A DNA stretch of 64,000 nucleotides from Candidatus Latescibacterota bacterium (lineage in GTDB: Bacteria > Latescibacterota > UBA2968 > UBA8231): assembly GCA_965261395.1 (NCBI GenBank), contig OZ253462.1, positions 5,408,001-5,472,000 of the forward strand, read 5' to 3'. The notes beneath the pieces are model-generated. The model was not told the DNA's origin. It saw nothing but the letters and a program-made list of their open reading frames with translations, and did no database searches. Shown here in pieces: positions 1 to 64,000 of the stretch. The position numbers and the translations under genes are program-made. How positions within the stretch are numbered: position 1 is the stretch's first letter; the number at the start of each line of letters is the position of its first letter.

Positions 1-579
1 GAAATCGGGATTGACATTCGCGCGCGATTGAATATATGGAGCGCCCGACGAGTAGCCCAAGAATTGGAGCCCTATAACATTGCGTGGATGGAAGAGCCGA
101 TTTTGTGGGATAATCCAGAAGCACTGGCGCAATTTGCCCACGAGGTGAATGTGCCCATTGCGACGGGTGAGCAATTGTACACTCGCTGGGATTTTCGTGC
201 GCTGTTGGAATTGAATGCGGTCGGGATCATTCAGCCGGATATTTGTCATGCAGGCGGCATCACTGAACTGAAGAAAATTGCCGCAATGGCTGAAACTTAT
301 TACGTGACGGTCGCCCCGCACAATTCCAATGGGCCGATCTCAACAATCGCCAGCTTGCATTTGGATATGTGTATTCACAACAGTTTGATGCAGGAAATTT
401 TTGTGTCGTCTATTGATCTGTACAACGAGGTCCTTACGCAACCTATCGAAGTGATCGATGGACATTGCGTGCCACCTGAAGGGCCGGGTTGGGGCGTAGA
501 GTTGCGCGAGGATGTTATGGAGCAACATCCGCCGAAGTCGTTTACGCCTGTTGAGTCTGAACCGTATGTGGAATTTTAA
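1..579 (+). CDS. Mandelate racemase/muconate lactonizing enzyme family protein (galactonate dehydratase-like), 5'-truncated by the window edge
   Basis: Frame is open from base 1. Motifs WMEEP, PIATGE, IIQPDICHAGGITE, APHN and PGWGVE are typical of the enolase-superfamily barrel. Confidence 0.9.
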   Translation, partial: EIGIDIRARLNIWSARRVAQELEPYNIAWMEEPILWDNPEALAQFAHEVNVPIATGEQLYTRWDFRALLELNAVGIIQPDICHAGGITELKKIAAMAETYYVTVAPHNSNGPISTIASLHLDMCIHNSLMQEIFVSSIDLYNEVLTQPIEVIDGHCVPPEGPGWGVELREDVMEQHPPKSFTPVESEPYVEF

Positions 580-664
580 GGCGCGGGTGTTCTATGAGGA
601 TTAGGGATTATACCGACGGGGGTGATTCGTGAAAGCGTAGGAAAAATCGACAAAAAGCTAACGG

Positions 665-708
665 CCGGCCTCCGCGTCGTCACACATGACGCGGAGGCCG
701 GTTTATTG
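665..708. terminator. GC-rich hairpin between convergent genes, probable intrinsic terminator
   Basis: Perfect 14-bp stem ccggcctccgcgtc / gacgcggaggccgg followed by tttattg. Confidence 0.6.
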
Positions 709-1057
709 TTACCGTGAATCGCGCTTGAATTGCACGTACGCGGGCTGCTCGGCAGCTTCCGCCTTATCAGCGGCTTGGCCAAAAGCATCCATGATTTCTT
801 CGTAATCCGAGCCATAAGACACAGTGACAACCGACGCGGAATCCACAGCCGCTGAGGACATGTCGTCAGCGGCACACGTCACTATTACCGTCATAGGCGT
901 GTATATGCCCGAAGTCAAAGCTCCTACAAGCCCGTTCAAAAAGCTCTGCTGCGTCTCGACCCTAGCTACGCCATTTTCGCACTCGCTTTGCGCTTCGACC
1001 ACCGACGGCGGCACGAGGCCAGCTATCCAGCTATGCTTCCACATCTCCACCGTCTTA

Positions 1058-2143
1058 TTGACCTCTGCATTTTTAAAGGAATAGTTTATATTCATTTATA
1101 TGAGACCTAAAGGTAGTGCCGATCGGCTGGAATATCGTCGTCAATGGGCGGCTCAGTTGCTTGATGCCGGCAAAGGCGTCAACGAAGTAGCTCGTCTGGT
1201 CCAAGTCTCCCCTTCCTCGGTGTCTCGTTGGAAGTCGATGAAAGCGCAAGCCGGCGAGGCGGGACTCAAAGCCAAACCGCATCCGGGTCGGGGCTGTCAG
1301 TTGAGTCCCCAAGACAAGGATCAGTTGAAACAGCTTCTACTCCAAGGTCCCCAGGCGGCTGGCTTTGATAGCGCGCTGTGGACCTGTCGGCGTGTCGCGC
1401 AGGTGATGGCCCAAACGTTTGGGGTGTCCTATCATCCCGATCACGTGGGTCGTCTGCTGCATGGGTTGGGTTTTTCATGCCAGTATCCCCAGCACCGGGC
1501 GCGCGAACGGGAGGAGGAGGCCATCCGCCAATGGCGCTTAGTGGAGTGGCCGCGGATTAAAAAAAAGCCCGGCACCAGGGGGCGACCATCGCCTTGATGG
1601 ATCAGAGCGGCTTCATGCTGCAACCCACCCGTCGTAGGACGTGGGCTTTGTCGGGTCACACGCCCATACACAAGGTGTGGGATCGCCACGATCGCTTGTC
1701 GGTTCAGGCCGCCGTTACCTTGCCGCCTCGGCGCCAGCGGTTGGGCGTTTATTTCCGAATGTATGAGCATAATATCGACCGGCAGGATGTGGTATCCTTT
1801 GTCGGTCATCTGCTGCGTATGATACGACGCAAGGTCGTGCTCATTTTGGATCGGTGGAGTGTCCATCGCGCCGCGGTGGCGGTATTGCACAAAAGGTATC
1901 CGGATCGACTCACCATCGAATGGTTGCCCGCCTATGCACCCGAATTGAATCCGGCTGAACAGGTCTGGAATCATACTAAGTATGGCGATCTAGCCAACTT
2001 CATTCCAGACCACATCGACGACGTAGCAGATGCGGTCTGCATGTCAATCACCGCCCAGCATCACGATAACGACCTGATTCGAGGCTTCTTCAAGTATGCA
2101 CAACTTAAACTGTAAAACATTCCTTTATATTTGCAGGACTCAA
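1058..2143 (+). mobile_element. IS630-family insertion sequence, 1086 bp
   Basis: Imperfect terminal inverted repeats: ttgacctctgcatttttaaaggaat vs reverse complement ttgagtcctgcaaatataaaggaat. TA duplication at 1056-1057 and 2144-2145. Transposase ORFs lie inside. Confidence 0.95.
1100..2115 (+). CDS. IS630 transposase in two ORFs (1100..1597 HTH part; 1594..2115 DDE part), probably joined by a -1 frameshift
   Basis: N-terminal HTH/winged-HTH (LWTCRRV). C-terminal DQSGF, ILDRWSVH and LPAYAPELNPAEQVW. An A8G slippery run at 1559-1567 precedes the second ORF, which is in the -1 frame. Confidence 0.9.
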
Positions 2144-2450
2144 TAGGCCCCGGGGCAAGCCCAGTATCAATGGTCGCGTGATAACATCCGGCCAGAAGAA
2201 ACAGGCTGAAAAAGACTACTACGAGAAAACTCCCCTGCAAACGCTTGATCATTTTAACCCCCTTGGGTTGACAAAAAATTACCGGCCTCTAGGCCGCGAG
2301 TGGGATAGGATAGGCAAAGTGCCAAGGCTACTCAAGTAGGGACAAGGCCTAGGTGGTTGTCCCCTGTTTGGACAGGTATAGGGGGCGGCCCCTCGTAGTT
2401 GGTCTAGACGCCCGCGCCGGTTGATTACCTCACGCCCTGCTTGGCCAGTC

Positions 2451-4082
2451 CTAACGGAGCCAATCCTCCCATCGACGTGCCAGATCCATTCGCGCATCGC
2501 GAAGCGCGTCCGAGTAATACCGAACTCCGTGCAGGTCAGGGTACTTTAACGACAGGCGATGTCCTGTTATTGCTTCCAATGTATCTCTTCGGGCCGCGAA
2601 GAGGCCTATTCGATCCATGCGGGCGTCCCCTTCGAGACCGGAGACGATTGCTTCGGCGAAACGAGGATGAGCCATTCTGCTGGCAAGGTGCAAGGATACA
2701 TAACGGACATCCAAGCTCGTGTCGCTGAAAAGGGTGCGAAGAGATGCGCTGCACTCAGACCACAAATCTGGACAATTTTGCAGCAGGTATACCGCCGCCG
2801 AACGGACAATTGGCGAAACGTCCCGACACGCTTCCTCGATGTAGTCCGAGTTTACATCGGACGTTTTGCTTGCTAGGGCACATACGGTAGCGGCACGAAC
2901 CTCAGGTTCCGGATGGATTAAACACTTGCTGATTGGTTTCACAGCCGCGTCCGGGAGTGCATCACCAACAAAAGAGAGGATGACATCCTTTACCTGCTCA
3001 GAATCGCCGGCACTAAGTCGATCCATCCGGTATTCGACCGAACTTTTCCGCCACGCTGACCAGGTTTGGTAGGGGCTCGTTACCGGCTCGGGTGGATGCT
3101 CCGCCGCTTCCATCGCCAAAGCACCTTCGACTGAAACCAGACCGGCGCGCAGGTCCGACCACTGTGGACGCTTCAGCGCCGAAGCGATAAGGGCCGTTTT
3201 CATTTTTAGGGCGGTCCAACTCGGATGCGCCTGCCACACACAGGCAGCGGCTCCAAGAACAATCGGCCCCGAGAACGATGTCCCAATGTTGCGAGCATAG
3301 CGACGTGGGAGATCGTCTGTCTTACCGTAAAAGTGGTTTTCGATCTCTTCGTCGGTTCCGTAGGGAAGGACGATGTTTTCCGCCGGTGCCAGAATCTCCG
3401 GAATCCATTTCCCTTCGAAGGTCGTTCCTCGGCTCCCTAAAAACATGTCGGCCCGGTCCAGGTCCCCGTCCGGAGAAATCGCGATCCCTCCGACGGAAAG
3501 GACCGACGGAGCCGCGGGTTCGGTAAGCCCAGCAGTCCGGTCGGAGGTATTCCCCGACCCTGCCATCACGAGCACGCCTGCGGCCGCTATTTCTTCACAC
3601 AAGATGCGTGTCGAGTCCGTTTGCCAGGGCAGAAGGCTCGAGTCGATCCCAAGTTTTTCTGCTGACAATACACCTCGTATCTCATACTTGCTCCAGTTGT
3701 CCCGAACCCATTCCAGCGCCTTAAGATGTGCTTCATATCGCCTTTCAGGATCCTGACTCTGGCCGGGGAAGTATTCGGCGACGAGAAAGAGATCGGCTTC
3801 CGGTGCGATCCCCCGATATAGACCTTGCGATTCGGCACCTGATCCAGCAGCCGCGCTCGCGGCCCACAGCCCATGCGCGCCTCCTTTCCATGGTCCAAGC
3901 TCCGCTTCGAACACCTTGGGCTGCGGTTCGGACTCCATCACCATTACTTTGTAAGTTGTACGTTGTTCGTTGGTGGTGATATCGGGATGGCTTGGGAAAT
4001 CCCCATCGACAACAGCAATACGAACACCTTTCCCCGTAAGTTCATCAGGCACACTCAGGAAGTCGCGCAACGTCGGCCACAT
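2451..4082 (-). CDS. S8 (subtilisin-like) serine peptidase with C-terminal HEAT-like repeats
   Basis: Catalytic motifs AVVDGD, HGLWAA, GSGN and GTSFSGP. C-terminal PEVRAATVCALA and PIVRSAAVYLL repeats. Start placed at the ATG after an AGGAGG RBS (MWPTL). Confidence 0.85.
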   Translation of the reverse strand: MWPTLRDFLSVPDELTGKGVRIAVVDGDFPSHPDITTNEQRTTYKVMVMESEPQPKVFEAELGPWKGGAHGLWAASAAAGSGAESQGLYRGIAPEADLFLVAEYFPGQSQDPERRYEAHLKALEWVRDNWSKYEIRGVLSAEKLGIDSSLLPWQTDSTRILCEEIAAAGVLVMAGSGNTSDRTAGLTEPAAPSVLSVGGIAISPDGDLDRADMFLGSRGTTFEGKWIPEILAPAENIVLPYGTDEEIENHFYGKTDDLPRRYARNIGTSFSGPIVLGAAACVWQAHPSWTALKMKTALIASALKRPQWSDLRAGLVSVEGALAMEAAEHPPEPVTSPYQTWSAWRKSSVEYRMDRLSAGDSEQVKDVILSFVGDALPDAAVKPISKCLIHPEPEVRAATVCALASKTSDVNSDYIEEACRDVSPIVRSAAVYLLQNCPDLWSECSASLRTLFSDTSLDVRYVSLHLASRMAHPRFAEAIVSGLEGDARMDRIGLFAARRDTLEAITGHRLSLKYPDLHGVRYYSDALRDARMDLARRWEDWLR

Positions 4083-4113
4083 ATTCCCTCCTATGGAGTT
4101 TTGAGAAGCGTTC

Positions 4114-6261
4114 TTAGACGAGCTGCTCATGGGGCTGCGCCTCGGCCACATGACAATTGAACCAATCCAGAACGCGCCGATACAGATCATCGAGAGCATC
4201 GCGGGACCAAGCAGATGTGCCATGGTGCTCGTCCTTGTACAGCCGTAGCTCGACGCGCTTACCAAGCCGGCGCAGGGCGACGAACGTATCTTCGGCCTGA
4301 TTGGAACCGGCCTGATCCCCTGTACCACACACAACCAATAGTGGAGTAGACACTCGATCTAGGTAGAAGAAGGGTGAGTTCTCGATGTACGCGGCCCGAT
4401 TCTCCCACGGCGAGCCGCCGAGACGGGCCTGTCCCGTTTCGCACCATCCTATATGGTGGATGTAGAAGCTCGTCATATTCACACCCCAAGGGGCAATAGC
4501 CAGTGCAGCTCGGAATCTGTCGGTCTGCGCGATCAGCGCCACAGTGCTATATCCGCCATAACTCGTGCCCATTAGCCCCACGCGGTTGCCATCGGCCAGA
4601 CCGAGTTCGACCGCTCGATCCACAGCGGCGAGTACCGGGTCCACAAGACCGATCATCGGGTCTTTCTCTCCCAGCGGCACCTCCGGGAACAACACCGCGT
4701 AACCGGCGCTGCACAGGAGCTGTGGCTCGATAGCCTGTGGCCCTTGGAGGCTAAAGCGATTGATCGTCCCCACACCTCGGTACCCCCCATACACACTGAC
4801 GATCATTGGATACGGCGGCTGCGTCTCAGGAGGAAGCAACATCACTCCCCGGCACTGTATGCCGGCTGCTTCGAAGTCGATCAGTTCACTGCGGCCGAGC
4901 TTGGATACCTGAACTTCAGGAGCTAGGCAAAATAGCCAGTCATGGCTTCCAGCCTCTATGCACAACACAGAGGGTGGACGCTTTGCCTCCTCCACCATCA
5001 GGTAGTAGCGCCCGGAGGAATCATCCACCTCCATGCACCAAATTTGACCCGTGCACGTGCCTGGGATATCTGCTACGTGCTTCAGCCCTCCGTCCTGGCC
5101 TAGATGGGCGACCTGCCCGCTCAGGTCGGACCGATTCTGCAGCACGACGGGCAGGTCCCCGTCCTGCGTCAATTGAATGGTGGATGCAGTCGGTCGTGCG
5201 ATCCAATGGCGCATAACCCACTCTTTTGGAATCGATGCGCAGCGGTGACGGCCGGATTCCAGATCGAATTGCCACCAGGCCTTCCTACCGAGTGAGTACA
5301 GCTTTGAACTATCCGCACTCCATCGCGGCGTGTCGTATTTAAGCAAAAGGTCGAACTCCGACCCCGGAGTCAGATTTACAGGCTCTGCAGAACCATCGGC
5401 CGCGACGACGAACAGCTCGTCGGGCTGCCCTCTACCGGAGGAGGTGTACGCAACACTCGCTGAATCCGGGGACCACGCGTAGTTGATTCCGAAGGCGCTG
5501 GCGATGTTCACGACGAGCACCCTTTCCACGCCGGTCTCAATATCCACGGTGAAAAGCTCGAACAGGGAGTACTGCAAGTTCGTTACATATTCGACGTGGC
5601 GCGTACAGGCCACATGCCGGCCATCGGGCGCAATGCGCCATTGGCTGGAGGCCCATTGTTCTAGCAGCCTCTTGACGGACCCAGTCGAGAGGCTGACATG
5701 GCCCAACTCACACTGCCACCAACTCGATAGAGCCGGCTCGACCTCCGTGGTTGCGTCGGGATCGTTGGATCTGACGTCGATCTCTGGCACGGGGCCGTGC
5801 GCATCTTCCCGATAGTCGCGATCAGCAGGCCAGAGGGGCACTACGATCCCCTTTCCATCGGGCGTCCACACTGGCAGATCAAAACCAAAGCGGACTAGAA
5901 CAGGCGCATTCCGCAGCAACTCAACCTCCCCCGTACCAACTTCCCACAGCCCCAGACATGCCACTCCTTCGTGCCACACGCAGGCCACCAGCCTGTCACC
6001 CGCTGGCGACCACTGAGCCCCCCAGCTTACACTGCCTTCGGGAAAAGGCCGCATCGACTCCCCGGTGGCTGTATCCACGACAACCACCGAACTGCCGGCC
6101 ATTTCCATAGGCACACCCCACTCGTCGAATCTCGGTCCTCGTGCACCTTCGGTACGTCTTTGTACGCCGAGCGCGAGCCGCCGTCCATCCGGGGACAGGT
6201 GAAAGGGCATCCGCCCGGTGGGTTTGGGCAGATCGATGAGAGAGGCGATGGTATTCTCCAT
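4114..6261 (-). CDS. S9 prolyl oligopeptidase-family peptidase with N-terminal TolB-like beta-propeller
   Basis: Nucleophile motif GTSYGG, then GTGD and DEHHG. Repeated WSPD/SPDG propeller motifs. GGAGG RBS before MENTIAS. Confidence 0.9.
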   Translation of the reverse strand: MENTIASLIDLPKPTGRMPFHLSPDGRRLALGVQRRTEGARGPRFDEWGVPMEMAGSSVVVVDTATGESMRPFPEGSVSWGAQWSPAGDRLVACVWHEGVACLGLWEVGTGEVELLRNAPVLVRFGFDLPVWTPDGKGIVVPLWPADRDYREDAHGPVPEIDVRSNDPDATTEVEPALSSWWQCELGHVSLSTGSVKRLLEQWASSQWRIAPDGRHVACTRHVEYVTNLQYSLFELFTVDIETGVERVLVVNIASAFGINYAWSPDSASVAYTSSGRGQPDELFVVAADGSAEPVNLTPGSEFDLLLKYDTPRWSADSSKLYSLGRKAWWQFDLESGRHRCASIPKEWVMRHWIARPTASTIQLTQDGDLPVVLQNRSDLSGQVAHLGQDGGLKHVADIPGTCTGQIWCMEVDDSSGRYYLMVEEAKRPPSVLCIEAGSHDWLFCLAPEVQVSKLGRSELIDFEAAGIQCRGVMLLPPETQPPYPMIVSVYGGYRGVGTINRFSLQGPQAIEPQLLCSAGYAVLFPEVPLGEKDPMIGLVDPVLAAVDRAVELGLADGNRVGLMGTSYGGYSTVALIAQTDRFRAALAIAPWGVNMTSFYIHHIGWCETGQARLGGSPWENRAAYIENSPFFYLDRVSTPLLVVCGTGDQAGSNQAEDTFVALRRLGKRVELRLYKDEHHGTSAWSRDALDDLYRRVLDWFNCHVAEAQPHEQLV

Positions 6262-6333
6262 GGATTCCCTCCATTGTGGGGAAAAATGGCTGCGATTCTG
6301 CGGTCTTTGGATGGCGGATTTGCGCGTTGACAA

Positions 6334-6362
6334 AGAGTACTGGAGGGTATTACTATTGTCAA
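6334..6362 (-). promoter_or_regulatory. Putative sigma70 promoter for the S9-S8 operon
   Basis: Minus strand TTGACA (6362-6357), 17 bp, TACTCT (6339-6334). Confidence 0.5.
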
Positions 6363-6413
6363 TATAAAAATGCCGTATCTATATGTTTATATTGATGATA
6401 TGATATATTACAT

Positions 6414-6442
6414 TTGACAGCATTCAGCCGATTGTTTATATT
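6414..6442 (+). promoter_or_regulatory. Near-consensus sigma70 promoter facing the 6454-6504 hairpin
   Basis: TTGACA (6414-6419), 17 bp, TATATT (6437-6442). Confidence 0.5.
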
Positions 6443-6453
6443 TCATGTACAAG

Positions 6454-6504
6454 AAAAAGATGGGGGCCGCTTACGTGAGCAGCCCCCATCTTTTTGTTTT
6501 TTTT
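6454..6504. terminator. Bidirectional intrinsic-terminator-like hairpin
   Basis: aaaaagatgggggccgc-ttacgtga-gcagcccccatcttttt, followed by a long T run. Confidence 0.7.
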
Positions 6505-6634
6505 ACGCTTTCAGAATTGAGCGGATTGTAGGCGCGTGGAATCTGTGCTCAAATTTCCCATAGGTAATCTCCATTTTCGGGATTAGAAAGTTTTTTTTAT
6601 TAGTTCTCTCTTAAAAAAGGGTTCGTCCGCTCCC

Positions 6635-6960
6635 GTGGAACATGGTAGCGACAACTCCCGCGATAAGGTGCCCACGGAGCTAATCCTCCCCAAGGGTCTC
6701 GACGCCGATTGGGCGTCTTTTTTGCAGGCTCGACTCGCAGGAGCCGAGGCGCACCACTGCGCCCAAGAGCCGTGGAGCAGTTGGATCCGATCCCGTCTCG
6801 CAGAGTTCGCCGAACCTCCTTTTCCCCACGTCTTCCTGCACGCCGACTTGACGGAGGATCACTTTCTGCTCACCAAGCGCGAAGACGGTTCCTGGTTCGT
6901 CTCCGGGATCATCGACTTTGGCGATGCCCGCATCGGTCATCCATTCTACGGGAACAGATG
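6635..6960 (+). pseudogene. Aminoglycoside phosphotransferase/kinase-like fragment
   Basis: Brenner-type motif HADLTEDHFLL and GIIDFGDA are present. The N-lobe is missing and the ORF runs into unrelated sequence overlapping the PIN gene. Confidence 0.6.
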
Positions 6961-7025
6961 TCCGGCTGGGCGATCTACCCCACCGTACGTCCTAGGACGC
7001 CTGTTCGTTTTTTGCTGCGTCACAA

Positions 7026-7454
7026 TTAGAGCAACTCGACCTTTTGTACACTACACATATGGCCGAAATCAATGCTATTGAATGTGAGCATTGCGTCTAT
7101 ACGGACATTGGTATCAGCAAGGATAGCGCAGAGAACAGCATCTACGAGACTCATAGCATTGCGTCGCGCTTTGGCCTGTGCAAACACATCTTCATACGCA
7201 TCGAGGCGATAGGGGGAATCATCTAGCAACACTGTATCATGGGCGCGAAGAATACTCTCGAACCGCACAATCATCTCTGGCCTTCGAATAAACCGCGTGT
7301 TGATAGTCTCGTACAGGATTGGCCACGGAATGACAACCGAGAGAGCTTCCAGCCAGTCTTGTTTTTCGCAGGCATCGGCATGATGCTGATCGCGTGGTTC
7401 GAAGAGCGCAAAGAAGAAACCCGAGTCCACTAAAAGCGTATTATTCCTGATCAT
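7026..7454 (-). CDS. PIN-domain (VapC-like) protein
   Basis: LLVDSGFFFAL...DQHH, ILYET, MSLVDAV and MLTFN..DF fit the PIN acidic-residue pattern. Confidence 0.85.
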   Translation of the reverse strand: MIRNNTLLVDSGFFFALFEPRDQHHADACEKQDWLEALSVVIPWPILYETINTRFIRRPEMIVRFESILRAHDTVLLDDSPYRLDAYEDVFAQAKARRNAMSLVDAVLCAILADTNVRIDAMLTFNSIDFGHMCSVQKVELL

Positions 7455-7758
7455 CGCTGTCGGCCTCGTGCGTGCCGAAACCATCCCAAGGGGCGCTCTT
7501 GCGTCCGCCAATTATGAATCGGCCTCTCATTTTCTTGTCGTCTCTATAAATAATGTATATCCGCGCACGCTTGTTCAGCGAGACCGCGTCCTCTATCTCG
7601 GCCTTGAGCGACTCAAGCAAGTCTCCATCATAGGAAAACGAGAAATATGCCACGCTATTGCCGCATTCCTTTGCATTGTGATCATCGAGCCAAGCGTACA
7701 GGCTTTCGTAATCGCCTGTCACACCGAGGTCATAAGACATCCAAACAGTTCTCTTCAT
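7441..7758 (-). CDS. Small hypothetical protein with a Cas2/VapD-like N-terminal motif
   Basis: MKRTVWMSYDLGVTGDYESLYAWL. About 105 aa, overlapping the start of the PIN gene. Confidence 0.6.
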   Translation of the reverse strand: MKRTVWMSYDLGVTGDYESLYAWLDDHNAKECGNSVAYFSFSYDGDLLESLKAEIEDAVSLNKRARIYIIYRDDKKMRGRFIIGGRKSAPWDGFGTHEADSDDQE

Positions 7759-7783
7759 TTGCTCATTCTTTTCGCATAGGGAC

Positions 7784-8749
7784 TTACGTTTTCGCCGCCA
7801 TAATCTCGGCCGCCTCAATCTGATCCACTAGCGCGATCGAGTGGATCACGTCGCGGATGTCGGTGATCGGCTGCCGATTTTCAACCACGCAATCGACGAA
7901 GTGCTCGTGCATGGTCAAGACCCCCTCGTAGCGAGGCACGTCGTCTTCGGGCACGTCGTCGATTTCCCAGCCGCCGAGGGTGCGGACTTGGCTGTCCTCG
8001 TGGATTTCGATTTCATTGGGAATTTTCATGTAACAGCCAATGCCCACGCCGTGTAGCTCCGAGCGCAGCACCCGTCCGCCAGAGGCGCGGTTGCCGAACA
8101 TCACGCCGGTCGAGCGGTTGTCAAAGCGCACCAGCGCAGTGTAGTGGTCGAAGCCCTCACCGCCGAATTTGTCCTGATAGGCGGTAACTTCCACCGGCTC
8201 GCCACCGGCCATGTAGCGCAGCAGATCGACGATGTGGACCAGGTCGTTCCACAAGGTGGTGGTGAACTCGTCAGCGCGCTGCGGAAGCTGTTTGTTGAAG
8301 GTCGTCGTCGCCAGCGACACCGGGCCTTTGGCCGCAACCAGGCGCATGGCCTCGCGGGTGACAGCGGTATAGCGGCGTTGGAGACCGACCATCACCCAGA
8401 CGCCGTGGCGCTCGGCAGCCTCTAAAATCGCCCGGGTCTCGTCGCTGTTGGCCCCGGGCGGCTTTTCGATAAACAGGTGCTTGCCCGCGGCGATGCAGTC
8501 GAGGGCCGGCTGCAGGAGCCACTTCTCGTTCATCACGCAATAGACGATGTCCGGGTCGATCTCGTCGAGCATGGCGCGGTGGTCTTGGTACGTGCGCGTA
8601 AAGCCATACTTTGCGACCACTTGCTTGAGACGCTCCTCGTCCAACTCGCAAACCGCAGCCATCTCCACCCGGTCGGCGAGGCGATGGATCGATGGGTAGT
8701 GGGCGCTCTGGCCGCGGCCCCCCGCGCCGATAAATCCCGCTTTAAGCAT
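7784..8749 (-). CDS. Gfo/Idh/MocA family oxidoreductase
   Basis: GFIGAGG Rossmann motif, GKHLFIEKP, HIVDL. Confidence 0.9.
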   Translation of the reverse strand: MLKAGFIGAGGRGQSAHYPSIHRLADRVEMAAVCELDEERLKQVVAKYGFTRTYQDHRAMLDEIDPDIVYCVMNEKWLLQPALDCIAAGKHLFIEKPPGANSDETRAILEAAERHGVWVMVGLQRRYTAVTREAMRLVAAKGPVSLATTTFNKQLPQRADEFTTTLWNDLVHIVDLLRYMAGGEPVEVTAYQDKFGGEGFDHYTALVRFDNRSTGVMFGNRASGGRVLRSELHGVGIGCYMKIPNEIEIHEDSQVRTLGGWEIDDVPEDDVPRYEGVLTMHEHFVDCVVENRQPITDIRDVIHSIALVDQIEAAEIMAAKT

Positions 8750-9581
8750 GATCTTCCCCTTTCTGGCACAAAGCCGTAAAAAAGCGTACATCAATCCGCG
8801 CCAAGTCGATGACGCTTTCCACCGGCTCGCCGCTGTACTCGCTGTGGAAGCTGACCGGGCCGGCAAAGTCCAGCCGCTTCAAGGTCGCGATCACCGCAGG
8901 CCAATCGACAAAGCCCTGCCCCATCCGCACGACGCCACTGCCGGGTGCGCCCTGCTGGGTAATGCTCAAAGACCGCTGGCGGGCCAGATCCTTAAACGCG
9001 ACCAGACACAAGTGCGAGCGTACGATGTCGAGGGCCATAGCAATCGGCTCGCCGCACAGCGCCAAGTGCCCGGGGTCGGCGAAGACGCCCACGTATTGCG
9101 GGTCGCAATCCTTGACGATATTCATGGCGGCGCAGGCATTGAGGCCCATAGACGCGCCCGAATGATTGTGGATGGCGGTTTTGACGCCGTATTTTTCCGA
9201 CAGCGCTTGAAAGCCCTGCATAAAACCCCGCACCTCGTCTAACTGCGTCCAGTAAGCCACATCCGGCTCCCAGTGCCAATAGCCGAGCTTGACGTGGGCT
9301 ACGCCGGCTGCACCCAAGGCCGCGTAATACCTTTCCGCGTAGTCGAGGTCCGGGCGGTTGAAGTCACCCGGAGCCGTGACCAAGGGGATGCAAAGACCGG
9401 CGTCTGCAAAGTGGCGCGCAGCCTCCGGCAGGGCCGTGGCCACATTGTCGGGGTTGACCGGGTAGCCGTCGCGCACACACAGATCGGCTCCCTGCACACC
9501 CATGGCCTGCAAGGCGTCGATGATTTGCGGGACATCGAGGCCCTCTAAATGTTTAGTAAATGCGATATACGTCAGATCCAC
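8742..9581 (-). CDS. Sugar phosphate isomerase/epimerase (xylose isomerase-like TIM barrel)
   Basis: IHNHSG, DPGH, VAFKD, GQGFVDW and SFHSEY motifs. GTG start after AAAGGAG. Confidence 0.85.
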   Translation of the reverse strand: MDLTYIAFTKHLEGLDVPQIIDALQAMGVQGADLCVRDGYPVNPDNVATALPEAARHFADAGLCIPLVTAPGDFNRPDLDYAERYYAALGAAGVAHVKLGYWHWEPDVAYWTQLDEVRGFMQGFQALSEKYGVKTAIHNHSGASMGLNACAAMNIVKDCDPQYVGVFADPGHLALCGEPIAMALDIVRSHLCLVAFKDLARQRSLSITQQGAPGSGVVRMGQGFVDWPAVIATLKRLDFAGPVSFHSEYSGEPVESVIDLARIDVRFFTALCQKGEDHA

Positions 9582-9678
9582 GATGCGTGCTCCTTTCTCT
9601 ATATTTGTTTGACAAAGCGTGGTAAGGGTATCAAAATATCGGCTACATGCCAACGAATTAAACGGAGCAAGTCGAATT

Positions 9679-10611
9679 ATGGAAGCAATCAAAATGAATC
9701 CCAGCCCGGCGATTGAGGTCCCCAAGCCGCTCACCGCCGCCCAAGTGCAGTCCTTTATCGACGACGGCTATCTCGTCGTGCCGGGCCTGATGGAAGACGC
9801 CGAACTCGCCGAACTCAAACGCGACCTCGTGGACGTGGCGCGCGGCCGCTACGAGTGCGACAACATCGAGCCGGTCGATCCCACCCTCAGCGACCAAGCG
9901 GTGCTGGAAAGCATCCTCTGCATCCACCAGCCGCACTACGTCAGTCCAGTGATCGAAAGGTACGTCCGCCACCCCAAGATATGCGGTGCCCTGAGCCAGA
10001 TCACGGCCGCGCACCTGCCCTTTTGGGACGGCAGCGTCAAGTGCATGCAGTCCATGTACTTCGTCAAGCCGCCCAACTTCCAGGGGCAGGCTTGGCACCA
10101 AGACGAAATCTACATCCCCACGCGGGATCGCTCGCTGATCGGCGCGTGGACCGCCGTGGACGACGCCACCGTAGAAAACGGCTGCCTGTACGTCATTCCG
10201 GGGTCGCACCGGCCCGGCTACCTCTACCCGCAGCGGCCCCACGAAAACCCGGACGAGTTCGACTTCGCGCCCGAGAGCTACGGCTTTGACGAGAGCGTCG
10301 AGATTCCGGTTGAAGTGGAGGCCGGTGCCCTCGTGTTCTTCAACGGCTACCTCCTCCACCACTCGTACAAAAACCGCGGCGACACCTATCGCCGCGTCTT
10401 GGTCAACCACTACTGCAACTCTTGGAGCCTGTTGCCCTGGAGCCTTGAAGAGGGCGAGTCACCGGCCAAGGCCGATCGGCGCAACATCGTGCCTGTGGCC
10501 GGCATCGACCCCTATGCCTGGAAGGGCTATAAAACGCCAGCCAAGTCCGTGGGGCTGCGGCACTGCAAGGCCATCGACGAGGTCAACGCCGCCCACGAGG
10601 AGCACGCATGA
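9679..10611 (+). CDS. Phytanoyl-CoA dioxygenase (PhyH) family 2OG-Fe(II) oxygenase
   Basis: DDGYLVV, WHQD, DDATVENGCLYVIPGSH, LLHHS. Confidence 0.9.
   Translation: MEAIKMNPSPAIEVPKPLTAAQVQSFIDDGYLVVPGLMEDAELAELKRDLVDVARGRYECDNIEPVDPTLSDQAVLESILCIHQPHYVSPVIERYVRHPKICGALSQITAAHLPFWDGSVKCMQSMYFVKPPNFQGQAWHQDEIYIPTRDRSLIGAWTAVDDATVENGCLYVIPGSHRPGYLYPQRPHENPDEFDFAPESYGFDESVEIPVEVEAGALVFFNGYLLHHSYKNRGDTYRRVLVNHYCNSWSLLPWSLEEGESPAKADRRNIVPVAGIDPYAWKGYKTPAKSVGLRHCKAIDEVNAAHEEHA
10576..10594 (+). repeat. Direct repeat, copy 1 (gacgaggtcaacgccgccc)
   Basis: Identical 19-mer at 19679..19697. Extends to 23 bp with one mismatch. Confidence 0.85.
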
Positions 10612-10682
10612 AAATCGGCTACTCTACTTGGGGGATGGAGAAGATGTCCGGCACCCCGACCAGCATCCGACCAAACGAGTAG
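10608..10682 (+). pseudogene. Stub of a probable sugar-phosphate isomerase gene (MKIGYSTWGMEKM...)
   Basis: ATGA overlap with the phyH stop. The N-terminus resembles TIM-barrel isomerase starts, but the frame stops after 24 codons. Confidence 0.4.
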
Positions 10683-10686
10683 GTTG

Positions 10687-11892
10687 ATGTTCGATACTAG
10701 GGATCAGATTCTGAACCAACTCCGCGCCGGTGAAGACGGCCGCGCCGAGTTCAAAGAAGTGCGCTTCGGGGATCGAGGCGTGCTAGCCCCCAATACTCAA
10801 GAACTGGCCGGCGAACTCGTTGCGTTTGCCAACGCCGCAGGCGGCGGCGTATTCCTTGGCGTTGACGATTCGGGTGCCGTGCGCGGAATTCCGCTGGAGC
10901 AAGTAGATATGGTCGAGCACTGGTTGCTCAACGTCGCGACCCACAACTGCGATCCACCGATCCGGCTCGTCATCCGCAAAGCACTGCTGCCGGGTGCTGA
11001 AGGAGCCGAGGAGCGCGTTCTTCTGGCGGAGGTGCCGCGTGGTCTGTATGTACACCGCACATCAGGCGGGCGTTACTATACACGAATCGGGTCCACCAAA
11101 CAGGATCTCACGCCCCCGGAACTCGCCCGGCTTTTCCAACAGCGAGGCCGCGAGTACGTGTTTGACGAGCAGCCCGTACTCGCCGCAACAGTAGAAGACC
11201 TCAACCGCAATCGACTCGAAGCATTTTTCGGACGCTCGCCGACCATCCCTTGGCTCGACTTACTGCGCAACACTCGGGTGATATTTCAAGATGAGGACGG
11301 GATGGACCGGCCGACCGTCGCCGGCTTGCTGGTCTTCGCGACCGAGCCGACCGAGTTCTTGGCATCTGGGGCCATTGAAGCCGCGTGCTACCGTGGAACT
11401 CGTTTGTCCTCGGACGATCTGATCCACGCCGAGCGGCTCGCCGGCCCGGTGTCCGATCAGATCGACGCCGGAATCGCCTTCGTCGCCCGTTTCATGCAAA
11501 CAGGAGACTCCCTCCAGTACGATATCGATGTCGTTGACGAGGCCATCGTCAACGCGGTTGCCCACCGCGACTACGCCATTGCCGGGTCGAAAATCCGCCT
11601 GTTCCTGTTCGCCGACCGGCTGGAGTTGTACAGCCCCGGCAAATTGCCCAACACCATCACGATCGACGATATGGCCTACCGCACGTTCACCCGCAATCAG
11701 CTCTTGGTCAACTTCCTGTCGAGGATTCGCAGCAAGCGCACCGGTCAGGTATTCCTCGAATCGCGTGGCGAAGGTGTGCGGAAGATTCTGGAGGATGGCG
11801 AAGCGCACTCGGGCCGACACCCAAAGTATGAGCTATTCGGCGATGAGCTTCGATTGACGTTGTGGGCCAAGGGCGCGCCAGCGGCCGACTGA
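10687..11892 (+). CDS. Schlafen/AlbA_2 domain plus HATPase_c_4 (RecG C-terminal-like) protein
   Basis: GEDGRAEFKE, VAFANAAGGGVFLGVDDSG, EAIVNAVAHRDY, DRLELYSPG, ESRGEG. Confidence 0.85.
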   Translation: MFDTRDQILNQLRAGEDGRAEFKEVRFGDRGVLAPNTQELAGELVAFANAAGGGVFLGVDDSGAVRGIPLEQVDMVEHWLLNVATHNCDPPIRLVIRKALLPGAEGAEERVLLAEVPRGLYVHRTSGGRYYTRIGSTKQDLTPPELARLFQQRGREYVFDEQPVLAATVEDLNRNRLEAFFGRSPTIPWLDLLRNTRVIFQDEDGMDRPTVAGLLVFATEPTEFLASGAIEAACYRGTRLSSDDLIHAERLAGPVSDQIDAGIAFVARFMQTGDSLQYDIDVVDEAIVNAVAHRDYAIAGSKIRLFLFADRLELYSPGKLPNTITIDDMAYRTFTRNQLLVNFLSRIRSKRTGQVFLESRGEGVRKILEDGEAHSGRHPKYELFGDELRLTLWAKGAPAAD

Positions 11893-11958
11893 TCTTCTGG
11901 TGCCGACCGAGGGATCCGAAAGATATCCTGTTGCAATGGCGTGCCGATTGAGGCACTA

Positions 11959-13995
11959 CTATCGGCTTTGGCCAGCACCGCCGCGCTTATTCCGTCGTGC
12001 CCTTAGGCGATGCCTGCGGTGGCGATAGTTGGCCAAATCCTTGGCGAAACTCGACTCATCAGGTAGTAACTCCTGAGCCTTTTGAAAGGCGGACTCCACT
12101 TCACTACTGGAGGCATGGAGCCAGTCGAGGGTGCGGGCAAGTTCGCGCCACGCCCAAGCATGGCGATCGGGAGAGGCGTCTATCTGAATTATGCGCTCCA
12201 GCAATTCCCGGGCTTCGATGAGAAGACGCCGGTTCACTCCCTGCCACGATGGCTTTCTTTTTTTTTTGACCTGTTGCGCCAGTTCCATTTTAGTCTGAGC
12301 AAATTCAAGAAGCGCACGAGAATCACCCAATACCACATCGCCCGCTTGCTCGAAATAAAGATGCGCGGCCTGCGGACCGCGCAAACGGCGCGCCAGAATG
12401 GCCGTGGCGATGGCGTCCTGCGCTGAGACGACTTCGGACAGACCGCTGAGCAGACGCCGTGCATCGTCTTCTCTCCCATCCGTCAGAAGCGTCTCTATCA
12501 GCGTATTCGCTACGTTAGCGATAGCAATCCGTGGCCCTCGCTCACGGAATCTGGCAAACACGGCTTCAGCATCTTCCAATTGGCCTTGAGCCGCATATAG
12601 GCGAATCATCTCGATCGCCAGAACCGCGGACTCTTCGTTTGCCTCCCAAGCTCTCTGCACTCGCTCGAAAGCCTCTCTCGTACTCCCAACGGTGCTGAGA
12701 TAGGCTGCATCCTGTATGGCTGAAACAGCGGCGTACTCTGGATGAGCTGGTAGTGTTGCCCGGAAATAGGTTCGACTGGCATCAAAATCGAACTTTGGGG
12801 TCGGTGATCCGTTTTGCTTCATCGCGTCGTAGATTTGCGGCAAGCCCGTCAGGCGTCCCTCTGCAAGTTTGAGTTCCTTGAGGAACTCACCGATTCGCCG
12901 GTTGCGGGCTGGAACGGGCGGTACGGAGCCGCCCGGCGCTAGATGGTTCTCGTCAATACCGGAAACCGGGCCGGGATAGCTGATCACCTCAATACGGTCA
13001 GGATAGAGATACACCTTGGTCGGCTCGACGATGTCCCTATCATAACCTCGATGATAGACGGCGTTGACGAGCGCCTCCCGCAAGGCGATTTGTGGATAGC
13101 TGACCCATCCCCGCACTTGGCTGCGATCGCGCTCCTTCTGTAGGTGGGCGTGGAAAAAGCTCTCTAGGTAGTTCAGGCAGCCTCTCACCTGATCAGCAAG
13201 CGGGCCGCGAAAGAAACGCTCGGCCTGCACGCTCCCTGCACGACCCCCTGCAAACTGGACCACTTCGATTTTTGCACCGGCGAACCAACGCTCAGGATCT
13301 TCAGAAAAGAACAGCAAGGCGACGTTGCGAGGTGCCTCGTGGTCATTGACGGCTTTGGTTAGACGCATTCTCCGGTAGATTTCGAGGGAGTCCAGTTGAT
13401 GGTTGGGGCTGATGAGGCCACTTCCCACGTCGTGCAAGTGCTCCCGCACTTTGCCTTCGCGCAGATCCTCAACTTGCGCATCCAATGCCAGCCGATCATC
13501 CCAGGGAACACGGGCTGTTTGTTCAAGGAGCATTCCCAATTGGCCGCTCTTTTCGGCATCAACGGTAGCAGCTCCCACCCGTATCCAATACTTCCAGTTT
13601 CCCTCCGCATCCGGTGCGCGGTGCGGTCGGTTTTCGCTCGCCGGTACCCATACGACGAGGATGTGACGATCCTCTACCAATTCGGGAGAAAATATGGGGT
13701 CGTAAGATGGGTTCATGGCCTTGCATCGGCCACGCAGCCAGTTCTCCGCCCGCTCCATATCTTCGGCTCCAAGTCCGGCAGGTGGCAGAACAGCTCGACC
13801 ATCCTGTTCGGCGACACCGAGGACGACATAACCACCGTTCAGATTCTGGTGGTCGTTTGCGAACGCGCAAACGGTTTTTAGGACCTGGCTTCCCGTGGTT
13901 CGCTCATTCCAGCTTGCCTTGAACTCCACACGGGCCGATTCCACGGAGCGTTGGTGCAGAAGGTCATCGAGGTTGACGGAAAGGATGGTACTCAT
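11959..13995 (-). CDS. Schlafen/AlbA_2 plus HATPase_c_4 protein with C-terminal TPR-like helical region
   Basis: ESARVEFKASW, CAFAND..NLNGGYVVLGV, REALVNAVYHRGY, RNRRIGEFLKELKLAEG. Ala/Leu-rich helical repeats at the C-terminus. Confidence 0.85.
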   Translation of the reverse strand: MSTILSVNLDDLLHQRSVESARVEFKASWNERTTGSQVLKTVCAFANDHQNLNGGYVVLGVAEQDGRAVLPPAGLGAEDMERAENWLRGRCKAMNPSYDPIFSPELVEDRHILVVWVPASENRPHRAPDAEGNWKYWIRVGAATVDAEKSGQLGMLLEQTARVPWDDRLALDAQVEDLREGKVREHLHDVGSGLISPNHQLDSLEIYRRMRLTKAVNDHEAPRNVALLFFSEDPERWFAGAKIEVVQFAGGRAGSVQAERFFRGPLADQVRGCLNYLESFFHAHLQKERDRSQVRGWVSYPQIALREALVNAVYHRGYDRDIVEPTKVYLYPDRIEVISYPGPVSGIDENHLAPGGSVPPVPARNRRIGEFLKELKLAEGRLTGLPQIYDAMKQNGSPTPKFDFDASRTYFRATLPAHPEYAAVSAIQDAAYLSTVGSTREAFERVQRAWEANEESAVLAIEMIRLYAAQGQLEDAEAVFARFRERGPRIAIANVANTLIETLLTDGREDDARRLLSGLSEVVSAQDAIATAILARRLRGPQAAHLYFEQAGDVVLGDSRALLEFAQTKMELAQQVKKKRKPSWQGVNRRLLIEARELLERIIQIDASPDRHAWAWRELARTLDWLHASSSEVESAFQKAQELLPDESSFAKDLANYRHRRHRLRARRNKRGGAGQSR

Positions 13996-14229
13996 TGAGA
14001 AGACATCCCTTTACGCGGGTTGGCGTCGCTATACATTTGTATAAAAAGATAATATGTCAGCGTCTAAGAGGCGCAAGTTTGACGACATAGCCCCTAGGAA
14101 TCTTGTACTATGTCAAGAATACAAAGCATTATACATAAAAGCTAAAAAGATAAATCAACTAAGGACCATTATTTATTGAAGTTTTTGCTTGGCCTATACC
14201 ATGATACCTCTTATTAAGAGTTTTAATTA

Positions 14230-17200
14230 ATGGCCCTGAACCCCATCGCCTACACTGAAAACGTCCTCAAGAGCTTCCTGCGCTACCAACTCACCGCGTA
14301 CCCTTTCGCGGATCAGCACCTACACGAGCAGATGCGCGAGCTTCTCTCTTTGAACAAAACTCGCCAATCGCCTCTCTTCAAAGGCCCCTACATCAGTCTT
14401 TCTCGCCCATTTCGACAAGGAGCGCCGATAGACGATCTCATCGGCGCAGGGTTGCTGCATCCGCATCTGCGCGAACGCATTCTGCGGGAAATCACCCATC
14501 TGTACAGCCACCAAGAGGCGGCGATTCGCTCCGTCGAAAGCGGTGGAGCGACGCTGGTTTCCACCGGCACCGGCTCCGGTAAGACGGAGTGCTTTCTCTA
14601 CCCCATTGTCAGCAAGTGTCTGCATTTGCGCGACGAAGGCGCGCCATCGGGCATCGCCGCGATCATAGTCTATCCGATGAATGCGCTGGCAGAAGATCAG
14701 TTAATGAGGCTCCGGTCGTTACTGGCAGGCACAGGCATCACGTTTGGGATGTATGTGGGCAAAACGCCGGAGTGGGAGAAGGATGTGGCCGGAGTGCGAC
14801 TGTCGGCGGGAGCGTCTCGGGCAGACTACGAAGCGCGGCTGGAACGCATCCGGGGCGAAGGCAGCGGCGAAACCGTCTATCCGGCGGAAGAGGTTTGTTC
14901 ACGCGAGGTGATGCGTACGCCCGGGCGGCAACCGCGCATTCTGCTTACCAACGTCAAGCAGTTGGAACTGTTGCTCACCCGGCAAACGGACGTGGAATTG
15001 TTCGCGGGGGCGCAGTTGCACCATCTGGTATTCGACGAAGCCCATACCTTCACCGGCGCGCTGGGCGCGGAGACAGCCTGCCTGATCCGCCGTCTGCGTG
15101 CGTTTTGCGGGCAGGGTACGGACGATACCGCCTGCATCGCCACATCGGCCACCATCGTCGATGTTCTGCGACCCGAAGCGGCGATAAACTTTGCTGCACG
15201 CTTCTTCGGTGTCGCGGAAGAAGCCGTAACAACGGTAGACGAAAACTACGAGAAGGAAGTGTGGGATGGCGTGCGTACGCTTCCCGCGCCACCGGCCGGG
15301 GATGCCGCCGAGCTGCTGGACCGCTGCGTTCAAGCAGTCGATGACGAGAAAGATCCAAACTCAGCCGTGCGCGCTGCCTATCGCGCTCTCGCCGGAGAAG
15401 ACTTGGGTGCCGGCAAGTGGCCGGAGGCACTGCACGAGGCCCTTTCCCGCAATGAGCTGGTGTACCTACTAAACGAAGAGTTGGCGTCCCCGAAAGCCCT
15501 CGACGCGCTTCCGGTAGCATTGCAGGAACGCATTGGGCGCACCGTCGCGGAAGCGGAAATCCTCGCCTGGCTGGCGCTTGGTGCCGCTGCCCGACGAGAC
15601 GGACGGCCCCTGTTGCGCCCGGTGGTACATGCGTTCGTTCGCGGAATCAGCGGCGCGGTGGTGACTTTTCCTGAAGACTGTGAAGGGCCAAAATTGTGGC
15701 TAGCGGCGGAGGATGAATGCGAACCGACGGCCTCACATGCCCACTTTCCCGTAACCACCTGCACGACCTGCGGGCAACACTACTTTGTCACTTTCCTCAA
15801 GGATTTCTCTTTTACCGGCAAAGAGCCTAGCGGCGGCGAAGCGGGGCCGGACGGCCCATATTGGCCACCTCTGGAAGAACCACACGGCGGCAAACGCGTA
15901 GTGCTGGTAGACAGGCTCATTGGCAGCAGCGACGATGATGATGATGGGCCAATCGAACGTACCGCCGCGTTGCATTTTTGCCGCTCTTGCGGTGCCGCCC
16001 ATCCCGATGACTTCTCGTACTGCCGCGCCTGCGGAGTGCCTGCAGGTGCAGTAGAACTTCATGCGGTGCGCTCGAACAACAAGAACTATCCCGGTTATAT
16101 CACTAGCTGTTTGTCCTGCGGTGCACAGGGACGGACCGGCATTCAGTACCGCGAACCGGCTCGACCCGTGCGAGCCATCAATGTCGCCGATGTCCATGTG
16201 CTGACACAGGACATGGTGCATCACTCGGAGCGTCCCCGGTTGCTCGTGTTCTGTGACAACCGCCAAGACGCCGCGTTTCAGGCCGGCTGGATGAAGGATC
16301 ATGCACGGCGTTTCCGGCTGCGGGCGCTGATGGCGGAAGGCATACAAGAGACCCCTCGCTCCATTGGCGACCTGACGGCTTTTCTGGATGCAACACTAGA
16401 GCAGGACGAGGCACTGTCCCGGGCACTGATCCCAGAGGTCTGGCAAGTTGCGCGGAAAGAAGGCCCAGGTGGGCAGCACGCCCAAGAACGCCGCAAGTTT
16501 CTGCGCATCCAGGTATTGCGCGAGGTGACGCTGTCATCCCGGCAGGCACTGGGCTTGGAGCCTTGGGGACGCCTGAAGGTGGACTACTACGGCTTGGACG
16601 CCTCGTTGCCGTGGATTCAGGAACTTGCCCATCGGTTGGCATTGCCGCCGGATGAACTGTGCGAGGGCGTCGCCGTAGCGCTCGACTACCTGCGCCGCAA
16701 ACGCGTCCTGTACGACCCGGAGCAGCCAATTTTCACGCGCTACTGGCAAGATGGCGACCGGGAGATACAACAAGGCTACCTGCCGGACTTCTACAACCCC
16801 GTCGCTACCAAGCTGCAACGCAGTGCCTTCGATAAGCAGCAGTTGGTGACACAATGGCTAAGCAATGGCGGCGACACCACCATGAGACAAATGGCGCGTA
16901 AATGGGGTGCTGAGGCCGAGGCCATTCCGGCGTTGCTTACTGGCCTGTTCGAGTTCCTCGTCGAACAGAAGCTGTTGACGCCAGTAACGCTTAAAGGATC
17001 GAGGGGCCGTGCGGTGCCGGGTGCCAGTGAGGTGTACCAAGTCAACGCCGATCTGCTGCGCCTGAGCCCCAACAAGGGCGCGTGGCGGTGCGAACGCTGT
17101 CGGCGAACTACCACGCGCCGCCCTCCCGGTGATCGCTGTCCGGCATGGCGTTGCTATGGGGTACTGGCCTGGATTGCCGAGGACGAGGACGACTACAACT

Positions 17201-19614
17201 TGCAGCTCCTCGATGGTGCCTACGCCATGCTGCGCCCGGAGGAACACACGGCCATGGTGCCGGCTGAGACGCGCGAACGCCTCGAAAATCTGTTTAAGGG
17301 CGAGTCCGATGCGGTCAACTGTTTCGTGTGTACACCGACGCTGGAACTCGGCATCGACATCGGTCAACTCGACTCAGTGTTAATGCGCAACGTGCCGCCG
17401 TTGCCGGCCAACTACTGGCAGAGAGCAGGCCGCGCTGGGCGTCGTCATCGCATGGCCGTGGACATCGCCTATTGCCGCCCGGTATCCCACGACCGCGCCT
17501 ATTTTGCGGAGCCACTAAAATTGCTCGCTGGGCGCATCGATCCGCCGGCCTTCAACCTGCGCAACAACGTCATGGTCGCCAAGCACGTTCACGCCACGGT
17601 GATCACGCGGTTGCACCAATGCGCACACACACCAGCCGACCACGCTGTGCTTGCCGCCTGTCTACCGCGCCGGGTGTCTGCGTATCTGTTCGAGAACAGC
17701 GAGATTCGCACCGCGCCATTCGATTTGAGTGGATTGCGCGACCTCATCGACCGCCATGCGGACGATCTCGTAGCCTATGTGGTAGATGTCTTCCATGAAA
17801 GCTGGCCGGATGCGGATGCAGATGCCACCACGCCGGAGGTGCTTGAGGCCTATGTCAAAACATTTGTAGACGGACTGGAAGAAGTGATAAAGCGGCTTAA
17901 GCGGCGTCTCGATTGGGGCATGGGTCAGATCAGGCGTCTGAACGAAACCCGCGAACGGCAAGGCACGCTCAGACCGGGAGACGACGTACTATTCCGCCGT
18001 TGCGATAATCTAGTGCGACGCCTCAAAGGCACCGCTAGCCCCACGCGGCGCGAAGCCGAAGGCCACGACGGTTTCAACACCTTTAGCGTGCTCGCCGCAG
18101 AAGGCTTCCTGTCTGGCTATGGTTTGGAAACCGGCTCGGTAATGGGATGGGCCGAGATTCCTTTCTGGCGCACCGGTGCCATGGACTTTGTGCTGCCGAG
18201 ACCGCCAGCTACGGCGCTGCGCGAATATGTGCCGGGCAATCTCATCTACGCCAACGGACACCGTTTCGTAGCACGGCGCTTCCATCGCAACATTGATGAG
18301 GAACGTTCGGAGACACCGGTTTACGCAGTCTCCGTGGAACGCCAAGCAGTAAAGTCCAGCGACATGGGCGCGGGACTGAGCGCGCAAACGCTGCGCGCCA
18401 TCGCCGTATGTGATACAGACCTAATTCACACTTCGCACATCTCCGACGAAGAAGAACTGCGTTTTCAGATGGGCGTGGCCACGTATGGGCTGGAATTGGA
18501 TCAGCATAGCGGGGGACGTGCATTCCGATGGGGCGCACGCCCCGTCCACCTGCGTCGGGGCGTGCGCTTTCGGCTCCTGAACGTTGGTGCCTCACGCACG
18601 GTTCAGCGGGGCGAACTTGGCTACCCAGTGTGTACGGTGTGCGGCCAGAGCGTCTCGCCACTATCGTCGGAACGCCAGCTTCAACACTTCCGCGCCTTCC
18701 ACGCCGAACACTGCCATCAGGAGCCGACGTCCATCGGCTTCTACGCCGACGTGACAGCGGATGTGCTGTCGCTGCCCAATTGCGAAAACGCCGTCACTGC
18801 GTATAGCGTGATGGAAGCGTTGCGCTCTGCCGCCGCTCGGGTACTCGACATGCACCTAGAGGATTTGCAGATCCTCGTTATCGGACGCACCGAACGTGAC
18901 GATGTCGATGCCCTGCTATGGGATCCTATGCCCGGCGGTTCCGGTTTGCTGGATCGCCTGTGCGAACGCTTCGCCGACGTGGTGGAGATCGCACGGGAAG
19001 TGGTCAACGACTGCCCCTCGGAGTGTGAGAGTTCCTGCATCGACTGCCTACAGACCTTCCGCAACGCGTACTACCACACACGTCTAGATCGTCATTTGGC
19101 CGGCAAGCGTATTGACACATGGGGCCTCCATCTGGCATTCGACCACGACATACCGCCCCTACAGCCTCCCACTCCGCCTGCCAAAGATGCGGTCCCGGTC
19201 AATGACGCGGAAACGCGCCTACGCCACCTGTTGCTGGCAGCAGGATTCCCGGAAGGCAGCCGCAACGAACAGATACGCCTAGATCGCGTACTCGGCACGA
19301 CGACCCCGGATGTCATATACCGCGCCGCCGACTCCGATGAAGACGAAGCTATATGCATTTATCTTGATGGCCTGAGCCGCCATCTGCACGGCAACCCAGA
19401 AACCGCCGAGCACGACCGCGCTATCCGCTCTTGGCTCCGCAACCACGGCCGTGAGGTCATCGAAATTGCCGCCACCGACCTGCACGACCAAGCAGCAATG
19501 ACCCATCACTTCCGCCGACTTGCCAACTACTTGGGTGACAGGAAACTCAGACAGCACATACGCGAGAACCAAGACTGGTTTTTGCCCTCTGATGCTGAAA
19601 TCCCTAGCGTATGA
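14230..19614 (+). CDS. Large DEAD/DEAH-box helicase with Zn ribbons, DUF1998 and a C-terminal Vsr/PD-(D/E)XK-like nuclease region (DruE/DrmB-like architecture)
   Basis: TGTGSGKT, YPMNALAEDQ, DEAH, ATSAT, TPTLELGIDIG, QRAGRAGR. Multiple CxxC. DPMPGGSG...CESSCIDCL. PDVIY...IYLDG...HG. Confidence 0.9.
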   Translation: MALNPIAYTENVLKSFLRYQLTAYPFADQHLHEQMRELLSLNKTRQSPLFKGPYISLSRPFRQGAPIDDLIGAGLLHPHLRERILREITHLYSHQEAAIRSVESGGATLVSTGTGSGKTECFLYPIVSKCLHLRDEGAPSGIAAIIVYPMNALAEDQLMRLRSLLAGTGITFGMYVGKTPEWEKDVAGVRLSAGASRADYEARLERIRGEGSGETVYPAEEVCSREVMRTPGRQPRILLTNVKQLELLLTRQTDVELFAGAQLHHLVFDEAHTFTGALGAETACLIRRLRAFCGQGTDDTACIATSATIVDVLRPEAAINFAARFFGVAEEAVTTVDENYEKEVWDGVRTLPAPPAGDAAELLDRCVQAVDDEKDPNSAVRAAYRALAGEDLGAGKWPEALHEALSRNELVYLLNEELASPKALDALPVALQERIGRTVAEAEILAWLALGAAARRDGRPLLRPVVHAFVRGISGAVVTFPEDCEGPKLWLAAEDECEPTASHAHFPVTTCTTCGQHYFVTFLKDFSFTGKEPSGGEAGPDGPYWPPLEEPHGGKRVVLVDRLIGSSDDDDDGPIERTAALHFCRSCGAAHPDDFSYCRACGVPAGAVELHAVRSNNKNYPGYITSCLSCGAQGRTGIQYREPARPVRAINVADVHVLTQDMVHHSERPRLLVFCDNRQDAAFQAGWMKDHARRFRLRALMAEGIQETPRSIGDLTAFLDATLEQDEALSRALIPEVWQVARKEGPGGQHAQERRKFLRIQVLREVTLSSRQALGLEPWGRLKVDYYGLDASLPWIQELAHRLALPPDELCEGVAVALDYLRRKRVLYDPEQPIFTRYWQDGDREIQQGYLPDFYNPVATKLQRSAFDKQQLVTQWLSNGGDTTMRQMARKWGAEAEAIPALLTGLFEFLVEQKLLTPVTLKGSRGRAVPGASEVYQVNADLLRLSPNKGAWRCERCRRTTTRRPPGDRCPAWRCYGVLAWIAEDEDDYNLQLLDGAYAMLRPEEHTAMVPAETRERLENLFKGESDAVNCFVCTPTLELGIDIGQLDSVLMRNVPPLPANYWQRAGRAGRRHRMAVDIAYCRPVSHDRAYFAEPLKLLAGRIDPPAFNLRNNVMVAKHVHATVITRLHQCAHTPADHAVLAACLPRRVSAYLFENSEIRTAPFDLSGLRDLIDRHADDLVAYVVDVFHESWPDADADATTPEVLEAYVKTFVDGLEEVIKRLKRRLDWGMGQIRRLNETRERQGTLRPGDDVLFRRCDNLVRRLKGTASPTRREAEGHDGFNTFSVLAAEGFLSGYGLETGSVMGWAEIPFWRTGAMDFVLPRPPATALREYVPGNLIYANGHRFVARRFHRNIDEERSETPVYAVSVERQAVKSSDMGAGLSAQTLRAIAVCDTDLIHTSHISDEEELRFQMGVATYGLELDQHSGGRAFRWGARPVHLRRGVRFRLLNVGASRTVQRGELGYPVCTVCGQSVSPLSSERQLQHFRAFHAEHCHQEPTSIGFYADVTADVLSLPNCENAVTAYSVMEALRSAAARVLDMHLEDLQILVIGRTERDDVDALLWDPMPGGSGLLDRLCERFADVVEIAREVVNDCPSECESSCIDCLQTFRNAYYHTRLDRHLAGKRIDTWGLHLAFDHDIPPLQPPTPPAKDAVPVNDAETRLRHLLLAAGFPEGSRNEQIRLDRVLGTTTPDVIYRAADSDEDEAICIYLDGLSRHLHGNPETAEHDRAIRSWLRNHGREVIEIAATDLHDQAAMTHHFRRLANYLGDRKLRQHIRENQDWFLPSDAEIPSV

Positions 19615-19678
19615 CGAAATGATTCACACCCTAAGAAAAGCGACAGCTATGAAAAAGAGCCGATTGGCATCAGTAGGT

Positions 19679-19697
19679 GACGAGGTCAACGCCGCCC
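19679..19697 (+). repeat. Direct repeat, copy 2 (encodes an alternative phyH 3' end, DEVNAARDNP*)
   Basis: Identical to 10576..10594. Confidence 0.85.
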
Positions 19698-19714
19698 GCG
19701 ACAATCCCTAACCT

Positions 19715-21631
19715 TTGACCGCCGCGACAAACAGCCCCAGCGGATTGACCCTCCGCTCCTTCGGCATCGGCTTGCTGCTGGCCTTTGGGGTCGGCGCGGT
19801 GGTTCCCTTCCTCGGCCTCTACGTACAAGGCTCGAATTCCGGGGCGTACTTCACCAGCCAGATCGCCCATCTCCTCCTCTTCCTGCTCATTTTGGTCGTC
19901 AACGCAAGCCTCGGCTCCATCCGCCGGTCTTGGGTCCTCCAGCGCGGCGAGCTAGTCGTCATTTTTATTATGACCAGCTTGGCCAACTCGGTCCCCGGGC
20001 TGCTTAGCTACTGGGTGCCGCTGGCGTCAAGTCCGTTTTACTATGCCAGCCCTGAGAACAACTGGGGCGAACTGATCCTGCCCTATATCCCCACCTGGCT
20101 GGTACCCCACGACCTAGAGGCCATTCGCGCTTTCTTTGAGGGCAACGAAGGACAGTCGAGCGCGGTCCCCTGGCAGGTGTGGCTCACGCCGCTGTTGAGC
20201 TGGTTGCCGCTAGTCGTCGCGCTGCACGTGGCCACCTTGTGCCTGATGGTCGTCGTGCGCCGGCACTGGGTTGAAAACGAGCGGCTCGTCTATCCGGTGA
20301 TGCAGCTCCCCCTCGCCATGGTGCAGGACGACGAGCGCGGCTCGCAAATCAAGCCCTTCTTCCGCAACGGAGTCATGTGGATCGGCTTTGCCGTGCCCGT
20401 GATCACCGGGACGGTCATCGGCCTGCACGCCTATTTCCCGTTCCTGCCGACGATTGACCTTTTTGTCCCCTTTCCGCTCTTCAGCTCCCGCCTGAGCTTC
20501 GCCACCTTGGGCTTCTTCTTTTTGATCCAGCGCGAAGTGACCTTTGGCCTGTGGCTGTTCACCTTGCTCAACAACCTGCAAGAGACCATCTACCGCTCCA
20601 TCGGCTGGGGCATCGAACAGGAGCCGGCCATCAGCGTGTGGAGCTACGGCCTGCCCAGCTTGGTCCACCAAGGCATGGGCGCGATGATCGTCCTCGTGTT
20701 GGGCGGGCTATGGGTCGGGCGCGAACACATCGGCAACGTCTTCCGCAAGGCCCTGCGCGGCGCGCCGGACATCGACGACAGCGACGAGATCCTCTCGTAT
20801 CGAAGCGCGGTCTTGGGCCTTATTGGCAGCGTGGGGGTCATGGCCGGCTGGCTATGGCTCCTCGGCATCCCACTGCTGGGCATCGCAACCCTCTTGTTCT
20901 TCATGTTCATAGTGTACATGGCCCTCACGCGAGTGGTGGCCGAGGGCGGCGTGGCGGTCATCTACGCCCCGCTGGTGGCTCCGGACGCGGCCGTCTCGGC
21001 CATCGGCACCTCCTTCTTCGGGGTCGGCTTGGTCGGGCTAGCCTTCACGCGGGTCTTTGCCAACGATCTGCTCAATTTCGCCATGCCCCACGTGGCCAAC
21101 AGCCTGAAGCTGAGCGGGCAAATCGAGGGGCGGCGGCGCTACCTGTTTTGGGGCATGCTGCTGGCCCTGTTGGCGGGCCTTGGCGGCGCGCTGTGGATGC
21201 TGATGCACCTCGCCTACACGTACGGGGCGATCAACTTGCGGCCACCCAATTTTATCTGGCTACCCAACTACGTGTACGACTATACGGCCACACAGATGGG
21301 CAGTCCCTCGCCGCCCAACTGGCTGGGGTGGTTCCACACCGGCGTTGGCGGCGGGGTGATGGGGCTGTTGATGCTGGCGCGCCGCTACTGGATCTGGTGG
21401 CCCTTGCATCCGATTGGCTTCCCGATCAGCTCGACCTTTCACTGGATGGCCTTCAACGCCTTTTTGGCTTGGCTCATCAAAGGGCCGATCCTGCACTACG
21501 GCGGCGTCCATCTCTACCGCCAAGTGCGGCCGTTTTTCTTGGGGATGATCCTCGGGCACTTTGCGATCTTCGGCATCTTCTGGATCATCGACACCCTCAC
21601 GGGCATGGTCGGCAACGGTCTGTTTGTCTGA
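19715..21631 (+). CDS. Polytopic membrane protein, DUF6785/DUF6784-like putative (peptide) transporter
   Basis: Many hydrophobic segments. Motifs RRHWVENERLVYP, RVVAEGG, WWPLHPIGF and PFFLGMILG. Confidence 0.7.
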   Translation: MTAATNSPSGLTLRSFGIGLLLAFGVGAVVPFLGLYVQGSNSGAYFTSQIAHLLLFLLILVVNASLGSIRRSWVLQRGELVVIFIMTSLANSVPGLLSYWVPLASSPFYYASPENNWGELILPYIPTWLVPHDLEAIRAFFEGNEGQSSAVPWQVWLTPLLSWLPLVVALHVATLCLMVVVRRHWVENERLVYPVMQLPLAMVQDDERGSQIKPFFRNGVMWIGFAVPVITGTVIGLHAYFPFLPTIDLFVPFPLFSSRLSFATLGFFFLIQREVTFGLWLFTLLNNLQETIYRSIGWGIEQEPAISVWSYGLPSLVHQGMGAMIVLVLGGLWVGREHIGNVFRKALRGAPDIDDSDEILSYRSAVLGLIGSVGVMAGWLWLLGIPLLGIATLLFFMFIVYMALTRVVAEGGVAVIYAPLVAPDAAVSAIGTSFFGVGLVGLAFTRVFANDLLNFAMPHVANSLKLSGQIEGRRRYLFWGMLLALLAGLGGALWMLMHLAYTYGAINLRPPNFIWLPNYVYDYTATQMGSPSPPNWLGWFHTGVGGGVMGLLMLARRYWIWWPLHPIGFPISSTFHWMAFNAFLAWLIKGPILHYGGVHLYRQVRPFFLGMILGHFAIFGIFWIIDTLTGMVGNGLFV

Positions 21632-21637
21632 GGAGCG

Positions 21638-22978
21638 GTGAAGATGCGATGGACAATCGGGCTGCTCGTCGCCGGCCTCGCCGGCTGCGCCGAAAATCAC
21701 AGCACGACCCAAGCGCACTTGGCCGAGTGCGCGCAGCAGAGCGAGCAAAAGCAGTATCTCCAAGCCATCGCCGCCTGCCAACGCGCACTCGCGGCTGAGT
21801 CGAGTCTCGTAGAGGCACGGCTACTCATTGGAGGTATGCTCCTCAAGCACGGCCAATTCGACCGCGCCATTGCGCACTATCAGCAGGTCCTCCAAAACCA
21901 CCCGGAGCACTCCGGTGCCTACGAGGCGCTGGGGGATGCCTATGCACGGTTGCGGCGCAACGACGAAGCGACCGCGGCCTACCAGCGAGCGATGGCCCAA
22001 GCGGCCGACCAAGCCGCGCTCTACCGCAAGCTAGCCCTCATCTACGGCGACCAAAACCGCTATGCGGCCGCGGTGGCCGCGCTGCAACAGGCGCAGACCC
22101 TCGCTCCCCAACACGCGCGCACTTATTACAACCTCGGCATGCTCTATCAGCGGCAGGCCCAGTACGCAGCCGCGCAGACCCAGCTAGAACGGGCAGTGGA
22201 ACTGAATCCGGCTTACGGCGACGCGTACTATCAGCTAGGGCAGATACACAGCCGCTTGGGTCGCGACGCAGAGGCCGAAACGAGCCTGCGCGCAGCCTTG
22301 GAGCACCAGAGCGAGTACGCGGCCCAAGCACTATCCGCCCTCGGGGCGGTTTTGCTGCGCCAAGGGCGCGACGAAGAGGCCGAAAAGGTGCTGTTGCAAG
22401 CAGTGCAAGCCGATCCGCTTGAGCCGGAAGCCCTGCACCGGCTGGGGACGCTCTACCGACAGGGCGCGCGACCGGAAATGGGGGAAAAGCTGCTGGCGGC
22501 CTTTGAGCGCGTGCGGCCTTACAGCGAGCAGATCGCGCACTACCGCCACTTGCTGCGGCGCTATCGAGAAGACGCGGACGCCCACTACAACCTCGGGGTC
22601 CTGTACGGGCGGCTGGGCTATCCCGAAGCCGCGGCCGAGCAATATCGCCGCGCCCTCGCCATCAATCCGGCCGACTTGGGTGCGCGCAACAACCTCGCCA
22701 ACAATTTGCTGAATCGCGGGCAAGCCGAGGCGGCCATTGGCGAATACGAGCGGGTCTTGGCCCTATCGCCGCGCAACACCAGAGCGTACAACAACCTCGG
22801 CACGGCCTATATGGAACTGGGTAATTTGGAGATGGCCACGCAGATTTTGCACAAGGCCGCACGCGCGGATACGGCTTATGCGGATCCCCACTACAACCTG
22901 AGTCAGATTTACTTCATGCAGGGGCGTCGAGCCGAGGGCGAGGCCGAGTTGGCGATCTACGAGAGGCTGCGCCCCTAG
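21638..22978 (+). CDS. TPR-repeat lipoprotein
   Basis: Lipobox LAGC. Repeated YYNLG/YNNLG TPR motifs. Confidence 0.9.
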   Translation: MKMRWTIGLLVAGLAGCAENHSTTQAHLAECAQQSEQKQYLQAIAACQRALAAESSLVEARLLIGGMLLKHGQFDRAIAHYQQVLQNHPEHSGAYEALGDAYARLRRNDEATAAYQRAMAQAADQAALYRKLALIYGDQNRYAAAVAALQQAQTLAPQHARTYYNLGMLYQRQAQYAAAQTQLERAVELNPAYGDAYYQLGQIHSRLGRDAEAETSLRAALEHQSEYAAQALSALGAVLLRQGRDEEAEKVLLQAVQADPLEPEALHRLGTLYRQGARPEMGEKLLAAFERVRPYSEQIAHYRHLLRRYREDADAHYNLGVLYGRLGYPEAAAEQYRRALAINPADLGARNNLANNLLNRGQAEAAIGEYERVLALSPRNTRAYNNLGTAYMELGNLEMATQILHKAARADTAYADPHYNLSQIYFMQGRRAEGEAELAIYERLRP

Positions 22979-23730
22979 GGCATCGTCACTGGGCGCGGAG
23001 CCTTGGCCATGTAGAGCGCGCGGTCGAAGCGATAGGCAATATCCACGGTCTCGATCGGCTCGTTGCGGTAGTCAAAGCGCAAGCTCACGTCCTCGATCCG
23101 CACCTCCAACGCGGCCACGTCGTGGTGCAGGGGCGGAAACGCAATGTACCCGCTGTATTCCTGGCCGCTGAACACGTATTCTTCCCGCTTGTACAAGGTT
23201 CTCTGTAGGATGTCCACGCGCTCTTGATACGAGAGATAGAGGTTGCCGGCGTTGGCCCACGAGTACGGCAAGTAGTATTCGACCATAGCCGCATACTGCA
23301 GCGAGTTATAGGTGCGTCCGTTGTCGGCGACCAAGGAGATGTTGACCGGGTCCATCAGCACCTTGGGGAACTCGTAGTTTTTGACCGTCAGGTTAAAAAC
23401 CTCAAAGCGCTTGGTCGCCCAATCCTGCTCGGGCGGGGTCCAATCCCCATAGGTGTACGGGTTGAGGTTGCTGGCGTAGGGATTCTGGTAAAATCCTTCC
23501 TTGGTGGACGAATAAGCCGCCAGTTGGCGATTGAGAAACTCGTCGCTCAAGGGGCGTAGCTCAATCTCCAAGCGACCCTGCGAAAAGGTGATGCTGCGGT
23601 CGTCGCCCACGGCGAATTGCTCGCTGTGCTGCTCAGGTCTGGGCAGGATCGGCCCGGCGAAATGCCGCAGGCCAAACTGGGCACAGCCGACGAGCGCGAC
23701 GAGCGCGAATACGAGGCTAGCTTTCTGCAT
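22975..23730 (-). CDS. Hypothetical lipoprotein
   Basis: Lipobox LVGC. GGAGGG RBS. Directly follows the 878-aa gene. Confidence 0.75.
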   Translation of the reverse strand: MQKASLVFALVALVGCAQFGLRHFAGPILPRPEQHSEQFAVGDDRSITFSQGRLEIELRPLSDEFLNRQLAAYSSTKEGFYQNPYASNLNPYTYGDWTPPEQDWATKRFEVFNLTVKNYEFPKVLMDPVNISLVADNGRTYNSLQYAAMVEYYLPYSWANAGNLYLSYQERVDILQRTLYKREEYVFSGQEYSGYIAFPPLHHDVAALEVRIEDVSLRFDYRNEPIETVDIAYRFDRALYMAKAPRPVTMP

Positions 23731-23743
23731 CAGATCCCTCCCC

Positions 23744-26380
23744 TTACAGCTCGCCGGTGGCGGCGAAGACCCGCATGAAGGCGATGGTTTCCATCAGGGG
23801 GTCATCCGCGTTCTTGAATTTCTTGCGCTCGCGCTTGAACCCGGCGTTCAGGGTGATATTGTAGCCTATATAGGCCGAAGTATTGGAGACTAAAACGGCC
23901 CAGACGAAGTTGTCGAAGTCGCCTTCCTCGCCGGCCTGCACGGTCTCTTTGGCGTTGTCGAACTTGCTAAACTCAACCCCGAAATCCACCCACGTCCTGT
24001 CCAACAGACTGTAGCGGGCGAGGAGGAAGACGGTCCCCTCGTGGTCCCGCGACGTTCGCAGATCGAGATCTGAGTGTCCGCGATTGCGGAACGTGCTCTT
24101 GAACTTGGGCGACAAGGTCAGGGCGGTGCTGAGCGGATATTGGTAGTCGAACTTGTTAATCACTCCCAAGAAAGAACGATCGGCCTTCAGCTCGGCTTGC
24201 TTGCCCTGCTGGAAGTAGCGCTCGTACTTCAGCTTGGAGGTGAAGTGAAAATGGGCGATGGCGTTGTATTTTACAGAGGCGTAGAAGCTGTTGATGAAGG
24301 TGTCCTGCGCGTCGAGGGGGTCGTTGAAGGGCACCATGCCATCCGGGTCGGTCCAGACGATTCGGTCGTCAAAGATATTGTCCCGCACCTGCTTACCGAG
24401 CTCAAAGACGGCGATTTGCAGCCCGGGATAATCCCACTCCGAAGTCAGCAGCGCGTAGGTCGCGTGATTCTCGCGGCCGCTGCTGATTTGGCGCTGCCGC
24501 AAGCGCCCAACCGTCAGGTTGGTGCCCTCGCGAAAGGCCACTCCACCGTACACATTGTAGCCCGAGCGGTCGCGCTCATAGGGCAGGTCGGCTTGTAGGT
24601 CGTCCTCAAAGCGGTCGGTGATGGTGTTGTTGTTCACGTCCATGCCGAAGAGAAACTCCGGCGAATCGACCCGGTAACGCAAAAACGCCTCGACGTAGTC
24701 GGGCTTGTCGTTCTTATTTTGGTTGAAGTCCGGGATGAAGTCGTTGTTCTCGTCGAGTCCGGGAAAGACCTCGCGGTCGCCGCCAGAAGTCGAAGCCAAT
24801 TGGGCGAACAGCACGTTAGCACCGCCTTGGTCCGAGCGCAGCCAGTCCGGGGTCTGGTCTTGATCGTCGTTGTCATCGACGAACTCAAAGAGGTGGCGGA
24901 AGGGCTGGTCGTAGCTGATGTTGCCAGAGCCGTCGGCCATGTACGCGGTCGTGCTGTACTCTGGATCGAGATAGAAGGTTTCGCCGTAGCCGAAGAAGGG
25001 GTAGCTGACGTACGAGGCCGTCAGGTAAAATGCCTCGGAAGTTTTTTCGGTGGCCGGCAGCTTGCGGAAGTTCTGGTTGGGAAAGCGCTGGAAGCGCCGG
25101 TTGATCGCGTACTCAGTGCTGAGGTCAAACCCCTTGATATCTGTGACGTTGAAATCCACACCCAAAATCTCGTTGGCCGTCGGCAGCCCGTACTCAAAGC
25201 GGAGAAAGTGCTGGTTCGACCCGTCGGTGATGTTGTTCTCGGCGTGGGCCACGGGCAGAAAGATGGGGCCGCCGAGGCTGGTGACTTGCTTGTTGGACGC
25301 GACCTCGACCCGGTAGTCGTTGGCCAAGATCAACTCGAACTCCAGCTTCTCAGCGTCCCGATACGTCGGGGTGGTCTCGGTCAGCTCGAAGTCGTTGCGA
25401 ATGTCGTAGGTCAACAAAATCGCGTCCGTCCCCTTGGCCTTGAGGACCCCGTCCTCTTGCACGCCGCCCTCCACGAGGGGGACAATCTTGTTCTGCACCT
25501 CCCCGTCGATCAGGATGCGCTCGAGAAAGAGCACGGCCCCTTCTTCCGGCGATTCGGGTGAGTCGTCCGAGATGCGAATGACCACTTCTTCTACATTGCC
25601 CTGATTCTGCGGGCGAGTCAGGACGCCCTTGAGCGAGTTGTCGTCCAAGCTCAGCTCGGAATCAGCGTGGTGCGCGTTGACCCAAGTGATGCCCACCTTG
25701 CCGAAGTCGCCCACTTGCGCCACGCCCCGGCCCCCAAGGACCCGGGTGGAGTTCAGGGCCGTGTTGGCGCTGGAAAGCTGGGTTCTGGCGAGGCTACCCG
25801 GAGCGCTGACCCGCGACCCCAAGAAGGTCGCGGCGTACTTGTCGGACAGGAAGTCCCACTGAATGCCGTTGAAGGCGGGCTTGGAAAAGGTCATCGGCGT
25901 CAAGGTCGTGCGGATCGCGTCGCCGAGGGTGACGGCCGTGTGGAATTGTCCTTTGCTCGCCGAAGAGACGATGACGTTGCTAAACCAAGAATTGAAGCGC
26001 GGACTCTTAAAAAGCGAAGAGCCAAAAGAGCGCGGATTGGTCTCGGTCCAGTCGTAGATCTCCCAGCCGCGGGCGATGTAGTTGCCCAACGGGTCGTAGA
26101 GGCGCTCGCCGTTGAGCAGGGTTCCGACGTAGCGCTGGTAGGCTTCGCGGGCGTAGTTGCTGTACTCCCAGCCGCGCCAGCGGTACTCGTAGTACAAGTT
26201 CTGCGGCAGGTACCACTTGCGGATCGCCGGGGCCAAGGCTCCGGGATGGATGCGAGCGCCGACGATCCCAGGTTCGGAAATCTCGCGGTAGGGATTCGGC
26301 AATTGAGCCTCTGCCGCTGTCCCACAGGCCACACTGCCCACCAGCAGCCAAGCGATTCGCTCCAGTCCCTTCTTATACAT
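23744..26380 (-). CDS. Secreted 878-aa hypothetical protein, possible outer-membrane beta-barrel with Ca-binding loops
   Basis: Signal peptide (AEA/Q). Aromatic-rich alternating strands in the C-terminal half. D/N-rich loops DDNDDQD, DENNDFIPD and DVNNNTITD. Confidence 0.65.
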   Translation of the reverse strand: MYKKGLERIAWLLVGSVACGTAAEAQLPNPYREISEPGIVGARIHPGALAPAIRKWYLPQNLYYEYRWRGWEYSNYAREAYQRYVGTLLNGERLYDPLGNYIARGWEIYDWTETNPRSFGSSLFKSPRFNSWFSNVIVSSASKGQFHTAVTLGDAIRTTLTPMTFSKPAFNGIQWDFLSDKYAATFLGSRVSAPGSLARTQLSSANTALNSTRVLGGRGVAQVGDFGKVGITWVNAHHADSELSLDDNSLKGVLTRPQNQGNVEEVVIRISDDSPESPEEGAVLFLERILIDGEVQNKIVPLVEGGVQEDGVLKAKGTDAILLTYDIRNDFELTETTPTYRDAEKLEFELILANDYRVEVASNKQVTSLGGPIFLPVAHAENNITDGSNQHFLRFEYGLPTANEILGVDFNVTDIKGFDLSTEYAINRRFQRFPNQNFRKLPATEKTSEAFYLTASYVSYPFFGYGETFYLDPEYSTTAYMADGSGNISYDQPFRHLFEFVDDNDDQDQTPDWLRSDQGGANVLFAQLASTSGGDREVFPGLDENNDFIPDFNQNKNDKPDYVEAFLRYRVDSPEFLFGMDVNNNTITDRFEDDLQADLPYERDRSGYNVYGGVAFREGTNLTVGRLRQRQISSGRENHATYALLTSEWDYPGLQIAVFELGKQVRDNIFDDRIVWTDPDGMVPFNDPLDAQDTFINSFYASVKYNAIAHFHFTSKLKYERYFQQGKQAELKADRSFLGVINKFDYQYPLSTALTLSPKFKSTFRNRGHSDLDLRTSRDHEGTVFLLARYSLLDRTWVDFGVEFSKFDNAKETVQAGEEGDFDNFVWAVLVSNTSAYIGYNITLNAGFKRERKKFKNADDPLMETIAFMRVFAATGEL

Positions 26381-26402
26381 CTCAATCCTCTCGATTGGGC
26401 AC

Positions 26403-28724
26403 TCAGTAGGCGAGGCCGATAGTCCGGGTTATTTGCTGTTCGTCGGACTGGGTTTGCAGGCGAATTCGGCACAGGTACAGTCCGGGAGCTGCCCGGCCCT
26501 GGGCGCCATCCGCGCCCGACCAAGTATAGACGTAGTAGCCATCCGGCCCGCGGTCGCCCGCCAACTTTTGCACCAACCGCCCGTCCAGGCTGTACAGGGC
26601 GACCTCGGGCACCACATCCACATTGAGGACCTGAAAGCGGATCTGGGCTTGGTCGCCGATCGCGTCCCCGTTGGGGGTGGCGATCCGGGGGTGGATCGAA
26701 ACATTGTCGAGCAAGCGAGCCGGGACGGCGGGGAAAAATACATGGGTCGCCCGGGGCGTGTGCGCCGCTGGGGTCACCTCCTGCCAGAGGCCCGGTCGCG
26801 CCGATTCGCCAATGAACGCATTGAAGCGCGTGGGGTTGCGGTCTATCTGTGTGCGCAACCGCACCTCCACGGTGTCCGCGGGCTGCTCTATGGCTTGGGG
26901 AAGCTGAATCACCAACGAGTCCCTAGTAATGAGTTCGATTTGCGCTGCAACTTCTGCGCCGCTCACTGTAACTTGCAGTTGGTCGGCGTGGGATGGGGTG
27001 GTAAAGAGTAGCCGATCGAAGCGAGCCGGATCCGTGAAGTCGCCCCATATCTTGTAGGTAAAGGTCTCGGGCGTCCCCGGCTGGGCCGTCTTGGGGTGGA
27101 TTTCGCCCTCGGCCCCGCGCAGTACGGCGTCGGTGAAGTTCACGTCTAGCCGGCGCATCGTCGGCGCAACTTCGGGCCGGTCGGAGCGCAGGGTCAGCTT
27201 GATTTGCAAGAATCGCCGCGGGCTGGGTGAGAGGAACTGGCCCAGCTCTCGGTAGGGCGCGCTCCACGGGCTCCAGTCGGCACCGGCGACGACGAGGGTA
27301 TCCGTATCGCCGCGTAGGAACTTGTTGAGGTCTTCGTACTCGGCCTTACCTGCCAGCGGCGACCCATCCAATTTGTAGTAGAGGACCTCCTCGGTCAGCT
27401 CGTACCCGGTGCGGGTGACGACCTCTACTTGGGTGCCTTCCGGCGTGGCGGCGTCCCAGAAGATGCCTTGGATCTGCTTGGCACGTAGGTCGCCAGCAAA
27501 AGCGCCGAGGTCGATGAAGTCGGATTCTAGCTCCACTTCGGCGAAGTGCCCGGTGGGGACGACCATCAGCTCGGCCATGTCCCCGTTTGCACCCACGTAA
27601 ATGGCGGCGAGGTAGCGAATCGCCTGGGGCTGGGCCATGATGTACTGGAAGTCGCTGTCGGAAGACCGGTCGTTGTCGTCGTATAGCTGGTCGAAATCGA
27701 GGTCGCCCGTCAGGGTCAGGCTGCCGTCTGAAGCCAAGAGCCGATGGTCGTTGACGCGGGCATACGACACCCCGTACCCCGAGTCGGCCAAGCCCGTGGT
27801 GTTGGCACCGATCTGGAGAATGCGATCAACCCACACGAAGGTACCCATGTCCAAGATCCACACCGTCGGGTCCTCCGCGTCGCCGTGTACGGCCCAAGAG
27901 GTATTAAAATCGCCGTCGATCAGGTCTGTGCCACGGCCCGTCTTGTCGAGGAGGCTGCCGCCGCGAGCGAGCGAACCCAAGGCCACATTGCTGCCAAAGG
28001 TATAGGCTTCCAATTCGGCCAAGGCCGCGTCCTCGCTCTTGCTGTCCATCTTGATGCGGATGTATTGCAGCGTGCGGTAGGTCGGGTCGAATACTTGGAT
28101 ATCGGTCGCATCTTGGAACAGAACCCTGGTGCTGATGTCGGGCAGGGGCGCGAGATCGTATTCGACCGCGGTTTGGTCGTTAAAGCGGGTGGTGCCCCCG
28201 AGGATTTCGTAGTGGAAGAGGTTGGCCTGAAAGGAACGCCGCTGCCCGTCCGAGCCCATGACGCGAAACTCCCTGAGCGGCCGGCCACCTGCGGCGTCTG
28301 GAAATACCAAGCGGATGCGGGTGACCGGGACGGCGCGGCCCAAGTCGAGCTCGATCCACCAATCGTCCAAGTCCGCGGCCGGGTCGGGTTTCCAATAGGT
28401 CGCCGGGTCCCCGTCGGCGATGTTATCGGCCCTGAATTGGGCACCGGGCGCGGTTGAGCCGACCCGCCAGATGCCGCCCTGAATCTCCTCGGCGTTGGCC
28501 AGCTTGTGGGTGAATTGTCCGGCGTCGAGTGCGGCGTTGATGTCGTTGGCAAACTTCGCCGGGACAAAAGAACCATCCGCACTAAATTCAATGGTGCCAG
28601 GGGGAATTTTCCACTCTTCCCACTGCGCCTGCTGCTCGACTCGGTACACTTGCGACTCTTGGCCTCCAACCGACCCCAAGCCGGCGAGGACGAGGCCGCA
28701 AGCATACGTTGCAATGCGCTTCAT
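26403..28724 (-). CDS. Secreted protein with discoidin-like regions and FlgD/CHU_C-like C-terminal domain
   Basis: Signal peptide. DGDPATYW...WIELDLG. SPSPRRFLQ. TPNGD. WSG.D...PGLY. Ends GLAY. Confidence 0.8.
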   Translation of the reverse strand: MKRIATYACGLVLAGLGSVGGQESQVYRVEQQAQWEEWKIPPGTIEFSADGSFVPAKFANDINAALDAGQFTHKLANAEEIQGGIWRVGSTAPGAQFRADNIADGDPATYWKPDPAADLDDWWIELDLGRAVPVTRIRLVFPDAAGGRPLREFRVMGSDGQRRSFQANLFHYEILGGTTRFNDQTAVEYDLAPLPDISTRVLFQDATDIQVFDPTYRTLQYIRIKMDSKSEDAALAELEAYTFGSNVALGSLARGGSLLDKTGRGTDLIDGDFNTSWAVHGDAEDPTVWILDMGTFVWVDRILQIGANTTGLADSGYGVSYARVNDHRLLASDGSLTLTGDLDFDQLYDDNDRSSDSDFQYIMAQPQAIRYLAAIYVGANGDMAELMVVPTGHFAEVELESDFIDLGAFAGDLRAKQIQGIFWDAATPEGTQVEVVTRTGYELTEEVLYYKLDGSPLAGKAEYEDLNKFLRGDTDTLVVAGADWSPWSAPYRELGQFLSPSPRRFLQIKLTLRSDRPEVAPTMRRLDVNFTDAVLRGAEGEIHPKTAQPGTPETFTYKIWGDFTDPARFDRLLFTTPSHADQLQVTVSGAEVAAQIELITRDSLVIQLPQAIEQPADTVEVRLRTQIDRNPTRFNAFIGESARPGLWQEVTPAAHTPRATHVFFPAVPARLLDNVSIHPRIATPNGDAIGDQAQIRFQVLNVDVVPEVALYSLDGRLVQKLAGDRGPDGYYVYTWSGADGAQGRAAPGLYLCRIRLQTQSDEQQITRTIGLAY

Positions 28725-28735
28725 AGACCCTCGCT

Positions 28736-30817
28736 TTAGTAGGCCACGGCAATGGGCACAGTCGTGGCAAACCGACCCCGGCCGCTGTCGATGGCGACTT
28801 GACACAAGTACAAGCCCGGTGCTAACAAGCGGCCGCCCTCGTCGCGGACGTCCCATTCTATAGGCGGGTTGGTACCCGCTTTCTGATCCGTCGCCAGCAG
28901 GCGGCGCACCGGCGCGCCCGCTAGGGTGTAGAAAGCTACCTCCACCTCGGCGTTGAGCACCCCAAAGAGCGCATAGCGAATGTGCAGACGGTCGTTGTTG
29001 CCATCGCCATTCGGCGTCAGAATCCGGGGCTGGATGTGCAGGTCGCCTATGGATTGAGCAATGTCGCTCGTGGCCACGATCTGGAGCTGATCCGTGTGGA
29101 TGCGGTCGGTGGCATTGCCCGCCTTGACGAACTGGCGTGCATGGCTTGCCGCGCGGTTAAAAACCGCCCCTTGTAGCTGCGCGGAGATCGTATAGAGTGC
29201 GGTGCGCAAGCCAATGTGCAGTTCCGCATCCGTTGCAATCGGCTGGGGCAAATGCAGGGTCAGGCCGGTCTCATCGAACACGACGGCGTCGCGCTCCAGC
29301 GCGATGGTCTCTGGGGGGCTGCCGATGGCCAAGCCCAAAAACTCCGGTTGCGAAGGGGTCTGGACGCGCACGGCGTCAAAGCCTGCACCGGACCGGTCGC
29401 CAAACTCGGCGCGAATGGCGTAGGTCAGGTCAACCGGCGCGCCAATGGGCACTTCTGTCAGCGAAGCCGCGAGGGAATCATCGACCACGCCGACCTCGCC
29501 GACGAGGTCGGGCACGAGCAGGGGCAGCAGCTCTAGGCGCAGCGAATCGAGCCGCGCGACATCGGTTGGCCGGCGCGATGTCATTTCGACTAGCACCTGA
29601 AAGTAGCGACCGTGGTCGAGGCTGAGTGGCGCTCCCGGCGCGCGAACCGGACTCGACCACGGAGTCCACCGCTCGCGGTCTTCGGCCAAAGGGCCTTGCC
29701 AGCCGACGAAGACCGGGTCGTAAGGCCCTTGGCGTTTCTTGAGGGTCCGCCAAGTGGCGAAGTCCACTTCGTCTAGTTCGCCTTGGTCGTTGTATGTAAA
29801 AAACAGGCGCGGATCGTCCGTGCTGCCAGTCTTGATGCGCACCCGCACCTCGGCGTCGGCGTCTGGAGCTGCGACGAGCGCACCCTCTTGCCAGCGCTGA
29901 TTTGCGCCCCATTGCCCCCCCTGCCGACGCCACTTGCTGACGGCCATCGACACTTGGCCCAAGATGGCCGGCTGCCCCAGATCCACGACCTTGGACTCGT
30001 AGCGGGACTCCGCGGCAAAACCCCGGCCGTATAGCTCAAACTCAGCATAGGCCAGCTTGGCAATGGTCAGCACGCCTTCGGCTTGGTCGAAAAAGGGGCC
30101 TTGGCCGTTGTCGGGGAAACTCCGCCAGCGCACGTAGCGGAAGTACTGCAAGGGAAAGGTGATCTCAATAGGCGCGACGAGGTTGCCCTCTATGCGGCCG
30201 AGGACCTTGTCCAAGGGGACGTAGCGAGTATTGTAGGTGAACTGGCCTTTGTCCTCCGTGGGGATTTGCTCGCCGAGCAAGCTGGCGGAAAGCTCGCCCT
30301 GCCGCGGCACGTAATTTTCCCAAGGTTCACCAAATAGATCCGTGGCCTCGGATGGAGGCAAGCGGAGGACAAATCGCTCTAGCGGCAGCGGCGCGCCTGG
30401 GTCAATGGTGTAGAATTCGTTGGAGGTTTTATTGCCGCCGGGGCCGAAATTGGTCACCCACTGGAAGGTGTTGATATCGCCGTCAACATAGCGTAAAAAG
30501 GGCATCATCACTCCGGGATGCCCCAAGTTGCCCAAGCCCCGCCACAACCGGGGCATGCCATTGACCCACAGTGGATTGGGCGGGTCGCGCCAGCGTTCAA
30601 AGGGGAACTGGGTAAAGATGCTGGGCAAAATATTGACGTCCGGCCGCAATTCCCGCGGCTGCAATGCACCCGGTACGCAGGCATCGTCGGCGAGGACTTT
30701 GAGTTGCGCCCATTCTTCCCAAGATTGACCACCCTGCCCACCAAAAGCCCACTCCTGTCCCCGCGCTGGAATCGACCCCACCAGCAAGGACAAGAGTACT
30801 ATACCCAGAAGCTGCAT
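28736..30817 (-). CDS. Secreted protein with FlgD/CHU_C-like C-terminal domain (same family)
   Basis: Signal peptide. AEFELYGRGF. LTPNGDGNND. WDVRD...PGLY. Ends AVAY. Confidence 0.8.
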   Translation of the reverse strand: MQLLGIVLLSLLVGSIPARGQEWAFGGQGGQSWEEWAQLKVLADDACVPGALQPRELRPDVNILPSIFTQFPFERWRDPPNPLWVNGMPRLWRGLGNLGHPGVMMPFLRYVDGDINTFQWVTNFGPGGNKTSNEFYTIDPGAPLPLERFVLRLPPSEATDLFGEPWENYVPRQGELSASLLGEQIPTEDKGQFTYNTRYVPLDKVLGRIEGNLVAPIEITFPLQYFRYVRWRSFPDNGQGPFFDQAEGVLTIAKLAYAEFELYGRGFAAESRYESKVVDLGQPAILGQVSMAVSKWRRQGGQWGANQRWQEGALVAAPDADAEVRVRIKTGSTDDPRLFFTYNDQGELDEVDFATWRTLKKRQGPYDPVFVGWQGPLAEDRERWTPWSSPVRAPGAPLSLDHGRYFQVLVEMTSRRPTDVARLDSLRLELLPLLVPDLVGEVGVVDDSLAASLTEVPIGAPVDLTYAIRAEFGDRSGAGFDAVRVQTPSQPEFLGLAIGSPPETIALERDAVVFDETGLTLHLPQPIATDAELHIGLRTALYTISAQLQGAVFNRAASHARQFVKAGNATDRIHTDQLQIVATSDIAQSIGDLHIQPRILTPNGDGNNDRLHIRYALFGVLNAEVEVAFYTLAGAPVRRLLATDQKAGTNPPIEWDVRDEGGRLLAPGLYLCQVAIDSGRGRFATTVPIAVAY

Positions 30818-30832
30818 GGCATTCGACCTTGG

Positions 30833-32758
30833 TTAATAGACGACTGCAATCGCGCGCGTATGGGCGAAGTCCTGCACATTGCCTTCCACCGCAACCCGGA
30901 GCAAATAGATGCCGACCGGGACGACTTGCCCCGCATGATCCCGGCCATCCCACCTTTCGCTGTACACCCCTCGGCCGCGGACCGCGCTAACGGCGTACAC
31001 GCGCTGGCCCGCGAGGGAAAAAATCTCTACCCGGTGGGGCAGTTGCTCGAGAATTTGGAGGACGTCGTAGCGGATTTCGACCTCGTCGTTAATGCCGTCG
31101 CCGTTGGGTGAGACCACCGATGGATAGACCGCTAGAAAGGGCAGGATGGTGCTCCGCGACTCCGCCGAGGTCAGGACTTGGAGCTTGTCGGTGGTCACCT
31201 GCTGGCTGGCGTTGTCCGGTAGCACCGGCTGGGGGAGTTCCTCGCTCTCGGTATCGAAGACCTCGCCGTGAAAAAAGGTCGATTGCACCAATAGCTGGGC
31301 ATTGAAGACCACCCGCAGCGAGGTCGTGGAGTCAACCCGATGCCCAGGAAAAAACAGCGTCAGGGCCTTTGCTTCTTCCCGCACGCTATCTGGGACCACA
31401 GTGGTCAAGGCGTCTTCGCTGGGGCCAATGAAAAGCTCGGTGAACTGCGGCTGCGTCGGAGTCGAAATCCGCAAGGCGTCAAACCCCACATCCCCACCAG
31501 TGACCGCGGCGCGCACGTCGTAGACAAAGGGCGAGGGAACCCCTACGGGTACGACGGCAAAACCGCTGCTGGGGTCGGGGTCACCCAACAGGGATATTTC
31601 GCCCACCAAGCCCTGCGCGAGGGGAGCGGCGATTTCGATCCCGAGGTCCTCGACGCGGATCCCATCGAGGATCGACCTGCTCTCCATGACGACCCGGAAC
31701 TGCACGTAACGTCGCGGGCTGGGCAGGACAACCTTGTGCCCCGATTCAGTAAATGGGGCCGACCAGCGGCTCCAATTGATCTGGTCGTCCTCAAAGCCGG
31801 CTTGATCGTCTTTGGATAGCGCGTTGTACTCTTCCTCGGTGACGGGTGTCTGTTCATCGAGGTAGCGATTGGTGACCTCGTAGAAGGTCAACGGGGTGTC
31901 GTCCAGCCCAGACCGCATCTGAATGGTTGCCGAGGCCATGGCCGCGGGTTCTTCCACCAAGCTATCGCCGACGACGCGGACTTTTGCAGCGCCGAAGTTC
32001 AGGGTCCCGAAATTGACGGGCGCGCCCAAGTCGATGACCTCAGAGCGATATTCGCCCCGGGGCACGAAGCCTTCGCCGTAGAGTTCGATTTCGGCGATCT
32101 CAAAGGGATTGGTGGCCGTGATACGCAGTAGGATATAGCGAACGAAATCGAGTTCAAACTCGACGACCGAAACGCTGTCGCGGGAGAATTCCACTCTCTT
32201 TATGGGGTCACCGTAGATCGGCTGCCCGTCAGTGCCAAAGCTCAGGCCGTCGTTGACATAGAGTTCGTAGCCGCGGATATAGTCTGACCACAGCGGCTTG
32301 CCGCTGGAATCTAAGCCCGTGAGCCTTGGGTAAAAGACGATCCGGTTCAGGGGAAAGCGGCTGCCCAAATCGAGGAAGAAGCGCTTGCCGGCTTGGCTGG
32401 AGCCAAAGACCTTGAAGCGATCTTCAGTAGAAGTATTGGGGTCGCCATCGACGATGGGGAGATCCGATTTTTTGAGTGGGTAATTGTTCCAGATGCGGGC
32501 ATTGGAGCGGATGATGTCGAAGCCATCGCGCGGGATGCCATCGACCCAAGAGAGCGTGGAGGTGATGTTTTCCCCCGGCCGAAAGCCAGCGATCTGGATG
32601 GCGTTGGGCACATCGAAATCAATGGCCGTAGAAGCCTCTGCCACGGATTTCCAGTTCCGCCCGCCGTCGTTTATTTGCCACAGCGTCACCTCAGCGCGGG
32701 CCGCGCTCCCAAGGCTCAGCATCAGAACTGGCAGGCAGATTAAATGGCGTAGTCGCAT
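30833..32758 (-). CDS. Secreted protein with FlgD/CHU_C-like C-terminal domain (same family)
   Basis: Signal peptide from MRLRHL. AEIELYGEGF. PSPRRYVQ. SPNGDGIND. WDGRD. Ends AVVY. Confidence 0.8.
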   Translation of the reverse strand: MRLRHLICLPVLMLSLGSAARAEVTLWQINDGGRNWKSVAEASTAIDFDVPNAIQIAGFRPGENITSTLSWVDGIPRDGFDIIRSNARIWNNYPLKKSDLPIVDGDPNTSTEDRFKVFGSSQAGKRFFLDLGSRFPLNRIVFYPRLTGLDSSGKPLWSDYIRGYELYVNDGLSFGTDGQPIYGDPIKRVEFSRDSVSVVEFELDFVRYILLRITATNPFEIAEIELYGEGFVPRGEYRSEVIDLGAPVNFGTLNFGAAKVRVVGDSLVEEPAAMASATIQMRSGLDDTPLTFYEVTNRYLDEQTPVTEEEYNALSKDDQAGFEDDQINWSRWSAPFTESGHKVVLPSPRRYVQFRVVMESRSILDGIRVEDLGIEIAAPLAQGLVGEISLLGDPDPSSGFAVVPVGVPSPFVYDVRAAVTGGDVGFDALRISTPTQPQFTELFIGPSEDALTTVVPDSVREEAKALTLFFPGHRVDSTTSLRVVFNAQLLVQSTFFHGEVFDTESEELPQPVLPDNASQQVTTDKLQVLTSAESRSTILPFLAVYPSVVSPNGDGINDEVEIRYDVLQILEQLPHRVEIFSLAGQRVYAVSAVRGRGVYSERWDGRDHAGQVVPVGIYLLRVAVEGNVQDFAHTRAIAVVY

Positions 32759-32846
32759 TATCTTTTGCTTGGGCGCTGGGCCTTCGGCCGGTAAATTTGC
32801 CAAAAGCCACCACCCCAAACGACGAGGATGCCCGCCGCCGACCACC

Positions 32847-34163
32847 ATGGACCATTGCAAACGAGATAATCGCCTCGGCCGGTATGCTGCTTTTGGGTTG
32901 CCGCTAGGGGCTGTGCTCTGCCTTGGACTTTTGTCGTTCGATTCAGACATCTATGGCCACATTCGGTTGCGCTGGAGTTTGTGGGGAGCCGGTTTGCTGC
33001 TCCTCGTCTGGCAGGGATGGCTTTGCGCCGCCGGACGCAAGCCGACGATAGGTCTGCGCGTTGTTAAGGCCCACTACGTACAAGCGCTGATCCAGCTTTG
33101 CATCTACTTGTACTGGGGTTGGTACTGGCCGCCGGTCTATGAGATGGCCCAGTTGATTGCAGCGCAGATCGCATTTGCCTACGGCTTTGATGCGTTGCTC
33201 TGCTGGTCGAGAAGGCAAGAGTGGCACCTAGGCTTTCGCCCCTTCCCCATCGTGTTGAGCATGAACTTGTTCATATGGTTCAAATTCGACTGGTTCGCAT
33301 TGCAGTTTCTGATGGTGGCCACAAGCCTCGTGGGCAAGGAGTTTTTTACCTGGTGCAGGAACGGACGCTCGACGCATATATTCAACCCCTCTGGCTTTGC
33401 GCTCACCGCCTTTTCCATCGCCTTGCTAGCCACTGGCAACACCGATCTTACCTGCGGTGAGGCAATCGCCAAAACCCTAGCCGAACCCGAGTACATCTAC
33501 GTCGTGGTGTTCGCGCTCGGGCTAGTGGTCCAATGCCTCTTTTCGGTCGTGCTAATGACCTTGGCCGCGGTGGTCGCCCTGTATGTATTAAGCTCTACCT
33601 ATGGTGCCTTTTTTGGCTTTTCGTACTTCGCGGACACCAGCATTCCCATTGGAATTTTCATCGGGCTGCACCTGCTGATGACCGATCCGGCGACTTCACC
33701 CAAGTCGGGTTTGGGGCGGTTGATCTTCGGCGCACTGTACGGCACCTGCGCCTTCGCGCTATACGGACTGCTTGGTTGGCTGGAGCAGCCGACGTTTTAC
33801 GACAAGCTCCTCTGCCTACCCTTGCTCAACTTGGCGGTTCGCGCTTTCGACCGCTGCCGCTTGCCTGCGATAGAACGTTTGCGGCGCGCCCTGAGAACCA
33901 ACGCAGTTCAGATCGGCGCGTGGACGGTGTTTTTCTTGTTTTTGCACTCGACGAGTTTCATCGGCAAAAAAAACCAAGAGGGGCTGGCGTTCTGGCGCGG
34001 GGCCGTGGCGCATGGCGTTTCCGCGCTCGCAGACGCCTTGAGCCCAAGCGGCGACGAAGCGCTTAGGGCGCAGAGCGAATACCGAAGACAACTCGGCGCG
34101 ACGAACCTCTTGGCGCAAACAAAGCGGCCCGCAACACATTGCGGTTGCGGGCCGGAGGACTAA
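32847..34163 (+). CDS. UnbU-like / RnfD-NqrB-related membrane protein
   Basis: Polytopic. HIFNPS and MTDPATSP motifs. Start position uncertain. Confidence 0.65.
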   Translation: MDHCKRDNRLGRYAAFGLPLGAVLCLGLLSFDSDIYGHIRLRWSLWGAGLLLLVWQGWLCAAGRKPTIGLRVVKAHYVQALIQLCIYLYWGWYWPPVYEMAQLIAAQIAFAYGFDALLCWSRRQEWHLGFRPFPIVLSMNLFIWFKFDWFALQFLMVATSLVGKEFFTWCRNGRSTHIFNPSGFALTAFSIALLATGNTDLTCGEAIAKTLAEPEYIYVVVFALGLVVQCLFSVVLMTLAAVVALYVLSSTYGAFFGFSYFADTSIPIGIFIGLHLLMTDPATSPKSGLGRLIFGALYGTCAFALYGLLGWLEQPTFYDKLLCLPLLNLAVRAFDRCRLPAIERLRRALRTNAVQIGAWTVFFLFLHSTSFIGKKNQEGLAFWRGAVAHGVSALADALSPSGDEALRAQSEYRRQLGATNLLAQTKRPATHCGCGPED

Positions 34164-34199
34164 GCGGTCTGCTCATCGACCGTCCTATCTGTGCTGGCT

Positions 34200-35105
34200 T
34201 CAGCGGTTGATGTGGCTCTTGATTCTTCCCCAAGTAGTATGTTCCACAGCGGTAGCGCTGCCCTCTTCCCAACTGACGTAGGGATCGGCCATGTCCGTGG
34301 GCACCAGCAAATAGTCTGGGCAATGGTCGCCTTCGCGGTCGCACTCGTAGCTGCCGCCAACCTGCCCCCACAAATCCTGCTCGCCATTGGCTTCGCGGTC
34401 GCCGTCGTCAAAGCGGGCGTTGAAGTGGATGACCTGCTCGGGCTCCAAAACGTGCGGCGTGCTGGTTTGCGGGCCTTCAACTCCGTAGATGTCCCAGAGG
34501 TGAGTCCGCACCTCAAAGGTGTACTCGACGTTGGTCGCCCACGTAACCGAACCGGCCGGCAGGATGGTCGAAGCAGCGAAGGTGTACGGCTCTTCGCCTC
34601 CCCAGTTCACAGGCCCCTGTTCCGCGTCAAACGGGGGTGCTTCGCCCCCGCCGCCTAGCGGATGAAAACCAAGGCGATAGCCGTTGATGAACTCGGATAG
34701 ATAATTACCCGAAGCGTGATCGGCGTCGATCTGGAGCTGCAAGTAATCGTCGTTCCACCAATTCCCCTTTTCCTCTAGGGCACGCAGCGTGTCGTCTTGA
34801 GCGCGGGCGAAGAAGTACAGGGCATTGTCCGGCGGCGGACTCCAAGCGACGAAGAAGCTAACGCTGAAGTCTTCTGGATTGGGGTTCGGGCCTTGGTCCA
34901 GATGCTCGCCGAGCAAGGACTCAATCTGTTCGGGCTTGACGCCAAAGGAATCGGTGTCGTACCAACCCCAATCGTCTTCCTCGCCATCGAGGACAAAGGT
35001 GGTCGGATCGGGCCAAGCGGGAATGAAGTTGGTCATGCCGTTGTGGGCAACGATCGGGCTGACCATAACAAATGCCAACATCAGACCGAGGAGGGTGCGT
35101 AGCAT
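34200..35105 (-). CDS. Secreted CBM9-like protein with C-terminal TAVE..TWGRIK motif
   Basis: Signal peptide. LDGEEDDW...DDYLQLQIDAD resembles CBM9/DOMON-like folds. Ends ATAVEHTTWGRIKSHINR. Confidence 0.65.
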   Translation of the reverse strand: MLRTLLGLMLAFVMVSPIVAHNGMTNFIPAWPDPTTFVLDGEEDDWGWYDTDSFGVKPEQIESLLGEHLDQGPNPNPEDFSVSFFVAWSPPPDNALYFFARAQDDTLRALEEKGNWWNDDYLQLQIDADHASGNYLSEFINGYRLGFHPLGGGGEAPPFDAEQGPVNWGGEEPYTFAASTILPAGSVTWATNVEYTFEVRTHLWDIYGVEGPQTSTPHVLEPEQVIHFNARFDDGDREANGEQDLWGQVGGSYECDREGDHCPDYLLVPTDMADPYVSWEEGSATAVEHTTWGRIKSHINR

Positions 35106-35356
35106 CGTGATCTCCTTTATTGTGGTAGTGGAAAGAGATGGTCAACTGTTGAATTTTACATCGCGGGCGATTGCAATTCAACGCGCTACTAATTGCTGCG
35201 GCCTCCTTTTTTGGGGGTGGGGATTCTACTTGCTAACTTCGTCTTTAACTTTAGTCACGCCTTGTATCACGCCGCATTTTTCATTAAGTACGGATGTCGT
35301 AGCCTTTTGTCAACATTTATTTGTTCGTGCTACATCAATAGAAAAGAGAGGCGGCT

Positions 35357-36589
35357 GTGGACAAGATCAGACTGGCATTGGTCGGCTGCGGGGGCATGGG
35401 AACGCGGCATCTATACGGCCTAGGAGAACTCGCCAAAACCCCGTTTGACAATGTAGACCTCGTCGCCGTATGCGACATCCGGCGCGACAACGCCGAGCTG
35501 GCGGCCGCAGAAGCCGAAAAGCTCGTGGGCCAGCGGCCCGCCGTGTTCACCGACCTCGAAACCATGCACCGCGAAGTCGCCGACCTCATGGCCGTGGATG
35601 TGGTGGTGGACCCGTCGGTACATCACGCCGTGGTCTGCCAAGCGCTCGATCAGGGGCTGCACGTGATGGTGGAAAAGCCCATGGCCATTACCATCAAGGG
35701 CTGTCAGCAGATGATCGACGCCGCCAAGCGCAACAAGCGCATCCTATCGGTGGCGGAAAATTACCGCCGCGACCCCTCATCGCGGCTGGTGCATCACCTG
35801 CTGGAACAAGGGGCCATTGGCCGCCCCTACATGGCCATCTTCCACTCGCTGGCCCCGCACCGCGAAGTGTTTATCACACCTTGGCGGCACATGAAGGATC
35901 GGGGTGGGCTACTGCTGGATCTGGGCGTCCATTTCACCGACATGATTCGCTACCAACTCGGGGACATCAAGGAAGCCTACGGGGCCGTCGAGCTAGCCTC
36001 GCCCGTGCGCCACAAGCCCGAGGCCGTCAACTCGCCCTATGAGTTTTACCAAACCCGCTTCGCCGAAATGGAGCAGCAAGTCCACGCCACGGCCGAAGAC
36101 ACCTCTATGGCGATGTTTAGGATGGAAAGCGGCATCGCGGTCAACTGGGTGGTGGGCCTGGGGGGATACGGCTCTTGCGGTGGTGAGATCATCTTCGGAT
36201 CCGAGGGCGTGATGCAGGGGTTTGGCACGCGCGGCGCTAGGGCGTGCTTACAAAGGGCCGACGGCACAACGCTCGACCACGCCGCGCTCGTGGCTGGCGC
36301 AGAGGAGTTCGCCCTAGAGCCACTGGCTGAGCACTTTTTCCCCGCGCGGGTCGCCGACCAAGACATCGACTGGAAACTATTGGCGCTAGAGTACTTTGAA
36401 CTGGCCGAGGCCATTCTCAACGGACGGGAAATCGAGGTGGACGGGACAGAGGGCCTAAAAGACGTGGCCGCGGTGTACGCAGTTTTCGAGTCGAGCCGGC
36501 TGGGCCGGACGGTGCAGCTAAGCGAGGTGGAAAGCGGGGCTGTCTATGAGTACCAAGCCGAAATCGACGCGGCACTGGGCATAGGCTAA
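35357..36589 (+). CDS. Gfo/Idh/MocA family oxidoreductase
   Basis: LVGCGGMG, HVMVEKP, GGLLLDLGVHFTD. Confidence 0.9.
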   Translation: MDKIRLALVGCGGMGTRHLYGLGELAKTPFDNVDLVAVCDIRRDNAELAAAEAEKLVGQRPAVFTDLETMHREVADLMAVDVVVDPSVHHAVVCQALDQGLHVMVEKPMAITIKGCQQMIDAAKRNKRILSVAENYRRDPSSRLVHHLLEQGAIGRPYMAIFHSLAPHREVFITPWRHMKDRGGLLLDLGVHFTDMIRYQLGDIKEAYGAVELASPVRHKPEAVNSPYEFYQTRFAEMEQQVHATAEDTSMAMFRMESGIAVNWVVGLGGYGSCGGEIIFGSEGVMQGFGTRGARACLQRADGTTLDHAALVAGAEEFALEPLAEHFFPARVADQDIDWKLLALEYFELAEAILNGREIEVDGTEGLKDVAAVYAVFESSRLGRTVQLSEVESGAVYEYQAEIDAALGIG

Positions 36590-36601
36590 CAGGAGGCCGA
36601 C

Positions 36602-36744
36602 ATGAACAAACTCACCGACAAGGTCGCGCTAGTGACCGGTGCCGGCCACAGGACTGCGCCAAGGTCGTGGAATTTTTGGCGACCGACCTCTCGGATTACG
36701 TGACCGGCCAGTGCATTTCCGTCTGCGGCGGGATCGCGATTTGA
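36602..36744 (+). pseudogene. SDR oxidoreductase remnant with a large internal deletion
   Basis: AGGAGG RBS, then MNKLTDKVALVTGAGH, joined out of frame to DCAKVVEFLATDLSDYVTGQCISVCGGIAI*. Confidence 0.8.
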
Positions 36745-36763
36745 CGCGGGGCCTAGTCTATCA

Positions 36764-37927
36764 CTACTCGGCCTGTAGACGTTCCTTAACCTCGTCAAAG
36801 AACGTCTTAAAGGAGCCTGTGGGAGCGTGTTCCCAACGATCGAAGGTAGCTTGCAGGGCTTCTAGCCAATGCTCTTGTGGCAGGCTTTGCACCGCTAAGC
36901 AAACGTAATAGGCATCGGTCAACGCCAAACCCCGCCGTCCATCCACGAGGGCTTGCTCCATGCGCTCGATCCATGGAGCCATCGCAGGCAAGGCTTCGAC
37001 GCACTTTGCCTTGTGCTGGACAAAGTTGGCCAAGTGCTTGACCAAGCTCCGGCTAACGTCGTGCCGCTTTGCTGCGCCGGATACGTCGCCAAGGTCCAGC
37101 TCTCCCCTGTGATACAATTCCAACAACTGCTGGGTGAGTGTGGGTTGCTTTACAGCAAGGGTCGATTGCCGGGCGCTGCGCAAGCCGCTGGTGAGGGCCG
37201 ACATATCGTGGCAGCAATTGAGCCAGCGCGTGCCTTTGGCGACCACGCGGCGCATGGACGCGCCCGGGCCGACGGCCGTGCCCATGGCCTTGCCGCTGGC
37301 GGCGCAAGCTGCACCCACGCGGTCGAAGGCCGCCAGCACGCGCTTGTGGTCTATGTGGGGGACGCCAGCGCGCTCGACTCCATAGCTGTGCGCCAAGTCG
37401 CTCGGCCCCACGAAGAGCAGGTCGATGCCGTCCACCGCGGCAATCGCTTCTACGACCTCCACGCCCTCGGCGTCTTCGATCATCACGCCGAGTAGGGTCT
37501 CGGCATCGGCCCCTTCCAAGTACTCGGCGGGGTCCAGCGTCCCGTAGTCCGAATCCCGGCCACAGCCCATGCCGCGCAAACCCAGCGGCCGGAACTTGGC
37601 CATCCGCACGAAGGCCCGCGCTTCGTCGGCGCTCTTGCAATGGGGCCAAACCAATCCCCCGGCCCCTAACTCCAGCGGCTTGATCACTTGGTTGTACGGC
37701 CCCTGGGGGATGCGGACCACCAAATCGACCCCCGTGGCCCGCGCCGCCAAAATCAGATGCGAAAGCGCGTCCAGCCCCAGATGGGAATGCTCCATGTCGA
37801 TCCAGACGCAGCCAAAGCCCGCTTGAGCCGCGAGCTCGACTACCACTGGGTCGAAGATCCGGTTGATTTCGACTACTTCTATAGTCGCCCCTCCAAGCAG
37901 GGCGGCCTTGGTCTGATTGATTTTCAC
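36764..37927 (-). CDS. HpcH/HpaI aldolase family protein with ~125-aa C-terminal extension
   Basis: WIDMEH, KFRPLGLRG, VMIED, FVGPSDL. Confidence 0.85.
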   Translation of the reverse strand: MKINQTKAALLGGATIEVVEINRIFDPVVVELAAQAGFGCVWIDMEHSHLGLDALSHLILAARATGVDLVVRIPQGPYNQVIKPLELGAGGLVWPHCKSADEARAFVRMAKFRPLGLRGMGCGRDSDYGTLDPAEYLEGADAETLLGVMIEDAEGVEVVEAIAAVDGIDLLFVGPSDLAHSYGVERAGVPHIDHKRVLAAFDRVGAACAASGKAMGTAVGPGASMRRVVAKGTRWLNCCHDMSALTSGLRSARQSTLAVKQPTLTQQLLELYHRGELDLGDVSGAAKRHDVSRSLVKHLANFVQHKAKCVEALPAMAPWIERMEQALVDGRRGLALTDAYYVCLAVQSLPQEHWLEALQATFDRWEHAPTGSFKTFFDEVKERLQAE

Positions 37928-39075
37928 GATGCCTCCTCAAATTGTGGCAACACGTCGCGGCCAAACCACTCGATGGTTTGCCGGATCGCCTCCGGTGGGA
38001 TACCTAGCGCCCCAGCACCAATAGTCACGCGCTCCAAGCCGGGCAATTGCGCTTGAATTTCGGCGATCCGTGCGGCCACGTATTCGGGCGGCCCGCAGAG
38101 CCAAGCGCCATCGCGCACCAAGTCGCGCACCGTCGGTAAGCCGGCCTGCGCCGCGGCCACCCCGTCGTACGTAGCCGCGATTTGCGCCTCCGTCAGCGTC
38201 GGCATCCGGCCCAAGGGGGCCAGTACCTTGAGCTGTTCCTCAAACCAAACCCCAGCCTCGCGGATCGCCTGCTCTTGGGTGTCGGCTAGGTGAACTTGTA
38301 GCACCAAGGCCAACCCTGCGCCCAATTCGGCGTCGCGGCCCGCATTGGCCAGCCCATCGCGCCAGCGCTCGGCGATTTCCACCGCCCGCCCACCGCCGGG
38401 CACCACGCCCTTGATTCCGTGCTGAATCATAAAGGCAATGCCGCGCGGGTTGGCGCTGAAGATCGGCTGCCAGCACTCGACCGGCCGATTGCGCGGCCGC
38501 GGCACTAAGGTGATCTCCTCGACCGTACCTCGGCGATGCGCGACCTTAGCCGGCAATTCGTAGTGCGGGCCGCGATGGGCAAACGACGGCTCGTTCCACG
38601 CTTTGAAGAGGATCTCGACTTGCTCCTCAAAGAGGGCGCGGTTGGCCGAATCGCCTTCGAGCGGCGCGCCCAAAGTGGCCAACTCGCGTCCGATGTAGCC
38701 GCGGCCAATGCCAAAGCGGAAGCGGCCCTCGGTGAGGATATCGGCGAGGGCAAAGTCCTCGGCCAGCCGCAGCGGATGCCAAGTCGGCACAGTGTTGAAC
38801 ATGCTGCCCAAGCAGAGCCGTTGCGTGTGCTGGGCCAAATAGACGGCCAGCATCGGGATGTTGGGGATGCCGCCGTAGCCTTCGCGCTGGAAGTGGTGCT
38901 CTGCCAACCACAGAGTATCGTAGCCGGCCGCGTCCATCAGTTGCGCCATGGCGCGGGCTTCGGCAAAGACCGAGGCGAGGTGCTCGTCCGTCTCGATCCG
39001 CTCATCCACCGACCGACCGGCAAATCCCAGATCGTCCATGGCGACGTGCCCGCCGTAAAAGTAGTCAAATTTCAC
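37924..39075 (-). CDS. LLM-class (luciferase-like) flavin-dependent oxidoreductase
   Basis: WLAEHHF, WHPLRLAED, GRFRFGIGRG. Confidence 0.9.
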   Translation of the reverse strand: MKFDYFYGGHVAMDDLGFAGRSVDERIETDEHLASVFAEARAMAQLMDAAGYDTLWLAEHHFQREGYGGIPNIPMLAVYLAQHTQRLCLGSMFNTVPTWHPLRLAEDFALADILTEGRFRFGIGRGYIGRELATLGAPLEGDSANRALFEEQVEILFKAWNEPSFAHRGPHYELPAKVAHRRGTVEEITLVPRPRNRPVECWQPIFSANPRGIAFMIQHGIKGVVPGGGRAVEIAERWRDGLANAGRDAELGAGLALVLQVHLADTQEQAIREAGVWFEEQLKVLAPLGRMPTLTEAQIAATYDGVAAAQAGLPTVRDLVRDGAWLCGPPEYVAARIAEIQAQLPGLERVTIGAGALGIPPEAIRQTIEWFGRDVLPQFEEAS

Positions 39076-39171
39076 GGGTTCTCCCCTCTTTCACCTACTC
39101 GCTTTCGCAGCGAGGTTTTTCTATATTGGCCCACCTGTCAACGCCCATTGTAAAACCACAGGAGACCTGTT

Positions 39172-39903
39172 ATGGCAGCAAATGGACCCGTTCCCACCGC
39201 TCGCGCCCAAGGCCGCGGCCCAACCATCTGGCTGGCCGGCTCGCCCGACGAGCTAAAGGAGTGGATGCCCCTCGGGATCACCGGAATCGTCACCAACACG
39301 GTGGTGCTCAACCTATACGCCAAACAATGCGGCTCGGTCATCAGCCTGATAGAGCAATATCTCGCGCTCACCGACAAGCCCATAGTAGTGGAAATCGACG
39401 GTCATTGCGTTGAAGAGCTGCTAGAAGTCGGGCAAGTTTTCACCAACATGTCGGAGCAGATCATCCTCAAGATCCCCTGCAACGTCAACGGACTCAAGGC
39501 ATTTAGCATCCTCAAGGACCGTGGCGTCGAGACCTTCTGCACCACGGTGTTCTCGCTGACGCAAGCCGTGGCCGTGGCCCAAGCCGGGGTTGACCACATC
39601 CTGCCGTTCTGCGAGCCGGTCAAAGAAGTGGGCGGCGACCCGACCAAGCTGATCCGCGAGTGCGCCCAGATGTTCAACGGCTGGGGCCAGCGCCCCTTCA
39701 TTATGGCCGCCCTCATCCGCTCGGTGGAGACCGCGCACGCCGCTTTCCTCGACGGGGCCGACGAACTGGTCACCATGTGGACGGTGTACCGCGACATGAT
39801 GGACCACCCGCTAACCGCGCAGTGGAACAAGACCTTTATGGACGAGTGGGTCGATATGCACCAGAGCGGCTTGTTGGAGGGAGTGCCGGTCCGGTCTCAT
39901 TGA
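39172..39903 (+). CDS. Transaldolase/fructose-6-phosphate aldolase family protein (divergent)
   Basis: GIVTN, IILKIP (Schiff-base Lys), TTVFSLTQA, MAALIRS, DHPLT. Confidence 0.8.
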   Translation: MAANGPVPTARAQGRGPTIWLAGSPDELKEWMPLGITGIVTNTVVLNLYAKQCGSVISLIEQYLALTDKPIVVEIDGHCVEELLEVGQVFTNMSEQIILKIPCNVNGLKAFSILKDRGVETFCTTVFSLTQAVAVAQAGVDHILPFCEPVKEVGGDPTKLIRECAQMFNGWGQRPFIMAALIRSVETAHAAFLDGADELVTMWTVYRDMMDHPLTAQWNKTFMDEWVDMHQSGLLEGVPVRSH

Positions 39904-40685
39904 CCGCGCGCGGCCGGGATCTGGCCCAGCAATTCGCTCCAGGCCACGCCCAGATCCATCACATCCCCGCCGCAGATTACCAAGTCGCAGCCCGCGTCCA
40001 TGGCGGCCGTAAGCAGGGGCCCCGGCAAGGTGAAGATGCCACTCAGCTTGCCGGCGGCCCGCGCCTTGGCCAAGCACGAGAGCACGGCCTCGCGCAGACG
40101 GGGATCGCCCATCTGGCCGGTACAGCCCATATCGACCGCTAGGTCCCCCGGCCCCATGAAGATCCCGGAGAGGCCCTCTACGGCGAGTATTTCATCGACA
40201 TTCGCCACGGCCTCTACAGTCTCAATCTGGGCAAAGAGGTGGGTGCGCGCATTGGCGCGGGCTAGGGCGTCGGGCAGGTTTTCCAGCCCAAAACCCATGC
40301 CGCGCGTGCGCACGTTGAAGCCGCGCCGGCCCAACGGCGGATACTTGCCCACCTCGACGATGCGGCGCGCGTAGGCCGCATCGTCCACCATGGGGACGAG
40401 AATGATCCGCGCCCCGATTTCGAGCGCTCGCAGCACGTGGTGGCGCTCGCCATCGGGCAAGCGAATGAGCGGGAACATGCCGCCGGCCTCCGCGGCCAAG
40501 CACAAGGTCTCAGCCCGCTCAAAGCCGACCGGGCCGTGTTCGCTTTCGATCCACACCGCTTCAAAACCGACCTGCGCCGCCAGCGAGACGAGCAAGGGCG
40601 AGGCGCTATTGACGGTGACGCCGCGGATCCGGCGCGGGCGACCGGCCGGATCTAAGAATACATCATCGGTAATTTTTAAGGTCAT
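39897..40685 (-). CDS. HpcH/HpaI aldolase family protein
   Basis: WIESEH, KYPPLGRRG, AQIET, FMGPGDL. Confidence 0.9.
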   Translation of the reverse strand: MTLKITDDVFLDPAGRPRRIRGVTVNSASPLLVSLAAQVGFEAVWIESEHGPVGFERAETLCLAAEAGGMFPLIRLPDGERHHVLRALEIGARIILVPMVDDAAYARRIVEVGKYPPLGRRGFNVRTRGMGFGLENLPDALARANARTHLFAQIETVEAVANVDEILAVEGLSGIFMGPGDLAVDMGCTGQMGDPRLREAVLSCLAKARAAGKLSGIFTLPGPLLTAAMDAGCDLVICGGDVMDLGVAWSELLGQIPAARGQ

Positions 40686-40779
40686 GGGAGCCGTTTCTCT
40701 TGCTTGAAGTCGCCCCAATATAGGGCTATTTTCCCTACCTCCCAAACGGCCCTATCCCCACTCCAAAGGAGGCCCTATC

Positions 40780-41484
40780 GTGATACCACTAGACTACGGA
40801 CGCTCATTTCTAATCGGCAACGACCCGGAAAACGAAGTGCGGTTCTGGGTCGAGTCGCGGACGCGCATCATCGACGAAGCCTCCGGCCAGAGCGAGGACT
40901 ACGTGCAGGTGGGGTCGTGCAAGAGCGAGCACACCTTTGCCAAAGAAAACCTCTTGCACGAGGACAACTACGACTTCCTGCCGGTCTTTGGCCCGGAGTG
41001 GTCGGTCGTCTATCGGCGTCACGCCTACCTGCGCGACGGCTATCGAGAAATCCGCCGCTCAGAGGAGCGGTGGAACGGGCAGCAGTACCATCTGATTGTC
41101 GGGAGCGATGTGGAGGAACTGACCAGCGATGCGGCGGTGCGCGAGGCGACCTACGACTCAGTGCCGATCGTAGCCCAAACCCAAGTGCGGAACGAAGAAA
41201 CCGGGTTGCAGGCGATCATGGAATACCCGGTCAAGACCATGAACACCAATCGCGCCAACGACATCTACCAAGTTGACACCGGCCCGGTGGCCTTCCCGGA
41301 CCTGAGCCAGCGCCACGCCCGCCACGTCGATGCCCTATCCCTGGCCTTTGTGGTCTTCAATGCGCCACACTTTGCCGACTTCGTCCTCGAAGCGCCGACC
41401 CGCGTAGGCGACGAGCAGGTGTATCACTATTCCAAGGTGGTGTCCCTAGCGGCAGTAAACAGGCTCTACGCGGTGCGATCTTAG
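40780..41484 (+). CDS. Hypothetical protein
   Basis: AAAGGAGG RBS, GTG start, host-like codon usage. Confidence 0.75.
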   Translation: MIPLDYGRSFLIGNDPENEVRFWVESRTRIIDEASGQSEDYVQVGSCKSEHTFAKENLLHEDNYDFLPVFGPEWSVVYRRHAYLRDGYREIRRSEERWNGQQYHLIVGSDVEELTSDAAVREATYDSVPIVAQTQVRNEETGLQAIMEYPVKTMNTNRANDIYQVDTGPVAFPDLSQRHARHVDALSLAFVVFNAPHFADFVLEAPTRVGDEQVYHYSKVVSLAAVNRLYAVRS

Positions 41485-41555
41485 AAGCTATTTGGAAATT
41501 TTGCCAAGATCACTTATTTCAATTTCACTAATGGTCTCATATCAAAGGAGGCACC

Positions 41556-42542
41556 ATGTACAGAGTAGGAGTCATTGGCTGCAGGGGCATTGGCGATCGG
41601 CATGCCCGCGGGACCGAGAGTCTGGAAAACGCCGAGGTCGTGGCCGGTTGCGACCTCGTGCCAGAGCAACGCGACGAATTTGCAGCGCAGTTCAAGGAGA
41701 CTAATCCCGAGCTGAAGCTGTACGCCGATTACCGGGAGATGCTGGAAAAGGCACAGCTCGACATCGTCACGGTGGCCACCGGCGACAACCGGCACGCCGA
41801 TCTAGTAGTGGCTGCGGCCGAAGCCGGTGCCAAGGGGATCTTCTGCGAAAAACCGCTGGCCACCAGCGTCGAGGACGCCGACCGCATGGTAGCGGCCGCG
41901 GAAAACCACAACGCCTTGTTGTCCGTCGACCACACTCGCCACTGGTTTCCCGTCTGGCATCGCTGCCACGAACTAGCGGCCACAGGCGAGATTGGCGACG
42001 TGAGAGCGGTCTTGTGCGAACACTACGGCACGCGATCAATGCTGTTCCGCAACGGCACCCACCTGCTCGACGCCATCATGTGGTTCGCCGGCAGTAAACC
42101 AGCGTGGCTCGTCGCCGAGCTAGAGGACGGATACGAAGACTACAGCGAGTATCGCGGCGACGGCGGACACGACCCAGCCACCGAGCCGAGCGCCAACGCC
42201 TACATCCACTTTGCCAACGGTGTGCGCGGGATCTACCTCGGGGAAAAACAGACCCCCAACCGACTCGATTTCACCGTGTCGGGCACCACGGGGAGCATTT
42301 TCATCGAGCGGGAAGGCGATGCGTACATCGAGCGAGACGGAGAACGGGAGTTGATTGAACCGCGCCCGTGGGAAGTTGAGGGAATCGAAGCGGGCGTGCA
42401 CGAACTCGTGCGCGCGCTCGATGGCGAAGGTGAGCTGTCGTGTACCGGCCGAGATGGTCTGACCGTTGTGGAGATGATAATCGCCTGCCTGCAATCGCAG
42501 CAGCAGAACAACGCAAAAGTCGCGCTACCGCTAGCTCGGTAG
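41556..42542 (+). CDS. Gfo/Idh/MocA family oxidoreductase
   Basis: VIGCRGIG, IFCEKP, GTHLLD. AGGAGG RBS. Confidence 0.9.
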   Translation: MYRVGVIGCRGIGDRHARGTESLENAEVVAGCDLVPEQRDEFAAQFKETNPELKLYADYREMLEKAQLDIVTVATGDNRHADLVVAAAEAGAKGIFCEKPLATSVEDADRMVAAAENHNALLSVDHTRHWFPVWHRCHELAATGEIGDVRAVLCEHYGTRSMLFRNGTHLLDAIMWFAGSKPAWLVAELEDGYEDYSEYRGDGGHDPATEPSANAYIHFANGVRGIYLGEKQTPNRLDFTVSGTTGSIFIEREGDAYIERDGERELIEPRPWEVEGIEAGVHELVRALDGEGELSCTGRDGLTVVEMIIACLQSQQQNNAKVALPLAR

Positions 42543-42605
42543 GAGCCCGAGGACGACTGACGGGAGAGCGGTTTCCCGGAAGAATTGGCCGGAGGCCAAC
42601 CACAT

Positions 42606-43421
42606 TTACGCATAGGGCCAGAACTGATTCCACGCAGTCAGCCAGTCTGCTGCGCGACTTTCAACGGAGAGCGGCCCCGTCACCTCAACCCCAGGTCGCC
42701 CTTTGAACTCGGCGAGTTGATCGACGCTGGCGAGTTCGATGCGGATAGTCGTTGGCTGTTCAGGGACATACGGCTTGGTCCGAGTCAGATCGGTGAGCGC
42801 GTTTTTAGCCGCGTCTTCGATCAACTGACGGGCGCGAACGGGCGGTAGCTGGCGCGCGCTAAATCGGCTGAGTCCCTTTTTAACGGCAACGGTTGGCAGC
42901 GATTCGCCGAGCAGTGCTCTGGCTTCTCGGCAGACGGCCTCATCGCCGGTAATGAGGGCAATCGGCACTCCGTAGTGCCCGTTGAGCGCGGCGTTGACGC
43001 CGGTTTCCCCGACGAGATCGTCGTTGAACCAGAGATTTCTATACTGGACGCTGGAGATGGTGTGGCACAGCACCCCGTCGGGGGTGCCGTCGCGGGCGTG
43101 CATGCCGATGAGCAGACAGGCGTCGCATCCTTGCTCCCACAGCTCGTCGTAGCGGCCCCACCCGTGATGGGCAACCCATTCGCAGTCGGGATGAATTTTG
43201 TCGGGGATGAGCGAATTAAAGCTCCATCCTTTGCCCGCACCGTGACAATCGACCACGACAATTTCCGTCGCGCCAGCGGCTTTGGCTCCGCGCACCGCGG
43301 CGTTGATTTCTTCCGTGTAGAGCTGCCGGCCCTCCTCAAACATCGCGGCACCGCCGCTGACCTGCTCCCACACCACAATGCCACTTACGCCTTCCATATC
43401 GGACATGATCAGCACGCGCAT
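42606..43421 (-). CDS. M55 family D-aminopeptidase (DppA-like)
   Basis: SDMEG, DCHG, IGMHA, LCHT, GETGVNA. Confidence 0.9.
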   Translation of the reverse strand: MRVLIMSDMEGVSGIVVWEQVSGGAAMFEEGRQLYTEEINAAVRGAKAAGATEIVVVDCHGAGKGWSFNSLIPDKIHPDCEWVAHHGWGRYDELWEQGCDACLLIGMHARDGTPDGVLCHTISSVQYRNLWFNDDLVGETGVNAALNGHYGVPIALITGDEAVCREARALLGESLPTVAVKKGLSRFSARQLPPVRARQLIEDAAKNALTDLTRTKPYVPEQPTTIRIELASVDQLAEFKGRPGVEVTGPLSVESRAADWLTAWNQFWPYA

Positions 43422-43875
43422 TATCTCGTTCTCCTCGAATCGTTTAGACGTGGATTTCAATGGTTCAACCGTCGGCGTATAAGATAGGGCTGAAACCGAA
43501 GTGCTTCATAGCCTTTATTAACCGTCAACGAAGCGAGTAGTGGGTTCGATTGAATTGCACGAATCCATGTAGTGTGGAAGTCTGGGTAAAATCGGGTTTG
43601 TTTATTTGGAGTTACACATATATCTTTGAGCAATGAGTTGTAAACAGTTACAGGGCGTAAAATTATCACAGCCGCTAGATTCCCCCATCTTCGCGCAACG
43701 CCCCATTGACTCATCAAGAGTAGCAACGGCAAAACCCCACATCCCCCACCGCTCCCGGTCTAGTCGGCTTCTTGCGCCGAGTTTCTCAGCGACCAGAGCG
43801 TCCGATATTTTTAGAAAAGAATTAAAAAAACATCGGTACCCTCCCCTCGAGTACCCCCCTATTGAGGAGTAAACA

Positions 43876-45091
43876 TTGAAAAGTGCTGTCTATAGCATCC
43901 TGCCCGAACCTCTAAACCGAGGCGATTTCAAGACAAAAATCTTGCTGCCTTTAGTAGCATTCATTGGGTTTTCTTGCACCGATCATGAAAATCCGCTAGC
44001 ACTCATTAGCACGCCCGCCGGCAAGGCCAAGGTGGATTCGGACTCCGACGAATGCCTTGCCATCTCTTGGACTTGCGATACCGAGGTCGATTCCGTGTGG
44101 ACGGTCTTCTATGGATCAGACTATCGGTTCCAAACCCACGGCGACAGCGTCCTGTTTTCGCATTATTTCGCATTATATGGACAGTACTAGTAAAAAACAA
44201 TATTGGGCATCAGAAACTTCAGCCCGCTTGGGGAGAGTTAGGTCGGGTTTCCGGTCGGGTGATGGAACGTGTGGCATCTGGAGCGAGGCCATCGACCATG
44301 ATTCCTCTGTGGTGCGTATCTATAAAGGGGATGTAGGCTACTTGTATAGAGATACGCCTAATGCCAGATATGTGCTGTCAGAAGACGATGTGCAGTATCC
44401 AATCGCCTTTGTGGCAGAAGAGGGGTCGGTGCACCACCGCGATTTTCTTAGTGTCCATAATCGCAACGACCCGAGGCCGGCCGATCTTGTAGAAATAGGA
44501 GCCAATCCTATGAGGGCCTACTACCTTCCGGTTAATTTTAGTACCGCTGCGACCGATACGCTTACAGACATTCCCCAAGACGACCGGCCTTATTTGGAGG
44601 ATTCCATTTGTTCGGGTGATGAATGTCCTGAGTGGGCGGAGCCAATTTGTCCGTCTGACGAGGAAGAAGAGAATGTCGTCGTTCGAGATGCTTCTACTAC
44701 GAGCAATCCCAACTCATCCGATACGTCCAACCCACCCGGTGCTTCCAACCCACCCGATACGTCCAACCCACCCGATACGTCCAACCCACCCGATACGTCC
44801 AACCCACCCGATACGTCCAACCCACCCGAGCCGCTACTAACAGGTATAAGCCTTGGGTGGTTTGGCTCCTTCATAGAGTTGTCCCTGGAACCAGCGGATG
44901 CTCAATACGGGTCTATAAGATTCGACACCGACCCTAGTGGACGCATACGCTTCGGTACTCAGATTGGTGGTGATATACTTTTTTGGTGGTCCTGCGCCGA
45001 CGGCTACAATGGCAACGTGACAATCACGGCTACGGTTGATGGAAGCAACGGCAGCGAGCACGAAGCGTCTCTCGTATCCACTTGCCAGTGA
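43876..45091 (+). pseudogene. Putative lipoprotein gene frameshifted by a 10-bp tandem duplication
   Basis: GAGGAG RBS. Lipobox-like GFSC. tttcgcatta occurs twice at 44156-44175; removing one copy joins the two ORFs (…LFSHYMDSTSKKQYW…). Confidence 0.7.
44718..44829 (+). repeat. 18-bp coding tandem repeat, six copies (DTSNPP linker)
   Basis: Unit ccgatacgtccaacccac. Copy 2 is a variant (GASNPP). Confidence 0.95.
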
Positions 45092-45202
45092 AATCCGCTG
45101 CGGTTCAGGCTTCTGTCGGCTTGAGCTGTTGTTCGATACCAACGGCGAATTTTACTACGGGCGCTTGAGTTTAGACCTATAGCGCTAGCCGCCCGAGACA
45201 AG

Positions 45203-45240
45203 AAAGCCCTGCACTCCGCTGAGGGGTGCAGGGCTTTTTG
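45203..45240. terminator. Bidirectional intrinsic terminator
   Basis: aaagccctgcactcc-gctga-ggggtgcagggctttttg between convergent genes. Confidence 0.75.
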
Positions 45241-45269
45241 TATAATGTGGTTCCAGTCCGCAATCGGAT

Positions 45270-45983
45270 TCAGCAGCAGCCCTTCACTTCTTGGTCGGTG
45301 GGCGCTTGGCAGCGAATGAATTCGTAGAACAGCGCGCCGGCTGCGGCCCCCAGCACCGGACCGACGATGTATGCAGCAAAAGCCGTCCATTCGCCGGCTG
45401 CCAAGGCCGGGCCTAAGCTGCGGGCTGGATTCATCGAGGCCCCGCACAACGGCCCGGCGAACATGGCCTCTAGCCCCACGGTGCCGCCAATGGCCAGACC
45501 GGCCGCCGGCCCCACGGCGCGAAAATCGGTCGCCATGCTCATGATGACCAGCATCAACAAAAAGGTCAGCATGAATTCCCACACTAGGGCCGTGGTGAAC
45601 GAGCCGTCCACCGGCAGGGTGACCCCCAAGTTCAGTATCTGTTCAGGTTGCGTGGCGACCAGTACCGACGACAAACTCGCCACGTGTATGTAGCTGGCCA
45701 CCACCGCTCCGGCGCACTGGGCCGAGATATAGGGCGCGATCTCCCTTTTGGGAAAATGCCGCGTCAAGGCGAACGCGAGGGTCACCGCCGGGTTGAAATG
45801 CGCCCCGGAAATGTGGCCGGTGGCATAGATCATCACCATGATGACCAGCCCAAACGTGGCGGCAACGCCCACATGACTGACTGCCCCGCCGGAAATCTGA
45901 TTGATGGCCACGGCACCGCATCCGGCAAAGACAATGGCAAACGCGCCGATGAATTCAGCGGCACATTTTCGCAATAGATTCAT
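45270..45983 (-). CDS. MIP family channel (aquaporin/NIP-like)
   Basis: Two NPA motifs: HISGAHFNPAVT and GASMNPARS. C-terminal GCC. Confidence 0.92.
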   Translation of the reverse strand: MNLLRKCAAEFIGAFAIVFAGCGAVAINQISGGAVSHVGVAATFGLVIMVMIYATGHISGAHFNPAVTLAFALTRHFPKREIAPYISAQCAGAVVASYIHVASLSSVLVATQPEQILNLGVTLPVDGSFTTALVWEFMLTFLLMLVIMSMATDFRAVGPAAGLAIGGTVGLEAMFAGPLCGASMNPARSLGPALAAGEWTAFAAYIVGPVLGAAAGALFYEFIRCQAPTDQEVKGCC

Positions 45984-46165
45984 AGTTTCCCCATTTGGAT
46001 AGCAAGAGCCGCATCCGCAAAAAAACTATAAAAATGTAGCGGGCCATGCTGCCTCGCTCAACAACTGCACTCATTGACCCTACCCGTCGTTTGTTATACT
46101 TTTTTGTGAAATGTATAACATCCATATTCCGCTATCGATGGATTAACCTAACAGAACGGAGAATC

Positions 46166-46399
46166 ATGGCATCGGCCCGCATATCGGCCAAAGGCTGGGT
46201 CGTCATTCCGGCACCGCTGCGCAAGAAATACCGCCTACAGCCCGGCGACCAAGTGCGTATTGTCGATTACGGCGGCGGCTTGGCCCTCGTGCCCGCCCTT
46301 GGCGATCCCATCGAAGAAACCCAAGGGATGCTCGCGGGGCCAACATCCCTAGTGGAAGCCCTGCTTTCCCAGCGCGCCGAGGATCGTCGGCTTGAATGA
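46166..46399 (+). CDS. AbrB/MazE-family antitoxin
   Basis: MASARISAKGWVVIPAPLRKKYRLQPGD. GGAG RBS. Overlaps the PIN gene. Confidence 0.85.
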   Translation: MASARISAKGWVVIPAPLRKKYRLQPGDQVRIVDYGGGLALVPALGDPIEETQGMLAGPTSLVEALLSQRAEDRRLE

Positions 46400-46808
46400 C
46401 CCCGGAGACCGCGTGCTCGATAGTTACGCGCTCTTAGCCTATCTGGAGAATGAAGTGGGTGCCCTTCAGGTTAAATCCCTGCTCAGCCAGGCAGAAACAG
46501 GCCCAAGCCGCCTGTGGATGTCCATCGTCAATTTGGGGGAAGTCCTCTATATCACTGAGCGTGAACGGGGCTTGGCCCACAGCCGCAATGTCCTAGCGGC
46601 TGTGGAGCAATTGCCGGTGGACATGGTCCTCGCCGACCGCGCCCATACTTTGTCTGCCGCCCATATCAAGGCCCGTTTCCCGCTCTCCTATGCCGATGCC
46701 TTCGCCGCCGCTCTGGCCCAAATCAAAGGTGTCCCTCTCGTGACCGGCGACGGAGAATTCAGCCGGGTCGAATCCCTCGTCGCCATCGAGTGGCTTCCTA
46801 GGCATTAG
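46392..46808 (+). CDS. vapC: VapC-family PIN toxin
   Basis: VLDSYALLA, NLGEV, LSYADAF, LVTGDGEF. Confidence 0.88.
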   Translation: MNDPGDRVLDSYALLAYLENEVGALQVKSLLSQAETGPSRLWMSIVNLGEVLYITERERGLAHSRNVLAAVEQLPVDMVLADRAHTLSAAHIKARFPLSYADAFAAALAQIKGVPLVTGDGEFSRVESLVAIEWLPRH

Positions 46809-46866
46809 TTCGTTGGCAGTTCCGTGGGGCAGTCAGTTTCGACAATTTGAATCCATAGGTGGCAAT

Positions 46867-49629
46867 GTGTCTAGGGCACTGATTGGCTGCGCTCTGTTTA
46901 TCGCAATTCTGGTGGTTGGATGCGCCCCTTCGGAACAGCCGCAGTCGGCCTCAGTCCAATCCCCTGCTCACCTCTCCCCAACGGGTATGGCTGATAACCA
47001 CCCCGTGTTATTCGCCGATGTAGCGGCCCAAGTCGGCCTAGATTTCGTCAATCTCTCGGGGAAGGACGACCCGAGGCTTTTGGTGGAAACCACGGGCACC
47101 GGCGCGGCCTTTCTCGACTACGATAATGATGGCTGGCTGGACCTCTTTTTCGTCAACGGCACCTTGCTAGACGCTGATCCGCCCCAAGCGACCAACCGCC
47201 TCTTCCACAACGAACCCGACCCCAGCGCCCAAAGACACTTCCGCGAAGTCACCCGTCAAAGCGGCTTGCTATCCAAGGGTTGGGGCATGGGTTGCGCTAC
47301 TGGTGATATCGACAACGATGGCGATACCGACCTATTAGCGACCTATTGGGGTCCCAATCTGTTGTATCGCAATAACGGCGACAGCACCTTTGACGAGATC
47401 GCCGCTCAAGCCGGAGTGGACCACCCCGGTTGGGGCACCAGTGCGGCTTTTGCCGATTTGGATGGCGACGGCTGGCTGGACCTCTACGTGACCAACTACC
47501 TCCACATCGACCTAGACCATCCCCCCAAGGACGGCCAACCGTGCCAATACAAGGGACTGTCCGTACCGTGCGGACCACAGGGGGTTCCAGCCCAAGCCGA
47601 TGTGCTCTACCGCAACAGAGGCGACGGCACCTTCGCCGATATGAGTGCAAGCAGCGGCCTAGACCAGTGGAGCTATGCCGGTTTGGGCGTTGCGTTTGGC
47701 GACTTCGATAACGACGGCGATCTGGATATTTACGTTGCCAACGACAGCGAGCCCAATATGCTTTTGCGCAACGACGGCGACTGGTACTTCAGCGAAATCG
47801 GCCAATCAGCCGGGGCAGCCTATAGCGAGAGCGGGCGGCCCCAGGCCGGCATGGGGGTCCACAGCGGCGATTATGACAACGATGGCGACCTCGATTTATT
47901 TGTGACCAATTTCTCCGAAGACTACAATACCCTGTACCAGAACCAATCCCCGACGACGACTGACTCCATGTGCTTTGTCGATGTCTCGCACGCCACCGGC
48001 TTGAGTGCCGGCGACCGGCCTTATCTCGGCTGGGCGACCGCTTTCTGGGATTACGACAACAATGGCTGGCTGGATCTATATGTAATTAACGGCCACGTTT
48101 ATCCACAGTTGGGAGTACATGCTTCGGGGTTGACCTATCGACAGCGCAACCTGCTCTATCAAAATCAGCATGGGCACTTTATAGAAGTGGGCCGCCGGGC
48201 CGGAGCGGCTTGGCAGCTCGAAGCGGCCAGTCGCGCGGCGGCCCAAGGTGACTACGACAACGATGGCGACCTCGATCTAGCCGTGGTAAATCACAACGCA
48301 GCACCGACCCTGTTGCGCAACGAGGGAGGAAACTTCAATAACTGGCTGGGTCTTGAACTGGTGGGTCATGTCAGCAACCGGGATGGTATCGGTGCTAGGA
48401 TCTGGATTTTCACCGCCGATCAGGTGCAAATGAGAGAAGTGTTTCGGGGTTATGGTTTTCAAAGCCAACACGATCCTCGTGTGTTGATAGGACTAGGTGC
48501 GAACCAAACCGTAGATCGAGTCGAAATACACTGGCCATCGGGCTCTCGTCAAACAATTGCTGCACCGCCGGTGCGGCGCTACCTCAAAGTACACGAGGGC
48601 CGCGATGGCTTCGAGCAAGGACCGGCTATCCCCCCTCCCCAGAGCGAATCTCTTATCGCTTCGGCACCAACGCCGAACTGGAGCGCCTCTGATTTCGCGG
48701 CCCTTGGGAACCAATACTATCAGGCCGGACACTACGGTGAAGCCCACGCCGCCTTCTATCGGGCCTTGGCCTTGGATCCGATCCATAAGCTGGCCAACCT
48801 GGGCATGGGCACATTGCTCTACGCCGGCATGGGTGCAGCCAATGAGGCGCTTTCGTATGTGGAAGAGGCGGCCCGCCGCGATTCATCCTCGGCGGAGAGC
48901 TTTCTCGTTCTCGGCAAAGTCTATCTGGACTTGGAGCGGCCCGCGTTAGCTGCCCGGGCTTTGGAGCGGGTCGCCAGACTGCGGGCACAGGATTGGGAGG
49001 CGTACTTCTGGCTGGGTCGGGCCTATGAGCAAAGCAATCGTTTGACCGAAGCCACAAATGCGTTTGGCAACGCCACAAGGTGGGCACCTTGGGAACCCGA
49101 GCCGCTGTTGGCACTGGCACAGCTCTACGCAAGGCAGGGCAATGAAAAAGCGGCTGCGGCAGCAAACAAACGGTTTGCACGGTATCGCCGACTCGCGCAA
49201 CGCGTCGAATCCCTACAGTCCCAGATTGACCGCGAGCCGCAAAACGAAAAGGCCTTTTTAGATCTGGGGCTGGCGTATATGGAGCAAGGCAGACTGGAGC
49301 GGGCTGCAGCGCACTATCAAGGGATGGTAACACGAGCGCCGCAAAGTGCGCTTGGTCTGTACGGCCTTGGCCTCCTCTGCTTGCGCCGCAATGACCCCCA
49401 AGGTGCCCTCGGCTATTTGCATAAAGCAGCGATCTATTCACCAGATGACGCCGAGATTCGCGGTGCCTTGGGCCAGGCATATTTCCAGCTAGAGCGCTAC
49501 GACGAAGCCGTGGTGGAGTGGGAACAAATCGCGGACACAACCCGCATCGGCCGCATGTTGCAGCAAGCGCGTGCTCGAATAGCATCCGCAGCGGAAGGTC
49601 TCCCGCCCGATGCCAAAAGGGGCCGCTAG
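46867..49629 (+). CDS. CRTAC1-like FG-GAP/VCBS repeat plus ASPIC/UnbV domain lipoprotein with C-terminal TPRs
   Basis: Lipobox VVGC. Repeated DYDNDGxLD motifs. SNRDGIGARI...IGLG...IHWPSG. TPR helices. Start approximate. Confidence 0.88.
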   Translation: MSRALIGCALFIAILVVGCAPSEQPQSASVQSPAHLSPTGMADNHPVLFADVAAQVGLDFVNLSGKDDPRLLVETTGTGAAFLDYDNDGWLDLFFVNGTLLDADPPQATNRLFHNEPDPSAQRHFREVTRQSGLLSKGWGMGCATGDIDNDGDTDLLATYWGPNLLYRNNGDSTFDEIAAQAGVDHPGWGTSAAFADLDGDGWLDLYVTNYLHIDLDHPPKDGQPCQYKGLSVPCGPQGVPAQADVLYRNRGDGTFADMSASSGLDQWSYAGLGVAFGDFDNDGDLDIYVANDSEPNMLLRNDGDWYFSEIGQSAGAAYSESGRPQAGMGVHSGDYDNDGDLDLFVTNFSEDYNTLYQNQSPTTTDSMCFVDVSHATGLSAGDRPYLGWATAFWDYDNNGWLDLYVINGHVYPQLGVHASGLTYRQRNLLYQNQHGHFIEVGRRAGAAWQLEAASRAAAQGDYDNDGDLDLAVVNHNAAPTLLRNEGGNFNNWLGLELVGHVSNRDGIGARIWIFTADQVQMREVFRGYGFQSQHDPRVLIGLGANQTVDRVEIHWPSGSRQTIAAPPVRRYLKVHEGRDGFEQGPAIPPPQSESLIASAPTPNWSASDFAALGNQYYQAGHYGEAHAAFYRALALDPIHKLANLGMGTLLYAGMGAANEALSYVEEAARRDSSSAESFLVLGKVYLDLERPALAARALERVARLRAQDWEAYFWLGRAYEQSNRLTEATNAFGNATRWAPWEPEPLLALAQLYARQGNEKAAAAANKRFARYRRLAQRVESLQSQIDREPQNEKAFLDLGLAYMEQGRLERAAAHYQGMVTRAPQSALGLYGLGLLCLRRNDPQGALGYLHKAAIYSPDDAEIRGALGQAYFQLERYDEAVVEWEQIADTTRIGRMLQQARARIASAAEGLPPDAKRGR

Positions 49630-49787
49630 AAGCTTGATAAGTCCTTAGAGGCGGTCCGCCCCAAAGCGAATTGCCAGCACCCGCTTTGGTGTACAGAGGT
49701 TACAATCTATATTCTCCCCTAGGGGAAGCGGCTTAATCCATCCCTGTTTTTCCCCTACTTCCGTCCGACCAAGACAAGGAGTGCCCC

Positions 49788-51947
49788 ATGGCAGGGCTTC
49801 TGTCCTTTTTCGTTTTTGCTATGCTGCTCAGTGCTGCGCACGTATTTGGTGCAACCGAATACCGCCTGGGCGGGATTAACGGCAACGATTGGCAGGCGGC
49901 CCTGACCGCAGAGAGCTTCTTCCAGATCCGGGATGCCGACGGCCAGCCACTGCGACAAGTGCCGGTGGGGATCTCGCCCTTTGGGGCGGGGGCCGACACG
50001 CTGGTCGATTTCTCCGGCACAGCGATCCAGCCCCGTTTGATTGACTCCTCCGTCAATATCGCCCGGGCCGATGTAGACGCCAGCAAGACCCAGATCCCCC
50101 TGCCCTATATGCCCGGTTCGAGAGTCCTTACCAATAATTGCGGTCAGGCGCAATTACACGCCAGCACGATCAAGCTAATGCTGGACGCCAATCCCGCTAC
50201 GGCCACTTTTCGCACCTTTGTGCAACGGGCTGGGGGCCGGCCTGGCGATGGCTTTACTTGGAGGGGGGCCGTGGTCTTTGATTTTGGCGGCGCGATCCCC
50301 ATCAATCGCATCCGCTTCTATCCCCGCCTGAGTCAGCGCGAAGACCGCCAACTGATCGAATCCCTGCGGGAACCCGCTTCGGATATCGAGCGCTTTGGCG
50401 AAGACAGCTTCCTAGCCAATTTCCTCGCTTGGTACGAGATCCGCACCGGCGACAATTCGGTCGTCTTTGCCCCAGATCCATGCAGCGGCACCAGCACCTT
50501 CCTCTTTGACAGTTCCAAGCGCGATTTAGGCGCTGTGGCCACCAGCAAGCGACGCACGGTCTTGGGCGACTTGCGGTGGGTGCGGAGCGGCGATCCACTG
50601 CTGACGGTGCTGAAATCCACCCATGAAAACCTCGACCCCGTCGTCGATCTACGCTTTCCCTCCCGCTCGACCCGCTGGCTCACCCTGCGCGCCTTCCCCC
50701 TGCGCGACTATGAAGTCGCCGAATTCGAAATCTACGGCGAGGGCTACGTCCCCGAGACCACCTACCTCACCCCCATCCTCGACTTCGGCCAAGCCGTTAC
50801 CTGGGGCAAAATACGCTGGGAAGGAGACGTGCCCGACGGTACCCGCATCGAGATTCGCACCCGCACCGGCCACACCCCCGATCCACTGCTCTACTTCGCG
50901 CCCAATATCAACGACGACCTCGTATCCATCACCCACGCCGAACACGCCAAAATTGATATCGCCGCCCGCCTAGTCCCCACCTACGACGCCGACCACTGGA
51001 GCTTCTGGTCGTCGCCCTACGAGTTTGCCGCCGGCCAACGCAACCCCAACCAGCCAGCCAGCACTTGGCAGGACGGCATCCTGCTGTTGTCGCCCGGCCC
51101 TAGCCGCTACATCCAAATCGCCATCAAGCTCTTCGCCAACTTCAACGTGGCCCCTCGCCTCGACCAACTCACCCTGCAGTTGAGCGAAACCCTGTCGGCG
51201 CAGGCGCTCGTCGGCGAGATCTGGCCTATTGAGGTCGCCTCCTTTGAACCGACCCCCTTTACGTATGTGGTCTTGCCCACCCTCAGCGACGACAATGCCG
51301 GCTTTGACCGCTTGGAAATCCGCACCCATGTCCGGGCGCACGCCGTGCGCGCGGTGCGCATCGATGGGCAGCCGGTGGACCTAGATCAGTTCGTCCCCCA
51401 CCTGCTCGACGATCGCCTCATCGTGTCCTTCCCACCGCTGACCGGCAGCGCCGACAGCTTCAAGCAGGTCGAGGTCGACTTCGACGTGCCAGTGCTGCGC
51501 TTTGGCACCGAGTTCAGTGGTTGGGTATTCAGCAACACGGATCCCGACCAGATCCGGCAGCGCATCGATCCGGGCAACGCCACGTTCCGCTTTGCTGGCG
51601 ACCTGCTGGCGGTCAACACGCCGGTGGGGGGCGACTTGCTGGTGGATGTGCGAGTACCCCAAGTGTTCACTCCCAACGACGACGGGATCAACGAGACCTT
51701 GACTATCGGCTACAAGCTGCGCGAGGTCACCGCCGACCGACCGATACAGGTGCGCATCTACGACTTGGCCGGTCGGCTGGTGGCACACCTGCCCGTGTTC
51801 AACGCCCGCAGCGGGGTCTTTATCCAAGAGTGGGATGGCCGCGACGAGCAGGACGCCTTAGTCCAACCCGGCACCTATATCTACGAATTGGCGCTCGATT
51901 CCGAGGAGCAGCACACCCAACGCGGCGTCTTTGCCGTCGCCTATTGA
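49788..51947 (+). CDS. Secreted FlgD/CHU_C-tailed protein, tandem paralog 1
   Basis: Signal peptide. AEFEIYGEGY. SPGPSRYIQ. PQVFTPN.DGINE. WDGRD. Ends AVAY. Confidence 0.85.
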   Translation: MAGLLSFFVFAMLLSAAHVFGATEYRLGGINGNDWQAALTAESFFQIRDADGQPLRQVPVGISPFGAGADTLVDFSGTAIQPRLIDSSVNIARADVDASKTQIPLPYMPGSRVLTNNCGQAQLHASTIKLMLDANPATATFRTFVQRAGGRPGDGFTWRGAVVFDFGGAIPINRIRFYPRLSQREDRQLIESLREPASDIERFGEDSFLANFLAWYEIRTGDNSVVFAPDPCSGTSTFLFDSSKRDLGAVATSKRRTVLGDLRWVRSGDPLLTVLKSTHENLDPVVDLRFPSRSTRWLTLRAFPLRDYEVAEFEIYGEGYVPETTYLTPILDFGQAVTWGKIRWEGDVPDGTRIEIRTRTGHTPDPLLYFAPNINDDLVSITHAEHAKIDIAARLVPTYDADHWSFWSSPYEFAAGQRNPNQPASTWQDGILLLSPGPSRYIQIAIKLFANFNVAPRLDQLTLQLSETLSAQALVGEIWPIEVASFEPTPFTYVVLPTLSDDNAGFDRLEIRTHVRAHAVRAVRIDGQPVDLDQFVPHLLDDRLIVSFPPLTGSADSFKQVEVDFDVPVLRFGTEFSGWVFSNTDPDQIRQRIDPGNATFRFAGDLLAVNTPVGGDLLVDVRVPQVFTPNDDGINETLTIGYKLREVTADRPIQVRIYDLAGRLVAHLPVFNARSGVFIQEWDGRDEQDALVQPGTYIYELALDSEEQHTQRGVFAVAY

Positions 51948-52060
51948 AACTGGAAGCGTTGAAGAGATTTTGTTTCAAATCGCTTCAGCTTGGGTGTATA
52001 CTTAACCTTCGCAACCCTTGAACTGCACACTTGTATTGGTGACGCAGCAAGGAGGACGTT

Positions 52061-54226
52061 ATGGCAGGCATAGTGTTGCTGTGTTTTTGCGGCGTCTTGT
52101 TCGGTGCTGTGCCCGTGTTGGGGGGGACGGAATACCGTATAGGCGGGATCGATGGCAACCCCTGGCAGGCTATCCTAGGCGGGGAAAGTGCCTACCAAGC
52201 TTTTGCTGCTGACGGCGAAGTGGAGCGCCAAGTATCAGTGGGGGTTTCGCCCTTTGGGGCCGGGGCCGATACCTTGATCGACTTTTCCGGCACCACGATC
52301 CAACCCCGGCTCATTGACCCCAGCGTCAATATCGCCCGGGCCGATGTCGAAGCCGGCAGAACCACCATCCCCTTGCCCTATATCCCCGGCTCCAGAGTCC
52401 TCAGCACGGATCACTGTATTGCTTGGGGCAATTTTCAACCCTCGATCAAGCTAATGCTGGACGGCGATCCAACTACGGCCGCCTTTCGCACGTTTGTCCA
52501 GCGAGTCGGCTCGCCGCCGGGCGTGGGCTATACCTGGACCAATTCCGTGGTATTCGATTTTGGTGCTAGTGTGCCGATCAACCGCATCCGCTTCTTCCCC
52601 CGCCTGAGCCGGAGAGAGGATCACCAGTTAGTCGAGACTATGGACGCGCCCACGCCGGAGGTGGAGACCTTTGGCGAAGACAGCTTCCTGGCCAACTTCC
52701 TCGCTTGGTATGAAATCCGCACTGGCGATAACTCGGTCGTCTTTGCCCCGGACCCCTGCAGCGGTAGCGGCAGCCTCACCTGCAGCGTGTGTAGAGCGGG
52801 GATTTCCAGCGATGTAGCGACGAGCAAACGGCGCACCGTCTTAGGCGACTTGCGGTGGGTGCGCAATGGCGATCCGCTGCTGACGGTGCTGGAATCCACC
52901 CGCGAAAACCTCGACCCCATCGTCGATATGCGCTTTCCCACCCGCTCGACCCGCTGGCTCACGCTGCGCACCTTCCCCCTGCGCGACTATGAAATCGCCG
53001 AATTCGAAATCTACGGTGAAGGCTATGTCCCCGAGACCACCTACCTCACCCCCATCCTCGACTTCGGCCAAGCCGTTACCTGGGGCAAAATCCGCTGGGA
53101 AGGCGAAGTGCCCGCCGGCACCCGCATCGAGATTCGTACCCGCACCGGCCACACCCCCGACCCGCTGCTCTACTTCGCGCCCAATATCAACGACGAGCTT
53201 ATACCCATCACTCGCGCCCAATACGACGCAATCGACAGATCCGCTCAACTGCTGCCCACCTACGACGCCGACCACTGGAGCTTCTGGTCGTCGCCCTACG
53301 AGTTTGCCGCCGGCCAGCGCAACTCCGACCAGCCAGCTAGCGCCTGGCACGACGGGATCCTGCTGTTGTCGCCCGGCCCTAGCCGCTACATCCAAATCGC
53401 CATCAAGCTTTTTGCCGACTTCAACGTGGCACCCCGCCTCGACCAACTCACCTTGCAGTTGAGTGAAACCCTGTCGGCGCAGGCGCTCGTCGGCGAGATC
53501 TGGCCGATTGAGGTCGCCTCCTTTGAACCGATCCCCTTTACCTATGTGGTCTTGCCCACCCTCAGCGACGACAACGCCGGCTTCGACCGCTTGGAAATCC
53601 TCACCCATGTCCGGGTTCACGCGGTGCGCGCGGTGCGCATCGATGGCCAGCCAGTAGGCCTAGACCAGTTCGTCCCACAATTACTCGACGATCGCCTCAT
53701 CGTGTCCTTCCCACCGCTGACCGGCACCGCTGACAACTTCAAGCAGGTCGAGGTCGACTTCGACGTGCCGGTGTTGCGCTTTGGCACTGAGTTCAGCGGG
53801 TGGGTGTTCAGCAGCACCGATCCCGATCAGATCCGGCAGCGCATCGATCCGGGCAACGCCACGTTCCGCTTTGCTGGCGATTTGCTGGCGGTCAACACGC
53901 CGGTGGGCGGTGATCTGCTGGTGGATGTGCGAGTACCCCAGGTGTTCACTCCCAATGGCGACGGGATCAACGAGACCTTGCCTATCGCCTACAAGCTGCG
54001 CGAGGTCACCGCCGACCGAGCCGTGCAGGTGCGCATCTACGACTTGGCCGGTCGGCTGGTGGCGCACCTACCCGTGTTCAAGGCACGCAGCGGGGTCTTT
54101 GTCCAGCACTGGAACGGCCGCGACGAGCAGGACGCCTTGGTTCAGCCCGGCACCTATATCTACGAATTGACCCTTGATTCCGAGGAGCAATACACCCAAC
54201 AAGGCGTCTTTGCCGTCGCCTATTGA
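52061..54226 (+). CDS. Secreted FlgD/CHU_C-tailed protein, tandem paralog 2
   Basis: Near-identical framework to paralog 1. AAGGAGG RBS. Confidence 0.85.
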   Translation: MAGIVLLCFCGVLFGAVPVLGGTEYRIGGIDGNPWQAILGGESAYQAFAADGEVERQVSVGVSPFGAGADTLIDFSGTTIQPRLIDPSVNIARADVEAGRTTIPLPYIPGSRVLSTDHCIAWGNFQPSIKLMLDGDPTTAAFRTFVQRVGSPPGVGYTWTNSVVFDFGASVPINRIRFFPRLSRREDHQLVETMDAPTPEVETFGEDSFLANFLAWYEIRTGDNSVVFAPDPCSGSGSLTCSVCRAGISSDVATSKRRTVLGDLRWVRNGDPLLTVLESTRENLDPIVDMRFPTRSTRWLTLRTFPLRDYEIAEFEIYGEGYVPETTYLTPILDFGQAVTWGKIRWEGEVPAGTRIEIRTRTGHTPDPLLYFAPNINDELIPITRAQYDAIDRSAQLLPTYDADHWSFWSSPYEFAAGQRNSDQPASAWHDGILLLSPGPSRYIQIAIKLFADFNVAPRLDQLTLQLSETLSAQALVGEIWPIEVASFEPIPFTYVVLPTLSDDNAGFDRLEILTHVRVHAVRAVRIDGQPVGLDQFVPQLLDDRLIVSFPPLTGTADNFKQVEVDFDVPVLRFGTEFSGWVFSSTDPDQIRQRIDPGNATFRFAGDLLAVNTPVGGDLLVDVRVPQVFTPNGDGINETLPIAYKLREVTADRAVQVRIYDLAGRLVAHLPVFKARSGVFVQHWNGRDEQDALVQPGTYIYELTLDSEEQYTQQGVFAVAY

Positions 54227-54337
54227 AACTGGAAGCGTTGAAGAGATTTTGTTTCTAAACGATTAGCTGGGGTGTATACTTAATCTTCGTAACCCTTGAA
54301 TTGCACACTTGTATTGTGAAGCAGCAAGGAGGACGTT

Positions 54338-56488
54338 ATGGCAGGCATCGTGTTGCTGTGTTTTTGCAGCGTCTTGCTGGGTGCTGTGCCTGTGTTGGGG
54401 GGGACGGAATACCGCCTGGGCGGGCCCGATGGCAACCCTTGGCAGGCCGTCCTGGCCGGGGAAAGTGCCTACCAAGCTTTTGCTGCTGACGGCCAAGTTG
54501 AGCGTCAAGTATCGGTGGGGATTGCGCCCTTTGGCACGGGAGCCGATACGCTGGTTGATTTCTCCGGCACAGCCATCCAGCCCCGTTTGATTGACTCCTC
54601 CGTCAATATCGCCCGGGCCGATGTGGACGCCAGCAAGACCCAGATCCCCCTGCCCTATATGCCCGGTTCGAGAGTCCTTACCAATAGTTGCGGTCAGGCG
54701 CAAGGACATGCCAATACGATCAAGCTAATGCTGGACGCCAATCCCGCTACGGCCACCTTCCGCACCTTTGTGCAACGGGTCGGAGGCCGGCCTGGGGATG
54801 GCTTTTCTTGGAGGGGGGCTGTAGTCTTTGATTTTGGCGGCGCGATCCCCATCAATCGCATCCGCTTCTATCCCCGCCTGAGTCAGCGCGAAGACCGCCA
54901 ACTGATCGAATCCCTGCGGGAACCCGCTTCGGATATCGAGCGCTTTGGCGAAGACAGCTTCCTAGCCAATTTCCTCGCTTGGTACGAGATCCGCACCGGC
55001 GATAACTCGGTCGTCTTTGCCCCAGATCCATGCAGCGGCACTGGCCGTAACAGCGCCTACATCTACAACGACGTTGTGGCGACGAGTAAGCGACGCACCG
55101 TCTTGGGCGACTTGCGGTGGGTGCGGAGCGGCGATCCGCTGCTGACGGTGTTGGAATCCACCCACGAAAACCTCGACCCCGTCGTCGATCTACGCTTCCC
55201 CGTCCGCTCGGTCCGCTGGCTCACCCTGCGCGCCTTCCCCCTGCGCGACTATGAAGTCGCCGAATTCGAAATCTACGGCGACGGCTATGTCCCCGAGACG
55301 ACCTACCTCACCCCTATCCTCGACTTCGGACAAGCCGTCACCTGGGGTAAAATACGCTGGGAAGGCGACATGCCCGACGGCACCCGCATCGAGATTCGCA
55401 CCCGCACCGGCCACACCCCCGACCCGCTGCTCTACTTTGCACCCAATATCAACGACGACCTCGTACCCATCACCCACGCCGAACAAGCCAAAATCGATAT
55501 CGCCGCTCAACTGCTGCCCGTCTACGATGCCGACCACTGGAGCTTCTGGTCGTCGCCCTACGACTTTGCCGCCGGACAGCGCAACTCCGACCAGCCGGCC
55601 AACGCCTGGCAGGACGGAATGCTGCTTTTGTCGCCCGGTCCCAGCCGCTATATCCAAATCGCCATCAAGCTCTTTGCCAACTTCAACGTGGCACCTCGCA
55701 TCGACCAACTCACCTTGCAGTTGAGCGAAACCCTGTCGGCGCAGGCGCTCGTCGGTGAGATCTGGCCGATTGAGGTCGCCTCCTTTGAACCCACTCCCTT
55801 TACGTATGTGGTTTTGCCCACCCTCAGCGACGACAACGCCGGCTTTGACCGCTTGGAAATCTTCACTCACGTCCAAGCGCACGCGGTGCGCTCGGTGCGC
55901 ATCGACGGCCAGCCCGTCGACCTAAACCAGTTCGTCCCCCACCTGCTCGACGATCGCCTCATCGTGTCCTTTCCGCCGCTGACCGGCAGCGCCGACAGCT
56001 TCAAGCAGGTCGAGGTCGACTTCGACGTGCCAGTGCTGCGCTTTGGCACCGAGTTCAGCGGGTGGGTGTTCAGCAGCACGGATCCCGATCAGATCCGGCA
56101 GCGCATCGATCCAGGCAACGCCACGTTCCGCTTTGCCGGCGACTTGCTGGCCGTCAGCACGCCGGTAGGGGGCGACCTATTGGTGGATGTGCAGGTGCCT
56201 CAGATGTTCACGCCCAATGGCGATAGGATCAACGAGACTTTGACCATCACCTACAAGCTGCGCGAGGTCACGGCTGATCGACCGGTGCAGGTGCGCATCT
56301 ACGACTTGGCGGGTCGGCTGGTGGCGCACCTACCCGTGTCCAACGCCCGCAGCGGGGTCTTTGTCCAGGAGTGGAACGGCCGCGACGAGCAGGACGCCTT
56401 GGTTCAGCCCGGCACCTATATCTACGAATTGACCCTTGATTCCGAAGAGCAATACACCCAACAAGGCGTCTTTGCCGTCGCCTATTGA
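54338..56488 (+). CDS. Secreted FlgD/CHU_C-tailed protein, tandem paralog 3
   Basis: Near-identical framework to paralogs 1 and 2. AAGGAGG RBS. Confidence 0.85.
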   Translation: MAGIVLLCFCSVLLGAVPVLGGTEYRLGGPDGNPWQAVLAGESAYQAFAADGQVERQVSVGIAPFGTGADTLVDFSGTAIQPRLIDSSVNIARADVDASKTQIPLPYMPGSRVLTNSCGQAQGHANTIKLMLDANPATATFRTFVQRVGGRPGDGFSWRGAVVFDFGGAIPINRIRFYPRLSQREDRQLIESLREPASDIERFGEDSFLANFLAWYEIRTGDNSVVFAPDPCSGTGRNSAYIYNDVVATSKRRTVLGDLRWVRSGDPLLTVLESTHENLDPVVDLRFPVRSVRWLTLRAFPLRDYEVAEFEIYGDGYVPETTYLTPILDFGQAVTWGKIRWEGDMPDGTRIEIRTRTGHTPDPLLYFAPNINDDLVPITHAEQAKIDIAAQLLPVYDADHWSFWSSPYDFAAGQRNSDQPANAWQDGMLLLSPGPSRYIQIAIKLFANFNVAPRIDQLTLQLSETLSAQALVGEIWPIEVASFEPTPFTYVVLPTLSDDNAGFDRLEIFTHVQAHAVRSVRIDGQPVDLNQFVPHLLDDRLIVSFPPLTGSADSFKQVEVDFDVPVLRFGTEFSGWVFSSTDPDQIRQRIDPGNATFRFAGDLLAVSTPVGGDLLVDVQVPQMFTPNGDRINETLTITYKLREVTADRPVQVRIYDLAGRLVAHLPVSNARSGVFVQEWNGRDEQDALVQPGTYIYELTLDSEEQYTQQGVFAVAY

Positions 56489-56600
56489 AACTGGAAGCGT
56501 GGAAGAAATTTTGTTTCTAAACGATTAGCTGGGGTGTATACTTAATCTTCGTAACCCTTGAATTGCACACTTGTATTGGTGAAGCAGCAAGGAGGACGTT

Positions 56601-58757
56601 ATGGCAGGCATCGTGTTGCTGTGTTTTTGCGGCGTCTTGTTGGGTGCTGTGCCCGTGTTGGGAGGAACGGAATACCGTCTAGGCGGGATCGGTGGCAACC
56701 CTTGGCAGGTCCTCCTGGCCGGGGAAAGCGCCTACCAAGCCTTTGCTGCTGACGGCGAAGTGGAGCGCCAAGTATCCGTGGGGATTGCGCCCTTGGGGGC
56801 CGGGGCCGATACCCTGATCGACTTTTCTGGCACCTCAATTCAGCCTCGGCTCATTGACCCCAGCGTCAATATCGCCCGGGCCGATGTCGAAGCCGGTAGG
56901 GCGACCATCCCCTTGCCCTATATCCCCGGCTCTAGGGTACTCAACAACAATAGTTGCTGGTCCTGGGGCAATATGCAACCCTCGATCAAGCTAATGCTGG
57001 ACGGCGATCCGACCACGGCCGCCTTTCGCACCTTTGTCCAACGGGTCGGCTCGCCGCCGGGCGTGGGCTATGGCTGGGGCAATTCCGTGATATTCGATTT
57101 TGGAACTGGTGTGCCGATCAACCGCATCCGCTTCTATCCCCGCCTGAGCCGCCGGGAAGACCGCCCGTTAATCGAGACCATGCGCCCTCCCACCCCCGCC
57201 GTCGAAACCTTTGGCCAAGACAGCTTCCTCGACAATTTCCTCGCCTGGTACGAGATCCGCAGCGGCGATAATTCGATTGTCTTTGCCAATGACTCATGCA
57301 ATGCCAACGACTACGGCAGCGGCGGAGATCGCAATATCAACGTTGTGGCCACCAGCAAGCGGCGCACAGTCCTAGGCGACTTGACCTGGGTGCGCAATGG
57401 CGACCCCAGACTGACGGTGCTAAAAACCACCCGCGAAAACCTCGACCCGGTCGTCGATCTGCGCTTCCCCGTCCGCTCGACCCGCTGGCTCACCCTGCGC
57501 GCCTTCCCCCTGCGCGACTATGAAGTCGCCGAATTCGAAATCTACGGCGACGGCTACGTCCAAGAGGCCACCTACCTCACCCCCATCCTCGACTTCGGAC
57601 AAGCCGTCACCTGGGGCAAAATACGCTGGGAAGGTGAGGTGCCCGACGGCACCCGCATCGAAATCCGCACCCGCACCGGCCACACCCCCGATCCACTGCT
57701 CTACTTCGCCCCCAATACCAACGACGACCTCGTATCCATCACCCGCGCCCAATACGACGCAATCGATATCGCTGTTCAATTACTTCCCATCTACGATGCC
57801 GACCACTGGAGCTTCTGGTCGTCGCCCTACGAGTTTGCCGCCGGTCAACGCAATCCCAATCAGCCGGCCAGCGACTGGCACGACGGGATCCTGCTGTTGT
57901 CGCCCGGCCCCAGCCGCTACATCCAAATAGCCATCAAGCTCTTCGCCGACTTCCATGTGGCACCCCGCCTCGACCAACTCACCCTGCAGTTGAGTGAAAC
58001 CCTGTCGGCGCAGGCGCTCGTCGGCGAGATCTGGCCGATTGAGGTCGCCTCCTTTGAACCCACCCCCTTTACCTATGTGGTTCTGCCCACCCTCAGCGAC
58101 GACAACGCCGGCTTCGACCGCTTGGAAATCCTCACCCACGTCCGGGCGCACGGCGTGCGCGCGGTGCGCATCGATGGCCAGCCAGTAGGCCTAGACCAGT
58201 TCGTCCCGCAATTACTCGACGATCGCCTGATCGTGTCCTTCCCACCGCTGACCGGCACCGCCGACAACTTCAAGCAGGTCGAGGTCGACTTCGACGTGCC
58301 GGTGTTGCGCTTTGGCACTGAGTTCAGCGGGTGGGTGTTCAGCAGCACCGATCCCGACCAGATCCGGCAGCGCATCGATCCAGGCAACGCCACGTTCCGC
58401 TTTGCCGGCGACTTGCTGGCCGTCAACACGCCGGTGGGGGGCGACTTGCTGGTAGATGTGGAGGTGCCTGAGGTGTTCACCCCCAACGGCGACGGGATCA
58501 ACGAGACCTTGCCCATCGCCTACAAACTGCGCGAAGTCACGGCTGACCGGCCGGTGCAGGTGCGCATCTACGACTTGGCGGGTCGGCTGGTGGCGCACCT
58601 ACCCGTGTTCAACGCCCGCAGCGGGGTCTTCATCCAAGAGTGGGATGGCCGCGACGAGCAGGACGCCTTGGTTCAGCCCGGCACCTATATCTACGAATTG
58701 ACCCTTGATTCCGAGGAGCAATACACCCAACAAGGCGTCTTTGCCGTCGCTTACTAG
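56601..58757 (+). CDS. Secreted FlgD/CHU_C-tailed protein, tandem paralog 4
   Basis: Near-identical framework to paralogs 1-3. AAGGAGG RBS. Confidence 0.85.
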   Translation: MAGIVLLCFCGVLLGAVPVLGGTEYRLGGIGGNPWQVLLAGESAYQAFAADGEVERQVSVGIAPLGAGADTLIDFSGTSIQPRLIDPSVNIARADVEAGRATIPLPYIPGSRVLNNNSCWSWGNMQPSIKLMLDGDPTTAAFRTFVQRVGSPPGVGYGWGNSVIFDFGTGVPINRIRFYPRLSRREDRPLIETMRPPTPAVETFGQDSFLDNFLAWYEIRSGDNSIVFANDSCNANDYGSGGDRNINVVATSKRRTVLGDLTWVRNGDPRLTVLKTTRENLDPVVDLRFPVRSTRWLTLRAFPLRDYEVAEFEIYGDGYVQEATYLTPILDFGQAVTWGKIRWEGEVPDGTRIEIRTRTGHTPDPLLYFAPNTNDDLVSITRAQYDAIDIAVQLLPIYDADHWSFWSSPYEFAAGQRNPNQPASDWHDGILLLSPGPSRYIQIAIKLFADFHVAPRLDQLTLQLSETLSAQALVGEIWPIEVASFEPTPFTYVVLPTLSDDNAGFDRLEILTHVRAHGVRAVRIDGQPVGLDQFVPQLLDDRLIVSFPPLTGTADNFKQVEVDFDVPVLRFGTEFSGWVFSSTDPDQIRQRIDPGNATFRFAGDLLAVNTPVGGDLLVDVEVPEVFTPNGDGINETLPIAYKLREVTADRPVQVRIYDLAGRLVAHLPVFNARSGVFIQEWDGRDEQDALVQPGTYIYELTLDSEEQYTQQGVFAVAY

Positions 58758-58848
58758 TCCCGCGTCCCAGCCATAAAGAGTAGAATTCTGGCGCTGAGGC
58801 TCTCGGCTCAGATTGCAAGAATAGAACACGCCCAACGATCTCTCAGGT

Positions 58849-60858
58849 CTATCGCCCCTGCAATCGCGCCAACGCGCGCTGGGCTTTGGCGTACTCAGGG
58901 GCCAAGCTCAGGGTCAGGCGGTAGAACTCGGCCGCCTTGTCGAATCGGCCCAAGTCGTGGTAGGCCGCCCCCAAATTAAAGGCGATCAAGTGATTGCCGG
59001 GCGCGGCTTTTAACGCTATGGCAAAATAATCAACCGCCCGCTCCAACGCCCCTTGCCGGACCTCGATCAAGCCCAGCTCATTGGCCGCCTGCGCCCGCAC
59101 CTTTTCCCCGCTTAGCGCCGCTTCAAAGGCTTCCTGGGTCCGCTCTGTTGCCCCCATTCTCTTATAAACCCTCCCCAGCGCCAGAAAAACCGCCGCGTCG
59201 GCCTTTTTTGCCAAAACTCGGCGGTAGTGCTCCACCGCTTGCTCGTATCGTCCCGTGGCCCGGTACAGAGCCGCCAAGTTGAGGTGCAATCCCCGATCGT
59301 CGGGCGCTTGCGCCAAGGCCTGCCGATAAACTGCCTCGGCTTCGTCGTAGCGCCTTAGCGCCACCAGCGCCGCACCCAGATTATGGTGGGCTCGCAGGTA
59401 ATTTGGATCGAGCTGCACTGCGGTCCTAAAGGAGCGCGCCGCAATCGCGTACTGCCCCCGTTGGGCTTGGACGCGCCCCAGATCAAAGTGTACTTCCGCG
59501 TCGGCCAAAGAGTCGGCCGGCCGCAGGCCAGCGTTGGCAGCTATCCCCAGCAAAACGACAAAAGCCAAGCCGATCCCCAAGGGACGCCACTGCCGGTCCT
59601 GCCCCTGCTGCACCAGCCAGACTAGGGCGTACCCGGCAAATAGTAGCAGCAGCGGCACTAGGGGCAGGCGATAGCGGCCGGTGATAAAAAAGAGCAGCAG
59701 CGAGGCGCTGTACGCGCCGGTGCAGAGCAGCAGTAAACCCGCCTGAGGCCGGTGTCGCCAAGCCAGCACCATGCCCACAGCGGCTAAAGGTCCCAGCAGT
59801 CCAAAAGGAAAGGCGAAGTGATGGATTTTCCACAGCAAGACGCTCATCAGCCAAGAATAGATGCGGGCGAAGTACACGTCTTGGTTGCGCTTGATTTCCT
59901 CTCCTCGCGCCAACAAGAACGCCTTGTACCCCAACAACCGCACAAAATCCCCGGGCGCACCGGCGATCCAGTCGCTAGCTTGCCGGTAGAAGTAGGCCGA
60001 GCGCTCGGCGTACCCCACTTGACCCGCGGCCAGCGGCTGCTCCATTAAGGCCTCCCATTCCGGCCCTGGGCGGATCCCTACCAGACGGTTGTAATCGGGA
60101 TGGTTGCCCAAGTAGAAATTCACTCCGCCGTTCCAGGACAAGGGGATGAACTCGCCGCTGACCGCCCAATTCCTCGCCGTCACTACGCCAACCACTGAGC
60201 AGGCGGTCGCCGCAAAAAGCAGGCACCAGACCAGCTTGCTCCGCGCTACTCGCTCAGCACTCCTCCAGTACCATAGACAGGCGCAAGGAGCCAACAGGGC
60301 CGCATTGGGCACGGCGACTATGGCCAAGCCTTGGACGAGGCCCGAGACTAGAGCCTGTCCCCATCCCCGGCCGGGCTGGAGCAGGACAAAGAGCAACAGG
60401 AGATTGAGGAAAACGGCCAGCGCAGTGGGCAGCAGCTCGCCGGCAAAATAGATGGAAGGTCCGTATAAACAGGCCATGATTCCAGCGAGGAGACCAACTC
60501 GGGTGCCAAACACCTGCCGGCCGATGCCAAAGACCAAGGCACAAGAGGCCGCTGCCAAGAGGAACTGGACAAGTCGGGGCGTCCAGAACAAGTCGCCGGA
60601 AACGGCGTAGATCAAGGCGAGAAAATAGGGGTATAGAGGCGGCTGCCAAAAGGGCTTGTCCCCCACCCAGGACACCTCGGCGAGCTGCCGCGCCTGAGCC
60701 ACATAGGAGTGGGCATCCACTACCGGTGCCGAGAAAAAGGGATTGTCTTGACTGTGCCCCAAATAGACCAGACGCACGACCAACGCCAAAAGAAAAAGAC
60801 CACCTGCGACCTTCAATTCGCGTCGGCTCATCGAGGCGGCCGAGGGCGGGTTATTCAT
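58849..60858 (-). CDS. GT-C (PMT/ArnT, GT39-like) membrane glycosyltransferase with C-terminal TPRs
   Basis: VDAHSY, FWQPPLYPYFLA, multiple TM helices, RYRLP, then HFDLG/HHNLG TPRs. Confidence 0.8.
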   Translation of the reverse strand: MNNPPSAASMSRRELKVAGGLFLLALVVRLVYLGHSQDNPFFSAPVVDAHSYVAQARQLAEVSWVGDKPFWQPPLYPYFLALIYAVSGDLFWTPRLVQFLLAAASCALVFGIGRQVFGTRVGLLAGIMACLYGPSIYFAGELLPTALAVFLNLLLLFVLLQPGRGWGQALVSGLVQGLAIVAVPNAALLAPCACLWYWRSAERVARSKLVWCLLFAATACSVVGVVTARNWAVSGEFIPLSWNGGVNFYLGNHPDYNRLVGIRPGPEWEALMEQPLAAGQVGYAERSAYFYRQASDWIAGAPGDFVRLLGYKAFLLARGEEIKRNQDVYFARIYSWLMSVLLWKIHHFAFPFGLLGPLAAVGMVLAWRHRPQAGLLLLCTGAYSASLLLFFITGRYRLPLVPLLLLFAGYALVWLVQQGQDRQWRPLGIGLAFVVLLGIAANAGLRPADSLADAEVHFDLGRVQAQRGQYAIAARSFRTAVQLDPNYLRAHHNLGAALVALRRYDEAEAVYRQALAQAPDDRGLHLNLAALYRATGRYEQAVEHYRRVLAKKADAAVFLALGRVYKRMGATERTQEAFEAALSGEKVRAQAANELGLIEVRQGALERAVDYFAIALKAAPGNHLIAFNLGAAYHDLGRFDKAAEFYRLTLSLAPEYAKAQRALARLQGR

Positions 60859-62677
60859 ACTGCACACCCCGTCCTTGCTCGATTAGCAAATTCCGCTCGG
60901 CGGGTAGATCTCGAAATACCTGCGCGGTCCCATCCGGCCATTGGACTTCCAGCAGGTCAATGCGCTCGTAGCCGCCCAAGCCGAAGTGGAGCCGTCGATC
61001 ACCAGCCGATAAATAGCTGCTCCCACTTCTAACTAAGCGGCGCTGCTCCAACGAACCCGCCACCAGCCGCACTTCGGCTCCCACCGCATCGCGGTTGGCC
61101 GTTGTAGCCACCAGCTTGACTGCGGTCCAATTGCGCCCGTTGCCGTGGTGATTGCGCGCCAGCTTGGCCGGCCCCCCGCAATTGGTCACCAGCAGGTCCA
61201 GATCGCCGTCCCCGTCCCAGTCGCCCCGGGCCAGTCCCCGACTTATTTGCTCTTGCGCGAACCAACTCCCCGCACTGTCCGCCACATCGGTGAAGCGGCA
61301 GGAGCTGTCGTTGCGAAATAGCTGATGCTCTTGGGCATAGCGCACCCCGGGTTGCAGGATATGAACGCGGTCCAAGACATGGCCGTTGGCCACGTACAGA
61401 TCTTGGTCGCCGTCGTGGTCGTAATCGAGAAACGCAGTGCCAAAGCCCAAGTAGAGCCAACTCGGCCGGCCCAAGCCCGCAGCCGTGGTCACATCTTTGA
61501 AATAGGTTCCTTCATTGCGATAGAGCGTATTGGTTTCGCGCGAGAAATTGGTGACGAACAGATCCCAGTCGCCATCGCGGTCGCAATCGCCGATGGCCAC
61601 TCCCATACCGGCCTCGGCTTGGCCGCGCACATTGTAGGCCACCCCGGCTTGTAGGGCTACATCGCGGAAGGTGCCATCGCCGGCGTTTTGGTAGAGGAAG
61701 TTGGCCACCCCGTCGTTGGCCACGTATAGATCCTGGTAGCCGTCCTCGTTCCAGTCCCAAGCCACCACGCCCAACCCCTTGCCATTGGGATTGGCAATGC
61801 CAGCGGCAATGGATACATCGGCAAAAGTACCGTCCCCCTCGTTGTGGTAGAGCACATCGGGCACGCCCCCGTACTCGCTGGGCGCGCAGTACGAGCGCGT
61901 ATCTTCCCCAATGGCGCGCAAGCCCGCGTCGTCAGTGCGGATGAAACCACCGCAGATTTTGTTGGTCGCTGGGGTAAAATCGAGATAATTGACCACATAC
62001 AGATCGAGCGCGCCATCGTTGTCGCGGTCGAAAAAGGCGGCGCTGGTGCTCCATTGGGGAGCCTCGACGCCACGACTGCGGACAAAGGTGGCGTCCCCTC
62101 GGTTGTGATAGAGGGCGTTAGGGCCGTAGTTGGTCGCGTACAGATCCTGGTCGCCGTCGTTGTCGGCATCGGCCACGGCCACGCCCATGCCATAGCCCGG
62201 GTCCGCGGCCCCACCGGCATTGGGCACGGCGACAAAAGTACCTTTCCCTTCGTTGCGGTAGAGCGCATTACCCCTTGGTTCCACCTCAGCCACGGGGGCC
62301 AATTCGACCGCATAGTCGGCCGGATCTGCGGAGCGGCCCTCGGCGCTAGGGGTCAATGGGGCCACCCAATAGAGGCCCTCTTCTCTGCGCGCCAAGTTGA
62401 TCGGCCGGGTGTCCAAGCCCCTTAGATCGAAGCCGTTGACCAGATAAATATCTAAGTCGCCGTCCTCGTCAAAGTCGGCCAAGGCCCCGCCCGCGCCCAT
62501 GGTCTCAATGAGAAAGTACTGCCCGGCGGCACCGTTTTCGTGGACAAAGGAAAGGCCCGCTTGGTCGGTGGCATCGGTGAAGTACACCGCCGGCGACTCG
62601 CTTTGGCAGCCCATGGACCATCCGAGCGCCAAGATAGCCGTCAATCGTTGAATATGGCGGCCCACCCTTCCTCTCAA
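60851..62677 (-). CDS. CRTAC1-family FG-GAP plus ASPIC/UnbV protein (probable lipoprotein)
   Basis: SMGC. DxDxDGDxD repeats. NRDAVGAEV...HFGLG...VQWPDG. Confidence 0.88.
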   Translation of the reverse strand: MRGRVGRHIQRLTAILALGWSMGCQSESPAVYFTDATDQAGLSFVHENGAAGQYFLIETMGAGGALADFDEDGDLDIYLVNGFDLRGLDTRPINLARREEGLYWVAPLTPSAEGRSADPADYAVELAPVAEVEPRGNALYRNEGKGTFVAVPNAGGAADPGYGMGVAVADADNDGDQDLYATNYGPNALYHNRGDATFVRSRGVEAPQWSTSAAFFDRDNDGALDLYVVNYLDFTPATNKICGGFIRTDDAGLRAIGEDTRSYCAPSEYGGVPDVLYHNEGDGTFADVSIAAGIANPNGKGLGVVAWDWNEDGYQDLYVANDGVANFLYQNAGDGTFRDVALQAGVAYNVRGQAEAGMGVAIGDCDRDGDWDLFVTNFSRETNTLYRNEGTYFKDVTTAAGLGRPSWLYLGFGTAFLDYDHDGDQDLYVANGHVLDRVHILQPGVRYAQEHQLFRNDSSCRFTDVADSAGSWFAQEQISRGLARGDWDGDGDLDLLVTNCGGPAKLARNHHGNGRNWTAVKLVATTANRDAVGAEVRLVAGSLEQRRLVRSGSSYLSAGDRRLHFGLGGYERIDLLEVQWPDGTAQVFRDLPAERNLLIEQGRGVQYE

Positions 62678-64000
62678 TACACCACGTGAACGAGCTGCAT
62701 CATCTGGGTCCGCACATTCCTGCGTGCATCTGCATCCACCTCCACCCGCAAGATATACGTCCCCGGCGGCACCCGCTCGCCCGCGTCATCCACCCCCTCC
62801 CAAGCCACCTCGTATTGCCCACTCGCCCGCTCTCGCACCTGTTCCAGCGCCCAAATGCGACGACCCGCCAGATCGTGCACCGAGACGATCACCGCCTGAG
62901 TTCCATCCAAGCGCAGCACTTTAAAGCCAATCAGCGCTGCGTCATTAACTCCATCCCCATTGGGCGTCACGGCTTTTGGGACCAGCGCCAGCTCCGCCAA
63001 ACCCACCTGTCCCGAGGGCACCAGCACCCGGAGGACGCCGCTTTCCACTTCGGCCACGGTCTCTTGATCGGCTTCGACCAATTGCCAAGTTCCCGAATCA
63101 TCGCGGTTGCCCACCCGTCCCGCAAAGGAAACGCCGTGGCCAAATAGCGCGGTCAATACATCGACCGCTACTACCTCGTCGCGACCAACCGCGTCGGGCA
63201 GGCGCACCCACAGCGAGTCGGCCGCGGTCTTAAGCACCTCCACCACATCTAGGCCCAGCACTGCGCCGCCTCCGGCAGCCACTTCGGCCGCAGAGCCAAG
63301 GCGCACCTCCCGCAGCGACAGCGGCGTCCCTCCCGAACTGACCAATAACACCTCGTCAATGCCTGGATCACCCACCCGTCGCACCGGCCGCACGAAAAAG
63401 GTCAGCGGCGTGTCCTCCCCCGGATGTTCCACCTGCACTGGGAATACCTCGCCCAAGGCTCTGCCCACCCACGGTTGGGAAAACGACACCTCCAAGCGCC
63501 GCAATAGCACGGAATTTTGCGGGTCGTCACTGCTCAATCGCACCTGGGCCTTGAGGAAGCGGCGCGGCGACGGCGAAGTGATGACTTGGCCCGACCGCAG
63601 GTGCGGTTTGCTCCAAGGGCTCCAAGTTTCCTCATCGACGACCAGCACATTGAGCGAATCCCCTTTAAGCGCGGCAATCAATTTATGGTACGCTTTTTTG
63701 TCCACTTCAGCGCCGTCGCTCCGGTAATACGTGGTGTTAACTTTGGTCCGATCGCCGGTTCGGGTGGCCACCTCAATGCGCGTACCGGGCGGGATGTCGG
63801 CCTCCCACTGAAGCGTGGTCAAATTCCTGCTACTGCTCAAGTCGATCAACGGCGATTCCAACACCACCTCCGGCTGATAGCCCTCGCCGTAGGCCTGTAG
63901 TTCGGACCAGCCGGCTCTGTTCCCCCCCCTGCCCACCAGATAGTCGAAGGCAATGTAGCGGACCTTCTGCAGCTCAAAGCGCACCTCTTGGAACCGAGGC
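62674..64000 (-). CDS. FlgD/CHU_C-tailed family protein, 5'-truncated by the window edge
   Basis: SELQAYGEGY. ATRTG. SPSPRRF. TPNGDGVND. WEGVD...PGTY. Ends HVVY. Confidence 0.8.
   Translation of the reverse strand, partial: PRFQEVRFELQKVRYIAFDYLVGRGGNRAGWSELQAYGEGYQPEVVLESPLIDLSSSRNLTTLQWEADIPPGTRIEVATRTGDRTKVNTTYYRSDGAEVDKKAYHKLIAALKGDSLNVLVVDEETWSPWSKPHLRSGQVITSPSPRRFLKAQVRLSSDDPQNSVLLRRLEVSFSQPWVGRALGEVFPVQVEHPGEDTPLTFFVRPVRRVGDPGIDEVLLVSSGGTPLSLREVRLGSAAEVAAGGGAVLGLDVVEVLKTAADSLWVRLPDAVGRDEVVAVDVLTALFGHGVSFAGRVGNRDDSGTWQLVEADQETVAEVESGVLRVLVPSGQVGLAELALVPKAVTPNGDGVNDAALIGFKVLRLDGTQAVIVSVHDLAGRRIWALEQVRERASGQYEVAWEGVDDAGERVPPGTYILRVEVDADARRNVRTQMMQLVHVVY

Follow-up and report, generated by a model that had tools for sequence, protein, structure and literature searches.

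Tyr-terminal, lectin-like proteins and a predicted outer-membrane barrel of an unnamed family form a recurrent gene cassette in Latescibacterota

The window analyzed here is a stretch of 64,000 nucleotides from a Candidatus Latescibacterota bacterium (assembly GCA_965261395.1, contig OZ253462.1, positions 5,408,001 to 5,472,000), and its features are listed in Table 1, numbered from the first letter of the window. Eight of the genes belong to a single family, here called Y, and one encodes an 878-aa protein, here called O. The reading frame of the Y gene adjoining O extends to 28856, but its likely start is the Met before the signal peptide. The TPR repeat protein at 21638 has the same orientation as the polytopic inner-membrane protein D and is convergent with the Y-O operon. 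An Rfam scan of positions 19000-64000 gave no match. RNA-library contigs from one study (4 runs) cover most of 19000-38000; because such contigs are uninformative on transcription, strand, or operon structure, we count this region only as present in RNA libraries.

Table 1. Genes of the window, with positions, strand, and basis of assignment.
Feature	Positions	Strand	Basis or remark
D, polytopic inner-membrane protein	19715..21631	+	DUF6785 + DUF6784 (Pfam PF20581 388 bits, PF20580 82.5 bits)
TPR repeat protein	21638..22978	+	multiple TPR Pfam families
l, 251-aa lipoprotein, no known family	22975..23730	-	lipobox LVGC; operon's last gene
O, 878-aa predicted large outer-membrane beta-barrel, unnamed family	23744..26380	-	structure model
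Y, position 1, adjoins O	26403..28724	-	body and tail alignment; body HMM E 3.5e-112
Y, position 2	28736..30817	-	alignment; body HMM E 8.8e-115
Y, position 3 (ORF to 32950; structure-modelled member)	30833..32719	-	CHU_C 36.7 bits
H, 301-aa secreted protein, 29-member partner family	34200..35105	-	C-terminal WGx(I/L/V)K motif
U, FG-GAP + UnbV/ASPIC + TPR protein	46813..49629	+	Pfam
Y, tandem array copy 1	49788..51947	+	CHU_C 46.5 bits; body HMM E 5.4e-140
Y, tandem array copy 2	52061..54226	+	CHU_C 47.8 bits; body HMM match
Y, tandem array copy 3	54338..56488	+	CHU_C 45.9 bits; body HMM match
Y, tandem array copy 4	56601..58757	+	CHU_C 48 bits; body HMM match
G, GT-C-type (PMT_2) glycosyltransferase with TPR repeats	58849..60867	-	Pfam PMT_2 39 bits and TPR families
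U, FG-GAP + UnbV/ASPIC protein	60851..62677	-	Pfam
Y, interrupted by window end	62674..64000	-	full gene 904 aa; body HMM match

The neighbors reported in the first-pass annotation (the 878-aa ORF, the LVGC lipoprotein, the DUF6785/DUF6784, TPR, and PMT_2+TPR proteins, and two UnbV/FG-GAP proteins) were all located where it had put them. It had also divided the Y genes into three that accompany a barrel and others that accompany CRTAC1 and GT-C proteins; these neighbors are indeed present, but the division itself is false. Two O genes (G000:C1:5473210-5475942 and 5475945-5478674, neither with a Pfam match) lie directly upstream of the Y gene at 62674, just past the window end, so that the apparent split is a window-edge effect and a second cluster without a barrel is ruled out.

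The eight Y genes align across body and tail at 25-32% identity to the first sequence, with 91-94% internal identity in the four-gene array, and the alignment contains invariant columns in the WS.WS.P, GE, and FD motifs, the PN.D tail motif, and the terminal Tyr. A body HMM matched all eight far beyond chance (E 1e-112 to 1e-140). The earlier description of related ORFs with common motifs and a Tyr-ending tail is thus borne out by alignment and HMM for every one of the eight, but the family is not one of eight members: a census of the chromosome with the body HMM found 152 paralogs, making up 5.25% of its bases. Hydrophobic signal-like segments are visible at the N-termini in the alignment.

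The member at 30833 was modelled by AF2 as an all-beta protein with a pLDDT of 91.4. Modelled residues 47-218 take a CBM32/discoidin fold, for which the best match was domain 1 of galactose oxidase (Z 14.5, rmsd 2.7 over 137 residues), with several CBM32 modules at Z 13-14 and many at Z 12-14.5, and residues 392-628, the tail region, superpose on the C-terminal region of PorU (Z 12.8). The architecture models confidently as one or more CBM32/discoidin-like jelly rolls, then Ig-like domains, then a T9SS-like C-terminal domain. By its predicted jelly-roll fold, the N-terminal domain classes as a CBM32/discoidin module that may bind carbohydrate. The Pfam model no longer recognizes most Y copies, which have diverged too far: F5_F8_type_C exceeded its cut-off in only one of the eight window proteins (position 1, 43.8 bits) and in 17 of 67 related N-terminal parts. 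Apart from this domain, Pfam matches in Y were limited to F5_F8_type_C_2, CHU_C, FlgD_ig, and one sub-threshold DUF2271.

Matches to an HMM of the tail end at the last residue of the protein. At 55 bits or above it found 146 ORFs, 145 of which carry the Y body and 145 of which end in Tyr; a further 81 ORFs scored below 50 bits (68 of them matching at the C-terminus), none with a Y body, and the last residue of these is usually Arg (35) or Lys (24). All five ordinary tails tested against the type A model TIGR04183 passed it with 32-38 bits, whereas the window Y tails stayed under its cut-off (16.7-20.2 bits vs 23). They also stayed under that of the NCBIfam type B model TIGR04131 (16.3-30.6 bits vs 35 for all that match). 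Pfam CHU_C (PF13585) was over its 27-bit cut-off in six of the eight (30.4-48 bits) and absent in two, and FlgD_ig reached its own 27-bit cut-off in five (27.2-31.7 bits), the other three scoring 17.4-21.5 bits. The tail was present in all 191 body ORFs at loci of other genomes, with a Tyr end in 183 of the 188 complete ones, and the terminal Tyr was kept in 118 of 120 members of a second set of relatives. The lineage-specific Tyr-terminal tail that had been proposed is thus supported as a discrete class, nearest to type B C-terminal domains (CTDs) and apart from the type A tails of the same genome. The companion idea, that this tail displays variable proteins, had to be given up, as the tail is confined to a single architecture and is no modular signal on varied cargo; in a Pfam search, 67 N-terminal parts yielded only discoidin-type domains. 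Because it is found on one architecture only, the tail may be merely the last domain of a conserved protein and no sorting signal.

The chromosome carries 46 O paralogs (1.95% of bases), and Y and O combined occupy 7.2% of the 6.5-Mb genome. The AF2 model of O (pLDDT 73, pTM 0.72) consists of long antiparallel strands, the sixth of which is followed by shorter strands and short helices (about residues 245-365). Its top fold matches were all outer-membrane barrels, namely SlpA (Z 13.6 over 412 residues), FimD (Z 13.6 over 338), MtrB, and LptD; with TM-scores of 0.15-0.27 and high rmsd, these have general barrel architecture alone in common with O. TonB-dependent receptors appeared only as low-ranking generic barrel matches. 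Model and fold matches agree with the first-pass assignment of the 878-aa protein, and O is predicted to be a large outer-membrane beta-barrel of an unnamed family that occurs almost only in Latescibacterota. It belongs to the same barrel size class as LptD of LptD-LptE, MtrB of MtrB-MtrA/C, the FimD usher, and Deinococcus SlpA, and, as with partnered large barrels such as LptD-LptE, some loci have a lipoprotein gene after O; however, O has no sequence relationship to LptD, MtrB, FimD, or SlpA. It matched no Pfam or NCBIfam model, and no Pfam model even at E<=10 when it and a second O were scanned; plug and TonB-dependent-receptor domains of the SusC kind were not found by Pfam or NCBIfam. The PorP/SprF models PF11751 and TIGR03519 matched nothing in the genome (there was no positive control among the control genomes), and alignment of the O profile with the PorV-family protein of the genome by hhalign gave a probability of 0.4%. 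An atlas search returned unnamed clusters, the nearest named one being DUF6029 at 0.89, which serves as a lead only.

Y and O are tightly linked. No O gene is more than 3.9 kb from a Y gene (46/46), and the 46 with a Y within 5 kb compare with at most 18 in 1000 random placements. A same-strand Y stands directly upstream of 30 of the 46, and another O in that place in 9; one to three Y genes precede an O, with up to seven in a cluster. Among 80 O loci of other Latescibacterota assemblies, 75 have a Y within 10 kb, and among 151 genomes of the phylum 90 carry both genes, 5 only O, none only Y, and 56 neither. The conserved synteny that the first-pass annotation had put forward as a check is thus kept for Y and O, and neither ordinary T9SS scores for the tails nor a non-barrel model for the 878-aa protein was found. 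Its proposal that the tail has a barrel of its own fared less evenly: the conserved linkage and the predicted barrel speak for it, but little covariation between tail and adjacent O (Mantel r 0.445, vs 0.59 for body and O) is left after the body is taken into account (partial r 0.13). Complex prediction for O with the last 109 Y residues scored 0.00 in both runs, with controls not folded; this result is neutral for binding. We found no description of the Y-O cassette in the literature searched.

Sequence variation among the Y proteins is greatest in the N-terminal lectin-like part (mean identity 23%, vs 29% for the body and 39% for the tail). This, together with the recent tandem copies (91-94% identical) and the LRR and Receptor-L-domain proteins present in some loci, could point to a variable adhesive coat that serves attachment to host or particle glycans, or surface variation, and is no nutrient system. 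We think this improbable: the cassette also occurs in assemblies titled from lake and other non-sponge sources, and sugar-acid catabolic genes and transporters are common neighbors. Moreover, Y paralogs fall into subtypes that keep to their position relative to O (39 of 53 best matches), a pattern suggestive of a fixed complex more than of free variation.

Of the T9SS core genes for which the first-pass annotation had suggested a search, SprA (TIGR04189, 594 bits), PorU (618 bits), and a PorV/PorQ-family protein (233 bits) are present, each over its cut-off, but GldL, GldM, and GldN models matched nothing in the genome, the GldK model gave only partial matches of the FGE-sulfatase type, and PorP/SprF models, as above, matched nothing. 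In the Latescibacterota set, Y and O were found only in genomes with PorU; the 51 genomes of families f2-f4 that have no PorU match over cut-off also have no O and no Y. This distribution bears on the possibility of a T9SS-independent export or assembly system, in which O would act as a pore of the usher or two-partner type for Y, with a SurA-like lipoprotein as its chaperone, and the C-terminal Tyr strand the recognition element. FimD is among the best fold matches of O, and residues of about 245-365 in the O model may parallel the usher plug; SurA/PPIase lipoproteins lie near O (24/29), the terminal Tyr is kept (183/188 and 118/120), and the Gld models are unmatched. However, the FimD score is no better than that of SlpA, and O resembles barrels in general, MtrB, LptD, and porins reaching the same level as SlpA; O matches neither PF00577 nor any other Pfam model, the tail is homologous to T9SS CTDs, and not one of the 51 genomes lacking a true PorU carries Y or O. 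We consider such a system quite improbable.

The reading we prefer, to which we give a probability of about one half, is that Y is T9SS-delivered, lectin-like cargo received by the cognate downstream barrel, analogous to type B CTDs with PorP/SprF and probably serving carbohydrate capture. Y, as a Sec-exported, all-beta, lectin-like protein, would cross the outer membrane via the SprA translocon, and the downstream O would receive it and hold it at the surface, in the role that PorP/SprF-like barrels have for type B cargo of Bacteroidota. A surface complex of this kind, built around a barrel, binding carbohydrate, and probably serving to capture nutrients, would exist in about 32 locus variants. 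Family sizes, tail classes, gene linkage, and phyletic pattern are observations, and the folds are predictions; the T9SS passage, the binding of Y to O, and the capture function are inferred.

According to PMC9143113, type B cargo is anchored through binding to PorP-like barrels, and cargo-barrel pairs of the Bacteroidota T9SS include SprB-SprF, Fjoh_3952-Fjoh_3951, and PG1035-PorP (PMC12618676, PMC9143113). The likeness to these systems lies in the Sec signal and C-terminal beta-rich domain of Y that scores on CHU_C/type B models, in a barrel gene directly downstream of the cargo gene with 'orphan' cargo away from barrels, and in coexistence with type A cargo, SprA, PorU, and PorV. Unlike type B CTDs, however, the Y tail ends in a near-invariant Tyr, scores below the TIGR04131 cut-off, and occurs in a single architecture; unlike PorP/SprF, to which it is unrelated, O is about 880 aa long, is predicted to have >24 strands, contains a conserved acidic segment, and is often encoded in tandem. 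The scale also differs (152 cargo and 46 barrel genes per genome here vs 12 type B substrates in F. johnsoniae), as does the host, a phylum outside the Bacteroidota in which GldK/L/M/N were unfound. Several observations weigh against the preferred reading: 55 of the 152 Y genes have no O within 10 kb, the type B cut-off is missed, GldK/L/M/N are unmatched, and the tail, confined to one architecture, covaries with O less than the body does. O is no PorP/SprF relative and greatly exceeds the PorP/SprF models (273 and 292 positions) in length, and the single glycoside-hydrolase-type domain among 82 flanking genes scanned speaks against capture.

Another reading would keep the general T9SS (PorV/PorU) for export and anchoring of Y and make O a substrate channel, with Y as its functional partner only, in PUL-like uptake in which DUF6785 or ABC importers cross the inner membrane. 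The Y-O copy numbers recall SusC/D pairs. Flanks with sugar-acid catabolic enzymes, ABC solute-binding proteins and permeases, and an SSF symporter would fit, as would a tail more conserved than the body (39% vs 29%) with little extra covariation with O given the body, the Y genes without an O within 10 kb, and the confinement of Y and O to genomes with PorU. On the other hand, Pfam finds neither a plug nor a TonB-dependent receptor nor anything else in O, even at E<=10, the Y tail fails the type A model carried by PorV-dependent cargo (16-20 bits vs 23) and stands as a class apart, glycoside hydrolases are almost absent from the flanks, and in the DUF6785 cluster only 15 of 58 members have an O gene within 8 kb. 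We regard this reading as unlikely. The functional analogy to SusCD loci drawn in the first-pass annotation is likewise weak. Like SusC/SusD loci, the cassettes are dozens of paralogous loci with an outer-membrane barrel, surface proteins of carbohydrate-binding fold, and transport or catabolic genes nearby, but they have no TonB-dependent receptor, plug, or SusD fold or family, their surface proteins bear a T9SS-like tail and no lipid anchor, and the loci scanned have almost no glycoside hydrolases. Y has no SusD/RagB match in Pfam, and its model is all-beta vs the helical TPR-like SusD fold.

A fuller version of the preferred reading, which we consider doubtful, would be a nutrient-capture machine that Latescibacterota evolved on their own. 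It would have O dock up to three position-specific lectin-like Y proteins via their Tyr-terminated, T9SS-derived tail and also conduct carbohydrate, with 30-45 substrate-specific loci per genome replacing the SusC/D or TonB-dependent systems known from Bacteroidota relatives and with a third class of T9SS sorting signal, served by a dedicated receptor barrel, outside Bacteroidota. An uncultured, widespread phylum here spends 7% of a 6.5-Mb genome on a two-part cassette, one part of which, O, has no name or characterized relative. If tail and barrel are indeed paired, the type B T9SS principle of giving each cargo a shuttle barrel of its own would reach beyond Bacteroidota, and both the signal class, with the terminal Tyr as its mark, and the receptor barrel family would be new; if capture is the function of the cassette, it would give a first handle on carbohydrate uptake in Latescibacterota, sponge symbionts included. 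Either way, the cassette supplies an annotation rule for hundreds of 'hypothetical proteins' per genome, and because it is sharply defined, these hypotheses are directly testable.

Genes recurrent around the cassette encode SurA-like PPIase lipoproteins (24 of 29 near O, an enrichment), H, l, UnbV/FG-GAP, GT-C/TPR, and DUF6785 proteins. D has at least 12 hydrophobic segments in a crude hydropathy scan, and only 33 of the 57 DUF6785 paralogs in the genome have a Y or O gene within 10 kb, a further weakness of the SusCD analogy. PDB sequence searches with H, l, and D returned nothing meaningful, and neither l nor H matched Pfam at E<=10. The lipoprotein l has 15 phmmer relatives genome-wide, and in a stricter BLAST cluster 9 of 12 members are within 8 kb of O. 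Of the 29 members of the H family, 19 have an O gene within 8 kb and 24 show the C-terminal motif; some atlas neighbors of H carry CBM9_1, which makes a CBM9-like nature a lead only. G has 12 close paralogs, several of which directly follow an O gene.

The eight open reading frames (ORFs) grouped by the first-pass annotation were found in place and could be aligned over a body of ∼310 residues and a tail of ∼100 residues, in which the invariant positions included WS.WS.P, GE, FD, the tail's PN.D, and the final Tyr. Identity within this family, here called Y, was 25–30% among the three neighbors of the 878-aa ORF and 91–94% within the four-gene array. CHU_C exceeded its Pfam cut-off on six of the eight tails and FlgD_ig reached it on five, remaining below on three; the bodies matched no Pfam family but F5/8 type C, which was present in a single gene. 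The tails scored below the cut-offs of both the NCBIfam type A model (17–20 bits vs. 23) and the type B model TIGR04131 (16–30.6 bits vs. 35). The partners proposed for these genes were likewise borne out, with DUF6785/DUF6784, TPR, UnbV/FG-GAP, and PMT_2 plus TPR proteins identified by Pfam and a lipobox present in the 251-aa ORF.

The genome is a single contig (6.55 Mb), and all of its ORFs were translated and searched with HMMs derived from the alignment of the window's genes. The body HMM matched 152 ORFs, seven of them without the tail; ORF calling was mechanical, so that starts are approximate and the 152 may include fragments, and family sizes depend on the threshold. The tail HMM matched 227 ORFs in two groups. 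In the first (146 ORFs, at least 55 bits), all but one have the body and all but one end in Tyr. The second comprises 81 ORFs below 50 bits; the match is C-terminal in 68 of these, none of which has the body and whose last residue is Arg in 35, Lys in 24, and another residue in 9; all five second-group tails that were scanned passed the type A model TIGR04183 (32–38 bits). From this split and these scores, we conclude that the genome encodes ordinary type A cargo plus one discrete Tyr-terminal tail class, restricted to the Y body. The partners are also multiplied, with 46 paralogs of O (the family of the 878-aa protein), 57 of DUF6785, and ∼43 UnbV proteins; Y genes make up 5.25% of the genome and O genes 1.95%.

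None of the 46 O genes is farther than 3.9 kb from a Y gene (median gap 43 bases); random placement, repeated 1000 times, put no more than 18 of the 46 within 5 kb of one. The same-strand gene directly upstream of O is a Y in 30 cases and another O in 9, and the adjacent upstream Y genes form runs of one (17 loci), two (6 loci), or three (8 loci). A Y gene's best match outside its own locus tended to occupy the same position relative to O (39 of 53, vs. 43% expected). Only 97 of the 152 Y genes are within 10 kb of an O, and only 33 of the 57 DUF6785 genes within 10 kb of a Y or O. The division of the window's genes into those with and those without a barrel, as first drawn, did not hold, since two O genes immediately upstream of the Y gene at 62674 lie just outside the window, and the second cluster thus has barrels as well.

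Homologs of O and Y in databases are named "hypothetical," "discoidin domain-containing," or for a T9SS sorting domain only, and their sources are Latescibacteria/Latescibacterota and Handelsmanbacteria assemblies plus one labelled Desulfobacterales. At 50% identity, O has 988 representatives among 1.84 billion proteins. A scan of one genome per species yielded at least 553 O-encoding stretches, the best 80 of which are in assemblies titled Latescibacterota, some Gemmatimonadetes/Gemmatimonadota, and one each Handelsmanbacteria, Aminicenantes, and "uncultured bacterium." A Y gene was present within 10 kb in 75 of these best 80 loci, most commonly in the order Y-Y-Y-O; in the other five the locus was short or O lay at its edge. 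All 191 body ORFs in these loci had the tail, and 183 of 188 complete ones ended in Tyr, as did 118 of 120 database homologs. Across 151 genomes sampled evenly from the phylum, 95 had O and 90 had Y; both occurred in 90, O alone in 5 (weak, divergent matches), and Y alone in none. PorU was above its cut-off in 93 of the 151. It was over the cut-off in none of the 51 genomes of families f2–f4, from all of which O and Y were likewise absent, and four genomes of family f8 had PorU and neither O nor Y. Y and O are nested within PorU-bearing lineages, which, given the kinship of these genomes, represents few independent events. The best PorU matches in f2–f4 reached at most 280 bits, in ORFs of ∼1,900 aa, and extended over no more than the model's first two thirds; in f2 and f3 genomes (e.g., G039:C1:4187008-4189167) such ORFs match only model positions ∼5–740, at 260–280 bits, and the encoded protein is PorU-related with a different architecture.

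All folds of O and Y described here are predictions. The O model (47 homologs; pLDDT 73, pTM 0.72) consists mostly of long antiparallel strands, which we estimate from the strand list to form a barrel of ∼26–28 strands. The top Foldseek and VIA matches were all outer-membrane barrels (SlpA, FimD, MtrB, LptD, and porins), with Z 13.6 for both SlpA (412 residues) and FimD (338 residues), and TM-scores of 0.15–0.27 indicate no close structural relative; O had no Pfam or NCBIfam match, even with the Pfam scan relaxed to E ≤ 10. Residues ∼245–365 are modelled as shorter strands and short helices. An Asp/Asn-rich acidic segment (residues ∼499–600) has pLDDT below 50 yet is the best-conserved part of the family, contains the peptide patterns chosen for the scan of other genomes, and may be a calcium-binding region.

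In the Y model (44 homologs; pLDDT 91.4), residues 47–218 form a CBM32/discoidin fold (galactose oxidase domain 1, Z 14.5; CBM32 modules, Z 13–14), one structural match covers two tandem CBM32 modules, and residues 392–628 superpose on a C-terminal stretch of PorU that includes the C-terminal domain (CTD; Z 12.8). Among 67 N-terminal parts of Y relatives, Pfam identified F5/8 type C families and nothing else (22 at E ≤ 1e-4, 17 over the cut-off), predominantly in the long N-terminal region of the Y gene adjoining O. Because these parts yield no other families, we conclude that Y has one architecture, whose lectin-like head evolves fast. The same Pfam content rules out the tail as a signal on varied cargo.

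The genome has SprA (TIGR04189, 594 bits), PorU (618 bits), and a PorV/PorQ-family protein (233 bits), all above their cut-offs, and the latter two genes adjoin, with a T9SS-associated M6-like protein beside them. In this locus (L096, G000:C1:5596001-5616000), the M6-like protein follows the pair and scores 288 bits against a cut-off of 600; further downstream are a 1036-aa TolB-like propeller protein and a metalloprotease-like protein with a type A CTD. Models of PorP/SprF, GldL, GldM, and GldN matched nothing in this genome or in 14 control genomes, so their absence is not established. The GldK model, also without a match in the control genomes, matched only fragments of FGE-sulfatase type here. 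These are small proteins (e.g., G000:C1 3337352-3337810, 5704751-5705188, and 5171561-5172022); several FGE-sulfatase-type genes lie directly beside UnbV/FG-GAP genes, which may be another recurrent pair.

Among patterns with experimental grounding, type B secretion in Bacteroidota comes closest; there, according to two papers (PMC12618676; PMC9143113), a shuttle is common to orphan substrates and the cargo remains on a PorP-like barrel at the surface. Because the Latescibacterota cassette mirrors this logic with a different barrel, we favor a route, with a probability of roughly 0.5, in which Y would be exported by Sec, pass through SprA, and be received by O; together they would make up a surface complex bearing lectins, whose most plausible role would be carbohydrate capture. 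Counted against this route are that O is far larger than PorP/SprF and not related to it, that the tail is under the type B cut-off, that for one Y gene in three no O is nearby, and that the tail follows the adjacent O less closely than the body does (Mantel r 0.445 vs. 0.59; partial r 0.13), a contrast tempered by the body being longer than the tail and giving less noisy distances. FimD being among the folds that O resembles speaks for an usher-like export system independent of the T9SS, and the nesting of O and Y within PorU-bearing lineages speaks against it; this reading seems improbable.

When the 417 genes called within 8 kb of O genes were clustered, two further families recurred: P, of SurA/PPIase type and frequently bearing a lipobox (24 of 29 members near O), and H, a secreted protein of ∼310 aa (19 of 29 near O). 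A C-terminal motif, WGx(I/L/V)K, lies inside the last 16 residues of 24 of the 29 H copies, a second conserved C-terminal signature within Y-O loci besides the Y tail. Some Atlas neighbors of H have CBM9_1, and a CBM9-like nature of H is a lead only. The full order on one strand is D-Y-Y-Y-O-H-l-P-T (L106; D, the DUF6785/DUF6784 membrane protein; l, the lipoprotein).

The 82 other genes scanned in the flanks of 20 Y-O loci include enzymes of sugar-acid type (HpcH aldolases, GFO/IDH/MocA, enolase-superfamily, UxuA, aldo-keto reductase, and PhyH), and the catabolic enzymes between the window's two clusters are similar. They also include ABC solute-binding proteins, ABC permeases, and one SSF symporter; beside such transport genes O could be an import channel, with Y anchored by a general route, which we regard as unlikely. 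Glycoside-hydrolase-type sugar-binding domains occurred in only one of the 82. That these cassettes, with their lectin-like heads, instead make up an adhesive coat is quite improbable; these alternatives to the Sec-SprA-O route are not mutually exclusive. Eukaryote-like repeats (Receptor-L-domain and LRR proteins) are found in or beside some Y-O loci (L098:1352-2383, L098:15285-16987, and L105:5046-6308). Integrase-core (rve) and PIN-domain genes lie inside others (L109:1641-2735 and L108:14084-14506), which hints at a possible means of cassette movement or duplication.

Features of the window in and around the two Y clusters
Feature	Position	Strand	Basis or remark
1794-aa protein: DEAD/DEAH helicase, Helicase_C, MrfA Zn-binding (MZB)	14230-19614	+	Pfam; just upstream of Y-O region
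O, 878-aa predicted barrel	23744-26380	-	
∼400-aa hydrophobic protein	32952-34160	+	No Pfam family; best NQR2/RnfD/RnfE, E 0.049
H copy	34200-35105	-	Family clustering; 28 paralogs in this genome
Two GFO/IDH/MocA oxidoreductases, two HpcH/HpaI aldolases, luciferase-like monooxygenase, transaldolase-type protein	35357-45983		Between clusters
M55 D-aminopeptidase, MIP channel	35357-45983		Between clusters

Full-text literature searches pairing Latescibacter* with "type IX secretion" or "T9SS," and a search for DUF6785, found no paper. Term searches of two Latescibacteria genome papers (PMC12993501 and PMC4454575) gave no FlgD or discoidin, nor, in the former, "secretion" or "outer membrane"; in the latter, the passages with these two terms deal with type VI secretion, porins, and TonB-dependent import and not with the Y-O module. 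Latescibacterota is not among the FCB phyla listed as possible T9SS bearers in passages of a 2024 paper. The cassette follows a known pattern, cargo with a cognate barrel, at PUL-like multiplicity; the barrel family and the tail class are new here.

The hydrophobic-protein gene beside H, which was not among the genes first listed for the window, is divergent from the Y operon. Four RNA libraries of a single study yielded contigs, 95–99% identical and indicative of presence only, that lie over most of the locus; those at 33.1–35.4 kb, over this gene and H, have the highest word depth of the stretch (39–84).

Follow-up and report, generated by a model that had tools for sequence, protein, structure and literature searches.

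Why a genome should carry, side by side, four copies of a predicted secreted protein that agree over most of their length and differ most densely in three short segments is the question raised by this locus, which lies in a 64,000-nt stretch (the window) of a Candidatus Latescibacterota genome. The reading that we favor, and think probable, is that of a tandem family of secreted, probably surface proteins forming a germline repertoire of discrete head specificities, shaped by gene conversion together with selection. The array comprises four full-length open reading frames on the plus strand, as are all array features given below: copy 1 (49788..51947, 719 aa, head type T1), copy 2 (52061..54226, 721 aa, T2a), copy 3 (54338..56488, 716 aa, T3), and copy 4 (56601..58757, 718 aa, T4). 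This agrees with the first-pass annotation, which had described four tandem paralogs here. Relative to copy 1, protein identity is 81%, 89%, and 81% for copies 2, 3, and 4; averaged over alignment columns, identity among the four is 89%. The genes are separated by spacers of 111-113 nt, each with AAGGAGG at its 3' end ahead of the ATG; that between copies 1 and 2 (51948..52060, 113 nt) is nearly identical to those between copies 2 and 3 (54227..54337) and copies 3 and 4 (56489..56600), and the sequence upstream of copy 1 is unlike the spacers. Copy 1, the first gene, has its own 5' region, and its signal peptide and first 60 codons are likewise distinct from those of the other copies. Copy 3 is a chimera, like copies 2 and 4 over codons 1-60 and like copy 1 over codons 61-232. 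As far as can be judged, the array is real and not an assembly artefact, since related genomes assembled as single contigs of 6-7 Mb contain syntenic arrays of one to four copies.

Each protein would consist of a Sec-type leader, a discoidin or CBM32-like head, two unassigned, beta-rich middle domains, and a CHU_C/FlgD-Ig sandwich. A signal-peptide-like leader was read by eye in copy 1 (residues 1-22, 49788..49853), ahead of a conserved TEYR, with the leaders of copies 2, 3, and 4 at 52061..52126, 54338..54403, and 56601..56666. The C-terminal beta-sandwich (residues 622-719 of copy 1, 51651..51944; 53930..54223, 56192..56485, and 58461..58754 in copies 2, 3, and 4) scores 45.9-48 bits against Pfam CHU_C (PF13585, cut-off 27) and 27.2-28.9 bits against FlgD_ig (cut-off 27). 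With a hydrophobic leader at one end and CHU_C at the other the proteins look secreted, as had been proposed. The sandwich would be of the kind that directs sorting in type IX secretion, and one relative is annotated by JGI as a "gliding motility-associated-like protein". The array proteins share with type IX secretion cargo bearing a type B C-terminal domain the leader and a 95-residue C-terminal beta-sandwich above the CHU_C cut-off. They differ from it in that TIGR04131 (type B sorting domain) reaches 29-31 bits, under its cut-off of 35, the domain scores about equally as FlgD-Ig, and no type IX secretion core gene or PorP/SprF-like partner was seen in the window. No paper linking Latescibacterota to type IX secretion turned up in a literature search.

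The variable segments had been placed on a discoidin/galactose-binding-like scaffold, and the identification of the head as a discoidin domain (F5/8 type C, CBM32-like), though a diverged one, is supported by a fold search on a predicted model and by transitive profile homology. The discoidin-like core covers approximately residues 125-322 (50160..50753 in copy 1). A model of the N-terminal domain (pLDDT 65.8, pTM 0.65; another model gave pLDDT 67.8, and both are of moderate quality, with loop 3 under 50) has CBM32, discoidin, and galactose-binding domains among its Foldseek matches, including the Micromonospora sialidase galactose-binding domain (1eut, E 3.3e-4), the Paenibacillus chitosan-binding modules 4zxe and 4zz5 and the entry 4zy9 (TM 0.45-0.61 on target), and the Clostridium perfringens CBM32s 4lqr, 4a41, and 2w1u. 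A profile search with the N-terminal domain returned 193 representatives at E <= 1e-3. Among 49 long distant representatives scanned, F5_F8_type_C (PF00754) was present in 11 (E <= 1e-3), two of them above cut-off, and hhalign aligned the N-domain profile with P0215, a relative above that cut-off, over the same region at 98.2% probability and E 5e-14. The array proteins themselves lie under the Pfam threshold: none of the four matches F5_F8_type_C at E <= 0.1, a single one of 78 head sequences does so (E 0.0019), and searches of solved structures gave no sequence match for the four proteins. They also differ from CBM32 and F5/8 type C modules in having no catalytic module detectable by Pfam and in two large core insertions relative to the Pfam-passing relative, one at approximately residues 181-212 and the other made up of loop 3, the VATSKRRT block, and some 25 residues more. 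The variable segments would be inter-strand loops of the predicted beta-sandwich, and discoidin folds bind their ligands through apical loops.

Loop 1 (residues 115-126 of copy 1, 50130..50165; 52403..52441, 54680..54715, and 56943..56981 in copies 2, 3, and 4) includes the invariant Cys118, and loop 2 spans residues 148-161 (50229..50270; 52505..52546, 54779..54820, and 57045..57086). Loop 3 (residues 233-249, 50484..50534; 52760..52813, 55034..55075, and 57300..57344) begins immediately past the invariant Cys232 and is followed by the invariant VATSKRRTVLGDL block (50535..50573; 52814..52852, 55076..55114, and 57345..57383), with which it forms an insertion absent from relatives at 53% identity. 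All 12 loop peptides quoted in the first-pass annotation, as well as VATSKRRTVLGDL, were located exactly, and the reported loop 3 lengths of 17, 18, 14, and 15 residues and the extra CxxC in loop 3 of copy 2 were confirmed. C118 marks the base of loop 1 and C232 that of loop 3. Both are present in every aligned relative (98 of 98), and past the leader copies 1, 3, and 4 contain no other cysteine. This pattern of two invariant cysteines that are the sole ones of the mature protein fits a predicted C118-C232 disulfide.

Differences among the copies are enriched in the loops, as had been noted (variable columns number 44 of 52 inside the loops and 147 of 674 outside them; Fisher odds ratio 19.7, p = 6e-20), but they are not restricted to them, as codons 61-232 fall into two deep classes, copies 1 and 3 versus copies 2 and 4, with nucleotide identity of 0.62-0.86 and framework dS of about 0.8 between the classes. 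In comparisons of the four copies in the window, dS in the loops is saturated and the alignment of loop 3 is uncertain. Copies 1 and 3 are 0.96-1.00 identical in the DNA around the loops (30-codon windows), and over codons 97-232 they differ at 14 codons, 12 of which lie within codons 118-127 and 141-163. The non-synonymous loop 1 changes reported between these near-identical flanks are present (five non-synonymous codons, three of them in loop 1), but silent changes cluster beside them, since nine of the 14 are synonymous. A dedicated mechanism that continually diversifies the loops, whether a diversity-generating retroelement or a cassette-based system of antigenic or phase variation, would explain the packing of variation into three short segments and a pair of copies that differ over codons 97-232 almost only there; we consider such a mechanism highly improbable. 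That synonymous and non-synonymous changes occupy the same patches in copies 1 and 3 fits an old divergence spared by conversion and not targeted mutagenesis. The four copies are complete reading frames with ribosome-binding sites and not silent cassettes, and no template-like repeats of the loop regions were found beyond the array. The 48 window reading frames scanned with Pfam include no reverse transcriptase or recombinase, in accord with the first-pass annotation, and the sole transposase in the window, an IS630-like gene (1100..2115), is about 48 kb from the array. The variable proteins of diversity-generating retroelements resemble those of the array in that a constant scaffold is combined with variation concentrated in short stretches of a ligand-binding domain; the array differs in having neither reverse transcriptase nor template repeat, in its fold, and in the stability of its loops across genomes.

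This stability is evident from the relatives. The loop sets of 93 distinct close homologs fall into recurring types, giving six discrete head types (T1, T2a, T2b, T3, T4, and T5) that were set from loop 3 motifs after the sequences had been seen, and orthologs in about ten related Latescibacterota genomes carry the loops of each copy almost without change. Within types, pairwise sums over non-independent pairs give dN/dS of 0.07 for loop 1, 0.11 for loop 2, and 0.31 for loop 3, compared with 0.12 in the head framework and 0.10 in the body, and the loop 1 protein sequence is identical in 8 of 8 T2a, 8 of 8 T2b, and 9 of 9 T4 orthologs notwithstanding pS of 0.16-0.25. The description of the loops as "CDR-like hypervariable" fails because their within-type dN/dS is well below 1, an outcome that the first-pass annotation had itself named as counting against it. 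Loop 3 of type 4, with dN/dS of 1.67, would favor ongoing diversification and hints at an exception, one that comes from few changes (22 synonymous and 122 non-synonymous, summed over 36 non-independent pairs). Given stable loop sets, low loop dN/dS, and no reverse transcriptase or template in the window, programmed hypervariation is largely refuted. The array is an ordinary paralog repertoire, not a hypervariable antibody-like system, because one common body is combined with four different, stably inherited loop sets, borne by a head of the sugar-binding type.

The common body reflects gene conversion, as the genes cluster by genome over the C-terminal 420 codons and by type in the head. In the head tree (codons 61-232) the type changes 9 times (shuffles, mean 25 and minimum 20) and the genome of origin 31 times (shuffle mean 31); in the body tree (codons 300-719) there are 20 changes of type, against a shuffle minimum of 20, and only 21 of genome, against a shuffle minimum of 27 and a mean of 31. 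AU tests on groups chosen following an initial FastTree tree rejected a T1+T3 clade for the body (p = 0.0036) and, for the head framework, a T2a clade (p = 1e-4) and a T2b clade (p = 3e-5), and the nearest neighbor of the body was another type from the same genome in 23 of 40 genes. The yeast FLO adhesins (PMC3512402) and the GOT1 paralogs (PMC3728101) are reported to be families in which ectopic recombination or gene conversion among paralogs leaves islands of divergence. The array would resemble both in a body homogenized per genome, divergent islands under selection, and chimeras such as copy 3, and would differ in organism and fold, its islands being three loops on a discoidin-like head.

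Sister types are separated by few fixed differences, most of which are non-synonymous and which lie largely within the loops. T2a and T2b differ at five fixed nucleotide sites in 697 codons, all non-synonymous and four of them in loops 1 and 3 (one of the five, codon 242, is fixed through the type definition itself), against 282 non-synonymous and 582 synonymous polymorphic sites (p = 0.004). By the same crude test, which classes sites singly, fixed non-synonymous and synonymous differences number 31 and 10 for T1 versus T3 (p = 1e-7) and 27 and 17 for T4 versus T5 (p = 1e-4). These data bear on the possibility, in our view quite improbable, that unconstrained surface loops simply drifted apart after duplication, with no functional meaning, and that conversion fails over indel-rich stretches. 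Indels block conversion tracts in homologous recombination, and those of loop 3, which is indel-rich and modeled as disordered (pLDDT 25-28), would do so here; in the wider family, too, the same loops are high in entropy and contain insertions. However, loops 1 and 2 are as constrained within types as the framework, loop 1 has no non-synonymous differences within T2a, T2b, or T4 at the silent divergence given above, and fixed sister-type differences are enriched for non-synonymous changes. Loops 1 and 2, moreover, have few or no indels within a class and retain type-specific residues in a converted framework.

The number and identity of heads vary among related genomes, in which the array has one to four copies: syntenic arrays read T1-T5-T3-T4 (L001), T1-T2a-T4 (L002 and L005), T1-T4 (L003, L004, L006, L009, and L017), or T1 alone (L008). 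The flanking genes are an FG-GAP/UnbV_ASPIC/TPR protein of 938 aa upstream (46813..49629, plus strand) and a PMT_2 (membrane glycosyltransferase-like) and TPR protein of 672 aa downstream (58849..60867, minus strand), both with conserved synteny. The latter is followed, likewise on the minus strand, by an FG-GAP/UnbV_ASPIC protein of 608 aa (60851..62677) and a distant paralog with FlgD_ig/CHU_C (62674..63999, 28% identity over 419 aa) that runs past the window end. Three further distant paralogs of 817 aa (with a Pfam F5_F8_type_C match), 693 aa, and 705 aa lie at 26403..32950 on the minus strand. An 880-aa neighbor protein has no family in a language-model protein atlas; the named cluster closest to it, a TonB-receptor-like barrel (score 0.89), offers no more than a lead. 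Family members adjoin this 880-aa protein, a PMT_2/TPR protein, a 705-aa distant paralog, and FG-GAP/ASPIC proteins, a neighborhood that recurs in most of 61 related loci and twice in the window. The proteins might accordingly be components of a conserved envelope system and not receptors of external ligands: the head would bind a glycan or polymer of the cell itself, or the proteins would be substrates of the neighboring PMT-like glycosyltransferase, with the paralogs as structural isoforms. We regard this as unlikely, though credible: neighborhood alone is no proof of interaction, self and foreign ligands are not distinguished by these data, and strain-to-strain shifts in head number and type would be more typical of environment-facing proteins.

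Under the reading that we favor, a repertoire of discrete head specificities, the proteins would be exported to the cell surface, where the three head loops, two of them anchored by C118 and C232, would form a ligand-binding apex. The ligand would most likely be a glycan, and each head type may have its own specificity. In the window the repertoire would comprise T1, T2a, T3, and T4, to which relatives add T2b and T5. Through conversion between paralogs, tandem as well as dispersed, the bodies in each genome would stay alike, as would part of the head framework; selection would prevent the erasure of loop differences, and unequal exchange would alter the copy number, between one and four, and the set of head types that each strain carries.

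The array comprises four plus-strand ORFs in head-to-tail orientation: copy 1 (49788-51947, 719 aa), copy 2 (52061-54226, 721 aa), copy 3 (54338-56488, 716 aa) and copy 4 (56601-58757, 718 aa). In the alignment, copies 2, 3 and 4 are 81%, 89% and 81% identical to copy 1 at the protein level, with a column mean of 89%. The three inter-copy spacers (111-113 nt) are near-identical, each ending in AAGGAGG before the ATG, and are unrelated to the DNA 5' of copy 1; predicted promoters and terminators were no more frequent in the array than in shuffled sequence. All twelve loop peptides listed in the first-pass annotation, and the invariant block VATSKRRTVLGDL that follows loop 3, were found as exact matches in the four proteins. 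Its observation that differences concentrate in the loops (residues 115-126, 148-161 and 233-249 in copy 1) was also borne out, with 44 of 52 loop columns variable vs. 147 of 674 elsewhere (odds ratio 19.7, p = 6e-20).

While this clustering is evident, the differences are not confined to the loops. Codons 61-232 split the copies into two deep classes, copies 1 and 3 vs. copies 2 and 4, with nucleotide identity of 0.62-0.86 and a framework dS of approximately 0.8 between classes, and identity within classes of 0.89-1.00 (copies 1/3) and 0.74-0.90 (copies 2/4). From codon ~286 onward every pair of copies is ~0.76-1.0 identical. The first 60 codons of copy 1 are its own, and copy 3 is a chimera, with a 5' end like those of copies 2 and 4 and a head (the N-terminal domain bearing the loops) like that of copy 1. 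Among the four copies, dN/dS computed pairwise runs into saturation in the loops, where dS reaches values greater than 2 or is undefined, and was thus replaced by comparisons within loop types across genomes.

Among 93 distinct homologs of at least 60% identity, drawn from related loci and a protein search, the loop sets sort into recurring types: T1 (copy 1), T2a (copy 2), T3 (copy 3) and T4 (copy 4), plus T2b and T5, which do not occur in the window. Every window copy has orthologs elsewhere with identical or near-identical loops, and more distant lineages carry further loop sets, including other loop-3 forms that differ in length and sequence. Among the 41 genes with DNA available, pooled within-type dN/dS is 0.07 for loop 1, 0.11 for loop 2 and 0.31 for loop 3, against 0.12 for the head framework and 0.10 for the body; loop sets that recur across genomes with ratios this low do not sustain the earlier description of the loops as hypervariable and CDR-like. 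The sole value above 1 is that of T4 loop 3 (1.67, from a summed 22 synonymous and 122 non-synonymous changes over 36 non-independent pairs), which may hint at diversification in that loop.

Two programmed sources of variation were considered and rejected. A diversity-generating retroelement would be expected to bring a reverse transcriptase and a template/variable repeat pair and to yield loops less stable across genomes than those seen here. No RVT domain was found in the 48 window ORFs scanned, in agreement with the first-pass annotation, and no template repeat lies outside the array; array repeats of at least 40 nt are internal to it, with the exception of two weak inverted matches (73-74%) to a distant paralog gene. 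Cassette-based antigenic variation of the pilE/pilS or vls type is likewise at odds with four complete genes whose loop sets are conserved across genomes; every copy is a full-length ORF preceded by a ribosome-binding site, not a silent partial cassette.

Fixed and polymorphic differences, compared crudely site by site, point to selection holding the loop sets apart between types. Between T2a and T2b (8 + 8 genes, 697 codons), the ratio of non-synonymous to synonymous differences is 5:0 for fixed sites and 282:582 for polymorphic sites (p = 0.004); the corresponding figures are 31:10 and 246:490 for T1 vs. T3 (p = 1e-7), and 27:17 and 241:524 for T4 vs. T5 (p = 1e-4). Of the five fixed T2a/T2b sites, two share codon 120 and the others fall at codons 100, 242 and 247; loops 1 and 3 account for four of the five, though the difference at codon 242 is fixed by the type definition itself. 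Pure neutral drift of the loops is unlikely given the purifying selection on loops within types and the non-synonymous excess among differences fixed between them.

Outside the loops, the likeness of the copies is probably maintained by gene conversion, as judged from trees built separately for the head (codons 61-232, without loop 3) and the body (codons 300-719), with 200 shuffles as the null. The head tree requires 9 changes of type, compared with a shuffle mean of 25.0 and minimum of 20, and 31 changes of genome of origin, compared with a shuffle mean of 31.2. The body tree requires 20 changes of type (shuffle minimum 20, mean 25.2) and 21 changes of genome (minimum 27, mean 31.1). AU tests, for which the groups were chosen after inspection of a first FastTree tree, reject a T1+T3 clade in the body (p = 0.0036) and, in the head framework, clades of T2a (p = 1e-4) and T2b (p = 3e-5), which instead pair genome by genome. 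In 23 of 40 genes, the closest body belongs to another type from the same genome, and in the remaining 17 to the same type from another genome; the closest loops come from the same type in another genome in 39/40 genes, a figure that is partly circular because loop-3 motifs served to define the types. Between codons 97 and 232, copies 1 and 3 are distinguished by 14 codons, of which 12 lie in codons 118-127 and 141-163, silent changes among them. Such clustering of silent and non-silent changes alike is expected if conversion swept the framework while sparing older selected patches, and is not what targeted mutation would give. Parallels for this mode of evolution are known (PMC3512402, PMC3728101).

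The family is widely represented, with at least 414 protein relatives at E <= 1e-3 among 8000 candidates scored and 346 stretches of reference genomes encoding a relative, from which 61 loci were kept for study. Nearly all of these loci come from Candidatus Latescibacterota MAGs, with some from Gemmatimonadota. Where the array is syntenic its flanks are constant, with an FG-GAP/ASPIC/TPR gene upstream and PMT_2/TPR and FG-GAP genes downstream, and its content varies: T1-T5-T3-T4 in L001, T1-T2a-T4 in L002 and L005, T1-T4 in L003, L004, L006, L009 and L017, and only T1 in L008. These genomes also have a second locus (L010-L016, L050), where a 705-aa distant paralog precedes T2a-T2b or T5-T2b. 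T2a and T5 are thus found in the main array or at the second locus depending on the genome (L001, L002 and L005 vs. L010-L016 and L050), and the bodies of genes from both loci cluster by genome, so that heads or whole genes appear to shuttle between the two loci. Several of the related genomes are assembled into one contig of 6-7 Mb, which makes an assembly artefact less likely here.

None of the four copies matches PF00754 (F5_F8_type_C) even at E <= 0.1, one of 78 head sequences does so weakly (E 0.0019), and profile searches against PDB sequences returned no significant match for the head and FlgD alone for the C-terminus. Out of 1.84 billion, the head profile recovered 193 representatives at E <= 1e-3; when 49 of the long, distant ones were scanned with F5_F8_type_C, 11 matched at E <= 1e-3 and two, P0190 (30.8 bits) and P0215 (43.2 bits), exceeded the Pfam cut-off. 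In hhalign the head profile aligns to P0215 with a probability of 98.2% (E 5e-14) over exactly the PF00754 region; against the 817-aa paralog encoded in the window the expected region aligned, as a weak match (probability 7%, E 0.0048). By this transitive profile evidence, the head is homologous to PF00754-matching proteins. Residues 22-322 were modelled from 78 sequences with moderate confidence (pLDDT 65.8, pTM 0.65), and the Foldseek matches of this model are CBM32, discoidin and galactose-binding domains (14 at E <= 1e-3), including 1eut, 4zxe/4zy9/4zz5, 4lqr, 4a41, 2w1u and domain 1 of galactose oxidase, with TM-scores of 0.45-0.61 on single-domain targets, as read from this moderate model. 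The predicted head fold is a galactose-binding-domain-like beta-sandwich, and the scaffold of this kind proposed from the sequence at first reading is upheld by these matches and by the alignment to P0215. The full-length AlphaFold2 model is all-beta and moderate (pLDDT 67.8, with loop 3 below 50), and its Foldseek matches, generic tandem Ig/FN3/macroglobulin folds at TM ~0.1, are uninformative. In a language-model protein atlas, copy 1 retrieved the family's own clusters alone, in some of which 14-64% of members carry F5_F8_type_C. The four proteins lack any Pfam-detected catalytic domain and therefore fall outside CBM32 in the strict CAZy sense.

Relative to the discoidin core, the alignment to P0215 places insertions in the head at a helical stretch around residues 181-212 and at loop 3 together with VATSKRRT and ~25 further residues. 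Cys118, at the base of loop 1, and Cys232, at that of loop 3, are invariant in 98/98 aligned relatives and are the sole cysteines of the mature protein, copy 2 carrying two extra inside loop 3. A Cys118-Cys232 disulfide fits this invariance and the lack of other mature cysteines, which agree with such a bond without proving it. The block VATSKRRTVLGDL (50535-50573 in copy 1, with equivalents in copies 2-4) contains three basic residues and is invariant in 4/4 copies directly after the most variable loop. Together with loop 3 it forms one insertion that is absent from 53%-identity relatives and from P0215; as guesses, it could be a processing site or a contact for an anionic ligand.

Pfam recognition of the proteins is limited to the C-terminus, where CHU_C (PF13585) scores 45.9-48 bits in 4/4 copies (cut-off 27) and FlgD_ig 27.2-28.9 bits (cut-off 27). 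The N-terminus reads, by eye, as a putative Sec leader. The four proteins share CHU_C with type IX secretion cargo bearing a type B C-terminal domain but miss the threshold of the NCBIfam type B sorting domain TIGR04131 (29.1-30.6 bits vs. 35; 3/4 copies scanned). No type IX core genes (SprA, PorV, PorU and others) were found among the scanned ORFs of the window, and a literature search for Latescibacterota together with type IX secretion returned nothing.

The family members may act inside a conserved envelope system, a reading compatible with that of a lectin-like repertoire, since they recur beside an 880-aa protein, a PMT_2/TPR membrane protein and FG-GAP/ASPIC proteins at most related loci and twice in the window. 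This neighborhood (most of L010-L061; window 23744-26380 and 58849-60867) combines the ~880-aa protein, the PMT_2/TPR protein, the 705-aa paralog and a 706-aa family member, often joined by FG-GAP/ASPIC genes. The 880-aa protein has no family in the language-model atlas, its closest named cluster being a TonB-receptor-like barrel (DUF6029; score 0.89), which is a lead only. A second cluster in the window, at 22975-32950 (minus strand) with 19715-22978 (plus strand), contains three distant paralogs of the array genes, of 817 aa (with a Pfam F5_F8_type_C match), 693 aa and 705 aa (CHU_C; 26% identity to copy 1, E 2e-36), beside family-less proteins of 878 and 251 aa and adjoining a DUF6785/DUF6784 protein and a TPR protein.

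Other features of the window are recorded here for completeness. Positions 10684-19614 may be a defence island, where a 1794-aa helicase with DEAD, Helicase_C and MrfA Zn-binding domains matches PADLOC DruE1 (E 9e-106) and is adjoined by two Schlafen/AlbA_2 plus HATPase_c_4 proteins. Just upstream of the array's FG-GAP/TPR neighbor, a PIN-domain gene and an overlapping MazE/AbrB-type antitoxin gene (46046-46808, plus strand) resemble a VapBC-like toxin-antitoxin pair. An 18-nt tandem repeat encoding about five SNPPDT units (44709-44834) lies within a family-less ORF (44057-45091), a Bor-like lipoprotein gene occupies 709-1095 on the minus strand, and an IS630-like transposase spans two frames (HTH, 1100-1597; DDE_3, 1594-2115).

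Taken together, the array is best read from these comparisons as a tandem repertoire of predicted-secreted, lectin-like proteins with a discoidin-type head, stable and selected paralog-specific loops and a common body maintained by conversion; the ligand, localisation, disulfide and loop geometry are matters that we infer. The family has no name or characterised member and is listed as "hypothetical protein" in its sources, and is multi-copy in an uncultured phylum. Our literature search found no paper on it and none on discoidin domains in Latescibacterota, and the searched passages of PMC12993501 lack discoidin, secretion system, FG-GAP and adhesi alike. A single-genome view of this tandem array suggests hypervariability, whereas comparison with related genomes reveals stable paralog types. 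Tentatively, and as a rather doubtful extension, the family could be a slow germline recognition repertoire operating by "head swapping", in which genome-wide conversion would keep one stalk on all paralogs while moving or preserving discrete discoidin-like heads between the main array and the second locus. Strains would then differ in which ligand specificities they hold, from one to four or more, within a conserved, uncharacterised envelope system of Latescibacterota and Gemmatimonadota, comprising the 880-aa protein, the PMT-like glycosyltransferase with TPR repeats and the FG-GAP/ASPIC proteins. The contrast between a conversion-homogenised body and selection-separated loops singles out the residues that should set the putative ligand specificity, and T2a and T2b, with just four amino-acid positions fixed between them, would offer a compact set of putative natural specificity variants of a discoidin-type lectin head.
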